Below, piece by piece: positions 1-64,000 of a stretch of DNA of 64,000 nucleotides; within the stretch, counting starts at the first letter, position 1, and every line of letters begins with the position of its first letter. This DNA is from a virus (lineage: Duplodnaviria > Heunggongvirae > Uroviricota > Caudoviricetes). The notes under the pieces are model-generated. The model had not been told where the DNA came from, did not search any database, and was given only the letters and a program-made list of their open reading frames with translations. The DNA lies in the IMG/VR virus record IMGVR_UViG_3300042890_003920. The stretch is one strand, 5' to 3'. Both the position numbers and the translations under genes were made by a program.

Positions 1-160
1 TACCAGAAGTACCAGAGGTTCCAGCTATACCAGAAGTTCCAGAAGTACCAGAGTTTGATTGTGTTAAACCAGCTAACTGATCTTCTAAATAGTGAAAGTT
101 GTTATCCATTTGAGCAACTGATAATGCTCCGTCTTGTTCTGATCTATATGTAATACCCAT
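1..160 (-). CDS. collagen-like repeat fibre protein, N-terminal part (gene runs off window start)
   Basis: minus-strand translation MGITYRSEQDGALSVAQMDNNFHYLEDQLAGLT followed by Gly-Thr-Ser triplet repeats; 95 bp at 66..160 near-identical to 1981..2075. Confidence 0.6.
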   Translation of the reverse strand, partial: MGITYRSEQDGALSVAQMDNNFHYLEDQLAGLTQSNSGTSGTSGIAGTSGTSG

Positions 161-266
161 TTTTTATATTTTTTTTATACTACTCTTTTATTTTGATATA
201 AATAAATGTAGCTCTCTGTGAAACAGTGTATAAAATCTGTACGTTTTTTATACACCTTTAACAAAT

Positions 267-2075
267 TTAGTTATATACTCTTATTTCGATTGGAGTTCTT
301 AATATTAAATCGTCTGCACCAGTACTACTCTGATTAGTTGCTATATATATATCATTAGAAGTAGTGTCTTCATTATCAACATAAAAGTCATAATCATTGA
401 TAGCCCAATGATTTTTACAAAAGAACACTACGGTTTTTAATAAAGGAAATCCACCAGTACTACTTAAAAAATATAAACCGGGAGAGTCTCTATTCCAAAC
501 GGGAGTAAAACCTAAAGTATTTTCTAACACAGAGGCTGTTGGTGATGCTGTACCACTCTGTGTTAATATAGCGGTATAAACTTTATATTTTGGTGCATAA
601 GCCGTAGTTTGAACCGAATTATCTGGGAATGTTATACTTCCAGTTGTACCAAATACCCAGTTTTCAGGTCCATCATTATCACCAGTTTGTATAGTAACAG
701 TTCCATTATCAGCAATCACTCTACCACTCTGATAACGAATTATTTCTATATCTATTCCAGTTATAGCCAAACTCGCAGTTGGTGCATTCTGGTCCACGGT
801 TAAAACTATTGGGTTTGACTGGACCTTATTCGTGATATTTAGGCTTACTGCTGTAGTTGGATCGTAAAACACTGTAAATATGTCTGTTGCTACTTGATAA
901 CCGTTTATGAAATTTACTAGAGTTGAATCTGGATTAGTAATAGTTATCAGATTGCCAGACCATGTAGCAGAATCATAGTTAGATCCTACAGAGCAACTTG
1001 CAGAATCTTGAGTGTATAAATTCTTTGAATTTATTTGTACTGTTTTACTAGTGTCACTAACTTTTAAGTTATTATCTTCACCACCAATGAATAGATCAGT
1101 TGCACTATCATCGATAGGACCACCTGCACGAATATGTATATGATTAGGACTTCCTTCAGTAGGATCTAATATAATGTATTGGTCAGTTTCTAAAGAAGAA
1201 TCTGGTTTTAATACTATTATTGGACCAAGACCAAGATTGACTGATTCTATTTGACTACCATTAGAATTTATAGCACCAGTAATATTCACATCACCATCTA
1301 CATCTAAAGCTACTGATGGATTGGTTGTTCCTATACCTATCTTACCATCATTAGTAATTCTCATTCTTTCATCACCATCAGTTTGCACGATTACGTTTCC
1401 TCCCGCGGTGCCTCCACCTCCTGCGTTTATAACGATATTACCACCAGTATTAGCTCCGTAACCAGATTCAATGTATACTTCACCACCATAACCATTATTA
1501 CTTTGTCCTGCATATATTTCAACAAAACCACCATCACCTGTATCTGTGTATCCACCTCTTATCTTAACTGTACCTCCTTCTGAGATACCTTCTCCTGCAT
1601 CAACTTTAATATCTCCACCATTTTGTCCTTTACCGGCCCATAGGTAAATGTCTCCACCTTCGCCACTGTAGGTAAGTCCATTTTGATAACTATCACCACC
1701 AGATATGACTAATCTTTCAACGGTCGGAGCAGATCCTGTTCCATCTTGAGTTGATATGATTTTTTGGTATACACTTCCTTTTTCAAATTGAAGGTTATCT
1801 CCGCTTCCTGTTCTTTGGTTACCTGGTAAGAATGGAAAACTAATTGCACCGGTTGTACCAAACCCTGCAGGTCCTGTAGCACCTTGTGGTCCAGTAGGTC
1901 CTTGAGGTCCTGTAGCACCATTTATACCAGAAGGTCCTGTAGCACCGGCAGGTCCAGTAGCACCAGAACCAGAGTTTGTTAAACCAGCTAACTGATCTTC
2001 TAAATAGTGAAAGTTGTTATCCATTTGAGCAACTGATAATGCACCGTCTTGTTCTGATCTATATGTAATACCCAT
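267..2075 (-). CDS. collagen-like (GxxGxxG) repeat fibre/tail-fibre-like protein, 602 aa
   Basis: long ORF; collagen triplet repeats GATGPAGATGPSGINGATGPQGPTGPQG near N-terminus then Gly/Thr/Asn-rich beta-rich body. Confidence 0.7.
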   Translation of the reverse strand: MGITYRSEQDGALSVAQMDNNFHYLEDQLAGLTNSGSGATGPAGATGPSGINGATGPQGPTGPQGATGPAGFGTTGAISFPFLPGNQRTGSGDNLQFEKGSVYQKIISTQDGTGSAPTVERLVISGGDSYQNGLTYSGEGGDIYLWAGKGQNGGDIKVDAGEGISEGGTVKIRGGYTDTGDGGFVEIYAGQSNNGYGGEVYIESGYGANTGGNIVINAGGGGTAGGNVIVQTDGDERMRITNDGKIGIGTTNPSVALDVDGDVNITGAINSNGSQIESVNLGLGPIIVLKPDSSLETDQYIILDPTEGSPNHIHIRAGGPIDDSATDLFIGGEDNNLKVSDTSKTVQINSKNLYTQDSASCSVGSNYDSATWSGNLITITNPDSTLVNFINGYQVATDIFTVFYDPTTAVSLNITNKVQSNPIVLTVDQNAPTASLAITGIDIEIIRYQSGRVIADNGTVTIQTGDNDGPENWVFGTTGSITFPDNSVQTTAYAPKYKVYTAILTQSGTASPTASVLENTLGFTPVWNRDSPGLYFLSSTGGFPLLKTVVFFCKNHWAINDYDFYVDNEDTTSNDIYIATNQSSTGADDLILRTPIEIRVYN

Positions 2076-2123
2076 GATTTATATTTATGTTTTTTTATAT
2101 ACTATATATTTAATATAAATATT

Positions 2124-2153
2124 AAAAAAACCCACTATTAAGCGGGTTTGTTT
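2124..2153 (-). terminator. rho-independent terminator after 2154..2705
   Basis: aaaccc..gggttt hairpin followed on minus strand by T-run. Confidence 0.5.
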
Positions 2154-2705
2154 TTATTTAACGGCTACTATTTCAAAGTAACCGTTATGATCAATTGAAC
2201 CAACATCAGCAACTCTAGCTTCTTCACCTTTATCTAAACGACAATAAATTCCTACTTCACCTTTCAACTGAGTAGTATTATAATAATTATTAGTCGGTAT
2301 ATCTTGATATTCTGTTCCATATGAAGAATAGATACCTATTTCACCAGCTTCTTTATTGTATTTTATAAAATAATTATTTGTTGGTATATCCTGACTACGA
2401 CTTCTATAATCTTCAATGTCTTTTGGATCGTAATTCTTGAATAGTAGGTAGTATTCACCATGTTTCATTTCCAAACCTTTAGCTTCTTTATGTGATAAAG
2501 AAGGAGTTGATGCTAAATCTATCCAACTACCGAAATAAAACCAGTTATCTCTTGGCGGCGTTAAAGCAATTGCCGATTTAATATAATTATCCCAAAATTT
2601 ATCATAACCACTCTGAGTAAATTTAACAACAATTTTATCAGGGTTGTTTTTCGTATTTTCATAATTATATTCATTAAACTCCTCAAATAATTTTACGTAT
2701 TTCAT
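2154..2705 (-). CDS. hypothetical protein with family-A-like N-terminus (MKYVKLFEEF)
   Basis: ORF 183 aa; N-terminal motif shared with 2756..3160 and family A. Confidence 0.6.
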   Translation of the reverse strand: MKYVKLFEEFNEYNYENTKNNPDKIVVKFTQSGYDKFWDNYIKSAIALTPPRDNWFYFGSWIDLASTPSLSHKEAKGLEMKHGEYYLLFKNYDPKDIEDYRSRSQDIPTNNYFIKYNKEAGEIGIYSSYGTEYQDIPTNNYYNTTQLKGEVGIYCRLDKGEEARVADVGSIDHNGYFEIVAVK

Positions 2706-2755
2706 AATCTTTTATATTTTTTTATATTAAGCGGTATTTCATAATTTTTTTAATT

Positions 2756-3160
2756 CTAATTGAAGATCAAACCATTTAATGTAGAAGGATCCACTTTACA
2801 ATCTCTTTCATCGAATGCCATAAGAATTTTATCACCTTCGTGTAATACACCGATAAGTTTATCATCCATTCCTTGATCAATAAGTTCTACTACAGAGAAT
2901 TTCTTCTCACCATTTACATATTGTTTCCAAAATGTTTCAGCTCTTGGTCTAGTTAATCCAAATCCTGTCTCGTACGATGGATTACCATAAAGACACCATA
3001 ACACTGGTTTATTATTTTCTTCAATCCATTCAGAAACAGTTAGACAAAAATCACCATGTTCTTCTGGTCCAAATGTATGTGTAGAAAACATCTTACCATT
3101 TGGGTTTTGATACTTAACTTCTTCATTAGTGAAGTTTTCAAATAATTTTACGTATTTCAT
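2756..3160 (-). CDS. hypothetical protein, paralog of 2154..2705 (MKYVKLFENF)
   Basis: ORF 134 aa; shared N-terminus; TAATATATAC-like motif about 25 nt upstream. Confidence 0.6.
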   Translation of the reverse strand: MKYVKLFENFTNEEVKYQNPNGKMFSTHTFGPEEHGDFCLTVSEWIEENNKPVLWCLYGNPSYETGFGLTRPRAETFWKQYVNGEKKFSVVELIDQGMDDKLIGVLHEGDKILMAFDERDCKVDPSTLNGLIFN

Positions 3161-3437
3161 AATTGTTTATTTTTTTTTCTTATAGTATATATTATTTAAT
3201 TTCTACTATATTTTTATTCTTTAACACAATAAATTGAGATAGGATAAAGCCAGTGACATTTAGTGGAGATAGAGTATAACATATCACCACCTAACATCTT
3301 TGTCATCTTGTGAATCAAGAGAATATTTTTTATAGTATATATATTATAGAAATTAAAATTTATTGATAAAAAGTGTGAATTATATAAAAATCGTTTTTTT
3401 TAATAAATATATACTTTTATAAAAAATAATTAAAATT

Positions 3438-3941
3438 ATGAAACACATTAAAGAATTTAATCAAATCAACGAAGGTAAAGGTGATTGGATAAGAACAATA
3501 CAAACACTTTTTGATAAATCTGACGTAGGATCTTTTTCTGGTGATGAAATGGATTTCGAAATGTTTCAGAAATGGGATAATTTATTACCATATCTTGATC
3601 AATATGGTGAAATAAATAACTCTAAGCCTTTAGGTCCTATTGAAGAAACTATTAGACATTTTGAAAATAAACAATTAAAGAAAGAATTTATTCCAATGCA
3701 AGATATTTCAAAAGAAGAGAAGGAAATCAAAAAGAGAGAAGGCACTCCAAAAGTTTATACTGCCTTCGGAGAACATGAATGGAATTTAGATAGTTATAAT
3801 AAAGAATATCAAGATGGTGTTAAAAAACTTAGAAAAGCTTGGATGAGTTTCTTAAAAGAGGCGGGTACATTTGCGGGAAAGGCTCATTTTGATATTGATA
3901 TTGAACCTGGTAGAAAAGTTATTGGAGTACCCAGAAAGTAA
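3438..3941 (+). CDS. hypothetical protein with MKHIKEFNQ N-terminus (family-A relative)
   Basis: ORF 167 aa; promoter-like aaatatatac motif upstream. Confidence 0.6.
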   Translation: MKHIKEFNQINEGKGDWIRTIQTLFDKSDVGSFSGDEMDFEMFQKWDNLLPYLDQYGEINNSKPLGPIEETIRHFENKQLKKEFIPMQDISKEEKEIKKREGTPKVYTAFGEHEWNLDSYNKEYQDGVKKLRKAWMSFLKEAGTFAGKAHFDIDIEPGRKVIGVPRK

Positions 3942-4042
3942 GATTTGAACCATTAAAATCATCATTGACACAAATTTAGATGCTGATTACAAATTCGTAG
4001 TTCTAAATAGAAACTAAAATAATAAATTATACAAACAAAATA

Positions 4043-4070
4043 AAAAAACCAGTTAAAGACTGGTTTTTTT
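4043..4070. terminator. bidirectional rho-independent terminator
   Basis: perfect hairpin accagt-ttaaag-actggt flanked by A-run and T-run between convergent genes. Confidence 0.8.
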
Positions 4071-4269
4071 ATTCTACCTTCTTTTCTATTCTATTTGTTT
4101 TCGTATTAAATAACATATCACCACCTATAATCTCATACGCTATCCCATTTATAACCTTTGTTTTACCGTGGTCTTTATGTGAACGTATTGTTTTGAGTAA
4201 GGTTGAATTATCTTCACAGAAAACTCTGTGAGGTGCTTTTCTAGTAGTAGTTGCCATTAGTTTATACAA
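4069..4269 (-). CDS. hypothetical small protein
   Basis: ORF 66 aa, first of a minus-strand block. Confidence 0.45.
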   Translation of the reverse strand: MYKLMATTTRKAPHRVFCEDNSTLLKTIRSHKDHGKTKVINGIAYEIIGGDMLFNTKTNRIEKKVE

Positions 4270-4457
4270 ACAGCATTTACATCTTCATCACCTTCTTGGA
4301 ACTCCATATCTTCATAGTAACCTTTGGATGGTGTATAATGAACTTCTTGGAACCCATTACCTTCATCATCACGTGAGTAGATAACATCCATATCTAATGT
4401 TTCTGGGTTTGCTTCGGCAAACTTTTGTAATTGTTCGATATATTCTCTTAGTTTCAT
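4257..4457 (-). CDS. hypothetical small acidic protein
   Basis: ORF 66 aa. Confidence 0.45.
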   Translation of the reverse strand: MKLREYIEQLQKFAEANPETLDMDVIYSRDDEGNGFQEVHYTPSKGYYEDMEFQEGDEDVNAVCIN

Positions 4458-4828
4458 TTTATATTTAATTGTTTTAGTTTATCTTCTCTTATTTCTGCAA
4501 TTGATCTAGTATGTAATAACATTTCTTTTTTAATCTTCCAATGCCAATATTGTGTATAAGGATCAAAAAACGGTATGAAGTCTTTATGTATGTAACCATT
4601 GGTTAGTTTAATAGTTTCATCTTGTTTAAAGTATAAAACTGCACCAGGTTTATCTTTAGATGTGAATGTAATGAATATTTCATTATTACTACTCAATATA
4701 TAATCTTTATTCTTTATAACAAGATAGGTTTCTTTATAATACTTATACTTTGGATAGTAAGTTAAGAATGAAGCAAGCCAAAATATACTTATTACTACCA
4801 GTAATACTGAAGTCAAGATTAGTATCAT
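4454..4828 (-). CDS. membrane-anchored hypothetical protein with family-B-like C-terminal tail (AEIREDKLKQLNIK)
   Basis: N-terminal TM helix; C-terminal RE.KL..L motif; ATGA overlap with upstream gene. Confidence 0.55.
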   Translation of the reverse strand: MILILTSVLLVVISIFWLASFLTYYPKYKYYKETYLVIKNKDYILSSNNEIFITFTSKDKPGAVLYFKQDETIKLTNGYIHKDFIPFFDPYTQYWHWKIKKEMLLHTRSIAEIREDKLKQLNIK

Positions 4829-5121
4829 TATATTTTAGGATAAACTCTTGATTTAGAAACTTCAATAACCATCTTAACTTTATCTTCTGTAACTTCAAGA
4901 ATTTCACCATTTATACTACCAGACATAACAGGAGTATAAACTAGGTCACCTTGCTTCATAGTAGGTGTATATTCTTTTCTTTTCTTTTCAGTTTGTAATG
5001 TTCTGTAAGCCGCATAAACTATAAATGAACCTAAGAAGGCTAATAGTAATAATAGAATTAGATTTGTATATAAGATTGCATCTTGCATTGCTAAATCAGT
5101 AACCGGTAGTTTTGCGTTCAT
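4828..5121 (-). CDS. hypothetical membrane protein
   Basis: ORF 97 aa with central hydrophobic segment. Confidence 0.5.
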   Translation of the reverse strand: MNAKLPVTDLAMQDAILYTNLILLLLLAFLGSFIVYAAYRTLQTEKKRKEYTPTMKQGDLVYTPVMSGSINGEILEVTEDKVKMVIEVSKSRVYPKI

Positions 5122-5122
5122 A

Positions 5123-5578
5123 TTATATTTCTAGTTTAATGTATTTCGAATCTTCTTTATAATCAATGAACGTAATGTCGGTCACCTCATCTTCAATACT
5201 ATCTTTTATCTTTTGTTTGGTTTCTTCTGAGATTGTGAATAGTTTCATTACTGATTTATAGATAGACCCAAAAGTCTGTTGTCTACTTTTTATATCATAT
5301 ACTTCTACTAAGCCATCCTTATAGTCATACGAGAACCATAATCCTTCCACCCATACACTCTGTTCTCTTTTTATATTTAGTGTCTTATCTAACGCTATAT
5401 CTCTCCAATATGATATAGTCAATGAGTCTACTATTGGTTTAATCCAAGTTAGTAAATTTCTATCATCTACTTCATCCTCTGGAAAGTTTACCCAATATGA
5501 TTTACCATCAGGTCTTTCGATGGTAGCTCTTCTTTCGTCCGTATTATGACCTGAGTATCTACAAGGTTGTTTTGTCAT
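5123..5578 (-). CDS. hypothetical protein (start moved to MTKQPCRYSG)
   Basis: host-type -7 box TATCTTTG (plus 5583..5590) sits between ORF-track start and this Met; the transcript would be near-leaderless. Confidence 0.5.
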   Translation of the reverse strand: MTKQPCRYSGHNTDERRATIERPDGKSYWVNFPEDEVDDRNLLTWIKPIVDSLTISYWRDIALDKTLNIKREQSVWVEGLWFSYDYKDGLVEVYDIKSRQQTFGSIYKSVMKLFTISEETKQKIKDSIEDEVTDITFIDYKEDSKYIKLEI

Positions 5579-5582
5579 ATTA

Positions 5583-5590
5583 CAAAGATA
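5583..5590 (-). promoter_or_regulatory. Bacteroidota sigmaA-type -7 box (TATCTTTG)
   Basis: reverse complement of caaagata immediately upstream of ATG at 5576..5578. Confidence 0.5.
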
Positions 5591-5594
5591 CAAT

Positions 5595-6245
5595 TTATAT
5601 TTCAGTCTCACAAGAAGACATCACTTCATTTATCTTCTTTTCTCTACTATCTGCAATTATCTGATAGATATAATCGGTAAGACCTTCTTGTTTAAGAGTA
5701 TCTATATTATTGAAAACACTTCTACTTTCTACATAATCTTCTATGAAGAATGGTTGATTCTGTTTTAACCAATCAATCCAAGCCCTTTGACTATTAATAT
5801 CAATATTTGGTTTATCCCATTCTTGTTGAATAACTTCACAGTTATCGAATGATGGTAAATGACCGATATATGAACCTATCAATTTAATATTTATTTTTAG
5901 ATGATCGTTATTTCTTGGATCAAACTGGTAAGAATTTATTAGTTTATCTTTGAGTGTTTTACCAACTAAAGTAAATTTTATCTGACCTTCGTGATAGATA
6001 CAAAGAGCTATCTTTGTGTTTTGTAGTTTTGATGGATAATTTCCCTGAGCTAACGCACCACCTTGATACAATCCTTCTTGATAAGCTTTGGTTTTTAAAG
6101 CCGTTTTTAGATGATTCTGTGGTGTATCATAGATTACTTTACCACCAATATAAAAACCTCTTAGTTCTTCTACTGGTGAGAATGAGCCGTCTTTTTTAAT
6201 GATTGGTAGTATTTTTATTATGTCACCGTCTTTTAGTTTGTACAT
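5595..6245 (-). CDS. hypothetical protein, 216 aa
   Basis: long ORF. Confidence 0.55.
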   Translation of the reverse strand: MYKLKDGDIIKILPIIKKDGSFSPVEELRGFYIGGKVIYDTPQNHLKTALKTKAYQEGLYQGGALAQGNYPSKLQNTKIALCIYHEGQIKFTLVGKTLKDKLINSYQFDPRNNDHLKINIKLIGSYIGHLPSFDNCEVIQQEWDKPNIDINSQRAWIDWLKQNQPFFIEDYVESRSVFNNIDTLKQEGLTDYIYQIIADSREKKINEVMSSCETEI

Positions 6246-6254
6246 GATTTTAAC

Positions 6255-6551
6255 TTAATTAAAGCAGATATAATTACCTACATAATATCTATTAAAAGTT
6301 TGAGGATCGATATAAACCGTTATAAATGTACCATTCTGATTTATATCAAATGAATATTGAGTGTTTCCATTATTTCTTTTAGAAGCGATTAAGCCACAAC
6401 CATAATATCTTTCAGTATAATTTGGATATAAAAATCCAATATTGTAATAAACTGGATTTATATAATTTGGAATTTGATAATTTGGAATTGGTTCTACAAC
6501 ACATCCACTTAATGTAAATGATAGTACAATTGCTAATATAATTTTTTTCAT
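6255..6551 (-). CDS. lipoprotein (signal peptide MKKIILAIVLSFTLSGC)
   Basis: lipobox-like LSGC, Tyr/Asn-rich mature part. Confidence 0.55.
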   Translation of the reverse strand: MKKIILAIVLSFTLSGCVVEPIPNYQIPNYINPVYYNIGFLYPNYTERYYGCGLIASKRNNGNTQYSFDINQNGTFITVYIDPQTFNRYYVGNYICFN

Positions 6552-6555
6552 AGTT

Positions 6556-6783
6556 TTATTTTTTTAGTTTTTTTATTTCAATTATAAATATGTATTTGAA
6601 TGCTGCCCACATCCAAAATACGGTAGCAGAGGTAACTACTAGATTTATGAACAATTGTTTTATCGAGAAACCTTGTTGGTATATATACCACCATCCACAT
6701 ATACTATTAACGATTAGTGATAGCATACATAAAATCATAAATGTTATATAAATAACATCACCAGGTGTTGGTTTTACTTTCAT
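6556..6783 (-). CDS. small membrane protein (2 TM)
   Basis: ORF 75 aa, two hydrophobic helices. Confidence 0.5.
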   Translation of the reverse strand: MKVKPTPGDVIYITFMILCMLSLIVNSICGWWYIYQQGFSIKQLFINLVVTSATVFWMWAAFKYIFIIEIKKLKK

Positions 6784-7067
6784 ATTAAATCGTTTTTATA
6801 TATCTCTACTGCTCTTTCTAAGATTCTTTTCAACTCTTTTTTATCCATTCTTGGGTCTTCAATATCAAAATCAACATTAAATGCAAATTTAGGTCGTTGT
6901 TCTACTATTTTATCACCAAAGAGCCAATATTTTTTATACACTTCTTCGGTATATCCAAAATAAAAGTTGTACCCTTTAAAGATGGCTGTTGATGCGGCAT
7001 CATTACTATGAGTGTAATGTTTTGAATAAAAATATTCTTCACCTAAAATTATTATACTTTTCATCAT
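6780..7067 (-). CDS. hypothetical protein
   Basis: ORF 95 aa, ATGA overlap. Confidence 0.5.
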   Translation of the reverse strand: MMKSIIILGEEYFYSKHYTHSNDAASTAIFKGYNFYFGYTEEVYKKYWLFGDKIVEQRPKFAFNVDFDIEDPRMDKKELKRILERAVEIYKNDLI

Positions 7068-7286
7068 TTATATCAATTTATTTAATTTTTTATCTCTTTC
7101 TACTTCTAAGGTAGCATCTTCAAATTGTCCCAATAAAAGATAGTATGAATCATTATCATAGTTATCATTGACTTTAACAATTAAATTAGCATCAAACTTT
7201 GAAGTACCAATATAGTCGATTACTTTATATACTTCACCTTCACTTAATCGGTAACCATCCTTTTTTATACATCTTACCCACTTCAT
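7068..7286 (-). CDS. family-B small protein (MKWVRCIKKDGY...ERDKKLNKLI)
   Basis: N-terminal MKxVxC motif, G.VYKV, C-terminal R.KKLNKLI tail. Confidence 0.6.
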   Translation of the reverse strand: MKWVRCIKKDGYRLSEGEVYKVIDYIGTSKFDANLIVKVNDNYDNDSYYLLLGQFEDATLEVERDKKLNKLI

Positions 7287-7675
7287 AACTCTCCTTTGTT
7301 TTTTAATTCTCTATATGTTTCATGTTCTACAAACTTACCCTCAACTTTATATCCCCACTGTCTCTTTGGTTTTGTCACGAAGAAAAGTGTATAAACAACT
7401 GGACTTAGCAGTTCTAGTATCTTATGATAGTCTTCACCGTTTCTTATATTGATATGACCAGGTGTTTGAAGATAAACACCCGTTTGTGTCAGTTCTTTAT
7501 AAGAACCTTTTAAAACGATTGATTTAAAGTCCCAAGGGTGGTTATGAAGATGTTTATCAGCATCGGCTTTATAAATAGCGTGTAACCAGATAGAACCCCA
7601 ACGTGTTTTAAGGATTTCCCAACGTTTGAAGTGTAGTTCACCGGTTTTCGACTTTATTTCTTTGATTAGTTTCAT
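7283..7675 (-). CDS. hypothetical protein
   Basis: ORF 130 aa. Confidence 0.5.
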   Translation of the reverse strand: MKLIKEIKSKTGELHFKRWEILKTRWGSIWLHAIYKADADKHLHNHPWDFKSIVLKGSYKELTQTGVYLQTPGHINIRNGEDYHKILELLSPVVYTLFFVTKPKRQWGYKVEGKFVEHETYRELKNKGEL

Positions 7676-7786
7676 ATTACATTAATAGTATTGTTAATAC
7701 AAGTATTATACCGAGTATTACTCTTGCTATAGACCAATACTTAGCTTCTTTGGCATTTTTCTTTGCGGTTTCTTCAAATGGATTCA

Positions 7787-8113
7787 TTACTTAGATTTTT
7801 TAATCACTATGATGGAATCATTCTCAGATATAACTGATTCTACATTGATAGTTGTTGGTGTTCCCTTATTTACAAGTATTACTGATTGTTGGTGTTTACC
7901 TGATTGATAAGTTGTAGAAACAACTTGGTTATTTAGAATACCTACTTTTACATATTCATTATCACCACAAGATACTCTATAGACTTTAAGTCCTTTTAGT
8001 TCTGCTGGTAAGGTTGGTTCGTCACCAGTTAGTCTTTGACTGGTTACACCTTTATCTTCACAGGAAATTGTTAGTAGTGCGATACAGAATAGGATTGTTA
8101 AGATTTTTTTCAT
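7787..8113 (-). CDS. lipoprotein (MKKILTILFCIALLTISCEDKG)
   Basis: Bacteroidota-type lipoprotein signal peptide. Confidence 0.55.
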   Translation of the reverse strand: MKKILTILFCIALLTISCEDKGVTSQRLTGDEPTLPAELKGLKVYRVSCGDNEYVKVGILNNQVVSTTYQSGKHQQSVILVNKGTPTTINVESVISENDSIIVIKKSK

Positions 8114-8135
8114 TGTTATTTAGTTTATTTTTTAT

Positions 8136-8480
8136 TTATGAGAAATGTGAGAAGATGAATAGGGTTGGTTCTGTTGTAGGGTATATACCAAATAATTCAA
8201 CATATTTGGATTTAACCTTTTCTGCATCACAAGAAGCAATGTCAAGGTTTACAAAGTCCCAACCTTCGTATTCATCATTACAGTGTTGTACATTAAGTCC
8301 AAAGACGTTATACCTACCACACATTCCATCTGTGATTAAAGCAAAGTCTTCTCCTTCAAATCCACACATAATGGATTCAAATTTTTCATGGTAAAGGTCA
8401 ATTTTATTACCTTCATTATCAAGTATTTCATATGGTAGTTTCCAACCATATACAATATAATCACTTCTGTCTATTCCCAT
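8136..8480 (-). CDS. hypothetical Cys-rich protein
   Basis: ORF 114 aa. Confidence 0.45.
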   Translation of the reverse strand: MGIDRSDYIVYGWKLPYEILDNEGNKIDLYHEKFESIMCGFEGEDFALITDGMCGRYNVFGLNVQHCNDEYEGWDFVNLDIASCDAEKVKSKYVELFGIYPTTEPTLFIFSHFS

Positions 8481-8481
8481 A

Positions 8482-8790
8482 TTAGTTAAGGTTTTGTAGT
8501 TGTAGTTGTAATCTTTCGATTTGTTGAGTAATCAATCTTCTTTGAGCTTCTCTTTGAGCTAAACGAATAGAATCCCATTGTGTTGGTATTTTAGTAGATA
8601 CTTTTGTTTCTGTATCAAAGATATAAGCACTTAGTATACCACAAGATGTTGTTGTAGCTGAGAATTTCTCGATAGCTTCGTTTATAGTAATTTCACTATT
8701 GCTATCACGTGTTTCTATAATACACATATCATCCTCGGTTAAAGGGACGTTAAATCTGTTGTAAGCACTGTTTAAAACTAATCTTCTCAT
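8482..8790 (-). CDS. hypothetical protein (start moved to MRRLVLNS)
   Basis: ORF-track start is a non-ATG codon; ATG at 8788..8790 lies about 13 nt downstream of -7 box TATCTTTG (8809..8816). Confidence 0.45.
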   Translation of the reverse strand: MRRLVLNSAYNRFNVPLTEDDMCIIETRDSNSEITINEAIEKFSATTTSCGILSAYIFDTETKVSTKIPTQWDSIRLAQREAQRRLITQQIERLQLQLQNLN

Positions 8791-8876
8791 TTCATTTTCA
8801 TTTAAGTACAAAGATAAACAAATTTTATGTAAAAAGATATTTTGGAAATGATATTTTTATTTAATATATACATAAT

Positions 8877-9293
8877 ATGAAGATAAAGAGAATAGGTGAA
8901 TTCAATACCACAAATATCAAGACAAAACAATATAAAGACTATCTTTTAGTCATAGGTAAAAGTTCAGACATATTCGACTATTTTGGAGTTGAAGAACTAC
9001 ACGGGTTAAAAAGATCTGAATGCTACGATACACCAGATGATGCATACATTGCCGGGCTTTGTAATCAATTCCCTGATGATCCATCAAAGCAGTTCTTATT
9101 CATAAATGAGATAAGAATTGGAAGAAGCTACAAAGACGTTCTTTTGATAATGCATGAGGCAATGCATCTATCATTGGAAGTACATGGATATAACCTACAA
9201 GGTGATACAGAAGAAGTAGCAATTACATATGGGGAAAATGTGGCTACAGAGATATGTGAATATCTAAAGTCGATAGGAATATTGAAGATATGA
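8877..9293 (+). CDS. putative zinc metallopeptidase-like protein (HEAMH motif)
   Basis: HExxH in LLIMHEAMHLSLEVHGYN; TAATATATACATAAT motif ends 2 nt before ATG. Confidence 0.4.
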   Translation: MKIKRIGEFNTTNIKTKQYKDYLLVIGKSSDIFDYFGVEELHGLKRSECYDTPDDAYIAGLCNQFPDDPSKQFLFINEIRIGRSYKDVLLIMHEAMHLSLEVHGYNLQGDTEEVAITYGENVATEICEYLKSIGILKI

Positions 9294-9296
9294 TAG

Positions 9297-9337
9297 AAAA
9301 AAAAGAGAGGGTCTTAATAAGACCCTCTCTTTTATTA
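9297..9337. terminator. bidirectional rho-independent terminator
   Basis: gagagggtc-ttaataa-gaccctctc hairpin with A-run and T-run between convergent genes. Confidence 0.8.
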
Positions 9338-10165
9338 TTTTAATCCTTTTATGACAGTTGTTCCTGCACCAAAGACGTTGTTATTACCATAACGTGATAC
9401 ACCTTTATCAGCCCACTTCTCTTCAATCTCAAGTTCTTTCAATCTCAAGATTGCTGGTTGAGACATAAGTGCTTTAGCTTTCGTATCATACTCAGCTGTT
9501 TCAAAACGTCCTCTAGCTGCTTCTACTGTAGATGCTGCGATATTTGTTTCATAAGCTTTCAATTTCTCTGCTTTCAAGTTAAGTTGCTCTTGTTCTTGTT
9601 TAGCGATAATAGCTGAAGCAATAGCAGATGGTAAATCAACATCGGTAACTTCGGCAAATGCAACGTGAATATTTTCTTTAGCTAGTGAAGTTCTAATACT
9701 TGTTTCGATTTCACTTTCAACGTTTTCACGTTTAGCTCCATATATTTGTTCGTATCCATATCTACCGATAGCATCTTTAATAGCTCCGGATGATTGTACA
9801 TCAATTACACTGGCTTCATAGCCTGGTCCGTGTTTAAGGTGGACAGATGGTGATTTACCTCGTAGTAAAGCGGCAGATACGGTTACAGATACGGTTACTT
9901 CGGTTCCGTCTTTATCAAGTACTTTGGCGGTGTACTTATAAGATTTATATTGTACATTATAGGTAATCATTTCTTTCCAAGGAAGGTATGGTGTATACCC
10001 TTCACTATAGGTCATGGTTTTATCGATACCGCCGCCGAAGCTATCGAAGAGGAAACCTTCTTCTCCGGGTTTGATTGTTTTACCACTAAAGGCAAAGATT
10101 AAGAATGTGATTACAAGACCGAGTCCTGCTAAAATTTTTACAATTGTAGAAAAGTTTAAGTTCAT
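9335..10165 (-). CDS. SPFH/band-7 (stomatin/prohibitin-like) membrane protein
   Basis: N-terminal TM helix, SPFH-like core, C-terminal coiled-coil/Ala-rich region; operon with small membrane partner. Confidence 0.7.
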   Translation of the reverse strand: MNLNFSTIVKILAGLGLVITFLIFAFSGKTIKPGEEGFLFDSFGGGIDKTMTYSEGYTPYLPWKEMITYNVQYKSYKYTAKVLDKDGTEVTVSVTVSAALLRGKSPSVHLKHGPGYEASVIDVQSSGAIKDAIGRYGYEQIYGAKRENVESEIETSIRTSLAKENIHVAFAEVTDVDLPSAIASAIIAKQEQEQLNLKAEKLKAYETNIAASTVEAARGRFETAEYDTKAKALMSQPAILRLKELEIEEKWADKGVSRYGNNNVFGAGTTVIKGLK

Positions 10166-10380
10166 TATTTTTTTGTTTTTTTTGTTATTAAATATTGTTG
10201 AAAGTCAGGATATTTGAAGATTGCCCATATGGAACCTAATGTTCCTAAAATTCCTATGATTTTAAGAGGTCTGGCGAGTCTTAGCATTTCGATTGATAGA
10301 AATAATAGGAAAGCTACTATTACCATATAAGCCATAAAGACAAAGATGTTGTCACGTGCTGATTTAAAGTATTTGTTCAT
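10165..10380 (-). CDS. small 2-TM membrane protein, likely SPFH partner (NfeD-like role)
   Basis: ATGA overlap with SPFH gene; host-type -7 box at 10399..10406. Confidence 0.5.
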   Translation of the reverse strand: MNKYFKSARDNIFVFMAYMVIVAFLLFLSIEMLRLARPLKIIGILGTLGSIWAIFKYPDFQQYLITKKTKK

Positions 10381-10398
10381 ATTTTTTAATTTGTTTTA

Positions 10399-10406
10399 CA
10401 AAGATA
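10399..10406 (-). promoter_or_regulatory. sigmaA-type -7 box TATCTTTG
   Basis: about 12 nt upstream of ATG 10380. Confidence 0.5.
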
Positions 10407-10431
10407 GGTATAAAAATTGAATAACCTAACT

Positions 10432-10818
10432 TTACTCTAATATTTTATTTAATTGTTTATCTCTATATAATTCAATAGAGAATAATTGTTTTATATTTTC
10501 TTTTGTTAGTTCGATATATTGTTTACCTTCCTTAAGCATTGCTCTATCTTTTATTCTTCTTAAAGCTTCTTTAACATCTACTGATAATGATAATGTAGAA
10601 TTATCAACACCTTCTTTTAATACTGGTTCTTGCCATACAGGATGAGTATAAACTTTATAGTTATCTATATCAAATGAGAGTTTAAGTGTTTCGAGTGATA
10701 TAATAGGTTCTGTTGAAAGACTTATATTTTGGTGGAGTTTTTCTAGGTCTTGATCTTTCGTTTCTAGATTGATAGTATATGGAAGTTGCATCATTGTTAT
10801 GATTGCGTCTATTGTCAT
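10432..10818 (-). CDS. hypothetical protein with family-B tail (ELYRDKQLNKILE)
   Basis: C-terminal motif. Confidence 0.55.
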   Translation of the reverse strand: MTIDAIITMMQLPYTINLETKDQDLEKLHQNISLSTEPIISLETLKLSFDIDNYKVYTHPVWQEPVLKEGVDNSTLSLSVDVKEALRRIKDRAMLKEGKQYIELTKENIKQLFSIELYRDKQLNKILE

Positions 10819-11006
10819 AGTATTTGATTTAGTTTATCTTCTCTTAATTCTTGTACAGTAGCAAAGTTTACTTTGTGATACCGAGAAGAGTTCCAAGGTA
10901 TATCAGTATGGTTTTCTAATTGGAATGATTGTGAGGAGGAAAGTATTACCTTATACCATTCTCCTTTTATCAGAAATCTTGAACCTCTTACACACAGAAC
11001 TTTCAT
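10815..11006 (-). CDS. family-B small protein (MKVLCVRGS...LREDKLNQIL)
   Basis: MKVxCV start, G.WYKV, C-terminal tail. Confidence 0.6.
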   Translation of the reverse strand: MKVLCVRGSRFLIKGEWYKVILSSSQSFQLENHTDIPWNSSRYHKVNFATVQELREDKLNQIL

Positions 11007-11022
11007 ATGGTTTATTTATTTG

Positions 11023-11122
11023 TAGTCAGGACAGGATTCGAACCTGTATGTAACTTTATGTTTCCACTCCGTCTATAGTTACTACGGTATACTTAGCGTC
11101 TTACCAATTCCGCCACCTGACT
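11023..11122 (-). tRNA. tRNA (class-II-like, isotype undetermined; D-arm resembles tRNA-Leu)
   Basis: 7-bp acceptor AGTCAGG/CCTGACT, D-arm GCG-GAATTGGTAAGA-CGC, T-arm ACAGG-TTCGAAT-CCTGT; about 99 nt with a non-canonical anticodon/variable region; own -7 box at 11187..11194. Confidence 0.65.
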
Positions 11123-11186
11123 AAAAATGAGAGTTCCATACTTCCGGGAAGTCACTCACAACCCACCTGCTTCTTTGTTTACTTTA

Positions 11187-11194
11187 CAAAGATA
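11187..11194 (-). promoter_or_regulatory. sigmaA-type -7 box TATCTTTG upstream of tRNA
   Basis: motif about 58 nt upstream of mature 5' end; leader contains cttccgggaag palindrome. Confidence 0.45.
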
Positions 11195-11208
11195 TGATAT
11201 ATATTTGA

Positions 11209-11442
11209 TTATATAATCTTATTTATTTGTTGTTCTCTCCATTTATCTAATTCCATAAAGTATTTCATCATGTAAGCATAGTACTGGTTATTATCATCAG
11301 TAATCCATACTGCTATATCACCATCTAAAGAAAATATCTTATCTACGGTATAAACTTTCTGTAGGGTTAGACCATCTATTTTAACACCATCAGGATAATG
11401 TTTGTTGATGGCTATATTATTTATACAAATGATTTGGTTCAT
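11209..11442 (-). CDS. family-B small protein (…LDKWREQQINKII)
   Basis: C-terminal tail motif. Confidence 0.55.
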   Translation of the reverse strand: MNQIICINNIAINKHYPDGVKIDGLTLQKVYTVDKIFSLDGDIAVWITDDNNQYYAYMMKYFMELDKWREQQINKII

Positions 11443-11450
11443 TATGGTAA

Positions 11451-11666
11451 CTATATTCCTATTTGTTTTAATTTTTGTAATCGATTATTAAGTTTTATTT
11501 GGTCTTCGTGTATTTCTAGTTCAGATTCAACGAATGGGAAATTAGAGTTCTCGACATAAACAAATAAAGCATCTATATTAGTTATAATACGTCTTGTGCC
11601 GGGAATACTTTTAATCTTTACTATATCACCAACATTCATATTAGTCAATGTTTTGAAATTCTTCAA
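11451..11666 (-). CDS. hypothetical small protein (tail …NNRLQKLKQIGI)
   Basis: ORF 71 aa; weaker family-B tail. Confidence 0.5.
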   Translation of the reverse strand: MKNFKTLTNMNVGDIVKIKSIPGTRRIITNIDALFVYVENSNFPFVESELEIHEDQIKLNNRLQKLKQIGI

Positions 11667-11952
11667 CTGCTAAGTTATATGCGTCTTGTAGATTTTTATC
11701 TGCAGGTCTATTGATAGTTTTGATTAGTTTTAATACTTGACTATGTTTTAACAAACCTTGTTTGATTTGATTATCAGTAGGGTTGTGGTATCTATTTACA
11801 ACCTTTAACAGAGACTTAAACTGTTCTGCTAATGAAGTAGCAGTATGTGCCAGTTTTAGTTCTTCTAAAGCTTTATTATAAGTAAAGTTAGTTGCTTTGA
11901 AGTTATTCATTTCTTCTTTATGTATTTCTTGTAATTCTTTGATAGATGTCAT
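11641..11952 (-). CDS. hypothetical helical protein
   Basis: ORF 103 aa; -7 box TATCTTTG at 11972..11979. Confidence 0.5.
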   Translation of the reverse strand: MTSIKELQEIHKEEMNNFKATNFTYNKALEELKLAHTATSLAEQFKSLLKVVNRYHNPTDNQIKQGLLKHSQVLKLIKTINRPADKNLQDAYNLAVEEFQNID

Positions 11953-12009
11953 ATGTCGTTATTTAATACAACAAAGATATGGATATTATTTTATAATATA
12001 TACATTATT

Positions 12010-12456
12010 ATGAAACATTTAAAAAAATTTAATGAAAGTTTAGAACCAGTTGAGATCGATGAGTTAAAAGACTTCTGTGAGACATCACTCGCTTATCTAT
12101 TAGATGATGGGTATCAAGTTAGTGTATATGAATCAAGATTTAAAGATGTATCTGTAAGAGATAAAGTAAAGTATCCTGAGAAAGAACATACAATTGTAAG
12201 TTTGGGTTTAAAAGGAAAAATGGGTTATAGGTTATTCGATTGGAATGATATAAAAGATTATTACATACCATTTCTTCAAATGTTAGTAAGAAGATATGAA
12301 TTACTACCTTTCGGAATGTATGATAAGATTTGTTATTTTAATACCGAAGGTGGTTTTAGATATTTATCATTAGATCAAGTTATAAATGATAGGGTTGGCT
12401 CAGAACTTGGTAGTCGTTTGTGGGGAATAAATATAATGATAGTAGATAAGATATGA
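12010..12456 (+). CDS. family-A protein (MKHLKKFNES…DFCETSLAYLLDDG…WNDIKDYYIPFL)
   Basis: true start at ATGAAACAT directly after TAATATATACATTATT motif; ORF-track N-extension rejected. Confidence 0.7.
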   Translation: MKHLKKFNESLEPVEIDELKDFCETSLAYLLDDGYQVSVYESRFKDVSVRDKVKYPEKEHTIVSLGLKGKMGYRLFDWNDIKDYYIPFLQMLVRRYELLPFGMYDKICYFNTEGGFRYLSLDQVINDRVGSELGSRLWGINIMIVDKI

Positions 12457-12893
12457 AACATTTGAAAAGATATAATGAAAGTTTACAACCTAATGAGGTT
12501 GACGAGTTAAAAGACTTCTGTGAGACTTCATTGGCTTATCTATTAGATGATGGATATAATGTTGATGTTTCTATAAGAAATTCAGTAGGGTATCCAGGAA
12601 ATAATCAAGTAATCGTAAGTTTGGGTTTACCTACATATAGTGAAAGTGGTTTACTGGATTATAAAAGGTTCCATTGGAATGATGTAAAAGATTATTACAT
12701 ACCATTTCTTCAAATCTTAGTAAGAAGATATGAGTTGCTGCCTTATAGAGGTGAGGGTTATGTTTATTTTAATGGTGAGATGGGATTTGACTATTTCTCA
12801 TTAGATGAAGTAATAGATGATACGGTCAGTGGTATGAATCACATTGGTAGTAGTTTATGGGGTATAAATATAAAAATAGTAGATAAGATATAA
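12453..12893 (+). CDS. family-A protein, recent tandem duplicate of previous
   Basis: high nucleotide identity of first about 100 bp to 12010..; ATGA overlap. Confidence 0.7.
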   Translation: MKHLKRYNESLQPNEVDELKDFCETSLAYLLDDGYNVDVSIRNSVGYPGNNQVIVSLGLPTYSESGLLDYKRFHWNDVKDYYIPFLQILVRRYELLPYRGEGYVYFNGEMGFDYFSLDEVIDDTVSGMNHIGSSLWGINIKIVDKI

Positions 12894-12958
12894 ACTATCT
12901 CCTTGAGACATATACACCCAGACTCAAACTTTTTAAAAATAATTTTAATATATACATT

Positions 12959-13735
12959 ATGAAATACTGTAGAAAACAAAGTGTAAGTTCAGGAAGAACT
13001 TTACGCTATATTAAAAGTTTTAATCAAACACTTGAGAACTACTCAACTGTTGCCAATACATTTAGAGGATTACGACCATCTATTAAAAATCTTGCCATAT
13101 TAACCGCACAGAACCCACATGGTGAGCAACATTCAAATGAGTTTAACAAATCTGCGAACCAAGAACTTGAAGAGGTTCTATCTAAAGCTAAATTAGGTTA
13201 TAAAAAGGTTAAAGGTTCGTATGTTCAAAAAGAGAAATCATTTATTGTTTTTAATATACCTTATGCAGTAGCTATAGAAATTGGTACAAGATTTAAACAA
13301 GATAGTATTATCTATGGTGAGATTAACGATAAACAAAGTTATGATGATGATGAATCAATGTTATTTAAAATTATAGGAACTGATCAAAGTAAGCCAGAAG
13401 AATATAAGAAAGTTTTGGCAGAAACTAGTGTTTTTGTTAGTAGAGATAATGCGGATGATTTTTATAGTGAGATTAAAGGTAGGAAATTTATATTACCATT
13501 TTATGATGTGATTGATCAATCTGATGATCCTACGATACTTAATATAAAAAAGGATTATACTGGAAGTAAATGGAAAGGTGGTAAAGCGGAACCTACATCA
13601 ACAACAACTTATCGACTTCCTGATTGGTTATTAAAATGGCAGCAAGATCAAAGGATAAAAGAACATGAGGAAAAACATTCAATGTACAATAAATCCAAAA
13701 AACCTTTCATTAGAAAGGTAACTGGTGATAACTAA
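12959..13735 (+). CDS. hypothetical protein, 258 aa
   Basis: ORF preceded by aattttaatatatacatt motif. Confidence 0.55.
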   Translation: MKYCRKQSVSSGRTLRYIKSFNQTLENYSTVANTFRGLRPSIKNLAILTAQNPHGEQHSNEFNKSANQELEEVLSKAKLGYKKVKGSYVQKEKSFIVFNIPYAVAIEIGTRFKQDSIIYGEINDKQSYDDDESMLFKIIGTDQSKPEEYKKVLAETSVFVSRDNADDFYSEIKGRKFILPFYDVIDQSDDPTILNIKKDYTGSKWKGGKAEPTSTTTYRLPDWLLKWQQDQRIKEHEEKHSMYNKSKKPFIRKVTGDN

Positions 13736-13749
13736 AAGTAAAGTATAAT

Positions 13750-15000
13750 ATGATACAATCTATAATAGGAACAAGTTTTACCGGAGGTTATAATCCACCT
13801 TTACCATTTGACATAACTGCTAACTGGAGTTTGACAACACCTGCTGTTGTAGATGAGGTATCTTTTAAAACTTTTCTAGAAAGTGGTGAAGATGGAGATG
13901 ATGAGACAAATGAGTTAACAGGTGTAGTCATTACTGACTTCTTACTTGAAGGAAACAGGTTAACTTGTAATCTTTCTGCTAGTGGTTATAATTTTTACCT
14001 TAGTTATACAGAAGTTTCAGTTGTAAATAGTATAGGTAATATTGTAGGATTAGAAAATTTGAATTTAAGTGTTAATCAAATAACATCATTCGATCCCTCT
14101 ATTGCATTACCTAGTTCATTACTTAGTTTAGCTTTAGGTGTCAATCAAATAACATCATTCGATCCCTCTATTGCTTTACCTAGCAGTTTACAACAATTAA
14201 GTTTAAGTGATAATCAATTAACATCATTTGATCCCTCTATTACTTTGCCTAGCAGTTTACAACAATTAAGTTTAAGTGATAATCAATTAACATCATTTGA
14301 TCCCTCTATTGCTTTACCTAATTCATTGTTAGAATTAAGTTTAAGTTATAATCAAGTATCGATGAACTTTACCCCAAGTTTACCATTACCCAGTTCATTA
14401 CAATATTTAAGCTTGGATAATTCTAATATAGTTACATTTGATCCAGCATATGATTTGCCTAGCAGTTTACAACAATTAAGTTTAAGTGATAATCAAATAG
14501 TGAATTTTACTCCAAGTAACTCGCTTGGGGGTGGATTACAATATTTAGATTTAAGTGATAATCAAATAGTAACATTTGATCCTGTTGCAGCATTACCAAG
14601 TTCATTACAATCAATATTCTTAAACCGCAATCAAATTGTGACATTTGATCCCACTATAGCTTTACCTACTGGATTAACAAGTTTAGATTTAACTGGTAAT
14701 CAAATTGTGACATTTGATCCCACTATAGCTTTACCTACTGGATTATTATACTTACAATTAGCGGATAATCAAATTGTTACATTTGATCCTAGCATTACGT
14801 TACCAAATTCATTAATTGTTTTAAATTTAGTTAATAATCAAATGACAACAGCTGGTTATACTGCATCTGAACCATGGGCAAATGCTATGTCTGTGATTCC
14901 TGGGAGAGGTAGTGTATATTTTGGTGCTAATCCAAATTCTGTAAGTGGAACAAATCTTGGAACAATATTACAATCTAAAGGTTGGAGTGTAAACGTATAA
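13750..15000 (+). CDS. leucine-rich-repeat protein (about 24-aa LRR units, L..L.LS.NQITSFDPS)
   Basis: about ten tandem LRR units encoded by 72-bp DNA repeats 14070..14830; N-terminus MIQSIIGTSFTGGYNP shared with next gene. Confidence 0.65.
   Translation: MIQSIIGTSFTGGYNPPLPFDITANWSLTTPAVVDEVSFKTFLESGEDGDDETNELTGVVITDFLLEGNRLTCNLSASGYNFYLSYTEVSVVNSIGNIVGLENLNLSVNQITSFDPSIALPSSLLSLALGVNQITSFDPSIALPSSLQQLSLSDNQLTSFDPSITLPSSLQQLSLSDNQLTSFDPSIALPNSLLELSLSYNQVSMNFTPSLPLPSSLQYLSLDNSNIVTFDPAYDLPSSLQQLSLSDNQIVNFTPSNSLGGGLQYLDLSDNQIVTFDPVAALPSSLQSIFLNRNQIVTFDPTIALPTGLTSLDLTGNQIVTFDPTIALPTGLLYLQLADNQIVTFDPSITLPNSLIVLNLVNNQMTTAGYTASEPWANAMSVIPGRGSVYFGANPNSVSGTNLGTILQSKGWSVNV
14070..14830 (+). repeat. 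tandem about 72-bp coding repeats (LRR units)
   Basis: repeated …aatcaaataacatcattcgatccctctattgctttacctag… blocks. Confidence 0.7.
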
Positions 15001-15014
15001 AAATAAAGTATAAT

Positions 15015-15752
15015 ATGATACAATCTATAATAGGAACAAGTTTTACAGGAGGTTATAATCCACAAGGTCCATCATTTAGACTTATGTTTACAGATATAAG
15101 TTTTGCTAATACCCTAGTAGGGGATGCGTCAAATGTTAATGATTGGAATACATATTTAGATTTACCTCTTTTGGGTACACCTTTCACTAGTGTAAACGTT
15201 AGTGGTGATGAAGTGTCTTTGTATGGCGGAGTAGGTATTACATTAAAAACTTCTGCATTTACTATTAATCTAAAAAAAAATGAAGTTCCTTATTTAGTTT
15301 CTGTAGATGATGAAAGTGGAGTGATTGTGGAATTACAAGAAGAAACTTTTTCAAGTCAATCATTATTAACAACTGTATCTTTACCACAACTAATTACTGC
15401 AGATATTTTCTGTTTTAATGGTTGTGACAATTTAGCCATTATTAATTTACCACAGTTAACAACTGCAGGTGTTGGCTGTTTTAATACTTGTGACAATTTA
15501 GCCATTATTAATTTACCACAGTTAACAACTGCAGGTGCTGGATGCTTTGCTGGTTGTAGTTTAACAACAGTAACATTACCTCTCTGTACAAACTTAGGTG
15601 GCGGTGTTTTAAATGATAATGTGTTTTCAGACATAATTGGAAACACAATTTCTTTAACTATACCTGAGTCTTTAATGACTTGTAATTCAGGAAATCCAGA
15701 TGGTGATATTCAATACTTGCAGGCAAATAACACAGTAACAATAATAAGTTAG
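15015..15752 (+). CDS. BspA-type LRR protein, N-terminal paralog of 13750..15000
   Basis: identical first 16 aa and upstream aaagtataat; internal repeat LPQLTTAG.GCF..CDNLAIINLPQLTTAG. Confidence 0.6.
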   Translation: MIQSIIGTSFTGGYNPQGPSFRLMFTDISFANTLVGDASNVNDWNTYLDLPLLGTPFTSVNVSGDEVSLYGGVGITLKTSAFTINLKKNEVPYLVSVDDESGVIVELQEETFSSQSLLTTVSLPQLITADIFCFNGCDNLAIINLPQLTTAGVGCFNTCDNLAIINLPQLTTAGAGCFAGCSLTTVTLPLCTNLGGGVLNDNVFSDIIGNTISLTIPESLMTCNSGNPDGDIQYLQANNTVTIIS

Positions 15753-15757
15753 ATTCA

Positions 15758-15825
15758 TTTAACAGAACTCTTGTAGTTCTTCTTTGAAGGTGTCACCTAC
15801 TAAATGGTTTTAAATGTTTCATATA
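15758..15825 (-). pseudogene. remnant of the 5' end of a family-A gene
   Basis: sequence cagaactcttgtagttcttctttgaaggtgtcacctac…aaatgtttcat almost identical to 17342..17406 (start of 16870..17406), followed by a stop. Confidence 0.55.
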
Positions 15826-16824
15826 TTATCGTTTACCTTTGAATGATTCAAATGTTTTAATCCATTTTTTATTAGAAGTTTTTTCCATAGTTAAATCAGG
15901 ATTACCTAAGATTCTTTTTATAATCTCAAACGCTTCTTCTTTAGTTTTACCAGCTATTTCTTTATTTATTTGACCAATCTGTGGACCTTTTGCACCATAT
16001 TTCATAATGTCTTGTGCAGTGAATAAAACAGGAGCTTTCTCTGCTTTAATCTCAACTAATTCTGATTTTTTGAATTGGTCTTTCAATGGGCATTCTTCAT
16101 CCCATTTATCATAAGATGGATTATCCCATTTTAAAGATTCTGCATTAAAGTCATTACCCATATTATCCATTTTAGAAAATACACATAACTTATAAAAAGA
16201 TTTAGCTTTTTCATTATTATCAACACCAGGAGCATCCGCGAATATTTTAAATCTTGTGTTTGGATTTAATTCACCACCTTCTGATGGTCCACCAGTCACA
16301 CTTGCCAACCAACCTTTAATAACCATATGTTTTGCACATATATAAACAACTAACTCATTCGCACCACCTGCAGAAGCTGACTCGGCACCTGCTTTATCAT
16401 GACCTAAAGAAGTTGGCCATCCCATCTTATTAAAAGAAACAGTATCAAACTTGGCTATATCGTGATAAAGTGCTGCAGTAATCAAATCTTGATCATTAGT
16501 TTCAATTCCTCTACTCATAACTATCTTAATATGAACTAAAGAGTTTCTTTCTGGATGCCACTTAGGATTTTCATTTATATAAACATTTCTAAGTAATTGT
16601 TTTTTTAAATCTGTGCCTAAACCACCAATAAGTGAATCACACTGATCAAAAGCACCTTTATACTTATTCTCTAGTTCCATACTAACTTGTTTTTCGGTTC
16701 TCATAGATTCTGATTTGCCTAAAGCTTCATCAACTATTGTTTGTTGTACATCATTCAAAGAAACACCTTCAAGTGGATCGACATTCCACTGATCTTTTAT
16801 TGTTTTTGCATTATCACTTTCCAT
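15826..16824 (-). CDS. HD-domain phosphohydrolase
   Basis: H…HD…H…D signature (VHIKIV…AALYHDIAKF…SLGHDKAG). Confidence 0.6.
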   Translation of the reverse strand: MESDNAKTIKDQWNVDPLEGVSLNDVQQTIVDEALGKSESMRTEKQVSMELENKYKGAFDQCDSLIGGLGTDLKKQLLRNVYINENPKWHPERNSLVHIKIVMSRGIETNDQDLITAALYHDIAKFDTVSFNKMGWPTSLGHDKAGAESASAGGANELVVYICAKHMVIKGWLASVTGGPSEGGELNPNTRFKIFADAPGVDNNEKAKSFYKLCVFSKMDNMGNDFNAESLKWDNPSYDKWDEECPLKDQFKKSELVEIKAEKAPVLFTAQDIMKYGAKGPQIGQINKEIAGKTKEEAFEIIKRILGNPDLTMEKTSNKKWIKTFESFKGKR

Positions 16825-16869
16825 AAAATATTATTTTTTTTATTGTTCTTTTTTCTAATAGACTATATA

Positions 16870-17406
16870 TTATTTAAAGAATGATTTTAATTTGGTTAGA
16901 ACAGATTTATTTTCTTGTTTATATCCATCTATTATAAATTCAAACTCTGTTATATAAGATTCTAAAACATCATCAGTATCAGTATCATAATAAAGACCTG
17001 ATTTTATATCATCATTGATTAGTTTATTTACTTGGTAAAATAATTCTGTTTTACGATGAGGCCAGTGTTGTCTAGCAGCTTCTAAGTCACGTGTTACTTC
17101 TATTATGACATCTTTTTTATTTTTACGAGTATGTCCCATTTGTCTAGCATATTGTTTAAGTTCATATTGATTAGTAAGTCTGGTTAAGAATGGTATCATA
17201 TGGTCTTTTATATCGGACCATAATCTAGGATTCTCATTTAATTCTAGTGTAAGTTTGAAACTTAAACCTAAACCACTTCTAACTAACGTTATAGAAATAT
17301 TTAATTCTTCATCTAATAGATAAGCTAGATTCATTTCACAGAAGTCTTGTAGTTCTTCTTTGAAGGTGTCACCTACTGCTTCATTGAATGGTTTAATATG
17401 TTTCAT
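16870..17406 (-). CDS. family-A protein (MKHIKPFNEA…DFCEMNLAYLLDEE…WSDIKDHMIPFL)
   Basis: family motifs. Confidence 0.65.
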   Translation of the reverse strand: MKHIKPFNEAVGDTFKEELQDFCEMNLAYLLDEELNISITLVRSGLGLSFKLTLELNENPRLWSDIKDHMIPFLTRLTNQYELKQYARQMGHTRKNKKDVIIEVTRDLEAARQHWPHRKTELFYQVNKLINDDIKSGLYYDTDTDDVLESYITEFEFIIDGYKQENKSVLTKLKSFFK

Positions 17407-17408
17407 AT

Positions 17409-18635
17409 TTAGAGAATGAATTTATTTACAATACTAGATATTTGACTGGCTCCATTTTTACATATATCATGGTGTTCTACTCCTGGTATAACTGTTAAAG
17501 ATGTTTTATCATTAGGAAAATTACCTTTGTCATCTTTTTCAGCTTGTTCCTTAGTAAGTACACCTGAGTCTGTTTTACCAGCTCTAATAATTAAACACTC
17601 AACACTATCATCTAACTTTTCTATTTCTTTTGGATCTCTCTGTAATGATCCAACCATACCAATCGCTTGACTGTGTAAGAAATCTATATTATATTTTCTA
17701 TCTCCATTTTCTATATCACAATAGTAGTTCTTTTTATCTGATGAATCAAATTTATCTTCTACTATCCAAACATTATTAGGATTTTTAATACCTGATGAAG
17801 TAATAATTGATTTGATGTATTCAATAGATGTTTTACCATCATTTGTTGGTATTTCTTCTTGCTTCACACCTTTTTTCCAAACTGATGATGGATTAGTTTT
17901 ACTAGGATAATGTTTACCTACTCTTTCTGTGAATGGTTCATCTATGAATTCAATTACAAGTTCTTTTGTTGCTCTCCATTTTTCATAATCTGATTGTAAT
18001 TTGAATTCAAAATCTGATAGTTTTGCTTTACTAAAATCAAAATCTGATGGATTTTTTTTATGTACTTCTGGTTTATATGTATATTTGAATTGAATAATTT
18101 CGTCTTTTGTTGGATTAGTTTGAGAATCTTTTTCATAAAAAGGAAAGGTAACACAATTATACCTTCTCATTGTGTTATTTTTCATTGTTGTACTTACATA
18201 TTTATCAGGTGCTATTGCATTAGGAGCGGCAGCATCTATACATATAAATTTACCTTTGAAATCTGATCCTAATTCTTTAATTATCCAAAATCCAAAAGTT
18301 GTACCCATTGAAAATCCTAGAATAGATAAATTAGGATATGATTTTAATTGTTTTGCGATTTCCTTACATCTATCTTTACCATTATCTTTAACGTTCTCAT
18401 CATATGAAAATGTTATTAAGTTAAATGTTTCTTTTAACAGAGAAGCAAGTACCTCGTAATCATCTATTGGATTACCACCACCACCTGGAATTAAAAGAAG
18501 TGTTGGTTTATTTTTATCATTATCTGATTCTATTGGATAAGGTTGAATAATAAATTTCTCAGGTGATAATTTTTCTTTATTATCTTCTAATATAAGTCTA
18601 AATTGTTTATATAACTTTAAGTGTTTCATAATCAT
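17409..18635 (-). CDS. alpha/beta-hydrolase-fold protein with family-A N-terminus (MIMKHLKLYKQF)
   Basis: GFSMG nucleophile-elbow motif, LLLIPGGGGN; 408 aa. Confidence 0.55.
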   Translation of the reverse strand: MIMKHLKLYKQFRLILEDNKEKLSPEKFIIQPYPIESDNDKNKPTLLLIPGGGGNPIDDYEVLASLLKETFNLITFSYDENVKDNGKDRCKEIAKQLKSYPNLSILGFSMGTTFGFWIIKELGSDFKGKFICIDAAAPNAIAPDKYVSTTMKNNTMRRYNCVTFPFYEKDSQTNPTKDEIIQFKYTYKPEVHKKNPSDFDFSKAKLSDFEFKLQSDYEKWRATKELVIEFIDEPFTERVGKHYPSKTNPSSVWKKGVKQEEIPTNDGKTSIEYIKSIITSSGIKNPNNVWIVEDKFDSSDKKNYYCDIENGDRKYNIDFLHSQAIGMVGSLQRDPKEIEKLDDSVECLIIRAGKTDSGVLTKEQAEKDDKGNFPNDKTSLTVIPGVEHHDICKNGASQISSIVNKFIL

Positions 18636-18643
18636 TAATTTTT

Positions 18644-18868
18644 TTATTCTAATTCATCAAGAAATTTTTTATAGTCAAACTTAATCTTCTCTTTTTTGAA
18701 TTGTTTAACCATATCATTGGCTATCTCTATTCTATTTTCTTTATCTTTGACTTTCTTTAGTATATCAATTATACCTGATACCATTTGGTAATAGTTATTA
18801 TTACCAAGCTCTGCTTTTATTTCAGATTTAGATTCTTTTACTTGTGAGTATGTTTTTAAATGTTTCAT
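18644..18868 (-). CDS. small protein with MKHLKTYSQ N-terminus
   Basis: ORF 74 aa; phage-type motif taatttaatatataaact upstream. Confidence 0.5.
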   Translation of the reverse strand: MKHLKTYSQVKESKSEIKAELGNNNYYQMVSGIIDILKKVKDKENRIEIANDMVKQFKKEKIKFDYKKFLDELE

Positions 18869-18878
18869 AGTTTATATA

Positions 18879-20207
18879 TTAAATTATATAAGAGGTAGGA
18901 TTTAAACTTCCGTAACTTCCATACCCTAAATCAGATATTAAGTCAACTCTATCAGTAAAATCATTATACTTTATTTTTATTAGTTTAGTTGTAGGGTTTG
19001 GTATTTTATTAGGATCTATATCCCAAGATCCTGTTGCATATGTATTAGTTGGTGCCTCACCATTAAGATAAATATATCCATCTGAAAAAATTGAATTATC
19101 ATCTGTTATTAATGTATCTATTGGAATGGATTCTTCGATAGCTAACGTATCAATATTCATTCGCACTAAACTTCTATGTGAAGTAGTAGTACCCATTATA
19201 GCATTACTTATTATTAACTTATCATTATAAACTCCCATCCAGTGTGGCAAAGGTATAAATGATGGAGTTCCTGCATTTATAGTTTGACTATAAATTTGTC
19301 TTTTTCTAATACCATCTAATCCCCATACTTCCATTCCCATTTGACTAAATCCTGAACCGCCGGCAGCATTATTAACAATAGGTATGTAAATCTCATCATT
19401 ATAAATTAAATATGAGGAAAAAGTTCTTACTCTTCTAGATGGAACTGATAAGGTTCCAGTTATTAGTAATTCACTATATGTTCCAAGTGTTAAATCCATT
19501 TTTAAAATAATACCATTGGAAGTAGTTAATGATGGCATTATATATACATAATCTTTATAAGCTATAATATCAGTTGTTTGTTTATTCAAATATTTAGCGG
19601 GTAAAGTAAGTGTGATAATATTATCAATATTACCAGAATCTATTCTAGCGACAGTAGTTGTGGCAGATCTTGATGCTAAATAAAGGTAACCTTTATAGAA
19701 ACACATACCGTGTACTAGATTTATATTAGATGTTATAAGTTTATATTCAATTTTATCAAACTGAAGAATAAGACCATTTTTTAATTTACAATTTGTTAAT
19801 TTTAAAAAGTAAGTATCTGAAGGTCCAAAATTACCACATAAATAAAAATCAGAACCATTTCTAACAATTTCATTACTGTTTCTAACATTTATACTTGGAT
19901 CCAAATAACTTTCTAAATCTATTCTACGAAAAGAATCTGTATAATATAATAGCTCACTGCTATTTACTAAAGTAGATATATAAAAGTCTTCTGGTATATC
20001 TTTAAATATACCTCCCCCTGAGTTACTACTCGCGACTGCATTATTAGCCATTTGTAAAGAGTTTTCATAAATCTTGAGTCTTCTAAGATGTTCTTCTTTT
20101 TGTTTTTGTTGAATTTCTAACGCATCTACTAAATATTTTGTTTCTTTTAAATCTCTCTCCCTCTTTTCTTCTTCAATTTTCATAAGAATCTCTTCAATTG
20201 ATTTCAT
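18879..20207 (-). CDS. hypothetical protein, N-terminal coiled coil and beta-rich body, 442 aa
   Basis: long ORF; ttttaatatatacat motif about 15 nt upstream. Confidence 0.55.
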   Translation of the reverse strand: MKSIEEILMKIEEEKRERDLKETKYLVDALEIQQKQKEEHLRRLKIYENSLQMANNAVASSNSGGGIFKDIPEDFYISTLVNSSELLYYTDSFRRIDLESYLDPSINVRNSNEIVRNGSDFYLCGNFGPSDTYFLKLTNCKLKNGLILQFDKIEYKLITSNINLVHGMCFYKGYLYLASRSATTTVARIDSGNIDNIITLTLPAKYLNKQTTDIIAYKDYVYIMPSLTTSNGIILKMDLTLGTYSELLITGTLSVPSRRVRTFSSYLIYNDEIYIPIVNNAAGGSGFSQMGMEVWGLDGIRKRQIYSQTINAGTPSFIPLPHWMGVYNDKLIISNAIMGTTTSHRSLVRMNIDTLAIEESIPIDTLITDDNSIFSDGYIYLNGEAPTNTYATGSWDIDPNKIPNPTTKLIKIKYNDFTDRVDLISDLGYGSYGSLNPTSYII

Positions 20208-20286
20208 AAATAAAAAACTTTTTATGTATATATTAAAATAAAATCAGTATAAATGATTTTAAATATCTTATTTTTATATATACTTT

Positions 20287-20901
20287 ATGAAATACTTAAA
20301 ATCATTTAATGAAGGTTCTACTACGACTGATGTAGATTATTATAAATCCGCTATACATTACTTCAATAATAATTTGAATAATGATAGAGCATTAGAATAT
20401 ATCAATAAAGCCATTGAGTTATCAGATAGAAAAAGTAATCCATACTATTTCGCTTTAAAACAAATGATTGAGGAAAAAGGACCTGAACCAAAGTTTGAAA
20501 GTAATGAGCAACAGATAGAAGCTTTAAAAGATTTATGTGATACTAATCTAGCTTATCTAAAAGATGATAATTTCATTGTAAGGGTTGTTCCTTCTAGACC
20601 TGATAGTTTCTATATATTTATTGGATCAGATGGATTTAATCCAAGTGGTGAAAGATATTATTTTAGTTGGTTATCTGTAAAGAATCATTTAATACCATTC
20701 TTTCATTACCTACTAAAAGATTTTAAGATACAAGATAATCCAAAGGGTACTAATAACAGAGGTGTATCATTTGTTAGTTATGGTACTTTTAATGATACTA
20801 ATGAGTATGTTAAGGTTGATCAAATCTTAAATGATGAGATAGAAGATGATAAACAAATAGCGGGTATATCTATTTATATTAAGTCGGAATACTTTATTTA
20901 A
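20287..20901 (+). CDS. divergent family-A protein (MKYLKSFNEG … LKDLCDTNLAYLKDD … LSVKNHLIPFF)
   Basis: family motifs with an inserted segment. Confidence 0.6.
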   Translation: MKYLKSFNEGSTTTDVDYYKSAIHYFNNNLNNDRALEYINKAIELSDRKSNPYYFALKQMIEEKGPEPKFESNEQQIEALKDLCDTNLAYLKDDNFIVRVVPSRPDSFYIFIGSDGFNPSGERYYFSWLSVKNHLIPFFHYLLKDFKIQDNPKGTNNRGVSFVSYGTFNDTNEYVKVDQILNDEIEDDKQIAGISIYIKSEYFI

Positions 20902-20938
20902 TATAATTATTTAATATATAAAAGAAAAAATAATAAAA

Positions 20939-21394
20939 ATGGAAAATATGTCAAGAAAAGAAATGTGTAATATGTTATGTAATATGGGACACGATATGCG
21001 AGATCTAGAAGTTTGTTCAAATGAAGAACTAGCACAAATGTGTAGTGGTATGAACCACGATATGGATAAAGAAATAGTGGAAAATCAATCATCCAGAATC
21101 ATTAAAAGTTTTAAAGACTTTAGAAAAACATTCGAAGAATTAAGTCCAGAGATTTATAAAAGAGCCGCTGCTGGTTTTAGAAAAAGAGATGAAAAAGATA
21201 GATCTCAACGTAAAATGTTAGGTATGTCGGATGAATATGAAGAAGACTTTCTTTTAGATAAAGAAGGTAATCTAGTTGAGGACGAAAAAGGCAATTTTAT
21301 TAGAAAGGCTGATGCTTCAGCAAAGAACTTAGAAGATCATGCCAAAGAAAGAGAAGGAAGAACCATAACTTGGGCAAATCAATCTACGAAATGA
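20939..21394 (+). CDS. hypothetical acidic protein, 151 aa
   Basis: ORF followed by terminator. Confidence 0.5.
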   Translation: MENMSRKEMCNMLCNMGHDMRDLEVCSNEELAQMCSGMNHDMDKEIVENQSSRIIKSFKDFRKTFEELSPEIYKRAAAGFRKRDEKDRSQRKMLGMSDEYEEDFLLDKEGNLVEDEKGNFIRKADASAKNLEDHAKEREGRTITWANQSTK

Positions 21395-21411
21395 CTTTAG
21401 ATAATTAGAAA

Positions 21412-21441
21412 AGAAGTGTGGTGAAAACTACACTTCTTTTA
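21412..21441 (+). terminator. rho-independent terminator
   Basis: 8-bp stem agaagtgt/acacttct followed by T-run. Confidence 0.55.
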
Positions 21442-21610
21442 TTATACCTACATAGTAACCTTTAAAGCTACTTTCTTCAATAAGGTTCTCTGTAACTAAC
21501 CTTTCTATTTGTTGTTTAGTTGATTGCATATCCTCTTTGGTGATATAAGAACTTATATAAGTTATATGGGTTGGTAGCTTTAAATGTTTTATTAGAACTT
21601 CATCTTTCAT
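21428..21610 (-). CDS. hypothetical small protein
   Basis: ORF 60 aa overlapping rpiB stop. Confidence 0.35.
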   Translation of the reverse strand: MKDEVLIKHLKLPTHITYISSYITKEDMQSTKQQIERLVTENLIEESSFKGYYVGIIKEV

Positions 21611-22038
21611 TATCTATCAATCTTAGCAATTCTATCTAAATGTCTTCCACCTTCAAATCCTGTATTGATGAATTCATCTACACATTCAAACGCAGTTTCA
21701 TCAGAGATATATCTTGCTGGTAAAGTAAGTATATTCGCATCATTATGTAATCTAGCCATATTAGCTATCTCTGCGCTCCAACAAACCGCTGATCTAACAC
21801 CAGACCATTTATTGGCGGTCATACTGATACCATTACCGGAACCACAGATTAGGATACCGAAGTCACAATTTTGATTGGTAACATCATTGGCAACTGCGTG
21901 AGCGAAGTCTGGATAGTCACATCGTTCTTCTGAGTGACAACCAAAGTCATTTACTTCGATATTTTTGGTGGTTAGATATTGTTTAACCTTTTCTTTAAGT
22001 TCGTATGCTGCGTGGTCGCAACCGATAGATATTTTCAT
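21610..22038 (-). CDS. rpiB: ribose-5-phosphate isomerase B (RpiB/LacAB family)
   Basis: MKISIGCDHAAYELKEKV…GILICGSGNGISMTANKW… typical RpiB signature, 142 aa. Confidence 0.85.
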   Translation of the reverse strand: MKISIGCDHAAYELKEKVKQYLTTKNIEVNDFGCHSEERCDYPDFAHAVANDVTNQNCDFGILICGSGNGISMTANKWSGVRSAVCWSAEIANMARLHNDANILTLPARYISDETAFECVDEFINTGFEGGRHLDRIAKIDR

Positions 22039-22068
22039 AGTGGTTTTTATTTATTATAGAATCTTATA

Positions 22069-22257
22069 TTATTCTAATTCTATTTGTTTATTTTTTCTTC
22101 TATCAGCTTTTCTTCTAGCTACTTTCGCTTTGGCTCTTGCTTTTCTAGCATTACCATAACGTTCACCTCTTTCTTCTTGCCACGTTGCTTCGCCTCGGTC
22201 GGCGTTTAAACTGATGGTGTAACCAGTTCGTGTCGATAGTTTTGATACTTTTTTCAT
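22069..22257 (-). CDS. small highly basic protein (Arg/Lys-rich C-terminus)
   Basis: ORF 62 aa. Confidence 0.4.
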   Translation of the reverse strand: MKKVSKLSTRTGYTISLNADRGEATWQEERGERYGNARKARAKAKVARRKADRRKNKQIELE

Positions 22258-22493
22258 ATTCCCAATTCTTTTAACTTGTTATCTCTTGACATTGATTTTG
22301 TGATAAACATATTTTTCTTGTAGTAAACTTTCATATCACCTAAGTCGGTTCTAATGAAAAGGTGTTTACTTTCTACACCATTATAAACAAAACCTCCAAA
22401 CTCATAAGACTTACCTTTGGTTAGTTCCTTTACTTTGCCTTGACCTGGTATATTTCGGTAGAAGTCTCTTACTGGTATTACTATATCTATCAT
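22254..22493 (-). CDS. small protein with family-B-like tail (…SRDNKLKELGI)
   Basis: C-terminal motif. Confidence 0.5.
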   Translation of the reverse strand: MIDIVIPVRDFYRNIPGQGKVKELTKGKSYEFGGFVYNGVESKHLFIRTDLGDMKVYYKKNMFITKSMSRDNKLKELGI

Positions 22494-22498
22494 ATTCT

Positions 22499-23218
22499 TT
22501 ACTTTTTAAATTCAAATTGTATTAAACCCCAATCAACTTCAAGGCCGTTTGCGGTAGATTTTATTCCTAATATATCACGAATCCCATCATAAATAATATT
22601 TTCATTGACTTTATCTAACCCAAAGAAATAAGAAAAGAAACAAAGCATCTCAGATTTATCTTTAAATACAAACGGATACTGGTTATATTGTGTTCTTATA
22701 ATCTTTTGTTGTAATAATGGAAATTCATTAAATGAATCTTCTGTAAAGAAAATTCCATTATGACCTAATGAATTATATTCATTAACAAATTCATTTAAAA
22801 AAATATCAACTGCGGTATCTTTTTTTACATCAGAGAAGATAAATGAACCATTTGCTTTCAAAACTCTCAAACATTCGTTCACAAATTTAGGAACATCATT
22901 CAAATGATGTAAACCACTTAAAGAAAGAACTAAGTCAAATGAATTATCCGAATATGAAAATTGTGTAGGATCTACAAGTTGTATATTTTCATTTGTAAAA
23001 CCTTCTGAAAAGTCTGCCGAGATAAGTTCAATATTGTTAGGAAGATATTTTTTTAAATACCCACCACCAGATGGAATATCTAAAACGTTCTTAATGTTTG
23101 AAAAATCGGTACTACCGATTAAACTTTCAAATTCATAAGAACGAACATCTGGATATTTCTGCATCGCCCAGTGATAATCATTTGCTCTTTTTTCAAAAAT
23201 CTTTTGGTAGTCGTTCAT
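22499..23218 (-). CDS. class I SAM-dependent methyltransferase
   Basis: motif I VLDIPSGGGY, 239 aa. Confidence 0.6.
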   Translation of the reverse strand: MNDYQKIFEKRANDYHWAMQKYPDVRSYEFESLIGSTDFSNIKNVLDIPSGGGYLKKYLPNNIELISADFSEGFTNENIQLVDPTQFSYSDNSFDLVLSLSGLHHLNDVPKFVNECLRVLKANGSFIFSDVKKDTAVDIFLNEFVNEYNSLGHNGIFFTEDSFNEFPLLQQKIIRTQYNQYPFVFKDKSEMLCFFSYFFGLDKVNENIIYDGIRDILGIKSTANGLEVDWGLIQFEFKK

Positions 23219-24109
23219 TTACTTATTTATAAAATTTTTCATTTTCCAAGCTTCCAATGTATTTAGAATCAATCCCGATATAGTCATTGGTCCAACACCT
23301 CCAGGTACTGGAGTTATTCTAGCTTTCTTTACAATTTCTTCATAGTCACAATCACCTACTAGTTTACCATTATCTAGTTTATTGATACCAACATCAATCA
23401 CAACTGCACCTTCTTTAATCATATCTGCTGTTACTAAATTAGGTTTACCAACTGCTACAATAACAATATCTGCTTTTAAACACTCTTCATTTAGAAGCAA
23501 CTTAGGTGTATTTATATCACACGTGGTTACTGTTGATCTTCCAATGTTAAAATCATTAGATAACATAATAGAGATAGGTTTACCAACGTGATTTGATTTC
23601 CCTATAACAACGACATGTTTTCCTTTTGTTTCAATTTGGTAATACTCTAGAAGTTTCAGAATACCATAAGCGGTGGCGGGTCTCATTGATTTTTGACCTA
23701 AACACATTTTACCAAAGTTAAGTGGATGAAAACCATCAATATCTTTGTAAGCACTTATTTCATTGATAATTGGTTCAGGTCGGATATGATTAGGTAGTGG
23801 TAGTTGAACTATGAATCCATCGTGGTGAGATTTATTTAGATTTTTGACTTCTAGTAATAAATCATACTCGGATATAGTTTCATCAAATCTAATTAGGTTG
23901 TAGTTGATGTTAGCGGATTCACAAGCTTTTAATTTGGCTTTGACATATGATTCGGATGCGGGGTTATTACCGACAAGAATGATTGCTATACTAGGTTTAG
24001 CAATTTTATATCCTAATCTGATTTTAGATTCATTTATATGTTCGTCAACTGACTCTTTAATTTGGTTGATAATTTTATCTGCTACTAGTTTGCCGTTTAA
24101 TCTATTCAT
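23219..24109 (-). CDS. folD: bifunctional methylenetetrahydrofolate dehydrogenase/methenyl-THF cyclohydrolase FolD
   Basis: PSIAIILVGNNPASESYVKAK…GFHP.N.GK…VVVIGKSNHVGKP…PVPGGVGPMT signature, 296 aa. Confidence 0.85.
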   Translation of the reverse strand: MNRLNGKLVADKIINQIKESVDEHINESKIRLGYKIAKPSIAIILVGNNPASESYVKAKLKACESANINYNLIRFDETISEYDLLLEVKNLNKSHHDGFIVQLPLPNHIRPEPIINEISAYKDIDGFHPLNFGKMCLGQKSMRPATAYGILKLLEYYQIETKGKHVVVIGKSNHVGKPISIMLSNDFNIGRSTVTTCDINTPKLLLNEECLKADIVIVAVGKPNLVTADMIKEGAVVIDVGINKLDNGKLVGDCDYEEIVKKARITPVPGGVGPMTISGLILNTLEAWKMKNFINK

Positions 24110-24338
24110 TATTTAATAGTTGATTTAATTTTTGTTCTCTTATATTTTGTATAGTCATAAAGTAGGTAATTATTTTACCACTTTCATAACCATAAAGTGA
24201 AGGCCAACCTCTCACACCACGATCATTTAGAATGTCTAGGTTAAAACCAGTTAAATCACTTATTAGTTGGTATTTCTTACCTTTAGTAAAGTTAGCAAAT
24301 CTGTGATCAACACATACTACCCAATCACCTTTTTTCAT
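24102..24338 (-). CDS. family-B small protein (tail IREQKLNQLLNNE)
   Basis: member 1 of a 9-gene head-to-tail array. Confidence 0.6.
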   Translation of the reverse strand: MKKGDWVVCVDHRFANFTKGKKYQLISDLTGFNLDILNDRGVRGWPSLYGYESGKIITYFMTIQNIREQKLNQLLNNE

Positions 24339-24562
24339 ATCAATTTATCTAATTGTTGTTCTCTCCACTGTTCTATGGTAAGAAAGTATTTTCTATCTAA
24401 AGCATATTCTGTACCTTCTTTAACAAAGAAGTATCTAGTTTTTAGAAATGGTTCAGAATCTTCTGAGTAATCATTTCTAGATTTTTCAGTTACATCAATC
24501 CATTCACCTAACTTAATACGAAGAGTTCTTAAATGAGTATTTGATACACATATTACTTTCAT
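24335..24562 (-). CDS. family-B small protein (MKVICVSNT…EQWREQQLDKLI)
   Basis: array member. Confidence 0.6.
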   Translation of the reverse strand: MKVICVSNTHLRTLRIKLGEWIDVTEKSRNDYSEDSEPFLKTRYFFVKEGTEYALDRKYFLTIEQWREQQLDKLI

Positions 24563-24906
24563 ATACCTAGTTTATTTAATTTCTTCTCTCTTGTCTTATC
24601 TATACGATTCAGAAAATCTGGTATATCAGGAACTTCGTGATATTCCCACCACTCTGAACCATCATACTCACCTCTTGTTGTCCAAGTACCGTCTTCATAC
24701 CAAATCATACCATCTAGTTCTTGGCCACCATACCCGTTATTATACTCTCTATCTATATCAGATAAAAACTGATTATATTCATCTTCGGTGTATCCGGTTG
24801 TAAGTGAGAACCTTTCATCTTCATAATCTAACTCTATATAAGCACATTTGATTACTTTACTTTTGGTGTGTCTAACAAACTCTTCTTTTGCATTTATTAT
24901 AGCCAT
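24559..24906 (-). CDS. family-B-tail protein (…TREKKLNKLGI)
   Basis: array member. Confidence 0.55.
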   Translation of the reverse strand: MAIINAKEEFVRHTKSKVIKCAYIELDYEDERFSLTTGYTEDEYNQFLSDIDREYNNGYGGQELDGMIWYEDGTWTTRGEYDGSEWWEYHEVPDIPDFLNRIDKTREKKLNKLGI

Positions 24907-24907
24907 A

Positions 24908-25153
24908 TTATATTCCCAGTTTTTCTAATTGGTTATTTCTCCATTTTTGTTTGTAATCTTCTGCCTTGACAAAATATCCAGGTGGTATCCATCTTTGTTC
25001 TTCCTCAACCCAATTTGAGAAAGTTTCCCAATTATCTATATCAGTTTGCATTACTAATCCAGATAATGTATATTCTTTACCTATTACTAGTAATGGTTCG
25101 CTTCTTTTATAATTATTTATTACGATAGTATTTGATACACATATTACTTTCAT
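24908..25153 (-). CDS. family-B small protein (MKVICVSNT…KWRNNQLEKLGI)
   Basis: array member. Confidence 0.6.
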   Translation of the reverse strand: MKVICVSNTIVINNYKRSEPLLVIGKEYTLSGLVMQTDIDNWETFSNWVEEEQRWIPPGYFVKAEDYKQKWRNNQLEKLGI

Positions 25154-25377
25154 ATACCTAGTTTATCTAATTTATCTTGTCTATCTTGTTGAATATCTGC
25201 TTCAATAAATTCACCTGTGTGGTTTATAAAGATGTTACACGTATTCGAGAAACCTTTATCACAATTGTGTTTAACCCCATAGAAGTTTTTACCAATATGA
25301 AATACAACACCTTTTACGTTATAGATTTCGGATATCCTTTTGGTTATGATTACGTTATCTCCTATTTTAAAATTCAT
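25150..25377 (-). CDS. family-B-tail protein (…DRQDKLDKLGI)
   Basis: array member. Confidence 0.55.
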   Translation of the reverse strand: MNFKIGDNVIITKRISEIYNVKGVVFHIGKNFYGVKHNCDKGFSNTCNIFINHTGEFIEADIQQDRQDKLDKLGI

Positions 25378-25615
25378 CTAATAGTTCTTCTAATTGTTTA
25401 TTTCTCCATTCTGGTAAAGATATGAAATCTTGTTGTAATACAGTAACCGCATAATTTTTACCATCAATAAAATCTATTACAATATTTATCTTATCTCCGC
25501 TCAGTTGATAATAAACAGGTTGTAATCGTGCTACTTCAAATTGGTCACCTATATTGAAATAATAATCTAAATGGTTGAATGAATACAAACATTCTTTAAT
25601 ACATACTACTTTCAT
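25367..25615 (-). CDS. family-B small protein (MKVVCIKE…EWRNKQLEELL)
   Basis: array member. Confidence 0.6.
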   Translation of the reverse strand: MKVVCIKECLYSFNHLDYYFNIGDQFEVARLQPVYYQLSGDKINIVIDFIDGKNYAVTVLQQDFISLPEWRNKQLEELLDEF

Positions 25616-25970
25616 CTAATATACTATTTAATTTATTATCTCTTAGTATTTGTGTAAAGTTTACAAAAGTATAATCATCCCAATCACCATAGACATCATA
25701 GTCCCTATTAGACCTAGAATATAGTTGGTATTCAAATCTTACACCAAATTCCATACTTATTATTCTTTTCCTTACTAAAATGATAGAACTATGTTTCGTG
25801 GATAGAAATTGAGTATATTTTTCAAACATATCTTCTTCTTCACTTTCTTTCCAATCCATCTTCTGATAAGTAATGCCTTCTTGTTTACTTATCTCGATAA
25901 ATTGTTTTATATGTTCGAATGTATCACATATAAATGCGGTATTACCGTTTTCTATTATTTCTTTAATCAT
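25596..25970 (-). CDS. family-B-tail protein (…LRDNKLNSILDES)
   Basis: array member. Confidence 0.55.
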   Translation of the reverse strand: MIKEIIENGNTAFICDTFEHIKQFIEISKQEGITYQKMDWKESEEEDMFEKYTQFLSTKHSSIILVRKRIISMEFGVRFEYQLYSRSNRDYDVYGDWDDYTFVNFTQILRDNKLNSILDESSMY

Positions 25971-26181
25971 TTAAAATCTGATTTATTTTATTATCTCTTA
26001 ATTGTTGAATTGTAATAAAGCTTTCTTTCCGAAACTGACTTTGTATATTATTATCTGCAATAAGTAAATATCCATGTTCATTGATGGATTCCACCTCATA
26101 TATTTCACCTACTGTTAGAAATCTATAGTGTATAGTATTCGGATTTTCATTTGCCGCAGTTGATATACATTTAACTTTCAT
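25963..26181 (-). CDS. family-B small protein (MKVKCIST…LRDNKINQILND)
   Basis: array member. Confidence 0.6.
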   Translation of the reverse strand: MKVKCISTAANENPNTIHYRFLTVGEIYEVESINEHGYLLIADNNIQSQFRKESFITIQQLRDNKINQILND

Positions 26182-26392
26182 TTAAAATCTGATTTATTTT
26201 ATTCTCTCTTACCTCTGCGGTCGCATCTTCGAACCATGTATGAATATCATATGTACATTCAAAATCTGCATCATTTGTTAGTATGATATAGGTAAGATTA
26301 CTCCAATCTGATGTCCAGTAACGTTTGACCTCATATACTTTTTGATACGTTAGATTGACTGCCAATGGATTCACACACTTAACCCAGTTCAT
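26171..26392 (-). CDS. family-B small protein (MNWVKCVN…VRENKINQILNES)
   Basis: array member. Confidence 0.6.
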   Translation of the reverse strand: MNWVKCVNPLAVNLTYQKVYEVKRYWTSDWSNLTYIILTNDADFECTYDIHTWFEDATAEVRENKINQILNES

Positions 26393-26616
26393 TACAATCG
26401 TCTTAGTTCAAAGATTTCATCTTCAAAGGTTTTATCTAAATAATCTTGGGCTTCTTGCTCTGAGTCGTCTTCTAATGATAAACCTAATAGTTCAATTTGT
26501 TTTGGTTCATTATCAATGATTTCGTATATGGTAACAAGTTTGCTACCGGTACATTCTAGTACATCGTCTCCGTAATCTTCTACGGCGATGTCTACTACAT
26601 AGTAAAATTTTCTCAT
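26392..26616 (-). CDS. small acidic protein
   Basis: ORF 74 aa. Confidence 0.45.
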   Translation of the reverse strand: MRKFYYVVDIAVEDYGDDVLECTGSKLVTIYEIIDNEPKQIELLGLSLEDDSEQEAQDYLDKTFEDEIFELRRL

Positions 26617-26617
26617 A

Positions 26618-26890
26618 TTAGTTTTCTTCTGTTTGTTCTACTTCTTCTACATAAACATCGATTTCATCACCATCATCACCTTGATAGTCTAATTCATACT
26701 TATATGAATCTTTGACGTAGGTTCCTGGGAAATGTTCTGATTCTGGACTGAATCTAGCTAATCTAGACCAATCTTCTGTTGCTTCATAGATTTCTTCTTC
26801 TAAGTCTTCTAATGCCAAGTCTGATTCGATTTCTAGTTCAACTCTAACCTGTGCGGTTACATACTGGTTTAAATAAATTTTGTACTTCAT
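26618..26890 (-). CDS. small very acidic protein
   Basis: ORF 90 aa. Confidence 0.45.
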   Translation of the reverse strand: MKYKIYLNQYVTAQVRVELEIESDLALEDLEEEIYEATEDWSRLARFSPESEHFPGTYVKDSYKYELDYQGDDGDEIDVYVEEVEQTEEN

Positions 26891-26891
26891 A

Positions 26892-27164
26892 TTATTGTTT
26901 TAGTGTTATTTTTCGTATATCTGGTTTAACAAAACATAAGTCAATACCTTTATTTTGAATTATTTGTTTTAATTGATCTTCATTCCAATGATTAAGTTGA
27001 ATAGAAGGTGCTGCAATGTTATGTATCGGTGTTAAAACACTGACATCACCTTCGTCTTCACCTACTGGTGTAAAGAATATATAATCATTTTCTGATACGT
27101 CAAATTGTTCCATTACTAGATTCAATTTATCAATCAGTTGTTTTATTGTTAAAGGTTGTATCAT
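26892..27164 (-). CDS. hypothetical protein
   Basis: ORF 90 aa. Confidence 0.45.
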   Translation of the reverse strand: MIQPLTIKQLIDKLNLVMEQFDVSENDYIFFTPVGEDEGDVSVLTPIHNIAAPSIQLNHWNEDQLKQIIQNKGIDLCFVKPDIRKITLKQ

Positions 27165-27180
27165 AATTTATTTGTTTTAA

Positions 27181-27360
27181 AAATCCTCACTGATTGAATC
27201 TAATCTAGATGTCGTATTTACTTTATCCACCTTTTGATTGATAGATTCACATGCAGTTAGATATCCTTTAATTTCTTCTTCTGACCAACCTTCAAATGAT
27301 TGTTCTTTTAAAGTTTTGATATATCGTTTTATCTCTTCAAAATAATAGTTGTTCATATTT
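27181..27360 (-). CDS. hypothetical small protein (MNNYYFEEIKRYIK…, 59 aa; below ORF-track cutoff)
   Basis: uninterrupted ORF filling an otherwise empty gap in the minus-strand operon. Confidence 0.4.
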
Positions 27361-27362
27361 TT

Positions 27363-27788
27363 TTATAATTGAATTGGTAATAAGTGTTCTGGTAAGTATT
27401 GTTCTGGACAAACGATTGTATAACTATCTATATTGTATTCATACTTTAATAGGTAGTTTATATCTTCCGCCTTCTTATCATGATAATTGATTATCACATA
27501 AGGAATCTTAACTTTATTATCAAGTTTGATACGTATCTTCTGAAAGTCCATTTGTAAGTATCTATATTCTCCATCAACGGCTCCCATCGCTTTGACATCA
27601 GTAGTGGTATAAGTACCAGAACTAGCGGATCCTGCAATCAAAAAGAATGATGCTGATGAATAGGTTTCCTTTGTCTCACTTTTGACAAGTTGACGTAAAG
27701 GAATTTTTTTTGTATGTCTATCTGTATAAGGTTGACCACACGAAGTTAAAAGCACTATGGCTACAAGTAAAAGGATTAGTTTTTTCAT
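27363..27788 (-). CDS. lipoprotein (MKKLILLLVAIVLLTSCGQ)
   Basis: lipoprotein signal peptide. Confidence 0.55.
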   Translation of the reverse strand: MKKLILLLVAIVLLTSCGQPYTDRHTKKIPLRQLVKSETKETYSSASFFLIAGSASSGTYTTTDVKAMGAVDGEYRYLQMDFQKIRIKLDNKVKIPYVIINYHDKKAEDINYLLKYEYNIDSYTIVCPEQYLPEHLLPIQL

Positions 27789-27799
27789 ATTTATTTTAT

Positions 27800-28093
27800 T
27801 TATTTAAGTTGAATCATTGCTATACCTCTGGAGTCATTATACAGAAGTATTTCCTTACCATCTTGTAAGGTTACTTTGTACAATCCAATACTACGACCAT
27901 TGGTATGTAATTCACCAGTGATGTATTCGATACTTTTAGCTTTATGATTTTTTGTGGTTACTTCTATAGGTTCAGTTGGTTTATCTGGTGCGAATAGATC
28001 ACAAGATGTTGCGGTGATAGCAAGTAATAATAAGATTATTTTTTTCATATTTAGTAATTTATTTAATTTTTTATTTAATTTAATTCCCAACAT
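27800..28093 (-). CDS. lipoprotein (…LLLLAITATSCD)
   Basis: signal peptide with lipobox. Confidence 0.5.
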   Translation of the reverse strand: MLGIKLNKKLNKLLNMKKIILLLLAITATSCDLFAPDKPTEPIEVTTKNHKAKSIEYITGELHTNGRSIGLYKVTLQDGKEILLYNDSRGIAMIQLK

Positions 28094-28461
28094 AAGTCAG
28101 ATAAAAGTTTATCTCTTTCATCTATCGACTGTATGATTTCTAGTTTATGTTGTTCTGATTTTTCACCATTATCTTTCCAACAAGTTTCTTGGTCGAAATC
28201 ATTTAATGTAGCTGATCTAACTAACTCGTTATAATCTTCATCACGTAGATAACCTTTTAGTGGCATTAAACGACCTACACATGTATTCCATGTTAGTTTT
28301 CTACCATCATAGGTGATCCAATACAAATCGTGTTCGTCTTCACCTATCGCTACTAATCTTTCGATTTTATGGCTTTGAGTGATTACGAACTGGCCTTTTA
28401 GTGATTCAAACTCTTGTTTTACTCTTTCTTCTGGTGTCATATTATATTTTTTCGTGTTCAA
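28075..28461 (-). CDS. hypothetical protein
   Basis: ORF 128 aa. Confidence 0.5.
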   Translation of the reverse strand: MNTKKYNMTPEERVKQEFESLKGQFVITQSHKIERLVAIGEDEHDLYWITYDGRKLTWNTCVGRLMPLKGYLRDEDYNELVRSATLNDFDQETCWKDNGEKSEQHKLEIIQSIDERDKLLSDLCWELN

Positions 28462-28813
28462 TTAGTCTAGAGGCAGTAGCATAATTTGTTGCTAAAGGTA
28501 TATCATAAACATTACATAGTCTCATAAGCATGTGAATATCTACTGAATGTGGATGTGAAAACATTGGATCTATAAAGAATAGAACCATATCAATTTTACC
28601 TTCTACGATAAGAGTCGCGATTTGTGCGTCTCCACCTAATGGTCCCGACTTCAAACATTCGACTTCTAAACCACCTGCGTGTATGATATGTGAACCGGTT
28701 GTACCGGTTGCGAATAATTTTACATCTTTTTGTTTAAAGAATTTTAATCGTTTCATAACGAAAGCGACCATATCGGCTTTCTTATTATCGTGTGCAATGA
28801 TTGCTATGTTCAT
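28442..28813 (-). CDS. mgsA: methylglyoxal synthase
   Basis: IAIIAHD.KK…LFATGTTG…LKSGPLGGD.QI..LI.EGKID…FF.DP…PH..D…L.RLC.V..IP.ATN signature; -7 box TAACTTTG at 28834..28841. Confidence 0.8.
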   Translation of the reverse strand: MNIAIIAHDNKKADMVAFVMKRLKFFKQKDVKLFATGTTGSHIIHAGGLEVECLKSGPLGGDAQIATLIVEGKIDMVLFFIDPMFSHPHSVDIHMLMRLCNVYDIPLATNYATASRLIEHEKI

Positions 28814-28833
28814 ATTATATCTTTTTATTTATA

Positions 28834-28841
28834 CAAAGTTA
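28834..28841 (-). promoter_or_regulatory. sigmaA-type -7 box TAACTTTG upstream of mgsA operon
   Basis: about 15 nt upstream of ATG. Confidence 0.45.
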
Positions 28842-28861
28842 CGTATAAAGATTTATATAAC

Positions 28862-29182
28862 CTAATATAAATCTTCCGAGTATAAAGTCGTCTTTAACTC
28901 TTCAGTCTGACCTGCCATAAAAGCTATTTGACCTGCTTCTTTTCTATCAACAAATCTATTAGTATTGGTTAAGAACCCTTGTTCGTATTCACCAACACCA
29001 TCAACCGCGTTTGTGACACTTCTTAGTCCAGTTAAAGAAGCCATAGTCCACATACATTGACCGTGACGATGGCCTAGAACAACTAAGCCTTTATCACAGT
29101 TTTTTGGTAGAACTTGAGGTATTTCTTTCTTTAAAGGGATTTCTTTGTACCAGATAGCGGCACATAGTATGTACTCTTTCAT
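28862..29182 (-). CDS. hypothetical protein
   Basis: ORF 106 aa. Confidence 0.5.
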   Translation of the reverse strand: MKEYILCAAIWYKEIPLKKEIPQVLPKNCDKGLVVLGHRHGQCMWTMASLTGLRSVTNAVDGVGEYEQGFLTNTNRFVDRKEAGQIAFMAGQTEELKTTLYSEDLY

Positions 29183-29757
29183 TAAGCTATATTTAATTCG
29201 TTAAGTTTCATTTCTCTTAGAACTTCTAAGTTTATTGATAATGGTTCATTCTTTGAAGCATATCTTTTATTATGTTTAATAAGATACTCTTCAATTGTTA
29301 TTTCATTATCTCCCATATCACTAGGGGATATACCATAAGGAATTACTAGTTTATCACCTAACATGTATGAACTAATATAATTCATTTTAAGGTCCCAATC
29401 TTTTATCATGGTGTAAACCTTTTGGTAGTTAAGAAAAGCATTGAATAGTACTTCCCATTTAGAGACTAATTCTTTTTTAATAATACGCTGGGCTATATCA
29501 TCTGTTATAGGATAAACTTTATAAGCAAAAACTTGATTATCATATTTAGATGAATAGTGTCTAGGTGTATTTATGATGTCGTGTTCAAAGTAGTAGTATT
29601 GGTTACCTTGTTTAGTTAAACCATCTCTTATATGGTCGGAAGATCTTGGATAATCTTCGTGTTTTACAAAAGCGATAGCCGTTTCATCGGTGATTACATC
29701 GATGAAAGGTTCGCATTTAGTTAAGGTTTTTATGGATTTATCTCTTATTACTATCAT
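29182..29757 (-). CDS. hypothetical protein with tail EVLREMKLNELNIA (start probably at MKMIVIRD)
   Basis: ORF; N-terminal extension would overlap upstream gene. Confidence 0.45.
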   Translation of the reverse strand: MIVIRDKSIKTLTKCEPFIDVITDETAIAFVKHEDYPRSSDHIRDGLTKQGNQYYYFEHDIINTPRHYSSKYDNQVFAYKVYPITDDIAQRIIKKELVSKWEVLFNAFLNYQKVYTMIKDWDLKMNYISSYMLGDKLVIPYGISPSDMGDNEITIEEYLIKHNKRYASKNEPLSINLEVLREMKLNELNIA

Positions 29758-29941
29758 TTTCATATTTTTTTCTACCCACACATTTTGTTTTTTCTTTTGT
29801 GTCCCATAGGTCACCTCGTTTATCTTGAGGTATCATATGACAATTATGTGCTTTATCATATTTCTTTGAGTGTTCGATAATCATATCATTGAATTTATTT
29901 CTAACAACCCACGGACATTCTTTACAGGGAGTCTTACACAT
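29738..29941 (-). CDS. small Cys/His-rich (zinc-binding-like) protein
   Basis: CKTPCKEC…HNCHM…C pattern. Confidence 0.45.
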   Translation of the reverse strand: MCKTPCKECPWVVRNKFNDMIIEHSKKYDKAHNCHMIPQDKRGDLWDTKEKTKCVGRKKYENDSNKR

Positions 29942-30033
29942 TATTTACGTTTGATTAAAGATAAAAGGTCTGATAAAATTGGTACAACTAAAAAACATAT
30001 AATTAGTGCGATACCTGCGGCTGAGTCTGTCAT
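29941..30033 (-). CDS. 30-aa hydrophobic peptide MTDSAAGIALIICFLVVPILSDLLSLIKRK
   Basis: -7 box TATCTTTG (30048..30055) about 8 nt upstream of its ATG; TAATG overlap with next gene. Confidence 0.4.
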   Translation of the reverse strand: MTDSAAGIALIICFLVVPILSDLLSLIKRK

Positions 30034-30094
30034 ATAATTTCTTTTCACAAAGATAGTAAAAATAATTATAAAATAAAAATATGTATTGACTAAC

Positions 30095-30805
30095 TTAGGT
30101 ATTATTATTGATAATAAATTTAGAGCATTCTAATAAAAAATTCATATCCCAAATACTTTTAAACATATTTATACTATGCCATACTAATTGAATATTATCT
30201 AACTCATAAGTTCCTCCATTCTTTTTGGGATTTATTCTATCTATTGATGGTAATTTTGGACTTCCATTTTTTAATTCAAAGTCCTGTCCAGTTATTGCAC
30301 ATTTATAATTTTGTTTTTCTAGGACAGACATTAAATCATTTATGGAAAAATAATCCTTTCTATTTCTTTTATTCATTAGTGATTGGAAATATTTTTCAAA
30401 TGAAGAGTATCTATTTAGGTTCAAATTATATTTATTCAAATAGTAATAATCTTTTTTCTGATCTAATGCACAATCAGTACAATATTTATGTCCCCATTTA
30501 AAGGATGATTCTAGTTTATATTCCTCACATCGATAACATAGAAAATCTCCATTTAAACACTTTAACTCTTTTAAAACTCTTTTATTTTTATTTCTGACAA
30601 TCTCTATTCCTTTTTCGACAACTTGGTCTATAGCATCAAATGCGTCATTCCAACTTGGGAAAAATGCAACATGTTTTCCGTCGAATACTAACTGATAAGG
30701 ATTTTTTGAATATTGTTTACAGTTTGCTATTGTAAGTTTACTAATACCTAAATCTTTTTTCTTTTGAAAAAGTATTTTAGTTTCGTTTGTCCATTTCTTT
30801 CCCAT
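30095..30805 (-). CDS. HNH-family homing-endonuclease-like protein
   Basis: C-terminal …SIDRINPKKNGGTYELDNIQLVWHSINMFK HNH-type motif plus Cys-rich N-terminal half. Confidence 0.55.
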   Translation of the reverse strand: MGKKWTNETKILFQKKKDLGISKLTIANCKQYSKNPYQLVFDGKHVAFFPSWNDAFDAIDQVVEKGIEIVRNKNKRVLKELKCLNGDFLCYRCEEYKLESSFKWGHKYCTDCALDQKKDYYYLNKYNLNLNRYSSFEKYFQSLMNKRNRKDYFSINDLMSVLEKQNYKCAITGQDFELKNGSPKLPSIDRINPKKNGGTYELDNIQLVWHSINMFKSIWDMNFLLECSKFIINNNT

Positions 30806-30886
30806 ATATATTGTTTTTAATTTTATATATTATTTCTCACAATACCTATACTGATTTTTATTGAAAAAAAAATTTATATATACTTA

Positions 30887-31471
30887 ATGAAACATTTGAA
30901 AACATTTGATGAGATTACCGAATCTTATAATAAACCAAGAGCTGGTGGTAAGAAACGCTGGTCGGTCAAATATAAGAAGTCAATAAATTGCTCTAATGCA
31001 AAGGGGTTTTCTCAAAAGCAGTATTGTAAGAGGAAAAGAAAAGGTGGTTCTTATAAGAATGAGTCTGTTGAATCTGTGATGGGTGGTTTAATTCAAAAAG
31101 TTGGTAAGGTTATTGAAGGTGTTGATGAATTGTGTGAACAACATTTAGTTTACTTACAGGATGATGGGTTTAAATATTTCATTGATATAAATGAAGATCT
31201 AAACAGTGATTTATATAATCAAGGTGATGTTATCTTTATTTTAGAGAGAAATCGAGAAGAATTTTCTTGGGATCAGGTCAAGGATAGGTTTATACCATTT
31301 TTGATTATGTTGAAAAGGGATTTCAAACCGTTATCAGATATTGAATTCGCTTTGGGTACTAACTGGAGGTATGCGACTAATAATGAGAAGTTTGAAATAA
31401 ATCTTCTTATAAATGATGCTATTGATTCGTATAGTAACATAGTAGAAATAATTATAAAGATAAACGTATAA
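30887..31471 (+). CDS. family-A protein with basic insert (MKHLKTFDEI … CEQHLVYLQDDG … FSWDQVKDRFIPFL)
   Basis: family motifs; atatatactta motif upstream. Confidence 0.6.
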   Translation: MKHLKTFDEITESYNKPRAGGKKRWSVKYKKSINCSNAKGFSQKQYCKRKRKGGSYKNESVESVMGGLIQKVGKVIEGVDELCEQHLVYLQDDGFKYFIDINEDLNSDLYNQGDVIFILERNREEFSWDQVKDRFIPFLIMLKRDFKPLSDIEFALGTNWRYATNNEKFEINLLINDAIDSYSNIVEIIIKINV

Positions 31472-31472
31472 T

Positions 31473-31982
31473 TTATATATCTAATTTTACTTGATTTTTC
31501 TTTACCTTTATAATAACACCAATACTTATCAAATCTGGATCTGGTGTCCACTTATAATATATATGATCCTTCCAATAACCTTCTGAATCAAATACATCAT
31601 CATTAATGACTCTGGCATAACTGAAATTTTTACTAACATTTACAAATGAATAATCGTTCTTTTGACGGTATCTAAATCTAACACTTGGTTCACGTGAATC
31701 TACATCACCATCGAAAAAAGTACCTATATCATATCTATTAGATAATAATTGTAAGAAAGGAATATAATAATCCTTTACATCATCCCATTTAAAAAACTCT
31801 CTACCATTATTCTTTGCTAAAAAAATACCAAACTGTCCCGTAGTTGCCCTTGCACGTGGATCGTCACCGCCCCTAATAGTAACGTTGAAGCTCTCATCCA
31901 TTAGATAAGCTAATGATGATTCACAGAAGTCTTGTAGGTCTTCTTGGGTTACTCCCTCGTTAAATCTTTTCAAATGTTTCAT
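31473..31982 (-). CDS. family-A protein (MKHLKRFNEG…DFCESSLAYLMDES)
   Basis: family motifs. Confidence 0.65.
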   Translation of the reverse strand: MKHLKRFNEGVTQEDLQDFCESSLAYLMDESFNVTIRGGDDPRARATTGQFGIFLAKNNGREFFKWDDVKDYYIPFLQLLSNRYDIGTFFDGDVDSREPSVRFRYRQKNDYSFVNVSKNFSYARVINDDVFDSEGYWKDHIYYKWTPDPDLISIGVIIKVKKNQVKLDI

Positions 31983-32374
31983 TTTAGAAAGAATACTATT
32001 TTTTCGACAATCTTTTCTTGTGGAAGATTTTCTAATTCATCATATGAAAGATAAAGTTCTTTGCTATAATTACCCACAAAATTTCGATTTGAAACTTGTA
32101 CTATAATGAATTTATCAGAACCATCTTCTAAACTATTTATTTCATAAACATTATTAAATCTATGTAAGAATGGTATAATCTGATCTTTGATTTCTGACCA
32201 CGGTCTACCGTGTCCATTAGATTGGTAAAGGTATAGTGTAACAAATAAATCTGATCGGTCATTATCAATTCTAACTTCTAATCCTTCATCCATTAGATAA
32301 GCTAGATGGGTTTCACAATAATCTTTTAGATCATATTCGTTTATACTTTCATTAAATCTTTTCAAATATCTCAT
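31979..32374 (-). CDS. family-A protein (MRYLKRFNES…DYCETHLAYLMDEG)
   Basis: family motifs. Confidence 0.65.
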   Translation of the reverse strand: MRYLKRFNESINEYDLKDYCETHLAYLMDEGLEVRIDNDRSDLFVTLYLYQSNGHGRPWSEIKDQIIPFLHRFNNVYEINSLEDGSDKFIIVQVSNRNFVGNYSKELYLSYDELENLPQEKIVEKIVFFLK

Positions 32375-32438
32375 AAACTATATATAAATAAAAGTGATTT
32401 AATTTTTTAATATATACATTATAAAAATAATATACATT

Positions 32439-32648
32439 ATGAAAAACTTACTAATCTTTGAAGACTTTAAAGAGGTTCTTATTGTAGAGAAAAATGTGCC
32501 GACAAATTCTGAATTGTGGAATACTTGTAAAGCTTGGGCTAAGTCGAAGTATGATGTATGGCCATCTGCGTATGCTTGTGGTGCTGCTGCAAAAAGATAT
32601 AAGGCTAAAGGTGGTAAGTGGAAAAAAGCTAAAAAGAAAAAGAAATAA
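32439..32648 (+). CDS. small protein with Lys-rich tail (MKNLLIFEDF…KKAKKKKK)
   Basis: two tandem copies of taatatatacattat motif upstream. Confidence 0.5.
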   Translation: MKNLLIFEDFKEVLIVEKNVPTNSELWNTCKAWAKSKYDVWPSAYACGAAAKRYKAKGGKWKKAKKKKK

Positions 32649-32941
32649 TGGAACATATATTATTATTTGAACAATTTATTTTAGAGGAAAAGAAAACTAA
32701 AGGTGGTTTAGACAAATGGTTTAAAGAAAAATGGGTAGATATATCTAAAACCAATGCTGATGGTTCACACCCACCTTGTGGTCGTGATGATGCTGACAAA
32801 GGTGGTTATCCAAAATGTAGAAAGGTTAGAGTTGCTGCAAGGATGTCTGCAAAAGAGAAAAAAGCATCTGTTGCAAGAAAGAGAAAAGTAGAGAAAACCG
32901 GTTCGAAAGGTGAAGGTAGAAAACCAAACTATGCAAAATAA
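32648..32941 (+). CDS. small protein with basic tail (MEHILLFEQF…)
   Basis: paralogous N-terminus to previous; ATGA-type coupling. Confidence 0.5.
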   Translation: MEHILLFEQFILEEKKTKGGLDKWFKEKWVDISKTNADGSHPPCGRDDADKGGYPKCRKVRVAARMSAKEKKASVARKRKVEKTGSKGEGRKPNYAK

Positions 32942-33024
32942 TACAAAAGTGATATAATATTTTATATCACTTTTTTTATACATTATATTTATCAACAAAG
33001 TTATACTCAAATTATATAACGTGT

Positions 33025-34128
33025 ATGAATAAATTAGATAAACAATACACAGACTTGCTACTAGACATTTTACATAATGGTCAAGCAAAAGGTGATAGAA
33101 CCGGTACAGGAACAATCTCAGTATTCGGTAGACAGATCAGACATGATATGAAGGATGGTTTTCCTTTACTAACAACCAAAAAGATGCCATTCAAAACAAT
33201 CGTAACAGAATTGTTATGGTTTTTAAATGGTGATACTAATATAAAGTATCTAGTTGATAATGGTTGTAACATTTGGAATGGTGATGCTTATAAAAACTAT
33301 GTCACAAAATTCAAAGAGTATTGGAGTGGAAAAGGATATGATGTACCTACAATGGAAACCTTCGTCGATAGAATTAAGAATCAACAAGGATTTTCTGAAG
33401 AGAATGGTCAGCTAGGTCCAATTTACGGAGCTCAGTGGAGATCTTGGAGAGTTGGTAAGGGAATTGAAACTACATTAAAAACTGAAGATGGTGAATCTAT
33501 ATATGAGGCAGGTTCAATGTATATTGACCAAATTGCAAACCTAATCAAAGATTTAAAAACAAATCCAGATTCTAGACGATTGATGGTTTCTGCTTGGAAT
33601 GTGGGAGAATTGGAGAATATGGTTTTACCACCTTGTCATTATGGATTTCAAGTTTATACCAGAGAGTTAGATGCAGAGACTAGATATAACATCTGGTTTA
33701 ATAACAATTATGAAACAGGTATGGAAAGATTCTTTGATCCTAACAAACTACCTGATTATGATAATACATATTATATACCGACACCTACCAGAGCAATCTC
33801 ACTTATGTGGAATCAACGTTCAGTAGATACATTCTTAGGATTGCCATTTAATATAGCTTCTTATGCTCTTTTATTAGAGATTATTGCAAGAGAAGTGAAT
33901 ATGGTGCCGGATCAATTGATTGGAAATTTAGGTGATGTTCATTTATATTCTAATCATATTGAACAAGCTAAGGAACAGATTGCGAGAAAAGGATTGGATT
34001 TACCTAGTATAATTATAAATAAAGTTATGAAGAAAGCAGATGATTCATTACCTTTATACAATATAACTGACTTTAAATTAAATGATTATAAGTCACACGA
34101 AACAATTAAAGCAAAATTAAGTAATTAA
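33025..34128 (+). CDS. thyA: thymidylate synthase (ThyA, long 367-aa form)
   Basis: DRTGTGT…, LPPCHY.FQ.Y, …FLGLPFNIASYALL…, two insertions relative to 264-aa enzymes. Confidence 0.85.
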   Translation: MNKLDKQYTDLLLDILHNGQAKGDRTGTGTISVFGRQIRHDMKDGFPLLTTKKMPFKTIVTELLWFLNGDTNIKYLVDNGCNIWNGDAYKNYVTKFKEYWSGKGYDVPTMETFVDRIKNQQGFSEENGQLGPIYGAQWRSWRVGKGIETTLKTEDGESIYEAGSMYIDQIANLIKDLKTNPDSRRLMVSAWNVGELENMVLPPCHYGFQVYTRELDAETRYNIWFNNNYETGMERFFDPNKLPDYDNTYYIPTPTRAISLMWNQRSVDTFLGLPFNIASYALLLEIIAREVNMVPDQLIGNLGDVHLYSNHIEQAKEQIARKGLDLPSIIINKVMKKADDSLPLYNITDFKLNDYKSHETIKAKLSN

Positions 34129-34131
34129 GAT

Positions 34132-34671
34132 ATGGCAAACATTATGACAACTTATGTTAAGGTAGGTAACCTTAATGAAGAAACCCACAAAAGATTTGTG
34201 GATCTATTTGAAGATACAGAGGATTTACTATCACACTTCAATAAAATATATTCTACTGAATTTTCAGACTATGATGAATTAGATAGAGATTGGATGGTAG
34301 AAAACATTGGATCTAAATGGATATCTATAGAATGTGACGACGATTTATCTTATAATGATAGTATGGATTTAGTTTTAGAAACAGCTTGGTCAGTACCAAC
34401 TGAATACCTTCAAAAGGTGGTTGAATTTATTGGTGATGATGTTGTTGTATATGGAACTTATGAGGATGAATCTTATGATCCAATCGGTGCATTCGTATAT
34501 GCAGTTGATTATGATGATATTGAGGATTATGAAGAGGTTGAATTAGAGCGTATTCATGAAGATGATGATTATATGGAATCGATGTATGATGAATTATACC
34601 AACTTCGTGATTCTTTATATGAATCATATCTTGAAGTAATTTATGAGAGAGCAAACGAAGAACAAATATGA
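34132..34671 (+). CDS. highly acidic hypothetical protein
   Basis: ORF 179 aa. Confidence 0.5.
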   Translation: MANIMTTYVKVGNLNEETHKRFVDLFEDTEDLLSHFNKIYSTEFSDYDELDRDWMVENIGSKWISIECDDDLSYNDSMDLVLETAWSVPTEYLQKVVEFIGDDVVVYGTYEDESYDPIGAFVYAVDYDDIEDYEEVELERIHEDDDYMESMYDELYQLRDSLYESYLEVIYERANEEQI

Positions 34672-35171
34672 AAAGAATACTAACAACACTTTTACTAATA
34701 GTTTCAATAGTATGTACCGCTCAAACACCAGTAACTCTCGTATTTGACAATGGTATGACTGTGGTAAATGGATTTGTAGATGATGGTGTTCAGATTATTC
34801 TACCACCGAAATATAACTTCTTTATGTATGGTGAGAGAAACATTATGGGTATTGAACAGTTTGATTCGATTGAACAATATAGATTAGTTGAGAAGGAGTT
34901 TCGGTATATGTATCAAGCTAGATTATATGGAGATACAGAAGTATCGATAGAGATTCAAGATCATCCAATGTTTGAATATTGTACTGTGATTTACTTCTTT
35001 TATGAGTCTGGCATGTCTACTAATGGTATAACAAATATGTGGACTTCGATGGGTAATGGGGATCATCATATTATTATAACGACTTATGAAGGTATTTACT
35101 ATAAAGCTTTTATAAGAATAAAAGATGGATGTTTGGTAGAACAAAGAGAGTTACCGATATATCATGAGTAA
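34668..35171 (+). CDS. secreted hypothetical protein (signal peptide)
   Basis: MKRILTTLLLIVSIVCTAQ. Confidence 0.5.
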   Translation: MKRILTTLLLIVSIVCTAQTPVTLVFDNGMTVVNGFVDDGVQIILPPKYNFFMYGERNIMGIEQFDSIEQYRLVEKEFRYMYQARLYGDTEVSIEIQDHPMFEYCTVIYFFYESGMSTNGITNMWTSMGNGDHHIIITTYEGIYYKAFIRIKDGCLVEQRELPIYHE

Positions 35172-35536
35172 TTATATTTGTAGTGTTGATTTAGTAACTG
35201 ATAATCCAACGGTTATTATTACGTCAACACCTTATGGAAGTAATTGGTCAAGTTTTATAGGCTTCCATTTCAAATTAAGACGTATAGAAAAGATTAGACG
35301 AATTTTCAATGGGTAAAAATAAATGGAGAAATATATTTCGAGCTAGATTAAGAAAGCATAAAATTAGAAGGATATTCTCTATGGGAATACCTGAATACTG
35401 GCAAAATATTTAAAAGAAATGTATCAAAAAACATCAGGAAAATGGAATCCAATTACTAGACATAGTATATTACGATCAAATGTAAGAAAGATTAAGATAA
35501 TGAATATCTTTATGAATATAAAAAAATAAAAAATAA

Positions 35537-35965
35537 ATGAAAAAGGAAATACAATTAAGATCAATACTAGATGATGAAGGTCATTTAGCTAGTCCACAAT
35601 TACCATCTGATATTAAAAATTATCTAATAGATATTGATGGTACTATTACAGATGATGTACCTAATGAAGAGCATGAACGTATGTCAGTAGTTATACCTTA
35701 CTCTGATTCTGTAGAAACATTAAATAGATGGTATGATGAAGGACATGTTATCACATTCTTTACTTCTAGAACAGAAGAGCATAGAGACATAACTGAGGCT
35801 TGGTTAAACAAGTGGGGTTATAAGTATCATGGATTACTAATGAATAAACCAAGAGGTGGTAACTATCATTGGGTAGATAATCATATTGTAAAGGGAACTA
35901 GATACGAGGGTGTTTGGAGTGATCTTGTTAGAGAAGAAAGAACGATAGAAGTTTTCCCATCATAA
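35537..35965 (+). CDS. HAD-superfamily phosphatase-like protein
   Basis: motif I DIDGTIT. Confidence 0.45.
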   Translation: MKKEIQLRSILDDEGHLASPQLPSDIKNYLIDIDGTITDDVPNEEHERMSVVIPYSDSVETLNRWYDEGHVITFFTSRTEEHRDITEAWLNKWGYKYHGLLMNKPRGGNYHWVDNHIVKGTRYEGVWSDLVREERTIEVFPS

Positions 35966-35995
35966 GTAATTAAACAATTAAAAATAATAATAAAT

Positions 35996-36325
35996 ATGAA
36001 AAAACATTTTAGAGCGACTGAATATTTTACTATTTACGCAGCAACAGAACCAATTGAATTAGACAGTGATTTATTCCCAGAGTTTGAGGGAACAACTGAA
36101 CAGGAATTTTTTGACTACATATCAGAGAATTATAATGACTTAGCAGAGGATGAATCTTTACCAGAAGAAGTAAGAAATTCTCTTTGGACACTTATTGAAG
36201 GTGAGAAGTTTGATTACTTTAATTCATCATATAAAGGTTATGAAGGTGATATTCAAATGGGTAAACCAAATGAAACTTGGCATAAGACTGGTGGATTTGA
36301 AGTTGAACTTACAACTGGATACTAA
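35996..36325 (+). CDS. acidic family-C protein (ATEYFT.Y…EPIEL)
   Basis: paralog of 39783..40043 and 40046..40339. Confidence 0.5.
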   Translation: MKKHFRATEYFTIYAATEPIELDSDLFPEFEGTTEQEFFDYISENYNDLAEDESLPEEVRNSLWTLIEGEKFDYFNSSYKGYEGDIQMGKPNETWHKTGGFEVELTTGY

Positions 36326-36583
36326 TTGAATCTCGACAATATACAAAAGGTTATCTGTATAAAAAATACACGTGAGATTGATGGTGAGATATTTGTAGAA
36401 AATAGATTACAGGTTGGTAAGATATATGATATGCAACGTATTTTATATACTGATGATAACTCCTGGGACTTATGGAATTGTTATATACATGATGGAGAGG
36501 TTTTTATAGTACCTTTAGATTTTTTTGAGTATTTAGAACAGTGGAGAGATAAACAATTAAATATTTTATTAAATAGCAAATGA
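36326..36583 (+). CDS. family-B small protein (…LEQWRDKQLNILLNSK)
   Basis: tail motif. Confidence 0.55.
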   Translation: MNLDNIQKVICIKNTREIDGEIFVENRLQVGKIYDMQRILYTDDNSWDLWNCYIHDGEVFIVPLDFFEYLEQWRDKQLNILLNSK

Positions 36584-36789
36584 GAAAAATAATAACATTA
36601 CTTGCCATTTTACTTCTTTTTAGTTGTAAAACAGCAGAAGAAAGAATATACAAACATAGTTATACTGATTCTTGGTATTATACAGACAGCGGAGAAAGAT
36701 ACCAAGTATACCAAACTTCTATGGGTAATAAGTATATTTTAGTTATAAACAAGAAACAAACAAAAACTATTAGAAAATACATAAAATGA
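36580..36789 (+). CDS. lipoprotein (MRKIITLLAILLLFSCK)
   Basis: signal peptide with lipobox. Confidence 0.5.
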   Translation: MRKIITLLAILLLFSCKTAEERIYKHSYTDSWYYTDSGERYQVYQTSMGNKYILVINKKQTKTIRKYIK

Positions 36790-36940
36790 GTAACCCGGCA
36801 AGACAAATTCGTAAGAGATTTAGTGATGAAGTAATCAGTAAGTTATTAGAATTGAAATGGTGGGATAAAACTGAGTCTGAGATAAATGATATATCTGATA
36901 TTCTTTGCTCTGATGATATACAAAAATTAAATAAATTATA

Positions 36941-37522
36941 ATGAAAAGAACAGATATTATAAATAAACTTGTTGTAAAATATAACTACAAATCATATTTA
37001 GAGGTTGGTACTCAAGATCCATCATCTAACTTTGATCTAATAAATATAGAACATAAGGTTTCTATTGACCCATTTCCTAGAGGTGCAGTTACTTTTGTTG
37101 GAACATCTGATGAATATTTTGATTCAATTACTAAGGATGTAAAGTATGATATTATTTTTATTGATGGTTTACATCATTCAGAACAAGTATTAAAAGATAT
37201 TGAAAATTCATTAAATCATTTATCTGATAATGGAACAATTGTTTGTCATGATTGTTTACCAACAACTGAAAAGATGCAATATAGAGAAGATCACGGTGAA
37301 GAATGGACTGGTGATGTTTGGAAAGCAATTGCCGAATTAAGAGTTGTACGAACTGATTTAGATATAAAGGTAGTAGATAGTGATTATGGTTGTGGTATAA
37401 TTAGAAGAGGTACTAATATACCATATCAAACATCTGAGGATTATAAAACATATTCTCACTTTTCATTAAATAGAAATCATTTAATGAATGTTATCTCAAC
37501 CAATGATTTATTAAAAATATGA
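36941..37522 (+). CDS. putative SAM-dependent methyltransferase (TylF/CmcI-like fold)
   Basis: …YLEVGTQDP…IIFIDGLHHSEQ…DNGTIVCHD…. Confidence 0.4.
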   Translation: MKRTDIINKLVVKYNYKSYLEVGTQDPSSNFDLINIEHKVSIDPFPRGAVTFVGTSDEYFDSITKDVKYDIIFIDGLHHSEQVLKDIENSLNHLSDNGTIVCHDCLPTTEKMQYREDHGEEWTGDVWKAIAELRVVRTDLDIKVVDSDYGCGIIRRGTNIPYQTSEDYKTYSHFSLNRNHLMNVISTNDLLKI

Positions 37523-37699
37523 TAAAATTTGATTTAGACTTAGGACAGAAAGATTGGACTGAAAAAGATTGGATAGAACTTGATTCACGTATGAGAGCTA
37601 TCCGAAGAATGATGAAGATAAAAGATATATTTGAACATGACTGATTAAAATTTAATAGAAGATTCTAAATTTTTAGAGTCTTTTTTTTATATATAAGTA

Positions 37700-38110
37700 A
37701 TGAAGTATTTAAAAAGTATTTTTGAGTCTAGGAGTGAAAAAGATCTTACTGAGTTACAAGATACTTGTGAGATGTATCTAGCTTATTTAATTGATAATGG
37801 ATTTCATGTTGAGATACAAGATTTTGATATAATAGATATAGACATTAGAAATGATTTAGATGCTAATGAGGAAGAAACTTTTAAATGGTCGGACGTAAAG
37901 GATCATGTGATACCTTTAATAACTTTATTTAAGAATGATCATTTTAGATATAAATTAAAAGAGACTGTTTTATTCTATAAGGGTAAGCCAGATGATATGG
38001 TGAGTATTTCTAATTTTAATTCTGGTAGACGCCACATAGGATTAGATGAGAATTTAGAATCAATAAAAGAAGATCAAGAAATAATTTGCTTAACAATAAG
38101 AGTTCGATAG
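37700..38110 (+). CDS. family-A protein
   Basis: MKYLKSIFES…DTCEMYLAYLIDNG…WSDVKDHVIPLI. Confidence 0.65.
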   Translation: MKYLKSIFESRSEKDLTELQDTCEMYLAYLIDNGFHVEIQDFDIIDIDIRNDLDANEEETFKWSDVKDHVIPLITLFKNDHFRYKLKETVLFYKGKPDDMVSISNFNSGRRHIGLDENLESIKEDQEIICLTIRVR

Positions 38111-38111
38111 T

Positions 38112-38558
38112 ATGAGATATTTAAGAAAATTTGAGAATTTACAGGATAGATTTACCACTGATGAATTGTCTGAAATAAGGAATAAGTGTGAGATGTATCT
38201 GGCTTATTTAGTTGATAATGGATTTGATATTGATATAGATAATACAGAAAGTACTCATAGTTGTATAGATATAACACAATCTAATACACTGGATGCTAAA
38301 CTACATTTTACTGAAACTGGTGATGGTGTATCTTGGTCAGAAATAAAGGATAATATTATTCCTTTAATTTCTTTATTTATGAAAGGTGACTTTGATTGTC
38401 AATTATTAAATATAGAATTTTTCTTTTGGAGAAAAAGACCTATACTAGTGGAAGCTGAAGATTTTGAGGATTTTATTAATGATAGACCTCATTCATTTTC
38501 ATTGAAAGATTTAGAAGGTAATGGTATATCGTGTATAACATTAGAAATAAAGAAATAA
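38112..38558 (+). CDS. family-A protein
   Basis: MRYLRKFENL…NKCEMYLAYLVDNG…WSEIKDNIIPLI. Confidence 0.65.
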   Translation: MRYLRKFENLQDRFTTDELSEIRNKCEMYLAYLVDNGFDIDIDNTESTHSCIDITQSNTLDAKLHFTETGDGVSWSEIKDNIIPLISLFMKGDFDCQLLNIEFFFWRKRPILVEAEDFEDFINDRPHSFSLKDLEGNGISCITLEIKK

Positions 38559-38560
38559 GT

Positions 38561-39031
38561 ATGAGATATTTAAAAAAATTTTTTGAGAGTTTTGAAGAAA
38601 ATGTATTACAAGACTTCTGTGAAACCCATCTAGCTTATTTGTTAGATGAAGGATATGAATTATATATTGGTGATGAACGTGGTAAGAAAACAATCAGTAT
38701 AACTATACCGAGTGATGTAAGTGATGAAGATGGTGAGTATGATACTGGTGAATTTGAATGGAATAATGTTAAAGATCATTACATAACATTTTTAACACAT
38801 TTGAATAATAAGTATAACGTTGTTCCTTATTTTGATCAAAACTCTTTTGTAGCGTACGATTGGTTTACGAGAGATGAAAAAGATGTCGTCGAATTTTTTA
38901 CTAACTCTGCCGGAGTGAAGCCAGGAGAAGAACAATATAGACATTATTATTCAGTACAAGAAGTACTTGATGATAAACCTTCAGAATTAGATAGTTGTTT
39001 ATATGAAATAACTGTAAAGGTGCAATTATAA
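38561..39031 (+). CDS. family-A protein (start MRYLKKFFES)
   Basis: family motifs; ORF-track N-extension rejected. Confidence 0.65.
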   Translation: MRYLKKFFESFEENVLQDFCETHLAYLLDEGYELYIGDERGKKTISITIPSDVSDEDGEYDTGEFEWNNVKDHYITFLTHLNNKYNVVPYFDQNSFVAYDWFTRDEKDVVEFFTNSAGVKPGEEQYRHYYSVQEVLDDKPSELDSCLYEITVKVQL

Positions 39032-39682
39032 TATTGGTTTATAAACGGTATTTACAAATACCATTTTTTCGTTACTATTGTATATTAGTTGTTTATAAGG
39101 TTCATAATTGATTGATTTCATAAAGTTATTATAATCTACTGCTCTCGTATCTATCTCTAGTACTATGATAGGTTTGTCTCTTTCTATAAGCTCTTTAGCA
39201 CCTTTTAAAGCATTAAACTCATATCCTTCGAGGTCTAAATGTATTAAATCGATTTTTTCAATAAGAAAATCATCTAATTTGATCATATCTATTCTAATAC
39301 CTTCTCCGATTTCACTTCGAGGTCCCATTTCTAATCCTGATTCATCGATATGTTTTAGACTACTTTTACAATTACTTTCACCTAAAGCTTGTTTATATAA
39401 GCTAACATTGGTTAAATTATTTAGTACTATTGTTTGTAAAGTACATTTGTGCATTAAAGGATTAGGCTCAAAAACAAATACTCGATTACAATCTTTTAGT
39501 GCTGGTAGAAAATCACCAAATCCGGAACCTGCGTGTATAACATTTCCACCAATTGATTTTATGTATTCGATTGTAGTTTCTTCGTGAACACCACCGTCTA
39601 TAATAGTTTGAGCGGTATATGTGTATTTGATTTCTTCGGGTATTACGTATACTCCGTATTTATTCTGTGCTTTTAACATCAT
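39026..39682 (-). CDS. FkbM-family methyltransferase
   Basis: …NVIHAGSGFGDF…VFVFEPNP…IHLDLEGYEFNALKGAKELI…. Confidence 0.65.
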   Translation of the reverse strand: MMLKAQNKYGVYVIPEEIKYTYTAQTIIDGGVHEETTIEYIKSIGGNVIHAGSGFGDFLPALKDCNRVFVFEPNPLMHKCTLQTIVLNNLTNVSLYKQALGESNCKSSLKHIDESGLEMGPRSEIGEGIRIDMIKLDDFLIEKIDLIHLDLEGYEFNALKGAKELIERDKPIIVLEIDTRAVDYNNFMKSINYEPYKQLIYNSNEKMVFVNTVYKPIL

Positions 39683-39690
39683 ATTATTTG

Positions 39691-39772
39691 ATATTGGGAT
39701 AGGACTCGAACCTACAACGATACAACCTTTGAAAGGATGACATGCCTTTTTGCCATTACGTACTACCCAATA
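39691..39772 (-). tRNA. tRNA-like element (perfect acceptor and T-arm; other arms non-canonical)
   Basis: acceptor TATTGGG/CCCAATA, T-arm GTAGG-TTCGAGT-CCTAT; one fold places UCA in the anticodon position. Confidence 0.45.
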
Positions 39773-39782
39773 ATTGTTCTAT

Positions 39783-40043
39783 TTAATCAGTAAGAACTTC
39801 TGTTTCATCACCAGTGATTTTGTTTTTAACAATCTCTTGATCCATTAATTCATCCCATAGTGAATAGTAGTTATCAGTATCTTCTCCTTCTTTATACATA
39901 TCAGAAGAATTCCATTTGATGTAATCTTTTGCTTCTTCTTCGGACATTCCTTTTAATTCATGGTAGTCCTCAGTATTGATTATAAGTTCATCCCTTACTA
40001 TATAAGTGGTGAAGTATTCTGTTGCTTGTGCTTTAATTTCCAT
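39783..40043 (-). CDS. acidic family-C protein
   Basis: ATEYFTTYIVRDELIINTEDYHELKGMSEEEAKDY. Confidence 0.5.
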   Translation of the reverse strand: MEIKAQATEYFTTYIVRDELIINTEDYHELKGMSEEEAKDYIKWNSSDMYKEGEDTDNYYSLWDELMDQEIVKNKITGDETEVLTD

Positions 40044-40045
40044 TA

Positions 40046-40339
40046 TTAGAACATTTCTAATTGAGCATTGATTTCTTGAGTCTCATTTGTGATTTTATCT
40101 CTACGGATATCTTGATCATTAAGTTCATCTGCCAATGAATCATACATATCTGGATTTGTTGATGGCATTTCCCATGCATTAGACTCAACATAGTCAATTG
40201 CTTCTTCTGCACTCATACCTTCCAATTCTGGATAATCTTCAATGTTTAATTCAATAGGTTCTCTAGTGATAGATGTTTCGTAATACTCAGTTGCGAATAC
40301 TGCGATTGTTTTCTGGGTTGTTTCTGTTTGTTCTGACAT
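40046..40339 (-). CDS. acidic family-C protein
   Basis: ATEYYETSITREPIELNIEDYPELEGMSAEEAIDY. Confidence 0.5.
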   Translation of the reverse strand: MSEQTETTQKTIAVFATEYYETSITREPIELNIEDYPELEGMSAEEAIDYVESNAWEMPSTNPDMYDSLADELNDQDIRRDKITNETQEINAQLEMF

Positions 40340-40541
40340 AATTTATATTTGTTTTAATTGTTACGTTGTTTAGATTTCGTGTATAGGTTTTCAGATTTCT
40401 TTTGAAGAGAACCGTCACGAACCGCCATTTCGGCAATGAGTTTAGAAAATTTATTTGTTGTTAGTAGAAGACCTGAGCCAGACACTATGAAACCTAACTT
40501 TCTGAAAATGTAATTTATCATTATATTATATTGTTGAAAAT

Positions 40542-40748
40542 TTATTTGTTTAGTAAATCATTTAATAATTTATCTCTTTTTTCTTCAATTGGTTCAAAAC
40601 GATCTTTAGTGAACCAAAAGTTTCTACCTAAATCATCAATTATTCGGTAGCCAATCGTATCTATATCAGTTAGTTGATAGTAAGCATCTATTCTTAATCC
40701 TTTTAATCTACCTACACCATCATGATCTTTAATACATTTAACTTTCAT
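40542..40748 (-). CDS. family-B small protein (MKVKCIKDHDG…EEKRDKLLNDLLNK)
   Basis: family motifs. Confidence 0.6.
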   Translation of the reverse strand: MKVKCIKDHDGVGRLKGLRIDAYYQLTDIDTIGYRIIDDLGRNFWFTKDRFEPIEEKRDKLLNDLLNK

Positions 40749-40753
40749 TGGAC

Positions 40754-42214
40754 TTATCTTTTTATTTTATAAGTTGTTATTGTATCGTTACTTATTGATT
40801 TTACAATATAGATACCTTGTTGTAGATCATCTATATTATCTCCGACAAAAACACCCGACATATCAAATATCTTTACAGAATTTACTTTAGCAGCAACAGT
40901 GTTTACTACAACAGTTTGAAATAAATCATTATATCCTTTAGTTGGTACCCAAGTATTTATGTTGGCAAATTGTATAGCATAATTTACATTTGTACTATTT
41001 GGATCTGGTATATGAAGGTAAAGCTTGTAAGTACCGATTGGTAGATTATAGTTTAGTGGTACACTAATTGTTTTAGTAGTGCCTTCTAACCATTGATTGG
41101 GACTACTGACTTCAAATTTATATTCTGTTCCTAATGTATTTTGAAAAATCAAAAAAACTTTTCTTGTTTTGAAAACATTGGCCCAACCAGTATTCTTAAT
41201 ATTTACTGTTAAAACATTATTAGTTATATTAGAATTGACCAATTCATATCTATATCCTAATTTCTTTTGTATTTCAGTAAAACATCCATTAGTTTGCCAG
41301 TTTGATATAACTGTTGGGAAATAATCTTTATTGATAAGACTCCAATTATATCTATTTAGTTCTATCATAGCGTTAGCACAATCTGTTCTTGGAGCGTTAA
41401 CCATATTTGATTCCCCACTTACCGGATTGTTTACTGTATTGGTTTGCCAATATGTTACATCAGCAGCAGATGGTGTACCATATTTTGAACTAACATTGAA
41501 TGTACCACTATCACCCCATGTTCCTAAGAAGCTGTCATTGTAAAATCCAATTCTGCCTACAAAAGTATTTCCATACATTTTTTGTTTAGCAAAAACATAT
41601 CTAACTTGTAACGGAATAGAAGAATCAAATGAACTAATCATTGAATCCATTACTTTTTTTCTATTATTCCATTGTGTAGTTGTCAATACTGTAAAATTAC
41701 CATCCCCAAATTCTGATGATCCAGTGTAGTACCATTCACCATACCTACCTATAAACCCAGCTTGTATACTAACAATGACATCTTTATTAGCATTTATTAC
41801 TGGTGATAATTGTTGTATATGTGCTAGAATTTGATTTTTGGTTGGTTGATATACTGTAGCTGAACTAGACGTATATGTAAATCTAACAATCACTTTAGCA
41901 CCCGCTGCTCTGATTCTATTAAAATCAGTTTGCATGTTAGCTAGGTATGTAGAAGTAATTGGAGTACCAGTAATGAAAGGTCTCAAAAAGAATTGTCTTT
42001 GTATTACGGTTATGTTTTCGGTAGTTCGGTAACCTTCTAAAGTTGATTGGTTTATTAGGTTATATCCACCAGATGAACCAGTAGATGTGTAATGGTAGAA
42101 TCCTACTTCAGGATTGTTGATTACTAGATTTGATGTAAGATAAGTTACATTTTGTGAGTTGATTACATTGAATGTAATTAGGAATAATATTATTCCAAAG
42201 ATTTTAGATTTCAT
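40754..42214 (-). CDS. secreted DUF4832/DUF4874-like (glycoside-hydrolase-like) protein with T9SS C-terminal sorting domain
   Basis: signal peptide MKSKIFGIILFLITFNVINSQ; C-terminus …VKIFDMSGVFVGDN…GIYIVKS…TYKIKR resembles Bacteroidota type-A CTD. Confidence 0.55.
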   Translation of the reverse strand: MKSKIFGIILFLITFNVINSQNVTYLTSNLVINNPEVGFYHYTSTGSSGGYNLINQSTLEGYRTTENITVIQRQFFLRPFITGTPITSTYLANMQTDFNRIRAAGAKVIVRFTYTSSSATVYQPTKNQILAHIQQLSPVINANKDVIVSIQAGFIGRYGEWYYTGSSEFGDGNFTVLTTTQWNNRKKVMDSMISSFDSSIPLQVRYVFAKQKMYGNTFVGRIGFYNDSFLGTWGDSGTFNVSSKYGTPSAADVTYWQTNTVNNPVSGESNMVNAPRTDCANAMIELNRYNWSLINKDYFPTVISNWQTNGCFTEIQKKLGYRYELVNSNITNNVLTVNIKNTGWANVFKTRKVFLIFQNTLGTEYKFEVSSPNQWLEGTTKTISVPLNYNLPIGTYKLYLHIPDPNSTNVNYAIQFANINTWVPTKGYNDLFQTVVVNTVAAKVNSVKIFDMSGVFVGDNIDDLQQGIYIVKSISNDTITTYKIKR

Positions 42215-42257
42215 TTTTATTGGATATTTTTATAATTGTTTAACAATCAAATATATA

Positions 42258-42641
42258 TTATTTTTCTATCAGTTTCAATTCAATGAAATCTATTGGCTCG
42301 GTAATTGATGTCTTACTGAATGACTTTAAATCAAAGTAAAGTGTTTTTACTAAACTACCTTGTTTGTGTGAGTAGATTGTTATTAAAACCGGTTCAGTTT
42401 CTACTTCAAATTCTACTATAAAATTTTGAAGGAAACTAACCAATCTATCTTTATAAGTATTTAAGTTATATGGTTTATAAACATAGGTTTCCGTACCAGG
42501 ACTATTATCAATAATACGTATAAGGTGTTGTGTGTATGGCTCGGGATTTGTATAACGATTTGAATTATTAGTCATAGTTAGATCGTTCAGATCATAATAA
42601 TCTAAAAATTCTTTACTAAACGAAATTATTTCTTTTAACAT
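42258..42641 (-). CDS. hypothetical protein
   Basis: ORF 127 aa. Confidence 0.5.
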   Translation of the reverse strand: MLKEIISFSKEFLDYYDLNDLTMTNNSNRYTNPEPYTQHLIRIIDNSPGTETYVYKPYNLNTYKDRLVSFLQNFIVEFEVETEPVLITIYSHKQGSLVKTLYFDLKSFSKTSITEPIDFIELKLIEK

Positions 42642-42886
42642 ATTTTCTTTTTATCTAACATTTTTCTAAGATTGGTCTTCCATTGTTCTACTGTAATAAA
42701 TCTATTTGTACTATACATATAAAATTCACCAGTATCATCTTTGACCTTCAAAAGATTATATGAATGTTCATTAATAAAGGGTTTTGCCTCATACTTCTTA
42801 CCTTTGGTAAGTCTATCTGATGGATTTATACAAACGAGTATCATTATAATAGTGTACATAATAAGATAAATACTAACCAACCCCAA
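42635..42886 (-). CDS. hypothetical small membrane protein
   Basis: ORF 83 aa. Confidence 0.4.
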   Translation of the reverse strand: MGLVSIYLIMYTIIMILVCINPSDRLTKGKKYEAKPFINEHSYNLLKVKDDTGEFYMYSTNRFITVEQWKTNLRKMLDKKKIC

Positions 42887-42992
42887 CCGTCCAAGTCATT
42901 ACAAGCCAATATTACTATACCTGCAACTAATGCAATTTGTAGTAAAGTTTTATTATCGTAGTTTTTATTTGACATAGTTTATTTATTTTTTA

Positions 42993-43000
42993 CAAAGATA
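42993..43000 (-). promoter_or_regulatory. sigmaA-type -7 box TATCTTTG
   Basis: about 17 nt upstream of ATG at 42973..42975 of a 43-aa hydrophobic peptide ORF (42847..42975). Confidence 0.4.
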
Positions 43001-43013
43001 GAAATTTAATTTA

Positions 43014-43196
43014 TTAAAACCAATAATCTTGTTTCATTTTTATAAGTCCGGTAGAGTGAGTGAGTTCTATTCTGCCGAGTAATCGATTTATTTTTCTCAT
43101 ACGGTCATAGGTCTTTAAGTTCATACTTGCTCTAACAAGTTGTCCTTTTCTTAATCCTCCACTAAATTCAGTATTTCTAAACGGATTTCTAAACAT
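43014..43196 (-). CDS. hypothetical small basic protein
   Basis: ORF 60 aa. Confidence 0.4.
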   Translation of the reverse strand: MFRNPFRNTEFSGGLRKGQLVRASMNLKTYDRMRKINRLLGRIELTHSTGLIKMKQDYWF

Positions 43197-43404
43197 CTTT
43201 GATTACTTTTTTTATTTTTGTTCTACGAGTTGCAGATCTCCATTGTGATTTTACTTGGTTATAATCTGATTCTGTAATTTCCATAGATATAGAACCGCCA
43301 CATATACCAGAAGTTCTATATGATGCAGGTAAAGTACACATTGCACTATCCCAATTTACTGCGACTGATCCACCACATCTACTACATTGATAGTATTTAT
43401 CCAT
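43189..43404 (-). CDS. small zinc-ribbon-like protein
   Basis: CSRCGG…C…C spacing. Confidence 0.45.
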   Translation of the reverse strand: MDKYYQCSRCGGSVAVNWDSAMCTLPASYRTSGICGGSISMEITESDYNQVKSQWRSATRRTKIKKVIKDV

Positions 43405-43666
43405 TTAATATATTCTCTAAATTATAATCTCTCCATTGTTGTTTTGTCATAAATACTTTCGTTTGGTATACATCTTTATTACCACCTCTATCATTAGATA
43501 AGTTACTGTAAAAGTAATTGTCTATTTTTAATGTATGTAGATAACTATGTGATACTTCACCTTTATACCATTTATGTAAGGTTAGAAATCCTTCATATCC
43601 AGTATTATCAACACATATTAAATCTATCCTCTTTTGATCCATCTTAACCATATAAAGGTTGTCCAC
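43397..43666 (-). CDS. family-B-tail protein (…QQWRDYNLENILNG)
   Basis: tail motif. Confidence 0.5.
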   Translation of the reverse strand: MDNLYMVKMDQKRIDLICVDNTGYEGFLTLHKWYKGEVSHSYLHTLKIDNYFYSNLSNDRGGNKDVYQTKVFMTKQQWRDYNLENILNG

Positions 43667-43705
43667 GTTAGTAACCAGGTAATGAATTGTTTTTTAATTG
43701 ACATA

Positions 43706-44377
43706 TTATCTTAAATCAAATAATATAATTTCGGATTCAGTTGAGGTAACAATTTCTATTTTATCTTCTTCGATAAAGCTTAGTCCATCACCTTCAATCA
43801 AAGGTATGTTATTTATTATTACTTCACCTGAAATAACATATAGGTAATACTTACGAGTATTATTAAGTTCAAATGAAAAGTCTTGTGTGAATATACCTGA
43901 TAAAAATCTTGCGTCTTGTTTTATAGGTAATTTTTCGGTAACATCACAAAACTTATTAAGTTTATCTTCTCTGGTAAACTGATACCATTCGTGTATTGGT
44001 TCGGTATCAAGTTGATTAGGTCTAACCCATAATTGAAGATACCTATTAGGTTTATCTGATGCGTTTCCTTCGGTATGTTTTATTCCACTACCTGTGCTCA
44101 TTCTTTGTATAGAACCCGCTGGTATATCTAAAGTATTTCCATGACTATCAGTATGACGACAAACACCTTCTACTACATAACCGAATATTTCCATATTCTT
44201 ATGTTCGTGTATTGGAACGTGACCACCGGGTTGTACTCGATCATCATTGATTGTTTGTAAGTCACTAAAGTTCATATAACGAGCATCGTAGTAAGCAGGG
44301 AAACTGAATGTTCTATACGAATTGATCCAATCTGCTTTACGATTTCCTCTTGTATGTGCAGGTCTATGTATTATCAT
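43706..44377 (-). CDS. pirin-family cupin protein
   Basis: H.H…E…YV.EG…H.DS.GN…Q.M..G.GI.H.E.N.S…LQLWV.P pattern. Confidence 0.65.
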   Translation of the reverse strand: MIIHRPAHTRGNRKADWINSYRTFSFPAYYDARYMNFSDLQTINDDRVQPGGHVPIHEHKNMEIFGYVVEGVCRHTDSHGNTLDIPAGSIQRMSTGSGIKHTEGNASDKPNRYLQLWVRPNQLDTEPIHEWYQFTREDKLNKFCDVTEKLPIKQDARFLSGIFTQDFSFELNNTRKYYLYVISGEVIINNIPLIEGDGLSFIEEDKIEIVTSTESEIILFDLR

Positions 44378-44592
44378 TATAGAATTGGGAAGCTACCATT
44401 AGCTTCAGTCATTTGTTTTTTTAATTGGTTGAATGATTCTACCAATTCGTTTTTGATAAAAACATCACCTAGTCCAGAAAATTGAGATTCATTTCTAAAT
44501 TCTGAATCTGGAAATTGATCAAGGAATCCTTGTTCTGAAATTTGTTGAAATGTTGATTTCATTGTTTTACCTACTTTTACTAACTCGCTCAT
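44377..44592 (-). CDS. hypothetical protein
   Basis: ORF 71 aa. Confidence 0.45.
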   Translation of the reverse strand: MSELVKVGKTMKSTFQQISEQGFLDQFPDSEFRNESQFSGLGDVFIKNELVESFNQLKKQMTEANGSFPIL

Positions 44593-44598
44593 AATTTT

Positions 44599-44868
44599 TT
44601 ATTTAGTTATTATATTTAATTTTATCTCTCTTGTTTCCTGTAATGAAATGTTTATATAAGCCCACCCATCAATTATATCTACCGGAACTTTTGTACCCAT
44701 TGATTTAATTGCTTTATCAACTTTAAATTCTATGATAACATCTTGTTTATCTGCGTTTATATATATAAATTCTTTTACTACTATTTCATATAAACGTATG
44801 TTATCAGATGAGTATACACCATAGTATTTACCATCTGGAACATCTAATTTATTTAATGATTTAGTCAT
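44599..44868 (-). CDS. hypothetical protein
   Basis: ORF 89 aa. Confidence 0.45.
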   Translation of the reverse strand: MTKSLNKLDVPDGKYYGVYSSDNIRLYEIVVKEFIYINADKQDVIIEFKVDKAIKSMGTKVPVDIIDGWAYINISLQETREIKLNIITK

Positions 44869-45083
44869 TATTGTTTAAAGTATTTACTACGTGCCAAAAT
44901 ATTTCCACTAATTGCTGATACAAAACCTATTGTATAGATAAACCAATTAGGATATCTAAATCCATAGTAATGACCTGTATCGATGTCATACGTCATAATA
45001 CTTAAAAGTAATGGTGATGTTAGTATAATATAGATACCAACTGTTAGTGCAAAAACTAACTTTAATGTTTTAAAATTTGTCAT
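44868..45083 (-). CDS. small membrane protein (start MTNFKTLK)
   Basis: -7 box TATCTTTG at 45103..45110 lies downstream of the ORF-track start, so the start is moved. Confidence 0.45.
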   Translation of the reverse strand: MTNFKTLKLVFALTVGIYIILTSPLLLSIMTYDIDTGHYYGFRYPNWFIYTIGFVSAISGNILARSKYFKQ

Positions 45084-45190
45084 ATTAAATAATTTAATCC
45101 TCCAAAGATACAATAAATATTTATTTTATTTAAAAAATATAGTTTTATATTTTATAATAATAATATATAATAAAAAAATAAGTAATTTTT

Positions 45191-47590
45191 ATGAACATTG
45201 TAAAATACTCAGAGTTTCAATATATCAATGAAGAAGGTGGATGGGAAACTATAAAATATGGTTTATCCAAACTTGGTCGTTATAAAGCCAATGGTAAAAT
45301 ACGTGGTAAAGGTGAAACTGATAGAAAAGCTAAAGAAGAAATAGATGAAATAATGAAAGATACTGCAAATGCAGTTATAAAATCTACTTTTGAACAAGTA
45401 AAAAAAGTAGCACCGGAATTTCCTAATGATAGAAAGAGAGCTGTTTTTTTAGAAGGTATTATATTATATGGTCAATTATATGATTCTATTGTTGCTGGTG
45501 CTAATAAAAAGCCAGATGAGAAGGGGTATTTAGATCCAAATATTGCAAATAAACTTATCGAAAATCTAAGAGTAGTTGTTAAAAAAGCGTTAGATACTGA
45601 TTTAAAAGCTGTTTATTCAGTTATGGATTCTAAAGAAAATATTGATTTAGAAAAAGAGGAATTGATTTTTGAAAGATTATTTGCACAACAAGATGAAGAA
45701 GTAAATGAAGAGTTTCTTAAAGGTATTACTAAGTTTAAGGATAAGATGATGGATAAGATGTTTGGTAAAAAAGATGGTGATTCTGAAAAAAGAGTTTCTG
45801 GAACTAGACAATCTGCTAAATTTCAAACTGCTGGTGATGATAAGACTGTTGATAGTGAAAGAATGAAAACTCTAGCATCTAACAAGTTACCTTTAATATT
45901 GGCTGGTGCTGGTGCTGCATTAGGAGCATTAGGTTGGATGGCTCAAACAGAATGGTTTAAAGTTTGGTTACAAAGTATAATAGGTACTACTAAAATTGTA
46001 CAAACCGCTGCGATAACTAAAGATATTGCAGGTAATGCCCCTAAAGAAGGATTTGTTCATTGGGCTAGTCAGCTTGGTGGTCAGGAAATTAAAACGGGTG
46101 CTGATATGCAAGGATTTATCAACAAATTTGGAGCAGAAAATGTTAGTCACATGTTTGATAATAATGGTGGAGGAGATGCTATGGGTCAAGTACAGAAACT
46201 ACAACAAATGGTTAGTTCTGATCCACAGGCTAGTATGGGAGACATATTCAACAAAGCGGATCAAACTTTTGGTGATGCAACAGGTGGACAAAATTTATTT
46301 AGTGTAGATGCGTCAGCAAAATTCTTCGCAACTATTATTGTAAAACAAGGAGTAAAATTTGCAGTAAAAACTGGTGCAGGAGTTGTTGCTGCGGCTGTAG
46401 GATTAGGTCCTATTTTAGCAGCAGTTGGTGTTGGACTAATTACTGGTGGTTTAGTTGTTAAACTTTTGAGAGAAAAAGGATTGAGACAATCAAGAGCAAA
46501 AACTCTTAATGATTTACTTCAATCTTTAAAATTGGTTAAGATTACTTCTGTTAATAGTGATGATGTAAATAAAGGTGATGATGCAAGTAAAGATGATGAT
46601 GCAAGTAAAGATGATGCAAATAAAGGTGATGATAAGGTAGTTGATAGTTCTTCAATTTATAAAATAATGATTAAAAACTTAACAGCACTTAATAGTATGC
46701 TTATAACATATAAAGGAGTTACTCTTGAAGGTGAAGATGATGGTACTAGAAAAGGTGGAGATAATATACCTAAAAGTGATGAAACTGGACTTAAAGTTGG
46801 AAAAGAATATATTTATACTAACAAAGATGGTCAAAAGAAAAGAGTTAAGTTGATTTCTTTGAAAACAAATACACGTCCTGGTGGAGATAAGAAATGGTTA
46901 ACAAGAGACGATGAGAATATAGGACCATTGGCAGATGATAAAGTAGCTGTTTTATTTAAAGATAAACAAGGTGAATTTACAGTTTCGTCTCCAAAGATGG
47001 CTGTTCCTACAAAAAGTTTACAACCAGTTAAGGTTGCTACAACAGAGAGTTTCTTATTTGAAAAACAGTTTACTAAGGGACCAAGAAGATCAGTTGTTAA
47101 TAAAGATGAAGCTTATTTAACACAAGCGGTTCAAAACGTAAGAAAATCTATAAAATCTATTACAGATGAAAAAGATAAAGGTATTGCGATAACAGCAAAC
47201 TTTATTCAAGATATATTAGATGTTAAGATGTCTTCTGATTCAAAAAAACCAATTAAAGATTTATACAAAGAGATATATGAATATCTTTATGGTAAAAAAT
47301 CTCAAACTTTAGGAGAATTTGGTCCTCTTTATAAGGAAAGTATAAATTACTTATTACCTAAAACTTCTCAAAATACACAAGGTGGAAAATTACAAGTTGT
47401 TGCAGAGAAGATTGCTAGACTTTCAAAAAGAACATTACAATTTGAAGGACAAGGATTCTATAGTGGAATAGGAGAGTTTGGTGAAGATCTAAGAGATTTT
47501 AATGAAACACTTAAACAGATTATGGATTATTATAAAAATAATGGAAACACAAATGAAAGTAGAATAGTTTCATTTACAAACTTTAAATAA
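45191..47590 (+). CDS. large hypothetical protein with TM/Gly-Ala-rich segments and KDDDAS tandem repeats (virion or membrane protein?)
   Basis: 799-aa ORF; strong terminator follows. Confidence 0.6.
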   Translation: MNIVKYSEFQYINEEGGWETIKYGLSKLGRYKANGKIRGKGETDRKAKEEIDEIMKDTANAVIKSTFEQVKKVAPEFPNDRKRAVFLEGIILYGQLYDSIVAGANKKPDEKGYLDPNIANKLIENLRVVVKKALDTDLKAVYSVMDSKENIDLEKEELIFERLFAQQDEEVNEEFLKGITKFKDKMMDKMFGKKDGDSEKRVSGTRQSAKFQTAGDDKTVDSERMKTLASNKLPLILAGAGAALGALGWMAQTEWFKVWLQSIIGTTKIVQTAAITKDIAGNAPKEGFVHWASQLGGQEIKTGADMQGFINKFGAENVSHMFDNNGGGDAMGQVQKLQQMVSSDPQASMGDIFNKADQTFGDATGGQNLFSVDASAKFFATIIVKQGVKFAVKTGAGVVAAAVGLGPILAAVGVGLITGGLVVKLLREKGLRQSRAKTLNDLLQSLKLVKITSVNSDDVNKGDDASKDDDASKDDANKGDDKVVDSSSIYKIMIKNLTALNSMLITYKGVTLEGEDDGTRKGGDNIPKSDETGLKVGKEYIYTNKDGQKKRVKLISLKTNTRPGGDKKWLTRDDENIGPLADDKVAVLFKDKQGEFTVSSPKMAVPTKSLQPVKVATTESFLFEKQFTKGPRRSVVNKDEAYLTQAVQNVRKSIKSITDEKDKGIAITANFIQDILDVKMSSDSKKPIKDLYKEIYEYLYGKKSQTLGEFGPLYKESINYLLPKTSQNTQGGKLQVVAEKIARLSKRTLQFEGQGFYSGIGEFGEDLRDFNETLKQIMDYYKNNGNTNESRIVSFTNFK
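46562..46636 (+). repeat. 18-bp imperfect tandem repeat encoding KDDDASKDDDASKDDANKGDD
   Basis: seen directly. Confidence 0.7.
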
Positions 47591-47591
47591 T

Positions 47592-47622
47592 AAAAAAGCC
47601 TCGAAATATCGAGGCTTTTTTT
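47592..47622. terminator. bidirectional rho-independent terminator
   Basis: gcctcg-aaatat-cgaggc hairpin with A-run and T-run. Confidence 0.85.
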
Positions 47623-47983
47623 ATTGTATATAATGTATTCTTGTTATTTTTATTGTTACATCGGTTGCTCCTTTAACTAAACAACCCATTGTAACTTGTA
47701 CTTCTTTACCGGGTTCAATTGGTTTACTTGTATCTATTGTAAATGTATTACCTGAACTCCACTGCTCATCTTTTTTTATTTCTTTAACATCACCAAACTT
47801 ATCAACAAAAGTTGCAGTCCATTCGATTGCATCAATTGTTTTATTAGAGTTATTCTTCATTGTGGCATGATAACCAATTACTCTACCGAAACTTCTTTGA
47901 GTAGAGATTTTAATTACTTCAATCTGTGCGAATGATGTAAGCGAAAATAATAATGTGAATAGTAAGTATTTAATTGATTTCAT
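47621..47983 (-). CDS. secreted hypothetical protein
   Basis: signal peptide; -7 box TATCTTTG at 48004..48011. Confidence 0.55.
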   Translation of the reverse strand: MKSIKYLLFTLLFSLTSFAQIEVIKISTQRSFGRVIGYHATMKNNSNKTIDAIEWTATFVDKFGDVKEIKKDEQWSSGNTFTIDTSKPIEPGKEVQVTMGCLVKGATDVTIKITRIHYIQ

Positions 47984-48038
47984 ATTTGTTAGTTTTTAGA
48001 TTACAAAGATAAGTAAATAATTTATATAAAAAAAATTA

Positions 48039-48296
48039 TTATTGAATTCTTATAAAATCTCCTTCTTGTAAACTCTGATCTTGTATATCATCAACATGTA
48101 TCATTTTATCTTTTTTAAAGACTACTACTCTGTCACTATCTGGATTTATTGGATTTACCATATCACCTTTTAGCTTAACAACTATACCTGTATTTTCTTC
48201 AAGTATAAGTGAGAGTGTTCTTCCAAAAATTAAAGCAGAGTTTAACCAATCTTTTGGTGTATCTGGTTCATCACTATTTGGTCTTGTATAATTCAT
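48039..48296 (-). CDS. hypothetical protein
   Basis: ORF 85 aa. Confidence 0.45.
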   Translation of the reverse strand: MNYTRPNSDEPDTPKDWLNSALIFGRTLSLILEENTGIVVKLKGDMVNPINPDSDRVVVFKKDKMIHVDDIQDQSLQEGDFIRIQ

Positions 48297-48305
48297 TTTA
48301 TATTT

Positions 48306-48464
48306 ATATTATTGTTCCCATTCCTAACCATTGTTCTTTATCACAATGTTTACACTTATGTAAGTTAGTGAAGCTGATCTGTTCTCCTTTTCCCGGAATT
48401 GGAGTTATTGGACGTATGTTCTTCCAATTATGAAATCCAAAAAAACATTTTATTTTATTTATCA
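48306..48464 (-). CDS. 52-aa Cys/His-rich small protein (MINKIKCFFGFHNW…HKCKHCDKEQW)
   Basis: open frame in an otherwise unannotated gap. Confidence 0.35.
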
Positions 48465-48466
48465 TA

Positions 48467-48637
48467 TTATTTTTTTTTATTGGTTAAAGGTATTAAAATT
48501 TCGTAATAATGGTAAAATATGTCATTATCTACTGCATAATGTGATAGTTTTATCTCACCACGAACTATTCTATTACTTATTTCTATACGTTTTTCTATGT
48601 TAGCACTACTTTCTAATCTTATATACTTCAATACCAT
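48467..48637 (-). CDS. hypothetical small protein (start MVLKYIRLES)
   Basis: -7 box TATATTTG (48664..48671) about 20 nt upstream; longer ORF-track form would cover the divergent promoter region. Confidence 0.4.
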   Translation of the reverse strand: MVLKYIRLESSANIEKRIEISNRIVRGEIKLSHYAVDNDIFYHYYEILIPLTNKKK

Positions 48638-48720
48638 ATTAGTTGATTTTATATTTATAAATGCAAATATACAAAAAATAATATTTTTTTTAATATATAC
48701 ATTATAAAAAAAAGTAAAAA

Positions 48721-50202
48721 ATGATATACCCAGGAACCTTCTCTTTAACACTTAGAGAAACAGAAGAAACAAGATTATCCGTTAAGCAAATGGATGACAA
48801 TTTAAAATTTTTAAACAACTTAGCTGATTCAGGTGGAAGTGGAACATCTGGTTCTTCTGGAACATCTGGTTCTTCTGGAACATCTGGTTCTTCTGGAACA
48901 TCTGGAGAACAAGGAATTCAAGGAGTTCAAGGTAATCAAGGTGGGCAAGGTATTGAAGGTCCAGTTGGTGTTTCGGGTTTAACTTGGCAAGGTTCTTGGA
49001 GTAATAACTCTTTATATGATATGAATGATGCTGTCGGTTATGCGTCAGCTTCTTGGTGGTGTGTTGCGACAGTTAGTTCAACAGCATCTGTAATAGCACC
49101 AGATTTAGATATAACAAATATAAATTGGACATTATTGGCCGCTCAAGGATCTCAAGGCCCAATGGGTGCACAAGGTGTTCAAGGACCAACAGGACCTCAA
49201 GGTATTCAAGGACCAACAGGACCTGGAGGATCTTCTACACAAACTTATGGTATAATGTCTCTTAATACAAACAATCCGAATGGAGAAACACTTGCGTATG
49301 ATATAAATAGAATTACTGCATTGGTAACTTGTCCAGTACGTTTACCAGCTTCAGCTCCAATAGGAAAAGAAATAAGTGTTTTTTCAGAAGTAAGTAGTGC
49401 TAGTGTAACAATATTCGGTGATAGTGTATTAAGTCTACCATTTCCATTCTTAATGGGTTCTGCAAATCAACAAACAGGTGCATTTTCAATTTTTGCTGGG
49501 GAGTCCTACGTATTTACTAGTTTGGGAAATGGTTTATGGAAAGTTAATAGCATATCTAAAACTATAATGTCTGGCTCTTCTGCTAGAACAAATGCCACAA
49601 GTACCACGATAAATGCAACAAATGTGTCTGTTTTGAATATAAATAATTCAGAAGGAAATATATTATCTAAAGATTCACTGAGATTTAGAAGAGACAATGG
49701 CTCTGGAACTAATAAATATATTGATTTATTAGTTCCTACTAACATTACTAATGATAGAACTATTACATTTCCAGACGCTACAGGTACTGTTGCTTTGACA
49801 AGTGCTATAGTTACTAAATCTGTGAAAGTAACGTTATCTTCTGCTGATTTATTAGGTTTAAATACAACTCCAAAAGTAATAATACCTGCGGTCTCAGGAA
49901 AGATTATAATTCCAACTCATATGTATCAAAATTATACATACAATAGTGCAAGTTATAATGTAAGTTCAAACGCTACTATTGGTTACCAAGGATTCAGTCC
50001 TCTATCACAAGTCGCATATGCACAAGTTGGTCTTACAATTACACCGTCTACAGATTCTTTTGCTATTAATGCACTATTTATGAGTTGGGTAACTTCTCAA
50101 TCATTAGTTAACACAAACATAACATTAGTATCTTCTACTGCAATAACATCCGGTAATGGTACACTGGATGTTTATGTGACATATTTTGAAATCGATGCAT
50201 AA
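48721..50202 (+). CDS. collagen-like repeat fibre protein, 493 aa
   Basis: GSSGTSGSSGTSG… and GEQGIQGVQGNQGGQGIEGPVG triplets; N-terminus related to 267..2075. Confidence 0.7.
   Translation: MIYPGTFSLTLRETEETRLSVKQMDDNLKFLNNLADSGGSGTSGSSGTSGSSGTSGSSGTSGEQGIQGVQGNQGGQGIEGPVGVSGLTWQGSWSNNSLYDMNDAVGYASASWWCVATVSSTASVIAPDLDITNINWTLLAAQGSQGPMGAQGVQGPTGPQGIQGPTGPGGSSTQTYGIMSLNTNNPNGETLAYDINRITALVTCPVRLPASAPIGKEISVFSEVSSASVTIFGDSVLSLPFPFLMGSANQQTGAFSIFAGESYVFTSLGNGLWKVNSISKTIMSGSSARTNATSTTINATNVSVLNINNSEGNILSKDSLRFRRDNGSGTNKYIDLLVPTNITNDRTITFPDATGTVALTSAIVTKSVKVTLSSADLLGLNTTPKVIIPAVSGKIIIPTHMYQNYTYNSASYNVSSNATIGYQGFSPLSQVAYAQVGLTITPSTDSFAINALFMSWVTSQSLVNTNITLVSSTAITSGNGTLDVYVTYFEIDA
48841..48906 (+). 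repeat. perfect 18-bp microsatellite (ggaacatctggttcttct) x3.6 in collagen-like gene
   Basis: seen directly. Confidence 0.9.
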
Positions 50203-50222
50203 TTTCCAACATCATAATAAAT

Positions 50223-50251
50223 AAAAAAGAGACTTAAAAGTCTCTTTTTTA
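50223..50251. terminator. bidirectional rho-independent terminator
   Basis: agagac-ttaaaa-gtctct hairpin flanked by A-run and T-run. Confidence 0.8.
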
Positions 50252-50512
50252 TTTTATAAATTGTACTAGTAATGTTGGTACACAACCTAACATTGTCCAA
50301 ACCCAATCCATAAAATCTGGAGTTGAACCTGGTGTATATTTATCATGTAGTTCTTTTAATGCAGCAATCACTGCTACTACAATCAAAGAGTATAAAACTG
50401 GTTCGATATGTAGTAATGTAAATAAAACACATGATAGTGAATAAATTACCGCACCATATGCAAAATGGTTTGCTTTGTCTTCTACGATAACCGGTAATGG
50501 TAGTCTTTTCAT
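50249..50512 (-). CDS. small membrane protein
   Basis: -7 box TATCTTTG at 50530..50537. Confidence 0.5.
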   Translation of the reverse strand: MKRLPLPVIVEDKANHFAYGAVIYSLSCVLFTLLHIEPVLYSLIVVAVIAALKELHDKYTPGSTPDFMDWVWTMLGCVPTLLVQFIK

Positions 50513-50578
50513 ATTTTTGATTTGATTTACAAAGATACTAATTAAGATTTATAAAATCTATTTTTAATATATAATTTT

Positions 50579-51019
50579 ATGAAATATTTAAAACCATTTA
50601 ATGAATCACTTAAAGAAGAAACTGAATTGTTACAGGAGTTCTGTGATCTTAACTTGGCTTATCTTGTTGATGACGGTTTTAAAACTACAATAGAATCTGA
50701 TAATTATTCAAAAAGTCTTTACTTTACTAAAAACTATGATGGTAGGTTGTATTATAGTGATACATTCGAGTGGGATGAAATCAAGAATACGTTTATTCCT
50801 TTTCTGACATTATTAGAAAGAAGATATGGTGAGTACTATAAATTAGGTGAAAGTAGATTTAGATTACTTACGATAACGTATATTGAGTTTAATGATGCCG
50901 GTGAGAGAAATGGATTAAACACTGACAATATTTCATTAGATGATATAATAGATGTCAATGATGGTAATGTAGGTATTGATTCAATCGTATGTATAAAAAT
51001 TACATTAAGAAAGAAATGA
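50579..51019 (+). CDS. family-A protein
   Basis: MKYLKPFNES…EFCDLNLAYLVDDG…FEWDEIKNTFIPFL. Confidence 0.65.
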   Translation: MKYLKPFNESLKEETELLQEFCDLNLAYLVDDGFKTTIESDNYSKSLYFTKNYDGRLYYSDTFEWDEIKNTFIPFLTLLERRYGEYYKLGESRFRLLTITYIEFNDAGERNGLNTDNISLDDIIDVNDGNVGIDSIVCIKITLRKK

Positions 51020-51438
51020 TGTATTTAAAACGTTTTAATGAAGCTTCTTTCTTACCAAAAGACATAAGTGAACTGCAATATTTTTGTGAGAATTATTTAG
51101 CTTATTTACTGGATGAAGGATTTGGTATTCGTGTTAGACATGGTTCTCGTGAAGATAGAGCTCGTATAGAGTTTTATAAAGATGATGTACACTTTCCAGT
51201 TCCTTTTAACTGGAATGATGTTAAAGATCATTATATTCCTTTTTATCAAATGCTATCTAAAGAATATGAGATTAGTACAATGAGAAATTGTTCTGTTAAG
51301 TTTGAATATAGAAAACCTGCTAAACAATTATGGGAAACAGAAGCAAAATGGTTCACAGAAGAAGAAATAATAAATGATGAAGTAGGTGACTTGGGTAGTT
51401 ATGTTGGAGTCATTTCAATTTTCTTAGACAATAATTAA
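51016..51438 (+). CDS. family-A protein (start MMYLKRFNEAS)
   Basis: ATGATG overlap with previous stop; family motifs. Confidence 0.65.
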   Translation: MMYLKRFNEASFLPKDISELQYFCENYLAYLLDEGFGIRVRHGSREDRARIEFYKDDVHFPVPFNWNDVKDHYIPFYQMLSKEYEISTMRNCSVKFEYRKPAKQLWETEAKWFTEEEIINDEVGDLGSYVGVISIFLDNN

Positions 51439-51447
51439 ATATAGATT

Positions 51448-51621
51448 ATGAAATACTTAAAAAGTTTTAATGAAATGATTGAAGTACCAATCAAAGTTGG
51501 TGACACTGTTCTTTCGGGAAAATTCAAGAACAAGAAAGTCGTTGTTAAAAAGATTTCTAAAAATAAAAAAGGTGACATCACTATAAATGATAAACCATTA
51601 TTAAGATTTAGAATAATATAA
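51448..51621 (+). CDS. 57-aa protein with family-A N-terminus (MKYLKSFNEM) and KOW-like GDTV…KKVVVKKI segment
   Basis: short ORF below track cutoff. Confidence 0.4.
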   Translation: MKYLKSFNEMIEVPIKVGDTVLSGKFKNKKVVVKKISKNKKGDITINDKPLLRFRII

Positions 51622-51822
51622 TTATAAACTTAGTAACTTATCTATTTGTTTCTTTCTAAACTCTGAAATTGATATAAATTGTTCACGTCTTCCGATTACA
51701 CGTGGTCTTGAATCCCAACCATAAACATAAACATGAGTAGTGTACTCAGATGAGGCAGCATCGTATTTTTTACCGGTTCTTATATCAACTACTTTAAATG
51801 TTTGTCTCATATTACTCATCAA
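51622..51822 (-). CDS. family-B-tail small protein (…FRKKQIDKLLSL)
   Basis: tail motif. Confidence 0.5.
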   Translation of the reverse strand: MMSNMRQTFKVVDIRTGKKYDAASSEYTTHVYVYGWDSRPRVIGRREQFISISEFRKKQIDKLLSL

Positions 51823-52039
51823 GTATTATATTTAATTTATCCTCTCTTGCTTGTTGTATTGATATAAATCTCTGTGGTCCATAAAGACCAGGGTTTCCAA
51901 CATCATTTTTAATAGTTATCACACCATCATACTTAACCGCAAAAACTTCATATTGTTTTCCGATGGTTAGTGCTGGTTGATAATGAGTATCAGTGTTATT
52001 GATACAAACTATAAAATCTCCTTTATTGAACATATACAA
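51812..52039 (-). CDS. family-B small protein (…AREDKLNIILDE)
   Basis: tail motif. Confidence 0.55.
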   Translation of the reverse strand: MYMFNKGDFIVCINNTDTHYQPALTIGKQYEVFAVKYDGVITIKNDVGNPGLYGPQRFISIQQAREDKLNIILDE

Positions 52040-52048
52040 ATATACAAA

Positions 52049-52288
52049 TTAAATTCCTAATTCATTTAATTTTTTTTCACGTACTTCTTGTAAATCCTGG
52101 AATTGACTTGTATTTAAAGAAGCTGGATAATCATTTACTTTTCTATATTTATCATCATCACATTTCATGATAAAAGATTTATGTGGTTTAAAATATGAAT
52201 CATAAATAGTAGGACCTGCTTCTAGATCATAAATTTGACCAGCCGTTATAAAGTATCCGGGTAAAGTTTCTATAGCGACTAGTCTCAT
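52049..52288 (-). CDS. family-B small protein (…VREKKLNELGI)
   Basis: tail motif. Confidence 0.55.
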   Translation of the reverse strand: MRLVAIETLPGYFITAGQIYDLEAGPTIYDSYFKPHKSFIMKCDDDKYRKVNDYPASLNTSQFQDLQEVREKKLNELGI

Positions 52289-52292
52289 TTAT

Positions 52293-52481
52293 TTATTTTT
52301 TAGATGGTGTTACATGTAATTTGTACATACTTCCGTTGTAAACGATATAGCTTTGTTCAACTACATTAGTTTTTACCCATACTTGGGTTGTTCCTTCTTG
52401 ACCTTCAAATGGTTTTGTTGTCAATTTTTCGTCTGTGATTTTAATAGTTCCTTTCATATGTATTATACAAAAATACGACAA
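52293..52481 (-). CDS. hypothetical small protein
   Basis: ORF 62 aa. Confidence 0.4.
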   Translation of the reverse strand: MSYFCIIHMKGTIKITDEKLTTKPFEGQEGTTQVWVKTNVVEQSYIVYNGSMYKLHVTPSKK

Positions 52482-52517
52482 TTAGTTTTACTAAAAAATA
52501 TTTTTTATATATACTAA

Positions 52518-52937
52518 ATGAAGTACTTGAAAACATTTAACGAAGGTTTATCCGATTTAACTTATTTAGAGATTTTAGATTTTTGTGAAGAAAACTTAGC
52601 TTATTTAATGGATGATGGTTTTAATGTTAGTGTACAGTCTGATAGATTTATGGATGAAATAGATTGGGAAGTAAGATTGAGAAATGATGAGAATCTTAAA
52701 TGGGATTATATTGAAAATCATTTAGTTCCGTTTTTTATACATTTAGATAAAGAATTTGAACTATGTAATATATCCAGTACTCATTCAGAATTAGAATTTT
52801 TTGTACGAGAATATGGTATAAATCACGGTTATAAGTGGCTTTCTATAAAAGATTTACTAAATCATGAAGGTGATTATGATAAATTAGTCGGTAATGTAGT
52901 AGAAAGTATAACATTTTATATAAAAAGTAGAAAATAA
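52518..52937 (+). CDS. family-A protein
   Basis: MKYLKTFNEG…DFCEENLAYLMDDG…LKWDYIENHLVPFF. Confidence 0.65.
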   Translation: MKYLKTFNEGLSDLTYLEILDFCEENLAYLMDDGFNVSVQSDRFMDEIDWEVRLRNDENLKWDYIENHLVPFFIHLDKEFELCNISSTHSELEFFVREYGINHGYKWLSIKDLLNHEGDYDKLVGNVVESITFYIKSRK

Positions 52938-53362
52938 TGAGATATATTAAGACATTTGAAGCAGATAATTGGTGGGTTGATAAGGTTGATAAAACTGAAT
53001 TAAAATCATTTGCGGAGTCATATTTAGCATATTTAATGGACGAAGGTTTTGTAATAGGTATAAATTTAGATCGTCATGAAGATGATGCTGCGGTTGATTT
53101 ACATTTAACTAATCCAGATAATACGATATATGAGAACGATATACCTTTTTTATGGGAAGATATAAAAGATCATTTTATTCCGTTTATGACAATGTTTAGT
53201 AAGAAATATAGTTTTTCTGTTTTGAAGTTATATGCTTCTCCTGGTTCTGAGGTTAGATCATTTAGATCGGGAACTGATAGTTTATTCCGTTTATTATCCG
53301 ATAGATTTGAAGTTGAAGAAGAGTTAAGAGAAATAGAAATAAGTAATATAAGAAGAGTATAA
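52937..53362 (+). CDS. family-A protein
   Basis: MRYIKTFEAD…FAESYLAYLMDEG…WEDIKDHFIPFM. Confidence 0.6.
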   Translation: MRYIKTFEADNWWVDKVDKTELKSFAESYLAYLMDEGFVIGINLDRHEDDAAVDLHLTNPDNTIYENDIPFLWEDIKDHFIPFMTMFSKKYSFSVLKLYASPGSEVRSFRSGTDSLFRLLSDRFEVEEELREIEISNIRRV

Positions 53363-53823
53363 TGAAATATTTAAAAAGATTTAACGAGTCTCGTCATGAA
53401 ATACTTACCAATCCTAAAAGATTTACTTTTGAATTTCAGGAAGGGTTAAAAGATTTCTGTGAAACACATTTAGCTTATTTAGTTGATGATGGTTATTCAA
53501 TTAAGGTTGCTACTAATACTATGTCATTAAAAAGATTTGATGAACAAAATGATAATCAAATTTATGCTAGTTTAGTTGATTGTGGTGAAGAGATTGTTGA
53601 TACTATAGATGATCCACGTAACTTTAATTGGGATAATATAAAAAATAGTTTCATACCATTTATCCAACACTTATCTAAACAATATAATATAGGTAAAATT
53701 TATGTGTATGGATATTCACAGAATGGTGAGGAAATGTTATCTTATACTTATACACTACAACAAGTATTAGATGATGATAATATTGCACCAGTAATTTACT
53801 CTATATTTTTAAGGATTGACTAA
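53362..53823 (+). CDS. family-A protein
   Basis: MKYLKRFNES…DFCETHLAYLVDDG…FNWDNIKNSFIPFI. Confidence 0.65.
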   Translation: MKYLKRFNESRHEILTNPKRFTFEFQEGLKDFCETHLAYLVDDGYSIKVATNTMSLKRFDEQNDNQIYASLVDCGEEIVDTIDDPRNFNWDNIKNSFIPFIQHLSKQYNIGKIYVYGYSQNGEEMLSYTYTLQQVLDDDNIAPVIYSIFLRID

Positions 53824-53991
53824 CAATCCTTTTTTTATTTATATAATTTATGTATATTTGTAAATTATGAAAGAAGAAAGTAAAACTTGGATAGAAGTAA
53901 AGCAATCACAACTTGATCTATTAAATAAAAAATTTGGTATTGCATTAAAGTTAGTTAAAAGAAAACAAGCTATTAGAAAATTATTTGGAAT

Positions 53992-54207
53992 ATGAAGTAT
54001 GTAAAGTGTTTATATGTTGAAATTGGTTCAAGACTAACGGTAAATAAAATCTATGAAGTATTTAATCACCTTGTAATTGGTGATGATAGTTATGTTGAAA
54101 TTATAGATAATACTGGTGATAGATCTACGTATTTAGTAAATAAAGATTGGTTTGAAGATGCGAGTGCAGAAATAAGAGATAAGAAATTAAATGATTTAGG
54201 AATATGA
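53992..54207 (+). CDS. family-B small protein (MKYVKCLYVE…IRDKKLNDLGI)
   Basis: family motifs. Confidence 0.6.
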   Translation: MKYVKCLYVEIGSRLTVNKIYEVFNHLVIGDDSYVEIIDNTGDRSTYLVNKDWFEDASAEIRDKKLNDLGI

Positions 54208-54521
54208 AATTAAGTACTACAAACCAAACAATCAAAGATGATTTACAATCATTTGTAGATGGAACTTATGATGGTATTTTAACACCAGAACAATTAAAAA
54301 TGGCACTTGAATTATCATTCTTATTTAATCATATTACTACTGATATAGATACAATTATATTCGAGTATGATACTTTTAAAGTAAAGGTTTCTGGTGTTCA
54401 TGACTTACCTTTTGAGTACTCAGAGGAAACGGTTATACATACTATAATAAAAGAAGAAGGTTTTAAATCCGCATTAAAACAATTTATTAGAGATAATAGA
54501 ATTACAAAATTATTACAATGA
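54204..54521 (+). CDS. hypothetical protein (tail …RDNRITKLLQ)
   Basis: ORF 105 aa. Confidence 0.5.
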   Translation: MKLSTTNQTIKDDLQSFVDGTYDGILTPEQLKMALELSFLFNHITTDIDTIIFEYDTFKVKVSGVHDLPFEYSEETVIHTIIKEEGFKSALKQFIRDNRITKLLQ

Positions 54522-54778
54522 TATTATCAAGAGATCAAAATTATAAAGTAGGAGACTTAGTAAATAACACTAGTGTTCATATGAATGAGCAAGCAATTGT
54601 TTTAAAAGTTCATGAGAATGAAGGTTTCTATAGTAGATGTTTAATTGAGTATCAACATTCACTAACAGTTCAAGGAAGAAAAGTTCAAAGTTGGGTCAGT
54701 GCTAAAGATTTAAGATATGATTTACAATTTTTAAGAGATAAAAAGTTAGAAGTAATTTTACAATCTACATCCTTATGA
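54518..54778 (+). CDS. family-B-tail protein (…LRDKKLEVILQST)
   Basis: tail motif. Confidence 0.5.
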   Translation: MILSRDQNYKVGDLVNNTSVHMNEQAIVLKVHENEGFYSRCLIEYQHSLTVQGRKVQSWVSAKDLRYDLQFLRDKKLEVILQSTSL

Positions 54779-54954
54779 AACTATGTAAGATAACTGGACA
54801 CTTTTGGAAACACAACTATGAACTTATAAAAAAGGATGATCCTATTTTAACAGAGGTTAGAATTTGTAGCTTCTGTAAAAGAAAAGATATTATAGTTGAA
54901 CCAACTCTAGCAGATAAACGAGATATGAAGTTAAGACAATTAGGAATAAAGTAA
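54775..54954 (+). CDS. 59-aa CxxC…CxxC protein with family-B tail (…RDMKLRQLGIK)
   Basis: ATGA overlap with previous gene; below track cutoff. Confidence 0.4.
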   Translation: MKLCKITGHFWKHNYELIKKDDPILTEVRICSFCKRKDIIVEPTLADKRDMKLRQLGIK

Positions 54955-54981
54955 TTGGTTTACTATTTTACTAACTCGTAT

Positions 54982-55332
54982 TTAATAGAAAAAGTCGTCA
55001 AGGGTTGATTTTTTATTATAGTACTCTTTCTCTAACCTTTGTTGTTCTAATAGTTGTTGTATTTTTTTATTCTCAACTATACTAGCAACTTTCTTGTCAC
55101 GTACCAATACGGTGGTCGTATAACAATCTTTATCAATTTTATGACTTCTTCCTACAACCGAATAAGTTTCTTCACCTAAAGTGATTATTTCGTCGTTATT
55201 AGGTATTGGTATTGGATAATCAGATTCAATTTCAGTAACTATATCTTGTGAAACTAAATCTAATTTATAATCTCTGATTTCATCTTTCTCAAGTCCGTTA
55301 TAATCAAACTCTATTTGTAATTTATATTTCAT
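54982..55332 (-). CDS. hypothetical protein
   Basis: ORF 116 aa. Confidence 0.5.
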   Translation of the reverse strand: MKYKLQIEFDYNGLEKDEIRDYKLDLVSQDIVTEIESDYPIPIPNNDEIITLGEETYSVVGRSHKIDKDCYTTTVLVRDKKVASIVENKKIQQLLEQQRLEKEYYNKKSTLDDFFY

Positions 55333-55834
55333 ATAGTAATTGTCTTAATTTTAATTCTCTTAGTAATTTTGTATCTCCTTTTCTTTTAATGTAAGAAACT
55401 ATTTCTTTATTTATTTCTTGTTCGGTTTTTTCAACTTTAAGCCAATCAGATTCTCTTTCATATCCGATACTTGTTTTAAATATATCATCATGAAAACAAT
55501 TTAGATTTACTGTAATTGTTGGTAAACCATCACCTTTAAACTTATAGTCATTGTCAAGAAATCTTCTTTCACTACCATAGTAACTTTCATCGATTTCATA
55601 TCCCCAACCTTGTAGAAATGAGAATACTCTTTCAAAGAATTGTGATTTTGTTCTGTTGTATTGTTTACTTACTTTTACTTCACCAGTTAAAAATTCCATA
55701 CCAGATGTACGAACTTTATCAAACTTTGAGAAACGTACATTAGGATCTTCGGCAGATTCTGATTTATCAATCATATTCTTTATCCCAAGTTTATCATATA
55801 TTTCTTTGATAGTAAGTATTCCTTTATCTTCCAT
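55322..55834 (-). CDS. hypothetical protein
   Basis: ORF 170 aa. Confidence 0.5.
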   Translation of the reverse strand: MEDKGILTIKEIYDKLGIKNMIDKSESAEDPNVRFSKFDKVRTSGMEFLTGEVKVSKQYNRTKSQFFERVFSFLQGWGYEIDESYYGSERRFLDNDYKFKGDGLPTITVNLNCFHDDIFKTSIGYERESDWLKVEKTEQEINKEIVSYIKRKGDTKLLRELKLRQLLYEI

Positions 55835-56298
55835 TATCCTAATAAAAATTTTAATTTTTCATTACGTTCAACCATTACTTTGAATTGTGGATTTTTAAAT
55901 ACCCATTCTCCAAATACTTTTGCAGGAATTCTTTTAACTCTGCAATTATCATCTTCACTATGTACCCAAGCCCCAGTTGTAGTAGCAGTACGTTGATTTC
56001 TATCCCACGATCTATGGAATACTTTTACGGTAACCGACTTTTTATTTTTTCTGATAACACGAACTTTATCATTTGGATGTAATCCACCTTCGTATCTACC
56101 TTTGTTATTGAATTCTATTACTTCATCTTTGTTGATATTCTCAACAACAATTTCAAAGATAGCTTGTTTCTTTTCAGCTTCTCTTGCTTTATTTTCCGTT
56201 TGTAACTGAATAATTTCTCTTTCTAAACTTTTTATAGTTCTGAATCGGGCTCTAATTTGTTCTTGTGTTTCGTTATACTTAACAATTACTTCTCTCAT
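55834..56298 (-). CDS. hypothetical protein
   Basis: ORF 154 aa, ATGA overlap. Confidence 0.5.
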   Translation of the reverse strand: MREVIVKYNETQEQIRARFRTIKSLEREIIQLQTENKAREAEKKQAIFEIVVENINKDEVIEFNNKGRYEGGLHPNDKVRVIRKNKKSVTVKVFHRSWDRNQRTATTTGAWVHSEDDNCRVKRIPAKVFGEWVFKNPQFKVMVERNEKLKFLLG

Positions 56299-56307
56299 AT
56301 TGAATTT

Positions 56308-56607
56308 TTATAGTATTTTGTTTATTTGTTGTTCTCTCCAGTCTTCTACTTTCATAAATAGATTTGCTGGTAACCATCCTTGTTTTGATGGTCCACCATT
56401 GCCACGAAAATCTTTTAAGATAACTGCATCTATAAGTTCATTTGTTTCTATATCAATAAAAACCTTACCTATCATATTTTCTACATCATAGATTGTACCA
56501 GGTGTTAGCCAGTCAAATGTGAATGGAGTTCTATCGTTATATAACGCTTTCCCGTTAGAATGGAACTCTACATCAGATATATTTGATATACAAATCATTT
56601 GTAACAT
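56308..56607 (-). CDS. family-B small protein (MLQMICISN…VEDWREQQINKIL)
   Basis: family motifs. Confidence 0.6.
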   Translation of the reverse strand: MLQMICISNISDVEFHSNGKALYNDRTPFTFDWLTPGTIYDVENMIGKVFIDIETNELIDAVILKDFRGNGGPSKQGWLPANLFMKVEDWREQQINKIL

Positions 56608-56679
56608 ATTAGTGAAATTTTTTATAAAGATATAAAAAGATTATCAATGTAACAAATAATTTTTTTTAATATATAATCT

Positions 56680-57369
56680 ATGACATTAAATGAAAAAGAT
56701 AAACAAAGATTGTTATTATTCTTAGAAGACAATGAATTAGACTATACTCCAATTGATAATGGTATAATTCGTTTTCATCTTATTGCTGAGGATGGTATGA
56801 CTTTTTATGTAATAAACAACGAAGATGAGTATTTAATCACCAAATATAACAAGGATAAAGACAGACCAGGGTCAGTTCCATACGAAAACTATCAATTTAA
56901 GACACTTTCAGAGGTTTTAGAGCAATTAAAGTTCTATGACAATAATTTACCTAAAGTATACTGGGAACCTACATTAGAGTCAATACAAATAGGTTTTGAT
57001 AAAGATAATCATATAGAGGATTGGTATTCATCATTTATTAAAGATGATTGTTATAAAGTTGAAGAAGATGATCAATATAAATACTTTTCTTATACAAATG
57101 AAGGTTATAAACCAGAATTGATTTCACCATTTAATACTTTACACGAAGTAAGTGCTTTTAATGATTTGCAATTAGAAAAGATTGATAAGTTATACTTTGA
57201 AGTACATCCAATTTCTTGTGTAAAGAAAAGGGAAAGTTATTTAGTAAAGTTATTATGTAATAATGATAACATTTTCAAAGAGTATATAAACTATAAAGTT
57301 TATAAAGAAAAGGGATTAAAACTAATGTTGAATACTTTATTCAATGATATGGAAAAATATAAATTATAA
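56680..57369 (+). CDS. hypothetical protein, 229 aa
   Basis: ORF; ttaatatataatct motif upstream. Confidence 0.55.
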   Translation: MTLNEKDKQRLLLFLEDNELDYTPIDNGIIRFHLIAEDGMTFYVINNEDEYLITKYNKDKDRPGSVPYENYQFKTLSEVLEQLKFYDNNLPKVYWEPTLESIQIGFDKDNHIEDWYSSFIKDDCYKVEEDDQYKYFSYTNEGYKPELISPFNTLHEVSAFNDLQLEKIDKLYFEVHPISCVKKRESYLVKLLCNNDNIFKEYINYKVYKEKGLKLMLNTLFNDMEKYKL

Positions 57370-57866
57370 TGAAGTATTTAAAAACATTTGAAACAATTGA
57401 CTTTAATGACATTTTTAGTTTAAATGGATCAAGAGCTAAAAGAGAAGAACTTAAAGATTTCTGTGAGACATATTTGGCTTATCTTATGGATGATAGTATA
57501 AAAGAATTGAAAGTTGGTAAACCAACACTATTACAAACTGAAAAATATGTTTGTTATAATGTTGAGATATACTTTAATAAAAGTGTACACTGGAACCAAA
57601 TTAAAGATCAATTTATACCTTTTCTTCAAATGATTCAAAAAGAATATGTTTTTAGAGAAGATAATATAGGAAGAATGTGTTCTATTGCATGGAGAGTAGA
57701 AGATAGTTTGGTTACAATACCTAAACAATATACTTTAAAAGAATTATTAGAAGATAAAATAGAAACTAATTTTACTTTTGAGTTAGGTTCTGATCGCAAA
57801 GCATCTATACAGGGTAATGTTGGTTCAATAAAATTAGATATATTAGAAGAAGTTAGTAAAGGCTAA
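57369..57866 (+). CDS. family-A protein
   Basis: MKYLKTFETI…DFCETYLAYLMDDS…VHWNQIKDQFIPFL. Confidence 0.65.
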   Translation: MKYLKTFETIDFNDIFSLNGSRAKREELKDFCETYLAYLMDDSIKELKVGKPTLLQTEKYVCYNVEIYFNKSVHWNQIKDQFIPFLQMIQKEYVFREDNIGRMCSIAWRVEDSLVTIPKQYTLKELLEDKIETNFTFELGSDRKASIQGNVGSIKLDILEEVSKG

Positions 57867-57873
57867 CTTCTTC

Positions 57874-58188
57874 TTAGATTTCTTTCAAACCATTAAAAAC
57901 AATTTTTTTATAATCACAATCAATAAAAGCTCTTTTCACTTTATCACCTTGACCACCTCTCCATTGATTTTCATTAAACCATTGTGCAAACTTAACAAGT
58001 TGTGTTCTGGTTATAAGTCCAAACTCTTCTGGATATTCCAAAATATATTTTTGTGAAAATTCTCTTGGCTCAGGAATAAGTTCTAATGTTTGAGACCAAC
58101 GAGAAGTGTTATTTTCATCGTGCCATAGATAACCATTATCTTTTTTAGTTCCTTGTGCGTCGTATTTTTTACCTGTAATTATATTCAT
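57874..58188 (-). CDS. hypothetical protein (start MNIITGKKYD)
   Basis: -7 box TATATTTG at 58208..58215 preceded by TTTG; ORF-track start lies upstream of the promoter. Confidence 0.45.
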   Translation of the reverse strand: MNIITGKKYDAQGTKKDNGYLWHDENNTSRWSQTLELIPEPREFSQKYILEYPEEFGLITRTQLVKFAQWFNENQWRGGQGDKVKRAFIDCDYKKIVFNGLKEI

Positions 58189-58268
58189 ACTTTTAATTTT
58201 AGAACTACAAATATACAAACTTATTTTAAAGTGTGAAAATATAAAAGTATAATTTAATATATACTTTT

Positions 58269-58604
58269 ATGAAACACTTAAAACAATTTGAAAGTTACTT
58301 TGATAAAGACTCTCTATGGACTGAGGCGGATGGAGATGTAATCTTAAACGCATTTGATAATGAAACAATCACTGATGCAACAAAAGAAATAGAAACTAAA
58401 CCTGCTTATCGTTCAAATGGTGACCAAGTTGAAACAACATTTACATTTAAAATAGATGGTAGATCAATCTTTGTTCAGTATATAGAGTATCCTAATAGAG
58501 ATCCACATATTGTTATTAGAATAGGTGGTTATTTTACTACTATACCAACAGATAGTGAATACCGTACAGAGATTTTAAAAAGGTGTATGGATACTATAAA
58601 ATAA
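58269..58604 (+). CDS. small protein with MKHLKQFESY N-terminus
   Basis: taatttaatatatactttt motif abuts ATG. Confidence 0.55.
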   Translation: MKHLKQFESYFDKDSLWTEADGDVILNAFDNETITDATKEIETKPAYRSNGDQVETTFTFKIDGRSIFVQYIEYPNRDPHIVIRIGGYFTTIPTDSEYRTEILKRCMDTIK

Positions 58605-58606
58605 AT

Positions 58607-58635
58607 AAAAACCACTCATATGAGTGGTTTTTTTA
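58607..58635 (+). terminator. rho-independent terminator
   Basis: accactca-ta-tgagtggt hairpin followed by T-run. Confidence 0.8.
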
Positions 58636-58787
58636 TTATACTAATTCTGCTTTTAACTTTGAAAGAACAATTTCATTTTGTTTAATTCTTCTAAGTTTTT
58701 TAACTTGGTTAGCTCTGTTCTTTTTAGGTTTCCCTTCTTTTTTTGATTTTGACATAATGAGTGAGTAATTTTTTTTATATTTAATTG

Positions 58788-59522
58788 TTAGACTAAATCT
58801 CGTAGTATGATTGACTTCTTTGCTAATGGTTCTTTATAAACCATTCTTAAAGTAATTCTTTTAAAATTTTGATTTATAAATGTTGGTGATTGCCATTGTG
58901 TTATGGTACTAATAAATGTGAAATATTGTGAAAATACTTCAGACATTTTTTCAAGCATTGTTTGTAATTCATTTTGACTATGATCTGTTTTATACTTAAA
59001 TGAAAAAATAAACTGATTTACATATTGATTGGATCCACCTTGTAAAATACCAGATTCTCTGGTTCTATGAATTGCTTGTTCAAAACTCCATTCATTTACA
59101 TCTAATCCTAATGTTCTAAATAAATTTATTTTACTAATTACAATTGATGATGGATTTACTTTAAACACTGTTGTATTTGTATTAAACCAAAATGTAATCA
59201 TCACTGATGTATCACTGTTATTCCAAATCTTAGTAGATGTTTGTAATCCTTCTTTCATGTTAGTAAGTTGATTACAACCAGTTATAATGTTTTCTAATAG
59301 TGTATAGTAAGTAATTATTTTATTAGAGAAGTCGTGTATATCTAAACTAGTATCTGGTAGTATTCTAGGAAAACTAACTAGTACAATTCCACCAGTTTTT
59401 TTCTCGATTACTATATTTGGATATTCATCTATTTGATATGCAAATACTAATTGTATATCTTCTATTAGTTCTGCTAATGGATCAACACGTTTTTTTGCTT
59501 CAAAAATCTTTAAATATTTCAT
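58788..59522 (-). CDS. hypothetical protein with MKYLKIFEAK N-terminus, 244 aa
   Basis: ORF. Confidence 0.55.
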   Translation of the reverse strand: MKYLKIFEAKKRVDPLAELIEDIQLVFAYQIDEYPNIVIEKKTGGIVLVSFPRILPDTSLDIHDFSNKIITYYTLLENIITGCNQLTNMKEGLQTSTKIWNNSDTSVMITFWFNTNTTVFKVNPSSIVISKINLFRTLGLDVNEWSFEQAIHRTRESGILQGGSNQYVNQFIFSFKYKTDHSQNELQTMLEKMSEVFSQYFTFISTITQWQSPTFINQNFKRITLRMVYKEPLAKKSIILRDLV

Positions 59523-59573
59523 ATTTTTTATATATTATTTTATAGAAATACTTTTTTAAATAAAAAATCCTGA

Positions 59574-59786
59574 TTACTCAGGATTTATAATGCTATCTAT
59601 TTTCTTATCTCTTACTTCTGCCTTTCTTAAACTTGCGTAGTAATCATATTTATTTTTGAAACCTAACTCTTCTAAAAGTAATCTTTCGTGTTTGTAAAAG
59701 TCATCTTGTGTTAAAACTCCTAATGTTTTACAAAAATGATTATAATCATCTAAATCATCATAATATGCGCTTCTCGAATCTCCCAT
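59574..59786 (-). CDS. small protein with family-B-like tail (…EVRDKKIDSIINPE)
   Basis: tail motif. Confidence 0.5.
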   Translation of the reverse strand: MGDSRSAYYDDLDDYNHFCKTLGVLTQDDFYKHERLLLEELGFKNKYDYYASLRKAEVRDKKIDSIINPE

Positions 59787-59824
59787 AATTTTATATTTTA
59801 TTTCTTTATTATAAGAAAAAAATG

Positions 59825-59832
59825 TATCTTTG
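59825..59832 (+). promoter_or_regulatory. plus-strand sigmaA-type -7 box TATCTTTG
   Basis: upstream of 59871..60347. Confidence 0.4.
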
Positions 59833-59870
59833 TTTCTTAAAACAATTAAGAATATAATAATATAATTGTA

Positions 59871-60347
59871 ATGATATTAAAATGTGTAACTGATAAATTT
59901 CCAGATCGTGTAACACGTGGTAAGTTATATCCGGTAGTGTTTACAGATGTATGGGGAAATAAACTACCACAGATAATTCAAAAGGGTTATTGTAGTATTA
60001 TCGATGATAATAAAAAAATAGCAACTGTTGATTTAGGAAAAAAGGAATACTTTATTGATTTAGAAGAGTGGAGAGAACAACAAATAAAAATAATAATAAA
60101 AAATAGTATGAGTCATTTAGAAGGTTACAATCAGTATTTAGTAAGTAATGCAAACACATTACTTAATTATATAAAGGAAAACAATGTTGAATATAACATA
60201 TCAAGTTTAGTTGAGTTGATAGATAATATAAATAACTCACTTGGAGATAAGTTAGATTTTTATGCTGAGCAGTTGGATAGGACTATTGCAATGGCACAGC
60301 TCGACTTTGGATACGTTCATAACAGAGAGCATAATTCAGTTCACTAA
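59871..60347 (+). CDS. protein with internal family-B motif (…DLEEWREQQIKIII…) plus C-terminal extension
   Basis: ORF 158 aa. Confidence 0.55.
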   Translation: MILKCVTDKFPDRVTRGKLYPVVFTDVWGNKLPQIIQKGYCSIIDDNKKIATVDLGKKEYFIDLEEWREQQIKIIIKNSMSHLEGYNQYLVSNANTLLNYIKENNVEYNISSLVELIDNINNSLGDKLDFYAEQLDRTIAMAQLDFGYVHNREHNSVH

Positions 60348-60382
60348 AAAAATACCACTCATTTGAGTGGTATTTTTTTTTA
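60346..60382 (+). terminator. rho-independent terminator (near-copy of 58607..58635 hairpin)
   Basis: ataccactca-ttt-tgagtggtat followed by T-run. Confidence 0.8.
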
Positions 60383-60393
60383 ATATATAGTAT

Positions 60394-60843
60394 ATGATAT
60401 ATATAAAACTCTTTGATAATTTTAATCCAAATCACTATATTATAAGTTCTGATAAAATAGACGAAAGTTTATTGAATGGAATTGATGCAATACTTGCACC
60501 TATCGGTGATGATGGTTACAAGTACAATCATTTTATTTATGATAAAGACAAAGTTCATAATGATAATAGAAGATTAGAGATAAGTATTTATGTAGAAGGT
60601 GAAGATACTTTTACGGAAAAATCTAATATTATTATCGGTTCTGAAATAAAAGAAGCGGTACTTACTTTACTTGATTTCTTGAAAAGAAGAACTGGGAATG
60701 AAGCAAGTATTTATGTTTGGGATCATAATGATTATCAATTCATTGATATGAAAGATACTGATACACACGGTCTTGAAGATCTTGATGATTTAAGAGAGGA
60801 ATATGCGGAAACAGATTCTATGAAAATAGTTGTATTATTATGA
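60394..60843 (+). CDS. hypothetical acidic protein
   Basis: ORF 149 aa; ttaatatatagtat motif abuts ATG. Confidence 0.5.
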   Translation: MIYIKLFDNFNPNHYIISSDKIDESLLNGIDAILAPIGDDGYKYNHFIYDKDKVHNDNRRLEISIYVEGEDTFTEKSNIIIGSEIKEAVLTLLDFLKRRTGNEASIYVWDHNDYQFIDMKDTDTHGLEDLDDLREEYAETDSMKIVVLL

Positions 60844-61250
60844 AGCATTTAAAAATATATGAAGCATTTGATGTTTTTAAAGACAAATTAGATGAATTAC
60901 AAGACTTTTGTGATACATATTTGGCTTATATGACAGATAAAGGTGTAGTTTTAACAGTTACTCCTAATAGTCGTTTATCTAGTACTATATTTGTACTTTC
61001 TGTTAGGTCTGTTGAAAGTAGAGATTTTGAATGGAATGACATAAAAGATTATTTCATACCATTTTTAGAAGTACTTACTAATAAAATTGGTCGTGGAAAC
61101 ATCATGACAAATTCTGATCCAAATCATGAATTTAAGTTTGTAAACAATAGAGGTGTATTTTATCGTAGTTTAGAAGATGTTATCGCTGATAAAGTTCCTA
61201 ATATTATGCCTTCAATAGAATCATTATCGTTCGCTATTAAGTATTATTGA
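60840..61250 (+). CDS. family-A protein
   Basis: MKHLKIYEAF…DFCDTYLAYMTDKG…FEWNDIKDYFIPFL. Confidence 0.65.
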   Translation: MKHLKIYEAFDVFKDKLDELQDFCDTYLAYMTDKGVVLTVTPNSRLSSTIFVLSVRSVESRDFEWNDIKDYFIPFLEVLTNKIGRGNIMTNSDPNHEFKFVNNRGVFYRSLEDVIADKVPNIMPSIESLSFAIKYY

Positions 61251-61532
61251 TAGTTTTTCATTTCTAATTTCTTGTAAGGCAAATGCTTCTAACCCTTCTA
61301 ATTCAACCAATTCAGGTGAATGTTTTATTCCTTTTTCATCTATTATAACTGTGAAGTGTGTACCATTTTTTTTGAATGTTATAAGTTTCATTGTACCATT
61401 CCAACCATATGATGATTTCACACCTAATTGTTTATCAACAAAATTTAATAAAATCGGTGAGGTTTCTTCGGTAAGCCAATTGTAAATTATCATATTAAAA
61501 TTTGTGTGATACTGGTATATTCTGACCAACAA
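61224..61532 (-). CDS. family-B-tail protein (…LQEIRNEKLSIILNSER)
   Basis: tail motif. Confidence 0.5.
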   Translation of the reverse strand: MLVRIYQYHTNFNMIIYNWLTEETSPILLNFVDKQLGVKSSYGWNGTMKLITFKKNGTHFTVIIDEKGIKHSPELVELEGLEAFALQEIRNEKLSIILNSER

Positions 61533-61953
61533 TTGCTAAAACACTTTTCTCAAATCTATTACCATCATTATCAATAAATATAACTTGATGAATACCTGGG
61601 GTTACTTTTACTTTCATTTTTGGTGTATCTCCTAACACTTTACCATCCAAAACCACTTTTGATGTTGGAGTTGAACTTATATTTAAGTAACCTGTTGGTT
61701 CTGATCTTAAATATTTTAGTAGAAGATTACCTATTCCCATAATAATTAGACCGAGTAGTCCAATCGCAATGGCACCAAGTACAATTACTAAATAAATTGC
61801 AACACCGATCCATAAAGGTGAAGTGACCCACCACCAAGACCAAGTCGCGACTTGTCCTACTCCACCTAGTTTAAGACCTAGAAATAAAAGAAAAAGTAAT
61901 CCAGCAAAGCTGATACCACTTGATTGTTGTTGTTTTGTTATAGTTTTCTTCAT
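61495..61953 (-). CDS. membrane protein (multiple TM helices)
   Basis: ORF 152 aa. Confidence 0.5.
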   Translation of the reverse strand: MKKTITKQQQSSGISFAGLLFLLFLGLKLGGVGQVATWSWWWVTSPLWIGVAIYLVIVLGAIAIGLLGLIIMGIGNLLLKYLRSEPTGYLNISSTPTSKVVLDGKVLGDTPKMKVKVTPGIHQVIFIDNDGNRFEKSVLAIVGQNIPVSHKF

Positions 61954-62001
61954 TTATATTTTATTTATTTTTTTGAAAAAGTTGAATTTAATATATACTT
62001 A

Positions 62002-62469
62002 ATGAAGTATTTAAAAAGATTTAATGAATCGGTAGATTTTGAAGAAAAGTTAAGAGATTTTTGTGAAACACATTTAGCTTACCTATTAGATGAGGGATTT
62101 GAAGTAGTTTTAAACGATTTAGATGAAACTTATGATTGTGAGATTACTATTAAAAGAGAAGATCAAAGAACATTTACTTGGGATGAAGTTAAAGATCATA
62201 TAGTTCCTTTTATAATACATCTTAACAAAGAATATGAATTATATAAAAGTGATGACTGTGATGATGATGAATATTTACCTGTAAAAGTTGGAGATGTTGG
62301 TTATATTCAATCTGAACTTTCTTCTTTATACGAACCATTCTCAATCGAAAATATTTCTGATGAGAGTTATGAACCATTCTTAGGTTACAAAATTGGACCT
62401 GATGAGTATAAAAATGATATGGGTACAAGATTATCTTCTATTGTTATTTACGCTGCTCTCGCAAACTAA
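62002..62469 (+). CDS. family-A protein (start MKYLKRFNES)
   Basis: family motifs; aatttaatatatactta abuts ATG; ORF-track N-extension rejected. Confidence 0.65.
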   Translation: MKYLKRFNESVDFEEKLRDFCETHLAYLLDEGFEVVLNDLDETYDCEITIKREDQRTFTWDEVKDHIVPFIIHLNKEYELYKSDDCDDDEYLPVKVGDVGYIQSELSSLYEPFSIENISDESYEPFLGYKIGPDEYKNDMGTRLSSIVIYAALAN

Positions 62470-62493
62470 TAATCTACTTTTCATATAATCTGT

Positions 62494-62706
62494 ATGAGTT
62501 ACGTTATAGATTTTGGTGGTACAATTATGGAAGTTCCCTTAACATTTTTCAAAAAAAACTTAGAATATAAAATAATTCGTCATGATCTTATTGGAGATAC
62601 GCACTTCATAAATTATGGTGGAATGACTATTTCTGTTCATAATAACATTTGGCAAAAAGTTCAAATAGATTTAAGAGATAGTAAAATAGATATTATATTA
62701 GAATAA
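62494..62706 (+). CDS. small protein with tail QIDLRDSKIDIILE
   Basis: ORF 70 aa. Confidence 0.45.
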   Translation: MSYVIDFGGTIMEVPLTFFKKNLEYKIIRHDLIGDTHFINYGGMTISVHNNIWQKVQIDLRDSKIDIILE

Positions 62707-62713
62707 TTTTTTA

Positions 62714-62721
62714 TATCTTTG
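62714..62721 (+). promoter_or_regulatory. plus-strand -7 box TATCTTTG giving near-leaderless start at 62727
   Basis: box ends 5 nt before ATG. Confidence 0.4.
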
Positions 62722-62726
62722 CGGTT

Positions 62727-62939
62727 ATGATAGTAGTATGTATAAATGAAAAATTAGCGGGGTTCACCTATGGTAGAATCTATCGTGTCACCGTCAAAGA
62801 TGATATTTACGGTTCAGGTTTACATTGGGTTATTTCAGATAGTGGTTTAGGTAAAGGAGTATTTTTAAGAAACTCTTTTATGACAATAAGTGAATGGAAA
62901 GCAGCAATAAAAAAAGAAAGTTATAATGATCTTATATGA
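62727..62939 (+). CDS. family-B-like small protein (MIVVCINEK…)
   Basis: MxVVCI start, G.IYRV. Confidence 0.5.
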   Translation: MIVVCINEKLAGFTYGRIYRVTVKDDIYGSGLHWVISDSGLGKGVFLRNSFMTISEWKAAIKKESYNDLI

Positions 62940-63327
62940 TATAGATAGTAATGAAATTATTAAAGTATTAAACTTTACTTATGATGAAGATTTTTCTAAC
63001 TACCGAAATTTGAGGAGAGCAGAAATGAAAAATATATCTTTTGATGTAGGTGAAGAATCTCATGAGTATATTAAGGATTGGTATTTAGAAAGTTTACCAG
63101 GTGGTAAACTACGTTTTGCTTCAGAATATAAACGTGATTTATATATTACTGATTTAAAAGATAAACAAATCAAACTAATAAATTGTTTTATCAAGTCTGT
63201 TGATGATAAAGATACATTTCTTACTGTTGGAATATATTGTGATAACTATATTATTGGTGATTCTACTACCTTCCCTGAATTAAAATCACTTTATCGAAAT
63301 GCGGTTTTATCTGTTTTAGGAATATAA
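62926..63327 (+). CDS. hypothetical protein
   Basis: ORF 133 aa. Confidence 0.5.
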   Translation: MILYDIDSNEIIKVLNFTYDEDFSNYRNLRRAEMKNISFDVGEESHEYIKDWYLESLPGGKLRFASEYKRDLYITDLKDKQIKLINCFIKSVDDKDTFLTVGIYCDNYIIGDSTTFPELKSLYRNAVLSVLGI

Positions 63328-63356
63328 AAAAAGAGAACTAATGTTCTCTTTTTTAT
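63326..63356. terminator. bidirectional rho-independent terminator
   Basis: agagaac-taat-gttctct hairpin with A-run and T-run. Confidence 0.8.
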
Positions 63357-63610
63357 TTTAATATATCATTGATTTTTTCGTCTCTTATTTGAGCTTCTGT
63401 TTTTAAGTATTCACTTTTATGTGGGCAAAGTCCTGTACCAAACTTAACTAAGTACCAACCATCAACATGATTTTGTTTTGCATCTATTAAAACATCATAT
63501 GATTGTCCTTCGATAAGAGAACAGTCTCCCCATACTCTATCAGTAAACTCAATAGATTCTACACAAATCATTTTAATAAATCTAGTCGGGTCTTTCGGAG
63601 CTTGCATCAT
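63353..63610 (-). CDS. family-B small protein (…AQIRDEKINDILK)
   Basis: MICVES…G.SYDV, tail motif. Confidence 0.55.
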   Translation of the reverse strand: MMQAPKDPTRFIKMICVESIEFTDRVWGDCSLIEGQSYDVLIDAKQNHVDGWYLVKFGTGLCPHKSEYLKTEAQIRDEKINDILK

Positions 63611-63613
63611 AAT

Positions 63614-63934
63614 TTACTTAATCAAAGTTATCTTACCATTTTTAATATTAAACTTTACAGTTCTAACATCATCTTTAATTTTTAAAAGATAATTACCATC
63701 TAAGTGCTGAGGTACAAAGTAATTAGTTACATAACAATCACCTTTTGTTTTTAAATCATATAATTCAAATTGTACTTTACCAATAGTTTCTATTGTAATT
63801 TCACTTTTCGGATTTAAGGTTTTTACAATAGATAGTGTTTTATTTTCTAATGTAATATCATACACTTGTTGTGCTGATAATGTAGTCGATAAGAATAAAA
63901 TTACTATCGATAAAAATTTAATTATTTTTTTCAT
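63614..63934 (-). CDS. secreted beta-rich protein (signal peptide; possible CTD-like domain)
   Basis: MKKIIKFLSIVILFLSTTLSAQQ. Confidence 0.5.
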   Translation of the reverse strand: MKKIIKFLSIVILFLSTTLSAQQVYDITLENKTLSIVKTLNPKSEITIETIGKVQFELYDLKTKGDCYVTNYFVPQHLDGNYLLKIKDDVRTVKFNIKNGKITLIK

Positions 63935-64000
63935 ACTTGTTTTTATTTTTATATATTATTTTTCTGTTTTTGTTTTATACCCATTTAATTTTTTTCGGAG

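What the first reader, a model, noticed from the sequence alone, without database searches (positions are those of the whole stretch)
4454..63610. More than 35 small proteins share only a C-terminal tail motif [W]R[ED]xKLNx[IL][LG]I
Proteins of 60-110 aa with unrelated or loosely related bodies all end in a 10-12 residue tail. Many start MKVxC[IV] and have a G.xY.V block. Example tails are …EQWREQQLDKLI, …LRDNKINQILND, …IRDKKLNDLGI, …REDKLNQIL and …VREKKLNELGI. They occur as arrays. There are nine consecutive genes at 24102..26392, three at 51622..52288 and four at 53992..54954, with singletons throughout. A conserved terminal peptide on otherwise variable small proteins looks like a signal. 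It could be a C-terminal sorting, degradation or packaging tag. It could be an amphipathic helix for docking to a common partner. It could also be a protein-level footprint of a conserved translational-coupling sequence, since the tail codons sit on the next gene's A-rich start region and ATGA overlap. Nothing like this is annotated in known phage families to my knowledge.
Basis: seen in the sequence. Interest (0 to 1): 0.88.

Follow-up and report, generated by a model that had tools for sequence, protein, structure and literature searches.

The report
Shared C-terminal helix on megaphage proteins
About a quarter of the genes in this stretch of an uncultured giant-phage genome encode small proteins ending in the same 15-residue helix; it is selected at the protein level and sits on at least three unrelated protein folds, which suggests a common binding or assembly handle, but what it binds is unknown.

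Summary
The pattern R[DENQK]x[KQN][LI]xx[LI] lies within 8 residues of the C-terminus in 32 of 141 genes. It occurs twice elsewhere in those genes; codon shuffles give 0.2 and the reversed pattern gives 0. With degenerate copies there are about 38 carriers.

"Share only a tail" is half right. Twenty-two carriers form one paralogous family: a stand-alone SH3-like barrel (Pfam DUF6501/DUF7244 type) followed by the helix. At least 11-16 others have unrelated bodies. One is a PHROG 3972 protein whose relatives in Shemara and T5-like phages lack the tail.

The tail is an N-capped helix: [ST][LI]xE[WYIL]R[EDN]x[KQ][LI]Nx[LI][LG]. Selection acts on the protein. Synonymous divergence between orthologues is normal (pS 0.32 in the tail, 0.31-0.35 elsewhere). 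Thirteen of 37 tails have no adjacent downstream start, and internal copies exist. This rejects the translational-coupling and DNA-level readings and argues against a tag that needs the free C-terminus.

The motif recurs, often in large arrays, in related uncultured AT-rich phage contigs of up to 624 kb and in the published 642-kb megaphage LR756502. It was not found in the parts of two cultured phages I examined.

Function is unknown. My best guess is a portable intermolecular docking or assembly helix.

The parts
7068..7286 (-). Core: SH3-like barrel + tail (...LEVERDKKLNKLI)
   Evidence: body HMM 43.9 bits, tail HMM 18.0
10815..11006 (-). Core: barrel + tail (...VQELREDKLNQIL)
   Evidence: body 35.7, tail 20.1 bits
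11209..11442 (-). Core: barrel + tail (...LDKWREQQINKII)
   Evidence: body 49.2, tail 18.2 bits
22254..22493 (-). Core: barrel + tail (...SMSRDNKLKELGI)
   Evidence: body 38.8, tail 16.5 bits; orthologue in L001
24102..24338 (-). Core, array gene 1 of 9 (...IQNIREQKLNQLLNNE)
   Evidence: body 38.8, tail 23.7 bits
24335..24562 (-). Core, array gene 2 (...IEQWREQQLDKLI)
   Evidence: body 45.6, tail 23.3 bits
24559..24906 (-). Non-core, array gene 3: PHROG 3972 alpha/beta body + linker + tail (...RIDKTREKKLNKLGI)
   Evidence: phrog_3972 E 7.5e-25. Tail-less homologues in Shemara and T5-like phages. AF2 gives helix 102-112 at pLDDT ~68 after a low-confidence linker. No SH3 match. Tail HMM 14.0 bits.
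24908..25153 (-). Core, array gene 4 (...KQKWRNNQLEKLGI)
   Evidence: body 29.0, tail 20.4 bits
25150..25377 (-). Non-core, array gene 5 (MNFKIGDNVII... body; ...IQQDRQDKLDKLGI)
   Evidence: no body HMM hit; tail 7.8 bits. A 56-nt junction repeat, 91% identical, is shared with 24536-24591.
25367..25615 (-). Core, array gene 6 (...LPEWRNKQLEELLDEF)
   Evidence: body 44.6, tail 20.1 bits
25596..25970 (-). Non-core, array gene 7, 124 aa (...TQILRDNKLNSILDESSMY)
   Evidence: no body hit; tail 10.0 bits; no Pfam or PHROG match
25963..26181 (-). Core, array gene 8 (...IQQLRDNKINQILND); the protein that was modelled
26171..26392 (-). Core, array gene 9 (...TAEVRENKINQILNES)
   Evidence: body 54.3, tail 19.0 bits. 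Its 34-nt tail DNA is 97% identical to that of 25963.
36326..36583 (+). Core (TTG start needed to include the barrel; ...LEQWRDKQLNILLNSK)
   Evidence: body 49.3, tail 25.0 bits
40542..40748 (-). Core (...IEEKRDKLLNDLLNK)
   Evidence: body 46.5, tail 18.6 bits
42635..42859 (-). Core barrel with a degenerate tail (...VEQWKTNLRKMLDKKKIC)
   Evidence: body 50.5, tail 15.7 bits
43397..43651 (-). Core (...KQQWRDYNLENILNG)
   Evidence: body 44.0, tail 23.5 bits
51622..51819 (-). Core, weak barrel (...ISEFRKKQIDKLLSL); convergent 3' end
   Evidence: body 12.7, tail 19.2 bits; context
51812..52033 (-). Core (...IQQAREDKLNIILDE)
   Evidence: body 48.8, tail 19.9 bits
52049..52288 (-). Core (...LQEVREKKLNELGI)
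   Evidence: body 36.9, tail 19.0 bits
53992..54207 (+). Core (...SAEIRDKKLNDLGI)
   Evidence: body 45.4, tail 19.1 bits
56308..56607 (-). Core (...VEDWREQQINKIL)
   Evidence: body 46.6, tail 21.1 bits
59871..60347 (+). Core barrel + helix (motif codons 60072-60095, ...LEEWREQQIKIII) followed by 83 further residues: an internal copy
   Evidence: body 43.4, tail 17.6 bits, 82 aa from the C-terminus
62727..62939 (+). Core barrel with a degenerate tail (...ISEWKAAIKKESYNDLI)
   Evidence: body 44.6, tail 14.3 bits
63353..63610 (-). Core (...EAQIRDEKINDILK); convergent 3' end
   Evidence: body 42.1, tail 18.5 bits; context
4454..4828 (-). Non-core: N-terminal hydrophobic segment + 124-aa body + tail (...IAEIREDKLKQLNIK)
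   Evidence: tail 11.6 bits, no body hit
5595..6245 (-). Non-core, 216 aa; tail 9 aa from the end (...IIADSREKKINEVMSSCETEI)
   Evidence: tail 6.9 bits, just above the reversed-sequence control maximum of 6.1
10432..10818 (-). Non-core, 128 aa (...IELYRDKQLNKILE); 51-nt gap downstream
   Evidence: tail 12.2 bits; context
29182..29763 (-). Non-core, 193-aa family that always carries the tail (...LEVLREMKLNELNIA)
   Evidence: homologues down to 34-44% identity keep [IL]R[ED]xK[LF]xEL; tail pattern match
44599..44868 (-). Non-core, 89 aa (...LQETREIKLNIITK)
   Evidence: tail 8.0 bits
54204..54521 (+). Non-core, 105 aa, weak tail (...LKQFIRDNRITKLLQ)
   Evidence: seen by eye; tail HMM 2.9 bits only, so doubtful
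54518..54778 (+). Non-core, 86 aa (...LQFLRDKKLEVILQSTSL)
   Evidence: tail 6.5 bits; pattern match
54775..54954 (+). Non-core, 59 aa, Cys/His-containing body (...LADKRDMKLRQLGIK); convergent 3' end
   Evidence: tail 9.6 bits; context
55322..55834 (-). Non-core, 170 aa (...LLRELKLRQLLYEI)
   Evidence: pattern match only
55834..56298 (-). Non-core, 154 aa (...MVERNEKLKFLLG)
   Evidence: pattern match only
59574..59786 (-). Non-core, 70 aa (...KAEVRDKKIDSIINPE); 51-nt gap downstream
   Evidence: tail 12.1 bits
61224..61493 (-). Non-core, 89 aa (...LQEIRNEKLSIILNSER); homologue with tail on the 624-kb contig (L013 14535..14819)
   Evidence: tail 11.4 bits
62494..62706 (+). Non-core, 70 aa (...QIDLRDSKIDIILE)
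   Evidence: pattern match; tail HMM 5.9 bits, at the control level

Best explanation
The tail is a portable, N-capped alpha-helix of about 15 residues: [ST][LI]xE[WYIL]-R-[EDN]x[KQ][LI]Nx[LI][LG]. It is encoded at the 3' end of about a quarter of the genes in this window.

Shown:
- It is the normal last element of a greatly expanded family of small, mostly acidic, stand-alone SH3-like barrel proteins (DUF6501/DUF7244 type) in uncultured AT-rich large phages and megaphages.
- The same helix also sits on at least three unrelated bodies. In the PHROG 3972 member it is predicted to follow a low-confidence linker.
- Its conservation is at the amino-acid level.
- Short junction segments (the end of one tail plus the next gene's start) are repeated between neighbouring genes.

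Inferred:
- The helix spreads within gene arrays by recombination at these tail/start junctions.
- It works in trans as a shared protein-protein interaction handle. It either docks these many variable proteins onto one common phage or host partner, or lets them associate with one another.
- The variable bodies would then supply different specificities.

The partner is unknown.
For: The motif is real and positional:
- 32 C-terminal copies against 2 internal ones in 141 genes. Shuffles give 0.2 and the reversed motif gives 0.

It is a helix:
- AF2 of 25963..26181 gives five strands plus helix 58-71 at pLDDT 84-94.
- AF2 of the PHROG 3972 member gives helix 102-112 at pLDDT ~68, after a linker at ~58.

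It is an add-on, not part of the barrel fold:
- Barrels occur without it in tandem-repeat proteins (P0008, P0011, P0012) and in Olleya phage Harreka gp38.
- In two-barrel proteins only the last barrel carries it (P0019, P0050, P0070).

It sits on unrelated bodies:
- A tail HMM trained only on core proteins scores 11 non-core C-termini above the reversed-sequence control. The body HMM scores none of them.
- PHROG 3972 homologues split into tail-less forms and a diverse tailed clade of 50-97% identity.
- Nearly all members of the 193-aa family keep the tail, down to 34-44% identity; one chimeric or truncated member (P0341) does not.
- The PHROG 3972 fold is not SH3.

Selection acts on the protein:
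- Tail pS is 0.318, against 0.352 in the bodies and 0.313 in other genes. Tail pN/pS is 0.37.
- Codon use in the tails is close to genome-wide use.

Conservation covers most of the helix surface, including an invariant Arg and polar E, K/Q and N.

Tail flavours are genome-specific and cross body families: Y at -1 and I at +8 in L010, against W/L/I and L in the window.

Junction repeats of 56 nt at 91% identity and 34 nt at 97% identity occur between neighbouring genes.

The motif recurs in related contigs:
- L001 has 21 copies in 20 kb, L010 has 34 in 20 kb, L013 (a 624-kb contig) has 12 in 20 kb, and LR756502 has 6 in 41 kb. Shuffles give about 0.1 in each.
Against: - No partner has been identified, and no oligomer or complex could be modelled here.
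- In the core family AF2 places the helix with high confidence. This is compatible with a purely intramolecular capping helix.
- With about 37 carriers in 64 kb, a single partner would face heavy competition.
- The helix is only weakly amphipathic (muH ~0.2) and too short for a stable coiled coil on its own.
- Genome-specific flavours and the excess of shared codons among paralogues (0.69 against 0.55 expected) can be explained by gene conversion alone, without co-evolution with a partner.
Confidence: 0.45

Rival explanations
1. The tail is an intramolecular structural helix with no shared partner. It caps or stabilises each small domain. Its presence on unrelated bodies is a legacy of recombination inside the arrays, where foreign ORFs were fused to the 3' end of an SH3-family gene. 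It is kept because it aids folding or solubility, or protects the C-terminus from host proteases.
For: - pLDDT of the helix is high (84-94) in the monomer model of the core protein.
- Junction repeats and the excess of shared codons point to recombination and gene conversion.
- From memory, SH3-like barrels with a packed C-terminal helix are common, for example Sso7d and chromo-like domains.
Against: - The barrel folds without the helix in many relatives.
- In the PHROG 3972 member the helix follows a low-confidence linker and is itself at pLDDT ~68.
- The invariant Arg and the polar positions are conserved across three unrelated folds, and down to 34-50% identity within families. Different cores would not be expected to impose this.
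Confidence: 0.25
2. The tail is a sorting signal. It routes many unrelated small proteins to one destination, such as the capsid interior (ejected proteins), a phage-built compartment, or a protease for timed removal. This would be analogous to the T4 capsid-targeting sequence, encapsulin cargo-loading peptides or microcompartment encapsulation peptides. It is a special case of docking.
For: - A short terminal peptide on otherwise unrelated proteins, joined through a flexible linker in at least one case.
- Dozens of carriers per genome.
- A second expanded family with a conserved N-terminal peptide, MK[YH]LKxFNE, co-occurs in three lineages.
Against: - No virion proteomics is available, and no receptor is known.
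- The tail can be internal and its distance to the C-terminus varies.
- The sequence matches no known cargo or degron motif.
- The arrays lie among nucleotide-metabolism genes (ThyA, FolD), which fits an early-gene region rather than structural modules.
Confidence: 0.12
3. The constraint is at the nucleotide or translation level. The conserved codons would serve the next gene's start (translational coupling, or the A-rich leaders typical of Bacteroidota), act as a promoter, or act as a recombination site. The peptide would be a by-product.
For: - 24 of 37 tails overlap or abut the next start, and many LGI* endings create ATGA overlaps.
- Tail DNA forms direct-repeat families of 33-56 nt.
- The same codon is used somewhat more often than expected (0.69 against 0.55).
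Against: - Synonymous divergence in the tail equals the background (pS 0.318 against 0.313-0.352).
- Median nucleotide identity between paralogous tails is only 57%.
- L/I, D/E/N and K/Q exchanges need non-synonymous changes, yet they keep the chemistry.
- Thirteen of 37 tails have no adjacent downstream start, and four are convergent gene ends.
- The spacing from motif to stop varies from 1 to 8 codons, and internal copies exist.
Confidence: 0.04

Closest known systems
Stand-alone phage SH3-like domain proteins (Pfam DUF7244 / DUF6501, SH3 clan), e.g. the Drexlerviridae lysis-module SH3 protein (PMC13164509) and Olleya phage Harreka_1 gp38
   Different: The Pfam models end with the barrel and do not include the C-terminal helix. 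Window proteins themselves score just below the DUF6501 cut-off (20.4 against 23.8 bits). Known examples are single genes, not arrays of tens of paralogues. Harreka gp38 has no tail.
T4 internal-protein capsid targeting sequence and polymorphic internal-protein loci (recalled from memory)
   Same: A short conserved terminal peptide is shared by otherwise dissimilar small proteins encoded in plastic, rapidly changing gene clusters of a large phage.
   Different: The T4 signal is N-terminal and is removed by the prohead protease. This motif is C-terminal or occasionally internal, is helical, and there is no evidence of packaging or cleavage.
Encapsulin cargo-loading peptides and microcompartment encapsulation peptides (recalled from memory)
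   Same: A terminal extension of about 10-20 residues, often on a flexible linker, is appended to unrelated proteins and read by one receptor surface.
   Different: There is no sequence resemblance. No shell gene was identified among the window proteins that I scanned. The helix is only weakly amphipathic.
PeSL-type mobile cassettes that shuffle small early genes in T4-type phages (recalled from memory)
   Same: Repeated junction sequences between small genes in hyperplastic regions could promote modular shuffling. Repeats of 56 nt and 34 nt are seen here.
   Different: PeSLs are intergenic promoter and stem-loop elements conserved as DNA. Here the repeat is coding, overlaps stop and start codons, and is conserved mainly as protein.

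Membership tests
Pfam DUF6501 / DUF7244 (SH3 clan stand-alone phage SH3) | HMM score at or above the gathering threshold | tested here: inconclusive
   Window proteins score 18.5-20.4 bits against a cut-off of 23.8. Relatives found with the window profile pass: P0011 73 bits; P0016 55 and 49.6 bits.
Pfam DUF6501 / DUF7244 (SH3 clan stand-alone phage SH3) | SH3-like five-stranded beta-barrel fold | tested here: met
T4-type capsid targeting sequence | N-terminal position with a prohead-protease cleavage site | tested here: not met
   The motif is within 8 aa of the C-terminus in 32 of 34 occurrences and never in the first 20 aa.
T4-type capsid targeting sequence | Carrier proteins are present in virions | not testable with these tools
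   Needs virion proteomics.
C-terminal degrons read from the free carboxyl end (ssrA-like) | Fixed residues at the extreme C-terminus | tested here: not met
   One to eight variable residues follow the motif (GI, L, LK, LNE, LEDES and others). Internal copies exist.
Sliding-clamp binding motifs (QL[SD]LF; Qxx[LIM]xx[FY][FY]) | Consensus with Gln and terminal aromatic residues | tested here: not met
   The logo has an invariant Arg, aliphatic L/I at +4, +7 and +8, and no aromatic pair. The consensus motifs are recalled from memory.
Membrane-targeting amphipathic helices (MinD/FtsA type) | Strong hydrophobic moment and net positive charge | tested here: not met
   muH ~0.2 and net charge about 0. 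The FtsA helix scores 0.57 on the same scale, but MinD's (0.27) overlaps the tails (0.19-0.42), so the charge, not the moment, is what separates them.
CcdB/MazF toxins (SH3-like barrel + C-terminal helix ending ...WGI) | Detectable profile similarity | tested here: not met
   hhalign of A2 against F-plasmid CcdB gives probability 0.2%. No Pfam CcdB hit.
DNA-level mobile or regulatory cassette (PeSL-like) | Conservation at the nucleotide level beyond what the protein requires | tested here: not met
   Tail pS is 0.318 against 0.313-0.352 elsewhere. Median paralogue nucleotide identity is 57%.

The most novel reading that the evidence does not exclude
The helix is the address label of a previously unrecognised protein-sorting or assembly system in megaphage-type phages. 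Tens to hundreds of unrelated small early proteins per genome would use one conserved helix to bind a single phage-encoded receptor or compartment, or to co-assemble with each other. The co-expanded MK[YH]LKxFNE family is a possible counterpart.
Probability: 0.13. Interest if true: 0.85.

Novelty: new variant of a known kind. Interest (0 to 1): 0.62.

Why it matters
Megaphages and other huge uncultured phages consist mostly of genes of unknown function. Here about a quarter of the genes across 64 kb, and similar arrays in relatives up to about 640 kb, share one short, well-defined helix that crosses fold boundaries. That gives a handle on a large block of viral "dark matter". A single peptide could be used as bait to find the partner, to define the whole set of carriers in a genome, and to test whether these phages organise their small early proteins through a common docking or sorting mechanism. 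The finding also shows how a short module spreads between neighbouring genes by recombination at their junctions.

Tried and rejected
Leads tested and rejected:
- **DNA-level or translational-coupling footprint.** Rejected by orthologue pS/pN, codon usage, downstream context and variable spacing to the stop.
- **CcdB-like toxin.** I recalled the ...HRENDIKNAINLMFWGI ending, but hhalign gives probability 0.2%.
- **Membrane-targeting helix.** Rejected mainly on the near-zero net charge; the low hydrophobic moment alone does not separate it from MinD.
- **Clamp-binding or PIP-like motif, and ssrA-like degron.** Rejected on the logo and the variable C-terminal ends.

Searches that found no counterpart:
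- **Solved structures.** There is no sequence relative in the PDB.
- **Cultured phages.** Megablast of 24 kb of the window against INPHARED found nothing. The first 50 kb of Flavobacterium phage immuto and 40 kb of Sphingomonas phage PAU contain no tails. tblastn with a two-barrel tailed protein found only the tail-less Harreka gp38. The 193-aa tailed protein has no INPHARED hit.
- **Cellular genomes.** The genome-contig scan failed with the broad alignment. With one subgroup's patterns it found a single barrel-only locus in a Treponema MAG. This supports "rare in cellular genomes" only weakly.

Not available:
- The AFDB50 fold library.
- Mar_Mega_1 (OU342829), which is not in the held collection.

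Full report
**Observation**

I listed all ORFs and their C-termini and searched the six-frame translation for R[DENQK].[KQN][LI]..[LI].
- In open stretches of at least 40 codons the pattern falls in the last 16 residues 33 times. Codon shuffles give a mean of 0.25 and a maximum of 2.
- The few other matches lie in short or off-frame stretches, at about the chance level.
- In a non-overlapping set of 141 genes (94% coding) the pattern is within 8 residues of the C-terminus 32 times and elsewhere twice. The reversed pattern gives 0 and 1. No copy lies in the first 20 residues.
- With degenerate copies there are about 37-38 carriers, or 26% of the genes.
- One copy is internal: in 59871..60347 the barrel and helix are followed by 83 more residues.

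**Anatomy: two classes of carrier**

Twenty-two carriers align as one loosely conserved paralogous family (A2, mean column identity 21%). Its pattern is MKVxC[IV] ... LTxGKxYxV ... F[IM]T[LI]xE[W]R[DE]x[KQ]LNx[LI]L.
- An HMM of the body alone recovers exactly these 22 proteins.
- An HMM of the tail alone, trained only on these proteins, also scores 11 other C-termini above the best reversed-sequence control: 4454, 5595, 10432, 24559, 25150, 25596, 44599, 54518, 54775, 59574 and 61224. None of them matches the body HMM.
- A few more carriers match only the pattern (29182, 55322, 55834, 62494).

AlphaFold2 of 25963..26181, using the paralogue alignment, gives pLDDT 90 with five strands and a C-terminal helix at residues 58-71.
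- BFVD finds small uncharacterised phage barrels.
- Window proteins score just under the Pfam DUF6501 threshold. Relatives retrieved with the window's profile pass DUF6501 and DUF7244 clearly. DUF7244 belongs to the SH3 clan (PMC13164509).

**The helix is an add-on, even in the core family**

A profile search of 1.84 billion representative proteins returned 4,937 hits at E<=1e-3.
- Of the 114 top hits of 170 aa or less that I retrieved, 95 carry the tail.
- Long proteins carry up to 19-20 tandem barrels without the helix.
- Two-barrel proteins carry the helix only after the last barrel.
- Harreka gp38 has a barrel followed by another domain and no tail.

The logo from these hits is F(-7) [IKM] [TS](-5) [LI](-4) x E(-2) [WIYLF](-1) R(0) [EDN] x [KQ] [LI] N x [LI] [LGI], followed by 1-8 variable residues. 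The T/S-x-x-E start looks like a helix N-cap; this is my inference. Non-core tails share the same span, from about -5 to +9.

**Unrelated bodies**

- *24559..24906* belongs to PHROG 3972 (E 7.5e-25).
  - Its homologue in Salmonella phage Shemara ends at ...PEIPDFLK. T5-like phages have a different extension.
  - In metagenomes the family splits into tail-less forms and a diverse tailed clade of 50-97% identity ending ...PEIPxxLNRIDKVR[DE]KKLNxIL. One member has 50 further residues after the tail.
- *29182..29763* (193 aa) belongs to a family in which nearly all members keep the tail, down to 34-44% identity. The one exception is a chimeric or truncated member, P0341.
- Relatives carry the tail on further bodies: Cys-rich proteins and several of 100-300 aa.
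- No non-core body has an informative Pfam or PHROG match.

**Protein-level or DNA-level conservation**

I compared nine orthologous tailed genes between the window and a syntenic contig (L001, 65-86% amino-acid identity).

| Region | pS | pN/pS |
|---|---|---|
| Tail | 0.318 | 0.37 |
| Bodies of the same genes | 0.352 | 0.39 |
| Other genes | 0.313 | 0.24 |

- Codon choice at the conserved positions is close to genome-wide usage. L/I, D/E/N and K/Q exchanges are frequent.
- Median nucleotide identity between paralogous tails over 42 nt is 57%.
- Of 37 tails, 24 overlap or abut the next start, 9 are followed by gaps of 6-202 nt, and 4 are convergent gene ends.

Together these results reject the translational-coupling and DNA-footprint idea.

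There is nevertheless some recent DNA exchange between tails.
- Identical amino acids use the same codon in 0.69 of comparisons, against 0.55 expected.
- A 56-nt junction (the end of a tail plus the next gene's MKVICV start) is 91% identical downstream of two unrelated bodies.
- A 34-nt tail segment is 97% identical between neighbours whose whole proteins share only about 35% identity.
- Orthologues also swap endings between LGI* and ILNxx*.

I infer that recombination at tail/start junctions moves the tail between genes.

**Distribution**

- The window comes from a 92.8-kb metagenome contig.
- Close homologues of its tailed proteins lie on contigs of 355-640 kb.
- ThyA is 50% identical to that of LR756502 and LR745206, two published megaphages of more than 630 kb from freshwater and subsurface sites (PMC9723777).

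Tail counts, with codon shuffles giving about 0.1-0.3 in every case:

| Sequence | Tails | Length |
|---|---|---|
| L001 | 21 | 20 kb |
| L010 (a 112-kb contig; about 40 consecutive small genes) | 34 | 20 kb |
| L013 (a 624-kb contig) | 12 | 20 kb |
| LR756502 (all on non-SH3 bodies) | 6 | 41 kb |
| Flavobacterium phage immuto | 0 | 50 kb |
| Sphingomonas phage PAU | 0 | 40 kb |

- IMG/VR holds further carriers on contigs of up to 465 kb.
- A limited scan of cellular species genomes found one barrel-only locus.
- Tail flavours are genome-specific and cross body families. L010 has Y at -1 and I at +8; the window has W/L/I at -1 and L at +8.

**Mechanism**

Shown:
- The tail is a protein-level, helical, portable C-terminal module.
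- It sits on unrelated folds and is present in tens of copies per genome.

Inferred:
- It acts between molecules, as a docking or assembly handle.

The argument for the inference:
- The barrel does not need the helix.
- In a non-SH3 carrier the helix hangs on a flexible linker.
- The same polar residues, including an invariant Arg, are kept across three folds. Different protein cores would not be expected to demand this.

The main rival is a self-packing structural helix spread by recombination. The confident placement of the helix in the core model keeps that reading alive.

A sorting, packaging or degradation signal is a special case of docking. It is not excluded, but variable ends and internal copies argue against recognition of the free C-terminus. 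The helix is weakly amphipathic and has no net charge, so membrane or nucleic-acid binding is unlikely. Carriers are mostly acidic, with median pI 5.6 against 8.0 for other small ORFs.

**Comparison and novelty**

- The barrel belongs to a known, uncharacterised class: stand-alone phage SH3, DUF6501/DUF7244.
- I found no Pfam or PHROG model and no paper describing the tail, its spread across folds, or the arrays.
- Conceptually it resembles terminal targeting peptides such as the T4 capsid-targeting sequence, encapsulin cargo peptides and microcompartment encapsulation peptides. It meets none of their defining features that I could test.
- I rate it a new variant of a known kind, with interest of about 0.6. 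The phenomenon is solid and large in scale. The function is open.

Noticed in passing
window: 22 genes, including 2154..2705-, 12453..12893+, 16870..17406-, 31473..31982-, 38561..39031+, 50579..51019+, 52518..53823+ (three genes), 62002..62469+; also L010 82..6541 and L013 3967..5431 and 18133..19560: A second expanded paralogous family. Members share an N-terminal region of about 45 residues (MK[YH]LKx[FY]NES...LxDFCExxLAYLxDxGF) followed by variable C-terminal parts. There are 18-22 members in the window, 14 in L010 directly next to the tail-gene array, and 4 in L013. None has a Pfam or PHROG match. The family co-occurs with the tail family in all three distinct lineages examined. The first ten residues resemble, from memory, the T4 capsid targeting sequence MKTYQEFIAE. 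It is a possible counterpart of the tail, but this is untested.
   Followed up: partly
window as a whole; L013; proteins P0284, P0330, P0311 and P0298: The window probably comes from a megaphage-scale genome. Close homologues of its proteins (74-88% identity) lie on contigs of 355-640 kb. ThyA is 50% identical to that of the published megaphages LR756502 and LR745206, both over 630 kb. The nearest cultured-phage hits are Flavobacterium phage immuto (ThyA, 62%), Sphingomonas phage PAU (59%) and Tenacibaculum phage pT24 (43%) for the T4_Y16D-like protein 28862..29182.
   Followed up: partly
window 11023..11122 (-): A tRNA gene (Rfam RF00005, 37 bits) lies between two tailed genes. It spans 100 nt, so it may have a long variable arm or an intron. 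I did not determine the anticodon.
   Followed up: no
window 13750..15000 (+) and 15015..15752 (+): Two adjacent genes begin with the same 12 residues (MIQSIIGTSFTG). The first is a leucine-rich-repeat protein (LRR_4, E 6e-31). This looks like a local duplication of an LRR gene.
   Followed up: no
window 267..2075 (-) and 48721..50202 (+): Two large proteins have a short collagen triple-helix repeat near the N-terminus (Pfam Collagen, E 5.6e-5 and 2.7e-9). They may be fibre-like virion or adhesion proteins.
   Followed up: no
window 35164..35560 (+): A short peptide-like element, RK[HI]KI[RM][RN]IF, recurs three times at a spacing of about 134 nt. It appears at the end of ORF 35164..35316 and in the apparently non-coding stretch before 35537. 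The same arrangement is present in L001. The DNA repeat is weak (33 nt, 73% identity). I have no explanation for it.
   Followed up: partly
window 40754..42214 (-): A 486-aa protein has DUF4874 and DUF4832 domains (E 3e-39 and 1e-44). It lies directly upstream of the tailed gene 40542..40748 on the minus strand, 5 nt away. I recall this domain pair as typical of Bacteroidota glycoside-hydrolase-like proteins, but did not check.
   Followed up: no

Follow-up and report, generated by a model that had tools for sequence, protein, structure and literature searches.

Two short motifs at the heads of gene blocks

The window, by which we mean the full 64,000-nt stretch of DNA analysed from an uncultured marine phage, comprises 7.3% intergenic DNA, and most of its same-strand gene blocks open with one of two short motifs (Table 1). 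The class A box is TAnnTTTG, the box pattern of the Bacteroidota main sigma factor, mostly in the form TATCTTTGTA, which is the consensus in the window and has AT-rich DNA 5' of the box. The class B motif, a T-run followed by TAATATATAC, heads about half of the units. Class A units contain 73 genes averaging about 100 aa and tail-fibre-like genes are found among class B units, although the classes are not cleanly split by gene content: ThyA is encoded in a class B unit, FolD and RpiB in one of class A. In the phage collection searched, the present phage was matched at neither the nucleotide nor the protein level.

Table 1 Motifs, corrected genes and the tRNA-like gene in the window; gaps are from motif to ATG.
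Feature	Motif	Position	Strand	Gap (nt)	ATG	Remarks
Class A box	TATCTTTG	5583..5590	-	4	5578	Leaderless geometry
Class A box	TATCTTTG	8809..8816	-	18	8790	Heads small-ORF array, 14 genes, 8790 to 4069
Class A box	TATCTTTG	10399..10406	-	18	10380	71-aa ORF and SPFH/Band_7 gene downstream
Class A box	TATCTTTG	11187..11194	-			64 nt from 5' end of tRNA-like gene
Class A box	TATCTTTG	11972..11979	-	19	11952	Back to back with class B motif 11994-12003(+)
Class A box	TAACTTTG	28834..28841	-	20	28813	Heads 24-gene unit including MGS-like, FolD, methyltransferase and RpiB genes
Class A box	TATCTTTG	30048..30055	-	14	30033	ATG opens 29-aa hydrophobic ORF (29943-30033)
Class A box	TATCTTTG	42993..43000	-	17	42975	43-aa ORF
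Class A box	TATCTTTG	45103..45110	-	19	45083	Heads pirin-containing unit
Class A box	TATCTTTG	48004..48011	-	20	47983
Class A box	TATATTTG	48664..48671	-	26	48637	Divergent from class B 48691-48700(+)
Class A box	TATCTTTG	50530..50537	-	17	50512	Divergent from class B 50565-50574(+)
Class A box	TATATTTG	58208..58215	-	19	58188
Class A box	TATCTTTG	59825..59832	+	38	59871
Class A box	TATCTTTG	62714..62721	+	5	62727	Leaderless geometry
Class A box, new	TATATTTG	53853..53860	+	6	53867	Immediately 3' of terminator 53811-53831
Extra box, new		52468	-	10
Extra box, new		42248	-	33
Extra box, new		63623	-	12
Extra box, new		52037	-	3		Doubtful
Degenerate box, new	TATCTTTA	56625..56632	-	17	56607	One mismatch, final G to A
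Class B example	T-run + TAATATATAA/C	50565..50574	+	4	50579
Other class B copies		8862, 11994, 12946, 20274, 30874, 32408, 37687, 45161, 48691, 52505, 56667, 58255, 60381, 61989	+
Other class B copies		3185, 20226, 32378, 59528	-
Corrected gene		5123-5578	-			151 aa; same length in JGI call on L050
Corrected gene		8482-8790	-			102 aa; same length in JGI call
Corrected gene		57874-58188	-			104 aa; same length in JGI call
Corrected gene		44868-45083	-			First ATG after box 45103
Corrected gene		48467-48637	-			Long ORF was 48467..48751
tRNA-like gene, atypical		11023..11122	-			100 nt; Rfam RF00005, 37.3 bits versus gathering score 29

Identity and enrichment of the class A box

All 15 octamers listed in an earlier note on this DNA were found at their coordinates and strands, and the rows marked new are absent from it. 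T, A, T, T, T and G, the six fixed positions, are the same in 17/17 aligned class A sites, while the middle two positions vary (TC, AC, TA or TT in the window, and CC in the relative L001); TC occupies them in 12 of the 17, and TA follows the box in 12-13. G is found at the middle positions in 1/21 oriented intergenic boxes versus 29/98 background matches (Fisher p=0.024), the sole exception being a box at 58216 that overlaps the one at 58208. The -33 TTTG that the earlier note paired with the box is recognizable as a weak T-run at the expected spacing (14, 12 and 10 of the 17 sites carry T over -23 to -21, numbered from the box start), but its G is not conserved.

One alternative, chance matches in AT-rich intergenic DNA, could draw on the marginal excess of the loose pattern over the whole window (126 TAnnTTTG observed versus 107±10.5; 3/100 shuffles reach 126), but we consider it exceedingly improbable and rejected it on the basis of intergenic dinucleotide shuffles, same-composition permutations, orientation bias and conservation. 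Intergenic TAnnTTTG numbers 26 versus 8.5±2.8 over 500 dinucleotide shuffles, none of which exceeds 17, its density per kb per strand being 3.0 in intergenic and 0.83 in coding DNA, and the dominant variant TATCTTTG has 18 copies versus 5.8±2.4 expected, a count that 0/100 shuffles reach. Of 28 boxes, 22 face the gene that follows. In the permutation control, 19 boxes are followed within 0-40 nt by a first or second ATG versus a mean of 5.5±3.4 for 450 permuted patterns of the same composition, among which the only ones to outscore the class A box are phase shifts of TATCTTTGTA. E. coli-type -35/-10 consensus patterns were not enriched (121 versus 118.5, 102 versus 129.5 and 128 versus 131.8). 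Flanks and downstream coding starts are dissimilar from site to site, and therefore paralogy does not explain the signal. Since the approximately 20 copies stand directly upstream of unrelated gene blocks, they are very probably ordinary promoters read by the host.

Conservation in related phages

In the close relatives L001 and L002, which are 86-98% identical to the window, none of 60 class A fixed positions has changed versus 175/1634 (10.7%) of other intergenic positions (p=0.002). The box at 42993 is present in both, as TACCTTTG in L001, and the 43-aa ORF that follows it in the window is missing from both; the degenerate box at 56625 is kept in L001 and is possibly the weak promoter of a unit with no other recognizable motif. 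Across 26 related viral loci, TATCTTTG is the top 8-mer of its composition upstream of starts (9 versus 0.82±1.37 in 336 permutations), the one tie being an artefact of shared pirin coding sequence; enrichment of loose TAnnTTTG pooled over these loci is not clear (29 versus 20.7±7.2). Class A architecture recurs in L020, L021, L030, L035 and L003, ATG gaps of 4-5 nt included. The boxes thus agree position by position with the Bacteroidota sigma-A -7 element, depart from chance, face genes and are kept in relatives, which upholds their earlier identification, and we propose that they act as -7 elements (-12 to -5) for host RNA polymerase carrying a Bacteroidota-type primary sigma factor.

An alternative interpretation is that class A is a phage-specific signal, merely resembling the host -7 and read by a phage sigma factor or regulator, as might be suspected because TATCTTTGTA is stricter than host TAnnTTTG at the middle positions and the following TA, and this strict form is seen again in related phages. 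We consider this decidedly unlikely: the invariant positions are exactly the six read by host sigma, the extra positions vary and the ORFs scanned, about 60 of 140, yielded no sigma-like gene. Moreover, phage early promoters, as in T4, are typically closer to consensus than host promoters, which also counts against a phage-specific signal. An additional phage factor could nevertheless act at host-read boxes because TATCTTTGTA is more nearly invariant than the host consensus requires.

Leaders and gene starts

The spacing of 5-20 nt to the ATG given in the earlier note holds, as 4-20 nt, for 12 of its 15 boxes, nine of them at 17-20 nt, but not for those at 48664 (26 nt), 59825 (38 nt) and 11187 (64 nt). 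In published work, transcription starts 4-5 nt past the -7 box (PMC6847099); by this geometry, starts would be expected 4-5 nt 3' of the final G, and the fifth position 3' of it is usually a purine. Most class A units would then be transcribed with a short leader, A-rich and about 12-16 nt long. At 5583, 62714 and probably 53853, where gaps to the ATG are 4, 5 and 6 nt, transcription would begin at or adjoining the A of the ATG, and similar gaps recur in L003 (4 nt), L021 (4 nt) and L030 (5 nt). Because the published box-to-start gap is 4-5 nt, the two close boxes noticed earlier, whose gaps are 4 and 5 rather than 5-8 nt, would give leaderless rather than near-leaderless transcripts, and boxes 4-6 nt before the ATG would likewise imply leaderless mRNAs.

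The tightness of the 17-20 nt gap might instead suggest a motif that acts in RNA, as a 5'-UTR, translation or processing signal. This is very unlikely given that the box is also found 4-6, 14, 26 and 38 nt before an ATG and, in one case, 64 nt before the tRNA-like gene, that at gaps of 4-5 nt it would fall outside the transcript if that ATG is used, and that class B has the same two spacings, for which a fixed short leader after a promoter is the simpler account.

With class A boxes read as promoters, several gene starts move. All five corrections listed in the earlier note (which spoke of six cases) hold: in each, the long ORF starts with GTG or TTG and the corrected start is the first in-frame ATG 3' of the box. 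Public JGI gene calls match the corrected lengths for three of the five genes, and in L001 a 2-nt indel inside the supposed N-terminal extension of 48467..48751 breaks that extension. The class B motif at 11994-12003(+) likewise places the start of the plus-strand gene there at 12010 and therefore not at 11953. The feature downstream of the box at 11187, previously called a tRNA, does match the Rfam model, but it is 100 nt long with an anticodon region of 41 nt versus 15 in the tRNA model, and ARAGORN returned no tRNA match for it; we therefore describe it as tRNA-like.

The class B motif

Class B is real and conserved, its signal being partly due to an 18-member paralogue family: 25/33 matches lie at most 45 nt upstream of a start, many of the copies precede members of that family and about 12 precede genes outside it. 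The gaps to the ATG form two clusters, 3-6 nt and 17-24 nt. The motif is kept in L003, L020 and L035, and it stands at unchanged spacing in a relative of 43% amino-acid identity. We suggest that class B is a separate element of the -10-only type, sharing two ATG spacings with class A, and that its probable reader is a polymerase specified or modified by the phage. No sigma factor or polymerase was recognizable in the approximately 60 ORFs scanned of about 140 in the window, nor did a phage polymerase gene turn up in the window, in the 10 kb beyond it or in the sampled relatives.

Host and timing of expression

The host is likely a member of the Bacteroidota because Shine-Dalgarno signals are absent before start codons in the window, where upstream regions are A-rich, and a phage gene has Flavobacterium homologues. 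The DUF4832 protein has 14 genome matches, 12 in Flavobacterium/Flavobacteriales and two in other Bacteroidota, with 40-52% identity to the Flavobacterium homologues. A T9SS CHU_C domain is encoded on one related viral contig.

By analogy with other large lytic phages, class A units, whose putative promoters head tightly packed small-ORF arrays and auxiliary metabolic genes (MGS-like, FolD, RpiB, pirin and SPFH), would most likely be expressed before phage-specific transcription. Gene content, with small-ORF arrays in class A units and tail-fibre-like genes in class B units, favours this host-early scheme, in which class B would follow. We caution that the order may be the reverse because class B resembles the virion-polymerase early promoters of jumbo phages, which are about 10 nt long, AT-rich, highly conserved and centred near -10 (PMC7598289). 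Class B would then be early via a virion-packaged polymerase, with class A read by the host in parallel or later. The conserved spacing of class B in the distant relative fits such an order, as do pirin genes 65-83% identical from viral contigs that reach 476 kb, a jumbo-phage size, although the kinship of these contigs to the window rests on pirin and, in some, the same motifs. We nonetheless regard reversed or non-sequential timing as unlikely: tail-fibre-like genes are usually late, class A units resemble classic early small-ORF arrays, the search for a phage polymerase gene was negative in the window, the next 10 kb and the sampled relatives, and jumbo phages that encode a polymerase of their own generally make no use of host promoters.

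The joint reading, that class A boxes are host sigma-A -7 promoters giving short or no leaders and heading early units, with class B separate, seems to us probable. The analysis establishes what the class A motif is, where it lies, which way it faces and that it is enriched and conserved; its reading by host sigma-A, the start sites and early timing are inferred. Its class A part is of use for annotation, the kind of element being already known. A bolder and fairly doubtful extension is that large phages of Flavobacteria run their whole programme on two single-element promoters, TATCTTTGTA and TAATATATAC, with leaderless mRNAs or leaders of about 12-19 nt and with class B phage-read and possibly early. 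If true, host-dependent and host-independent transcription would be combined in one phage, and leaderless translation would be routine in a phylum where it is rare.

Comparison with known systems

In T4-type phages, early promoters are strong promoters for host sigma, placed ahead of arrays of small ORFs that evolve fast (hyperplastic regions). The class A promoters proposed here likewise head small-ORF arrays, with the box at 42993 kept at a mosaic boundary, but the type of sigma factor differs and no associated stem-loop cassette was seen here. The late motif of T4 is TATAAATA. Published late motifs of other phages are TATG in phiKZ and AACA-N6-TW in AR9 (PMC7598289), and TAATATATAC is unlike those of T4, phiKZ and AR9, a comparison that covers published late motifs only. 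Class B shares with phage -10-only promoters its short, conserved, AT-rich form near the expected start with no -35 partner; it differs in that many copies stand 3-6 nt from the ATG and that no cognate factor or polymerase was identified here among about 60 of 140 ORFs.

Bacteroidota primary sigma promoters have the form -33 TTTG / -7 TAnnTTTG, with the TTTG about 19-21 nt 5' of the -7 element (Bayley 2000, Vingadassalom 2005 and Chen 2007, as cited in PMC9723704), and in Flavobacterium johnsoniae the -7 element is T-12 A-11 T-8 T-7 T-6 G-5 (Baez 2019, PMC6847099), with a -33 element that is also weak (PMC6847099). Class A has the same six invariant positions and the same lack of a middle G (published TAHHTTTG), and it shares with Flavobacterium promoters AT-rich upstream DNA, a weak -33 and genes without Shine-Dalgarno signals, but its consensus TATCTTTGTA is far stricter. 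Leaders average 33 nt in F. johnsoniae (PMC6847099), while in F. psychrophilum their median is 24 nt and 5.5% of mapped mRNAs are leaderless (PMC9723704); those predicted for the phage, at about 12-16 nt, would be very short and uniform, and leaderless geometry is recurrent. A phage parallel is Bacteroides fragilis phage Bf12P1, also a phage of a Bacteroidota host, for which host-type TTTG -7/-33 elements are predicted ahead of gene modules (PMC13139388). There, however, host-type promoters are assigned to modules of all three kinds, early, middle and late (PMC13139388), whereas the present phage has a second, unrelated motif on about half of its units.

Class A boxes mark gene blocks in the window

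The octamer TAnnTTTG (class A box), a candidate Bacteroidota sigma-A -7 element, very probably represents host sigma-A promoters of a Bacteroidota phage, with Flavobacteriales the probable host order. All 15 octamers claimed in the earlier note (5583(-), 11187(-), 42993(-) and 62714(+) among them) were found where it had placed them, and enrichment was evident in intergenic DNA against shuffles and upstream of starts against same-composition patterns. Across the whole window the enrichment is marginal (126 matches versus 107±10.5 expected); intergenic DNA, 7.3% of the window, holds 26 boxes versus 8.5±2.8 in 500 dinucleotide shuffles (maximum 17), and 22 of 28 boxes share the orientation of the downstream gene. 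Within 0-40 nt upstream of a start there are 19 matches versus 5.5±3.4 for 450 patterns of the same composition, which places TAnnTTTG near the top rank, the patterns above it all being phase shifts of TATCTTTGTA. The form TATCTTTG occurs 18 times (5.8±2.4 expected): 12 copies are intergenic and directed at the next gene, counting 11972 after the plus-strand start there is moved to 12010, and the six intragenic copies are about the number that chance gives. E. coli-type -35/-10 consensus sequences were not enriched anywhere in the window.

Alignment of 17 sites showed six invariant positions (T, A, T, T, T, G) flanking two variable middle positions at which G is avoided; G occupies a middle position in 1 of 21 oriented intergenic boxes versus 29 of 98 background matches (p=0.024). 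Most aligned sites carry TA after the box; the DNA leading up to it is AT-rich, with an AA pair at a distance of 11-12 nt and a T-run at 21-23 nt. Thus, of the -33 TTTG / -7 TAnnTTTG model proposed initially, the -7 box holds, whereas the -33 element reduces to a T-run with no conserved G. Neither the flanks nor the opening codons of the genes behind the boxes resemble one another between sites, so duplication does not account for the signal.

Boxes are conserved in related phages

In two metagenome contigs with 86-98% nucleotide identity to the window (L001 and L002), the boxes are intact and the surrounding leaders and spacers divergent: none of 60 fixed box positions differ versus 175 of 1634 other intergenic positions (p=0.002), and the sole middle-position change is TATCTTTG to TACCTTTG. 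The 43-aa ORF following box 42993 (window 42850-42978) is missing in L001 (~7776-7780) and L002 (~1561-1565) and the promoter is kept; the indel removing the ORF falls exactly at the promoter boundary. In 435 kb from 26 related viral loci, TATCTTTG occurs upstream of starts 9 times versus 0.82±1.37 for 336 permutations, and loose TAnnTTTG pooled over the same loci is not clearly enriched (29 versus 20.7±7.2). One 8-mer, TAGTTTTC, tied with TATCTTTG in this control and was rejected as an artefact, since it falls within the pirin coding sequence that the loci have in common. Four IMG/VR contigs with a related pirin gene (L020, L021, L030, L035) and the distant relative L003 have the same architecture as the window, including some boxes 4-5 nt from the ATG.

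Gene starts, leaders and tRNA-like genes

The boxes also bear on gene starts. In each of the five start corrections listed in the earlier note, the long ORF starts at a GTG or TTG within the box or upstream of it, and its first in-frame ATG comes after the box, as had been claimed; public gene calls on other contigs (151, 102 and 104 aa) equal the corrected lengths for three of the five genes, and the 48751 extension is broken by a 2-nt indel in L001. Two further starts are corrected on the plus strand (see table).

The gap from box to ATG is 17-20 nt at 9 of the 15 claimed sites and 3-6 nt at four sites (5583, 62714, 53853 and a doubtful 52037), with gaps of 10, 14, 26, 33 and 38 nt at one site each. 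Promoters of Flavobacterium johnsoniae have a weak -33 element and a start site 4-5 nt from the box (PMC6847099). If transcription starts 4-5 nt past the G, leaders would measure ~12-16 nt in the main 17-20 nt class, and boxes 5583 and 62714, 4-5 nt from the ATG, would give leaderless mRNAs. The spacing of 5-8 nt reported earlier for two boxes measures 4 and 5 nt, and 'near-leaderless' understates this geometry, which would be leaderless.

Convergent genes are separated by strong bidirectional hairpin terminators, with T-runs on either strand, at 9301-9333, 47592-47621 and 58607-58632, and one-way terminators directly precede box 53853 (53811-53831) and the class B motif at 60381 (~60358-60373). 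Unusually long gaps of 170-365 nt lack a called gene (3161-3437, 35172-35536, 40340-40541, 48297-48466 and 54779-54981), and some of them include short ORF-like stretches.

The tRNA-like gene behind box 11187 has an Rfam match (37.3 bits versus a gathering score of 29) but is missed by ARAGORN; it starts 64 nt past the box. This atypical 100-nt gene (11023-11122(-)) has good acceptor, D and T arms and 41 nt in the anticodon region where the tRNA model has 15; the extra length could be an intron or insertion. A second tRNA-like stretch (~39690-39785(-)) combines a GGTTCGAGTCC T-loop with a matching acceptor-like stem; it gave no Rfam match and folds no better than shuffles, and a similar stretch occupies the equivalent place in L020 (upstream of 11721-12158).

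A second motif heads blocks of larger genes

A T-run followed by TAATATATAC (class B motif) has 33 matches, 25 of which precede a start by at most 45 nt; its distance to the ATG is 3-6 or 17-24 nt, a split into two spacing groups that class A shows as well. Should the motif work like a -10 element, the 3-6 nt copies would yield leaderless mRNAs too. The motif is also present in L020 and L035, and in L003 it keeps the same 20-nt spacing ahead of the homologue of the 799-aa protein. A class A or class B motif stands at the head of most same-strand gene blocks. Class A units comprise 73 genes of ~100 aa; class B units comprise 55 genes of ~190 aa, tail-fibre-like and LRR genes among them, and this difference in gene content favours class A as the putative early class. 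Seven divergent regions of 57-107 nt pair a class A box facing leftward with a class B motif facing rightward, the distance between the two varying, an arrangement also found in L020 (16565-17341) and L003 (~1700-1775).

Duplication does contribute here. A paralogue family with 18 members in 64 kb lies entirely in class B units, several members in tandem, and its members often start directly after the motif, so part of the class B signal derives from duplication; the motif also precedes about a dozen genes outside the family. Many members begin MK(Y/H)LKxFNE, then DFCETxLAYLxDxG, and those scanned had no Pfam or PHROG match.

Coordinates of gene starts, class B motif copies, divergent regions and paralogues in the window
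Feature	Position	Strand	Remark
Corrected start	5611 to 5578		
Corrected start	8811 to 8790		
Corrected start	45113 to 45083		
Corrected start	48751 to 48637		
Corrected start	58218 to 58188		
Corrected start	11953 to 12010	+	same box/start logic
Corrected start	61924 to 62002	+	public gene calls, 155 aa, match corrected length
Class B, ending 3-6 nt before ATG	8862, 11994, 12946, 20274, 30874, 37687, 50565, 52505, 56667, 58255, 60381, 61989	+	
Class B, ending 3-6 nt before ATG	18872, 32378, 59528	-	
Class B, 17-24 nt from ATG	20912, 32408, 45161, 48691	+	
Class B, 17-24 nt from ATG	3185, 20226, 30823	-	
Divergent class A/class B regions	8790-8877, 11952-12010, 45083-45191, 48637-48721, 50512-50579, 52457-52518, 58188-58269		
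Paralogue family members	12010-12456, 12453-12893, 20287-20901, 30887-31471, 37700-39031, 50579-51438, 52518-53823, 57369-57866, 60840-61250, 62002-62469	+	
Paralogue family members	16870-17406, 31473-31982, 31979-32374	-	

Phage lineage and host

The window has ~30% G+C and ~140 mostly small, tightly packed ORFs, and the phage is uncultured, marine and probably large. It encodes thymidylate synthase, FolD, RpiB, two tail-fibre-like proteins, an MGS-like protein, an SPFH protein, pirin, methyltransferases, LRR proteins and a DUF4832/DUF4874 protein. A PHROGs and Pfam scan of ~60 ORFs assigned no family to most and found no sigma factor or RNA polymerase in the available sequence; the 799-aa protein was considered as a divergent polymerase subunit and rejected, as it had no significant PDB match and is low-complexity and membrane-like. 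Blastn and tblastn against a phage collection returned no match to the window at nucleotide or protein level, and no IMG/VR relatives were found for the 799-aa or 408-aa proteins; L003 shares 43% amino-acid identity across the former.

Genes 65-83% identical to the pirin-like gene (43706-44377(-)) occur on 28 IMG/VR contigs, the longest of 476 kb, on which the large genes near pirin mostly lack Pfam domains; on the 476-kb contig a neighbour carries a CHU_C domain (type IX secretion). This suggests that very large Bacteroidota phages sharing the gene form a widespread group. A public contig (L050) has the window's leftmost gene exactly, plus 10 kb outside the window, beyond its left edge. That region (11809-21809) contains formyltransferase (Formyl_trans_N) and uracil-DNA glycosylase genes and TATATA-containing, class B-like sequences before several gene starts; it yielded no convincing class A box, its one TAACTTTG lying inside a gene.

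Shine-Dalgarno motifs upstream of 140 starts are at or below random frequency, with G depleted and A enriched (62% A at -3), as described for Bacteroidota (PMC6847099). Of 14 genome matches to the DUF4832 protein (40-52% identity), 12 come from Flavobacterium, Flavobacteriaceae or Flavobacteriales genomes; two more are in other Bacteroidota, and one is labelled Bifidobacterium, which we take as a binning error. The boxes and missing Shine-Dalgarno sequences together point to a Bacteroidota host, probably of the Flavobacteriales.

Significance and comparison with known promoters

The boxes offer a sequence-only means to correct gene starts and delimit transcription units, and an uncultured lineage with almost no annotatable genes is a setting where they aid annotation. 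Two elements could serve as parts for Flavobacterium genetics: the compact TATCTTTGTA promoter, whose A-rich leader is ~14 nt long, and the cassettes in which class A and class B stand back to back. If the 4-5 nt cases are truly leaderless, this phage group would lend itself naturally to the study of leaderless translation in Bacteroidota. Phage use of the host's promoter type is a well-established concept, and host-type -7/-33 promoters were previously predicted in a Bacteroides phage (PMC13139388), so the class A boxes are a known kind of element; the added interest, which is modest, lies in the class B motif and in a leaderless geometry that recurs.

A literature search found no promoters described for Flavobacterium or crAss-like phages, and regions upstream of Flavobacterium DUF4832 homologues contained no clean TAnnTTTG for comparison. 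The early promoters of polymerase-encoding jumbo phages are likewise described as a conserved, AT-rich motif of ~10 nt (PMC7598289), so class B may instead be the early class. The class A box matches the -7 element mapped in F. johnsoniae (T-12 A-11 T-8 T-7 T-6 G-5, with no G at -10/-9; PMC6847099) and the F. psychrophilum -7 box, which spans positions -12 to -5 (PMC9723704).

Follow-up and report, generated by a model that had tools for sequence, protein, structure and literature searches.

In this study, we examined a 64-kb piece of the genome of an uncultivated huge Bacteroidetes phage (here called the window) in which a short AT-rich motif recurs close to start codons on both strands, and asked whether this motif is a promoter of the phage's own and what might read it. 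A first-pass annotation had proposed an element-specific promoter giving leaderless or near-leaderless transcripts. The recurrence is real: we counted 33 copies of the core TWATATATA where 13.1 ± 3.9 were expected, with 0 of 100 shuffles of the window reaching 33, and the exact string TAATATATACWTT was observed five times with 0.07 expected. Twenty-four of the 33 core sites are fully intergenic, with intergenic DNA making up 6.9% of the window; rather than being equally frequent inside genes, the core is ~36-fold denser in intergenic than in coding sequence. Furthermore, TAATATATA shares first place in frequency among the AT-only 9-mers of intergenic DNA. As a consensus, the motif can be written T(-14) T W A T A T A T A, with A, C or G as the next base. 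A logo of 113 unique sites has T-14 in 85%, TWATATATA, and T-1 in 79%, with no -33/-35 box upstream of the motif. The conserved (A/T)TT tail described at first was not borne out; only the T directly before the ATG is conserved.

The sites are collected in Table 1. All plus-strand sites of the first-pass annotation were recovered, shifted by 0 to 9 nt, together with its minus-strand sites at 18881, 20235, 16872, 30832 and 63958. The range it had covered (11985-62001) proved incomplete, the first four sites of the table lying to its left. At 32405, where two tandem copies had been reported, the pair is present but the second copy (32426) is truncated. The site given as 32978 before thyA is a poor match that reads TTTATACATTATAT and lies behind a terminator hairpin, and the gene after the site at 11994 starts at 12010, not at 11953.

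Table 1. Motif sites in the window and two host-type boxes
Sequence	Coordinates	Strand	Position relative to gene	Context
variant AAATATATAG	2102..2111	-	26 nt upstream of 267-2075(-)	collagen-repeat, tail-fibre-like gene
TAATATATAC	3185..3194	-	24 nt upstream of 2756-3160(-)	leader gene, MKYVKLFE start
variant AAATATATAC	3405..3414	+	23 nt upstream of 3438-3941(+)	leader gene, MKHIKEFN start
TAATATATAC	8862..8871	+	5 nt before ATG of 8877-9293(+)	divergent from host-type promoter of 8482-8790(-)
TAATATATAC	11994..12003	+	6 nt before ATG 12010	MKHLKKFNES; heads two-gene unit 12010-12893
TAATATATAC	12946..12955	+	3 nt before ATG of 12959-13735(+)	heads unit with leucine-rich-repeat genes
TAATATATAG	16863..16872	-	38 nt upstream of 15826-16824(-)	HD-domain gene
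TAATATATAA	18872..18881	-	3 nt before ATG of 18644-18868(-)	MKHLKTY; heads unit 18868->16870, three leader genes
TAATATATAC	20226..20235	-	18 nt upstream of 18879-20207(-)	back-to-back with next site within 79-bp divergent spacer
TTATATATAC	20274..20283	+	3 nt before ATG of 20287-20901(+)	MKYLKSFN start
TAATATATAA	20912..20921	+	17 nt upstream of 20939-21394(+)	
TAATATATAA	30823..30832	-	17 nt upstream of 30095-30805(-)	
TTATATATAC	30874..30883	+	3 nt before ATG of 30887-31471(+)	MKHLKTFD start
TTATATATAG	32378..32387	-	3 nt before ATG of 31979-32374(-)	MRYLKRFN; heads two-gene leader unit
tandem pair: full TAATATATAC (32408-32417), truncated AATAATATAC (32426-32435)	32408..32435	+	second copy 3 nt before ATG of 32439-32648(+)	
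TTATATATAA	37687..37696	+	3 nt before ATG of 37700-38110(+)	heads three leader genes (37700-39031); directly behind terminator-like hairpin and T-run
TAATATATAT	42251..42260	-	36 nt upstream of 40754-42214(-)	DUF4874/DUF4832 gene; weaker candidate, overlapping the 3' part of the ORF upstream
TAATATATAA	45161..45170	+	20 nt upstream of 45191-47590(+)	799-aa gene; divergent from host-type promoter of 44868-45083(-)
TAATATATAC	48691..48700	+	20 nt upstream of 48721-50202(+)	collagen-repeat tail-fibre-like gene; A-run begins at predicted +1
TAATATATAA	50565..50574	+	4 nt before ATG of 50579-51019(+)	MKYLKPFN start
TTATATATAC	52505..52514	+	3 nt before ATG of 52518-52937(+)	heads three leader genes (52518-53823); retained in syntenic loci L001, L005
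TAATATATAA	56667..56676	+	3 nt before ATG of 56680-57369(+)	unit includes leader gene 57369-57866
TAATATATAC	58255..58264	+	4 nt before ATG of 58269-58604(+)	MKHLKQFE; divergent from host-type promoter of 57874-58188(-)
TAATATATAA	59528..59537	-	5 nt before ATG of 58788-59522(-)	MKYLKIFE start
TAATATATAG	60381..60390	+	3 nt before ATG of 60394-60843(+)	unit includes leader gene 60840-61250; directly behind terminator-like hairpin and T-run
TAATATATAC	61989..61998	+	3 nt before ATG of 62002-62469(+)	MKYLKRFN; retained in L001, L005, L006
TAATATATAA	63949..63958	-	14 nt upstream of 63614-63934(-)	
host-type -7 box TATATTTG	52034..52048	-	3 nt to ATG of 51812-52033(-)	comparison, not motif; geometry as for motif
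host-type box TATCTTTG	before 62727	+	5-nt spacer	second abutting host-type box

With genes taken from simple ATG-ORF calls, for which some spacings are approximate, 27 genes of the window carry the motif within 40 nt upstream. The spacer after the 10-mer is 3-6 nt in 16 of the 27 (exactly 3 nt, the mode, in 11) and 14-38 nt in 11. The original estimate, in which 25 or more genes had the motif ending 1-3 nt from the ATG, was therefore too high. The motif marks transcription-unit starts, heading 27 of 53 in the window, compared with 2 of 89 operon-internal genes. It often lies directly behind terminator hairpins or inside 50- to 80-bp divergent spacers, and divergent spacers of the window typically combine the motif, for one of the two genes, with a host-type box for the other. 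Host-type TTTG/TAnnTTTG promoters head small-gene operons.

Half of the motif-adjacent genes have a conserved N-terminal peptide in common, which the first-pass annotation had missed and because of which the repeat looks longer than the promoter. Twenty-five window genes start with MK[YH]LKxF[EN] (leader genes), all within motif-headed units. Judged by sequence, this leader appears to be similar to the capsid-targeting peptide of T4.

The motif recurs, again with bimodal spacing, in ~2 Mb of related metagenomic huge-phage contigs. For replication, three sets were picked independently of the motif, namely loci around an ECF-like sigma gene, loci around a gp55-like gene, and motif-plus-leader loci without the sites used for retrieval. 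Intergenic positions accounted for 173 of 233 motif sites in the ECF-like-sigma loci (586 kb), 299 of 341 in the gp55-like loci (835 kb; 10.9% intergenic sequence) and 263 of 347 in the motif-plus-leader loci, where spacing was likewise bimodal. Spacers in the gp55-like loci were most often 3 nt (n = 47) or 4 nt (n = 37), with seven of 5 nt; the distribution then dips at 8-14 nt and rises to a second, broad maximum at 15-30 nt.

In the related contigs, the motif stands before structural, typically late-class genes and host-type promoters before early-type enzymes. Motif-preceded genes encode tail sheath, four baseplate wedge proteins, three head-tail adaptors, two head-closure proteins, tail fibres, a T4-like portal and many homing endonucleases, while RtcB, RNA ligase, thymidylate kinase and phosphohydrolases follow host-type promoters, behind which no structural genes were found in these contigs. 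The motif also precedes some genes outside the classical late set (ribonucleotide reductase small chain, DNA methylase, Acb1 and ClpS), given which the class may be middle-plus-late.

The host-type promoters offer a calibration for the transcription start. In Flavobacterium, the -7 box extends from T-12 to G-5, with 4-5 nt from box to start site (PMC6847099; PMC9723704). In the phages studied here, TAnnTTTG lies 3-5 nt (mode 4) from the gene start or, after a gap at 7-15 nt, at 17-26 nt. Taken together, this spacing peak and the known box-to-start distance would make the A of the adjoining ATG the +1 position and hence place the motif at -13 to -5, the register of the T4 late promoter. In addition, at 168 long-leader sites, A accounts for 74-80% of the bases at positions 14-17, counted from the first T of the motif, position 14 being the place of the ATG's A in the 3-nt class. 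The calibration and this A-run support the proposed leaderless reading, with transcription probably starting on the A of the ATG.

The search for a sigma-like factor pointed to the gp55 family. With T4 gp55 as the phmmer query, the three best hits were 121-aa ORFs in loci retrieved through motif plus leader (L034, L068 and L072). These ORFs also match PHROG 234, annotated as "late sigma transcription factor" (E = 2.8e-8 and 4.4e-6), and aligned to T4 gp55 with 28% identity over 80 columns in hhalign. An AlphaFold model (pLDDT 82.8) had as its top PDB match 7d7c_F (probability 1.00, TM-score 0.65), the gp55 chain of a gp55-dependent open complex. We found 467 homologues, the best 120 of which are at least 72% identical and lie on contigs of up to 770 kb. 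The gene is present on at least 259 IMG/VR contigs, several of which also have motif plus leader and two of which come from the window's own sample. By sequence and model, a conserved gp55-like late sigma factor is thus present in the clade. In a search that covered all but ~16 kb of the 92.8-kb contig to which the window belongs, and nothing of the genome beyond that contig, the gene was not found in the window, its 10-kb left flank (L078) or the syntenic loci L001-L006. Clade membership and co-occurrence in the same sample suggest that this phage may nevertheless use such a factor of its own.

We consider it probable that T-TWATATATA is the phage's own T4-style late promoter, abutting the ATG so that many late mRNAs are leaderless. 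Position at unit starts, the gene classes and the gp55-family sigma in the clade all support an element-specific promoter with sigma-factor-like reading. Two promoter classes would then exist. Early small-gene operons would use host sigma-A (TTTG at -33, TAnnTTTG at -7), and a second class of units the phage-specific T-T(A/T)ATATATA at -14 to -5, with the start 5 nt past the last A. Host RNA polymerase core carrying the phage gp55-family late sigma would melt the AT-rich element and initiate at a fixed distance downstream. Where the start codon lies exactly at that distance (~60% of cases in the window, ~45-55% clade-wide), the mRNA would begin with AUG and be leaderless; the remaining mRNAs would have a 14- to 30-nt A-rich leader. 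The class would drive virion genes, homing endonucleases and the very large number of unrelated proteins that share MK[YH][LI]Kx[FY][EN].

It is unlikely that this promoter is instead read by the clade's second, highly conserved sigma factor, a 206-aa ECF-like protein of the sigma-70 family, while the gp55-like protein serves other promoters. The candidate, encoded at L020:10093-10713, has sigma regions 2 and 4 (Pfam Sigma70_r2, 1.6e-8; Sigma70_r4_2, 2.8e-11) and 221 homologues, the best 120 of which are at least 72% identical and lie on contigs of up to 711 kb. Its gene occurs together with motif plus leader on three IMG/VR contigs, the loci around it are motif-rich, and the element conserved upstream of it ends in TACTATATA, close to the motif. 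However, sigma factors that have region 4 usually depend on a -35 element, which the motif class does not have, and late promoters made of a single element without a -35 box are known to be read by the gp55 family (PMC1524935). AAACAAA-N13-TACTATATA is, moreover, essentially confined to the ECF-like sigma gene itself, which suggests that it is a separate, private promoter of that gene.

That the motif is a variant -7 box of the unmodified host sigma-A holoenzyme, with no separate temporal class, seems quite improbable. The leaderless reading does put it in the register of the host box (-12 to -5), with which it shares A-11, T-8 and T-6, and both show a bimodal distance to the start codon in these phages. 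Yet the host box has T-7 and G-5 almost without exception (PMC6847099), both of which are A in the motif, and the motif has an additional T-T at -14/-13. A TTTG peak 23-24 nt upstream, corresponding to the -33 box, is seen for the TAnnTTTG sites of this DNA but not for the motif; the first-pass annotation had already called the two distinct. The two also precede different kinds of genes, and leader genes are almost never found behind host-type boxes (2 of 170).

Alternatively, the motif could act in RNA, as an AU-rich 5'-UTR site for translation initiation or regulation that substitutes for a Shine-Dalgarno sequence in mRNAs starting further upstream. This would suit its place directly before many start codons and the fact that Bacteroidetes translation starts without Shine-Dalgarno sequences on A/U-rich regions (PMC6847099), but we regard it as very improbable: the motif is missing from 87 of 89 operon-internal genes, translated leader genes included; its distance to the start codon is not fixed but falls into two ranges (3-5 or 14-30 nt); it often comes straight after a terminator hairpin or lies in a 50- to 80-bp divergent spacer too short for another promoter; and host promoter boxes show the same spacing pattern. 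A functionless by-product of duplication, in which paralogous MKYLK genes copied their 5' ends, would fit the at least 16 window paralogues with common leader and core domain and the conserved stretch running into coding sequence as ATGAAAYATTTAAAA, but is extremely improbable and largely refuted because the motif precedes many unrelated genes (sheath, portal, baseplate, endonuclease) and occurs on contigs without detectable protein homology to the window, the 142 leader proteins form 87 clusters unrelated to one another, and paralogues inside operons have retained the leader without the motif.

The leader recalls the internal proteins of T4, whose genes ipI, ipII and ipIII encode a 10-residue capsid-targeting sequence such as MKTYQEFIAE or MKTFKEFTST (PMC9026906; PMC3012670). 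In both cases, diverse unrelated small proteins have only a short N-terminal peptide in common, and M1, K2 and F7 are shared between the T4 peptides and MK[YH][LI]Kx[FY][EN], with hydrophobic or aromatic residues at positions 3-4, a likeness too short to establish homology. In contrast to the handful of such genes in T-even phages, there are 25 in the 64-kb window, and the sample has 87 or more unrelated families; capsid packaging of the proteins here and cleavage of their leader are putative.

The T4 late promoter is TATAAATA at -13 to -6 (PMC1524935). Like the motif, it is a single AT-rich element of 8-9 bp with no -35 partner, begins at -13 (for the motif, on the predicted start site), and stands before virion, homing-endonuclease and internal-protein-like genes, and a gp55-family protein is encoded in the clade. 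The sequence differs, being TWATATATA instead of TATAAATA, and the host here is a member of the Bacteroidetes with its own promoter box at -12 to -5. The gp55-like protein has 121 aa compared with 185 aa in T4, where reading of the promoter by gp55 also involves gp33 and the gp45 sliding clamp. In T4, late mRNAs carry Shine-Dalgarno leaders, whereas about half of the sites here abut the ATG and are predicted to give leaderless mRNAs. In this respect, a parallel is found in poxviruses, in which the TAAATG initiator of late promoters overlaps the start codon and mRNAs gain poly(A) heads by slippage; the only related feature here is the A-run at +1 to +4 in the leadered class. Polymerase, host domain and sequence are all unrelated, yet in both systems a viral late core, here a probable one, abuts or overlaps the ATG and leaves essentially no encoded leader.

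The window has a G+C content of 30% and is densely filled with short open reading frames (ORFs) on both strands, many of which overlap by 4 nt. Neither a megablast search with 20 kb nor tblastn searches with two proteins gave a match among 50,697 deposited phage genomes. Recognizable genes include thyA, folD, and rpiB and those for pirin, an SPFH protein, methyltransferases, two collagen-repeat tail-fibre-like proteins, and leucine-rich-repeat proteins. Homologues of the most expanded protein family were found in metagenomes only, on contigs of up to 648 kb, and many operons are preceded by a Bacteroidetes sigma-A promoter (TTTG / TAnnTTTG). Judged by these two properties, the window is part of an uncultivated huge Bacteroidetes phage; this host phylum and size class are those reported for the largest phage genomes (PMC7162821).

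Several further features of the window were observed. Rfam, unlike ARAGORN, detected a 100-nt tRNA (37.3 bits), which is preceded by a host-type TATCTTTG box and contains either an intron or a long variable arm. Another sequence resembling a tRNA, its T-arm reading GGTTCGAGTCC, is found just upstream of a gene (39026-39682). Two adjacent leucine-rich-repeat genes do not differ in the first 21 bases of their coding sequence, and AAAGTATAAT precedes them both; the pair looks like a recent tandem duplication. The thyA product is 367 aa long, compared with about 265 positions in the Pfam thymidylate synthase profile, the roughly 100 extra residues being present as insertions or an extension. Genes of about 60 to 125 aa form long operons with host-type promoters, and many of their products have an N-terminal MKV(I/K)C(V/I) and a common C-terminal R(D/E)xKLNxL(G/L)I; on the "early" side, these appear to be another expanded family of small proteins.

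The first-pass annotation had proposed that a recurrent AT-rich motif abutting start codons is a candidate element-specific promoter giving leaderless or near-leaderless mRNAs. The literal string TAATATATACWTT occurs 5 times in the window, with 0.07 expected, and the core TWATATATA has 33 sites on both strands, compared with 13.1 ± 3.9 in dinucleotide shuffles, none of which reached 33. Rather than being equally frequent inside genes, the core lies wholly in intergenic DNA at 24 of these 33 sites, intergenic DNA making up 6.9% of the window. There, TAATATATA is the joint most frequent AT-only 9-mer; the rest of the top-ranking 9-mers also overlap this motif. E. coli-type -35/-10 promoters were not enriched in the window (107 found, 111 expected). 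The full 10-mer, T-TWATATATA, stands at most 40 nt upstream of 27 genes, 3 to 6 nt before the ATG in 16 of them (3 nt in 11 of those) and 14 to 38 nt before it in 11, so that the earlier count of at least 25 abutted genes was too high. The sites listed in the first pass are present to within a few bases, except for an unconvincing match before thyA. Only two flanking positions are conserved, a T just 5' of the core (85%) and a T directly before the ATG (79%); the (A/T)TT tail that had been assigned to the motif is not conserved in the logo. Furthermore, 25 window genes begin with MK[YH][LI]Kx[FY][EN], and for this reason the apparent repeat continues into coding DNA, where it reads ATGAAAYATTTAAAA. 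The motif itself is confirmed, and the extension of the repeat into genes, which had been overlooked, is a shared leader peptide.

Taking as a unit start every gene that lies at least 25 nt from its upstream neighbour or is divergent from it, we counted 53 unit starts in the window, 27 with the motif and about 17 with a host-type box; only 2 of 89 operon-internal genes have the motif. Divergent spacers of 50 to 110 bp typically carry TAnnTTTG on one side and the motif on the other, two spacers hold two motif copies back to back, and two copies lie directly 3' of a terminator-like hairpin and T-run. Positions are compiled in the table.

Positions of promoter elements, leader-peptide genes, candidate sigma genes, and other features (window coordinates unless a metagenomic locus, L, is named; some of the leader-gene ranges span several of the 25 leader genes)
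Location	Strand	Feature
2154-2705	-	Leader gene
2756-3160	-	Leader gene
3438-3941	+	Leader gene
12010-12893	+	Leader gene
16870-18868	-	Leader gene
20287-20901	+	Leader gene
30887-32374		Leader gene
37700-39031	+	Leader gene
50579-51621	+	Leader gene
52518-53823	+	Leader gene
57369-57866	+	Leader gene
58269-58604	+	Leader gene
58788-59522	-	Leader gene
60840-61250	+	Leader gene
62002-62469	+	Leader gene
8482/8877		Divergent gene pair, TAnnTTTG/motif spacer
11641/12010		Divergent gene pair, TAnnTTTG/motif spacer
44868/45191		Divergent gene pair, TAnnTTTG/motif spacer
50249/50579		Divergent gene pair, TAnnTTTG/motif spacer
52293/52518		Divergent gene pair, TAnnTTTG/motif spacer
56308/56680		Divergent gene pair, TAnnTTTG/motif spacer
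57874/58269		Divergent gene pair, TAnnTTTG/motif spacer
20208-20286		Spacer, two motif copies back to back
30806-30886		Spacer, two motif copies back to back
37687		Motif 3' of terminator-like hairpin
60381		Motif 3' of terminator-like hairpin
51812-52033	-	Gene with host-type box abutting ATG
62727-62939	+	Gene with host-type box abutting ATG
11023-11122	-	tRNA
~39700-39775	-	tRNA-like sequence
39026-39682	-	Gene downstream of tRNA-like sequence
13750-15000	+	Leucine-rich-repeat gene
15015-15752	+	Leucine-rich-repeat gene
33025-34128	+	thyA
~21400-29900	-	Small-protein operon, host-type promoter
36580-36790	+	Small-protein operon, host-type promoter
51622-51819	-	Small-protein operon, host-type promoter
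53992-54954	+	Small-protein operon, host-type promoter
L034, from ~6290	+	gp55-like ORF, 121 aa
L068	-	gp55-like ORF, 121 aa
L072	-	gp55-like ORF, 121 aa
L170-L249		Loci with gp55-like ORF
L020, 10093-10713	+	ECF-like sigma gene, 206 aa
L081-L168		Loci with ECF-like sigma gene

Syntenic relatives (loci L001 to L006) keep the motif at the same junctions; they were too close or unalignable, which made phylogenetic footprinting uninformative. A scan of IMG/VR with the motif plus the first five codons yielded 70 loci on contigs of up to 501 kb. Apart from the retrieval sites, these loci contain 347 motif sites, 263 of them intergenic, and the motif-to-ATG distance is 3 nt at 67 sites, 4 nt at 31, and 5 nt at 13, followed by a trough at 8 to 14 nt and a second rise at 15 to 25 nt. 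Two other locus sets were chosen without reference to the motif. Intergenic positions account for 173 of 233 motif sites in 586 kb around an ECF-like sigma gene and for 299 of 341 in 835 kb around a gp55-like gene, where 10.9% of the sequence is intergenic; spacers in the latter set are 3 nt (47 sites), 4 nt (37), and 5 nt (7), with a broad peak at 15 to 30 nt. Since the pattern holds although most motif-bearing related contigs have no detectable protein in common with the window, the motif is, on the evidence of its distribution, a clade-wide signal and not a local duplication.

The logo of 113 sites consists of T-TWATATATA alone, without an upstream box. A TTTG peak is absent upstream of the motif and present for host-type sites, whose TTTG lies 23 to 24 nt upstream in the same DNA, marking them as genuine sigma-A promoters. 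In Flavobacterium johnsoniae, the -7 box TAnnTTTG extends from T-12 to G-5, with T-8, T-7, T-6, and G-5 near-invariant, is accompanied by a -33 TTTG, and has a box-to-start distance of 4 to 5 nt in real promoters (PMC6847099); in Flavobacterium psychrophilum, the box likewise occupies -12 to -5 and only 5.5% of mRNAs are leaderless (PMC9723704). Host-type boxes in the clade loci are 3 to 5 nt (mode, 4 nt) from the gene start, with little at 7 to 15 nt and then 17 to 26 nt. Combined with the 4- to 5-nt box-to-start distance, the 4-nt spacer would place +1 on the A of the ATG. The motif has a modal spacer of 3 to 4 nt in four data sets, and its last conserved A lies 4 nt before the ATG in the modal class; calibrating its start site on host-type boxes with the same spacing would put TWATATATA at -13 to -5 and the extra T at -14.

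At motif sites, T is preferred at -1 and A at +1. Counted from the first T of the motif, positions 14 to 17 are 74 to 80% A in 168 sites with a long 5' leader, position 14 being the place of the ATG's A in the 3-nt class. The near absence of 8- to 13-nt spacers is expected if an mRNA needs either no 5' leader or one of ribosome-loading length. There is good circumstantial evidence from these positional patterns that many motif-driven mRNAs would be leaderless. In the clade loci, host-type boxes also often abut the ATG (3 to 5 nt after TAnnTTTG), and the window holds two such cases; the predicted leaderless design is therefore not confined to the phage-specific promoter class. In phiKZ, there are no leaderless early transcripts.

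We also compared the genes behind the two promoter types. The motif-preceded set comprised 150 proteins without leader peptide, from the 70 IMG/VR loci and the window. It includes a 1,221-aa tail sheath, a T4-like portal (Pfam Portal_T4, 3.9e-58), four baseplate wedge proteins, three head-tail adaptors, two head-closure proteins, and tail fibres, many homing endonucleases (HNH, GIY-YIG, EndoVII), and a few other non-structural proteins (ribonucleotide reductase small chain, methylase, Acb1, ClpS). None of the 68 proteins encoded behind host-type boxes is structural; among them are RtcB, RNA ligases, thymidylate kinase, a peptidase, and phosphohydrolases. The simplest reading is a two-class programme in which host-type promoters would act early and the motif late, or middle plus late.

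When six-frame ORFs of all fetched loci were searched with T4 gp55 (phmmer), the three best matches were orthologous 121-aa ORFs in loci originally retrieved through motif and leader. These ORFs match PHROG 234, "late sigma transcription factor" (E = 2.8e-8 and 4.4e-6), and align with T4 gp55 in hhalign at 28% identity over 80 columns, with the blocks YxNNK(D/E)L and NF(D/N)ExKxxNxxAYxT. A profile search of PDB sequences gave no match, gp55 being found by structural search only: with the AlphaFold model (four helices, pLDDT 82.8), Foldseek ranked 7d7c_F first among PDB entries (probability 1.00, TM-score 0.65); this is the gp55 chain of a gp55-dependent open complex, and sigma region-2 domains came next. 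Homologues number 467, the best 120 of which are at least 72% identical, and the gene is found on contigs of 770, 642, 641, 640, 629, and 594 kb and on at least 259 IMG/VR contigs, 2 from the window's own sample and 3 in the motif-plus-leader list. HMM and phmmer searches found no gp55-like gene in the window and its readable flanks. Likewise, no sigma or RNA polymerase gene was among the matches listed in Pfam and PHROG surveys of 142 window proteins or in local HMM searches of the window, a JGI scan for either candidate sigma gene returned no contig of the window's lineage, and no protein homology connects the window with the ECF-like sigma or gp55 loci.

Both candidate genes have distinctive upstream regions. 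The gp55-like gene is preceded by a conserved TATATAACATGAAAG block about 55 to 60 nt before the ATG and then a conserved hairpin, which suggests a regulated leader. Upstream of the ECF-like sigma gene, AAACAAA-N13-(T)TACTATATA occurs with fixed spacing 13 to 30 nt before the ATG and almost only before that gene, perhaps as a "middle" or autoregulated promoter.

The motif could instead be read by the ECF-like sigma, which has regions 2 and 4 and is conserved in the clade; we regard this as unlikely. A variant box of host sigma-A is very improbable: as the first pass had held, the motif is distinct from TAnnTTTG, carrying A, the wrong base, at the near-invariant positions -7 and -5 and lacking the -33 box, and a separate gene class stands behind it. 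Also very improbable is a purely translational element placed next to the ATG, since the motif is missing from 87 of 89 operon-internal genes, its spacing is bimodal, and host promoter boxes show the same geometry. A by-product of gene duplication can practically be dismissed, as the motif precedes unrelated genes on unrelated contigs. The reading of the motif as a phage-specific late promoter is supported by its location at unit starts, the gene classes, the lack of a -33/-35 box, and the gp55-like sigma in the clade.

The leader peptide is shared by otherwise diverse proteins. Sixteen of the 25 window leader genes are paralogues of one family of about 150 aa (21 to 36% identity; DFCETxLAYLxDxGF...WxxIKDxxIPF), and the others are unrelated past the first 8 to 9 residues; when all loci are considered and the first 12 residues left out, BLAST groups the 142 unique leader proteins into 87 clusters. 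Position 7 is F/Y in 96% and position 8 is E/N in 86% of leader proteins, neither being imposed by the search. Synonymous codon choice in the leader equals genome-wide usage, which points to selection on the peptide and rules out RNA- or DNA-level selection on the conserved 5' coding sequence. In the model of the 150-aa family, residues 1 to 9 are the least confident (pLDDT below 50), and a fold search gave no credible PDB match (best E = 0.15). All 25 window leader genes belong to motif-headed units, those inside operons keep the peptide without the motif, and of the 170 leader genes in the loci, host-type boxes precede only 2.

In T4, a capsid-targeting sequence directs proteins into the prohead, and the prohead protease cleaves it off. 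This sequence (MKTYQEFIAE in IPII and IPIII, MKTFKEFTST in IPI) is the closest known parallel to the leader, being likewise a short N-terminal peptide common to otherwise unrelated proteins. It is the only feature shared by diverse T-even internal proteins, and its residues 4 and 7 do the targeting (PMC9026906; PMC3012670). Motif and octapeptide might form a portable "express late and capsid-load" cassette, by which dozens of unrelated proteins would be packaged and then injected, leaderless translation being the late default; we offer this tentatively and consider it somewhat doubtful. If true, the T4 internal-protein arsenal would be greatly expanded, with 25 genes in 64 kb and, across the loci sampled, no fewer than 87 unrelated families, and leaderless late translation would be the default in a phylum where about 5% of host mRNAs are leaderless (5.5% in F. 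psychrophilum; PMC9723704).

No relevant literature was found on the motif string or on leaderless late promoters of Bacteroidetes phages, and the huge-phage paper contains no promoter analysis (PMC7162821); as far as the literature could be searched, neither the consensus nor its linked leader peptide appears to have been described. Used alongside host-type early promoters, a recognizable late-promoter motif would allow thousands of unknown genes to be assigned to temporal classes on sequence evidence alone. The largest known phages (600- to 770-kb Bacteroidetes phages of "Mahaphage" size) are uncultivated, and nearly all of their genes are unannotated. The geometry predicts that about half of the late mRNAs are leaderless, which, if true, would be unusual for phages and for Bacteroidetes and bear on translation start without Shine-Dalgarno pairing. 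Moreover, the motif and the gp55-like protein are a defined pair for in vitro tests, and the leader marks out many candidates for effector proteins that are packaged in the virion and possibly injected.

Late transcription in T4 is activated via gp33 and the DNA-loaded sliding clamp, which couples it to replication. The T4 late promoter is a single TATAAATA at -13 to -6, read by gp55 without a -35 element, and T4 relatives have a NATAAATA/CTAAATA consensus, a diverged gp55 going with a diverged motif (PMC1524935). A gp55-family sigma is present in the clade under study and was not found in the window and its readable flanks. Like the T4 promoter, the motif is one short AT-rich element near -10, as positioned by our start-site calibration, without a -35 box, and it stands 5' of virion genes and a few non-structural ones. 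On the same calibration, both would share their 5' boundary at -13; aligned there, TWATATATA and TATAAATA agree at only 3 of 8 positions. With the same architecture and 5' boundary and another sequence, the motif is most likely a variant of the T4-type (gp55-type) late promoter rather than the canonical T4 motif, its unusual property being that about half of its copies appear fused to the start codon.
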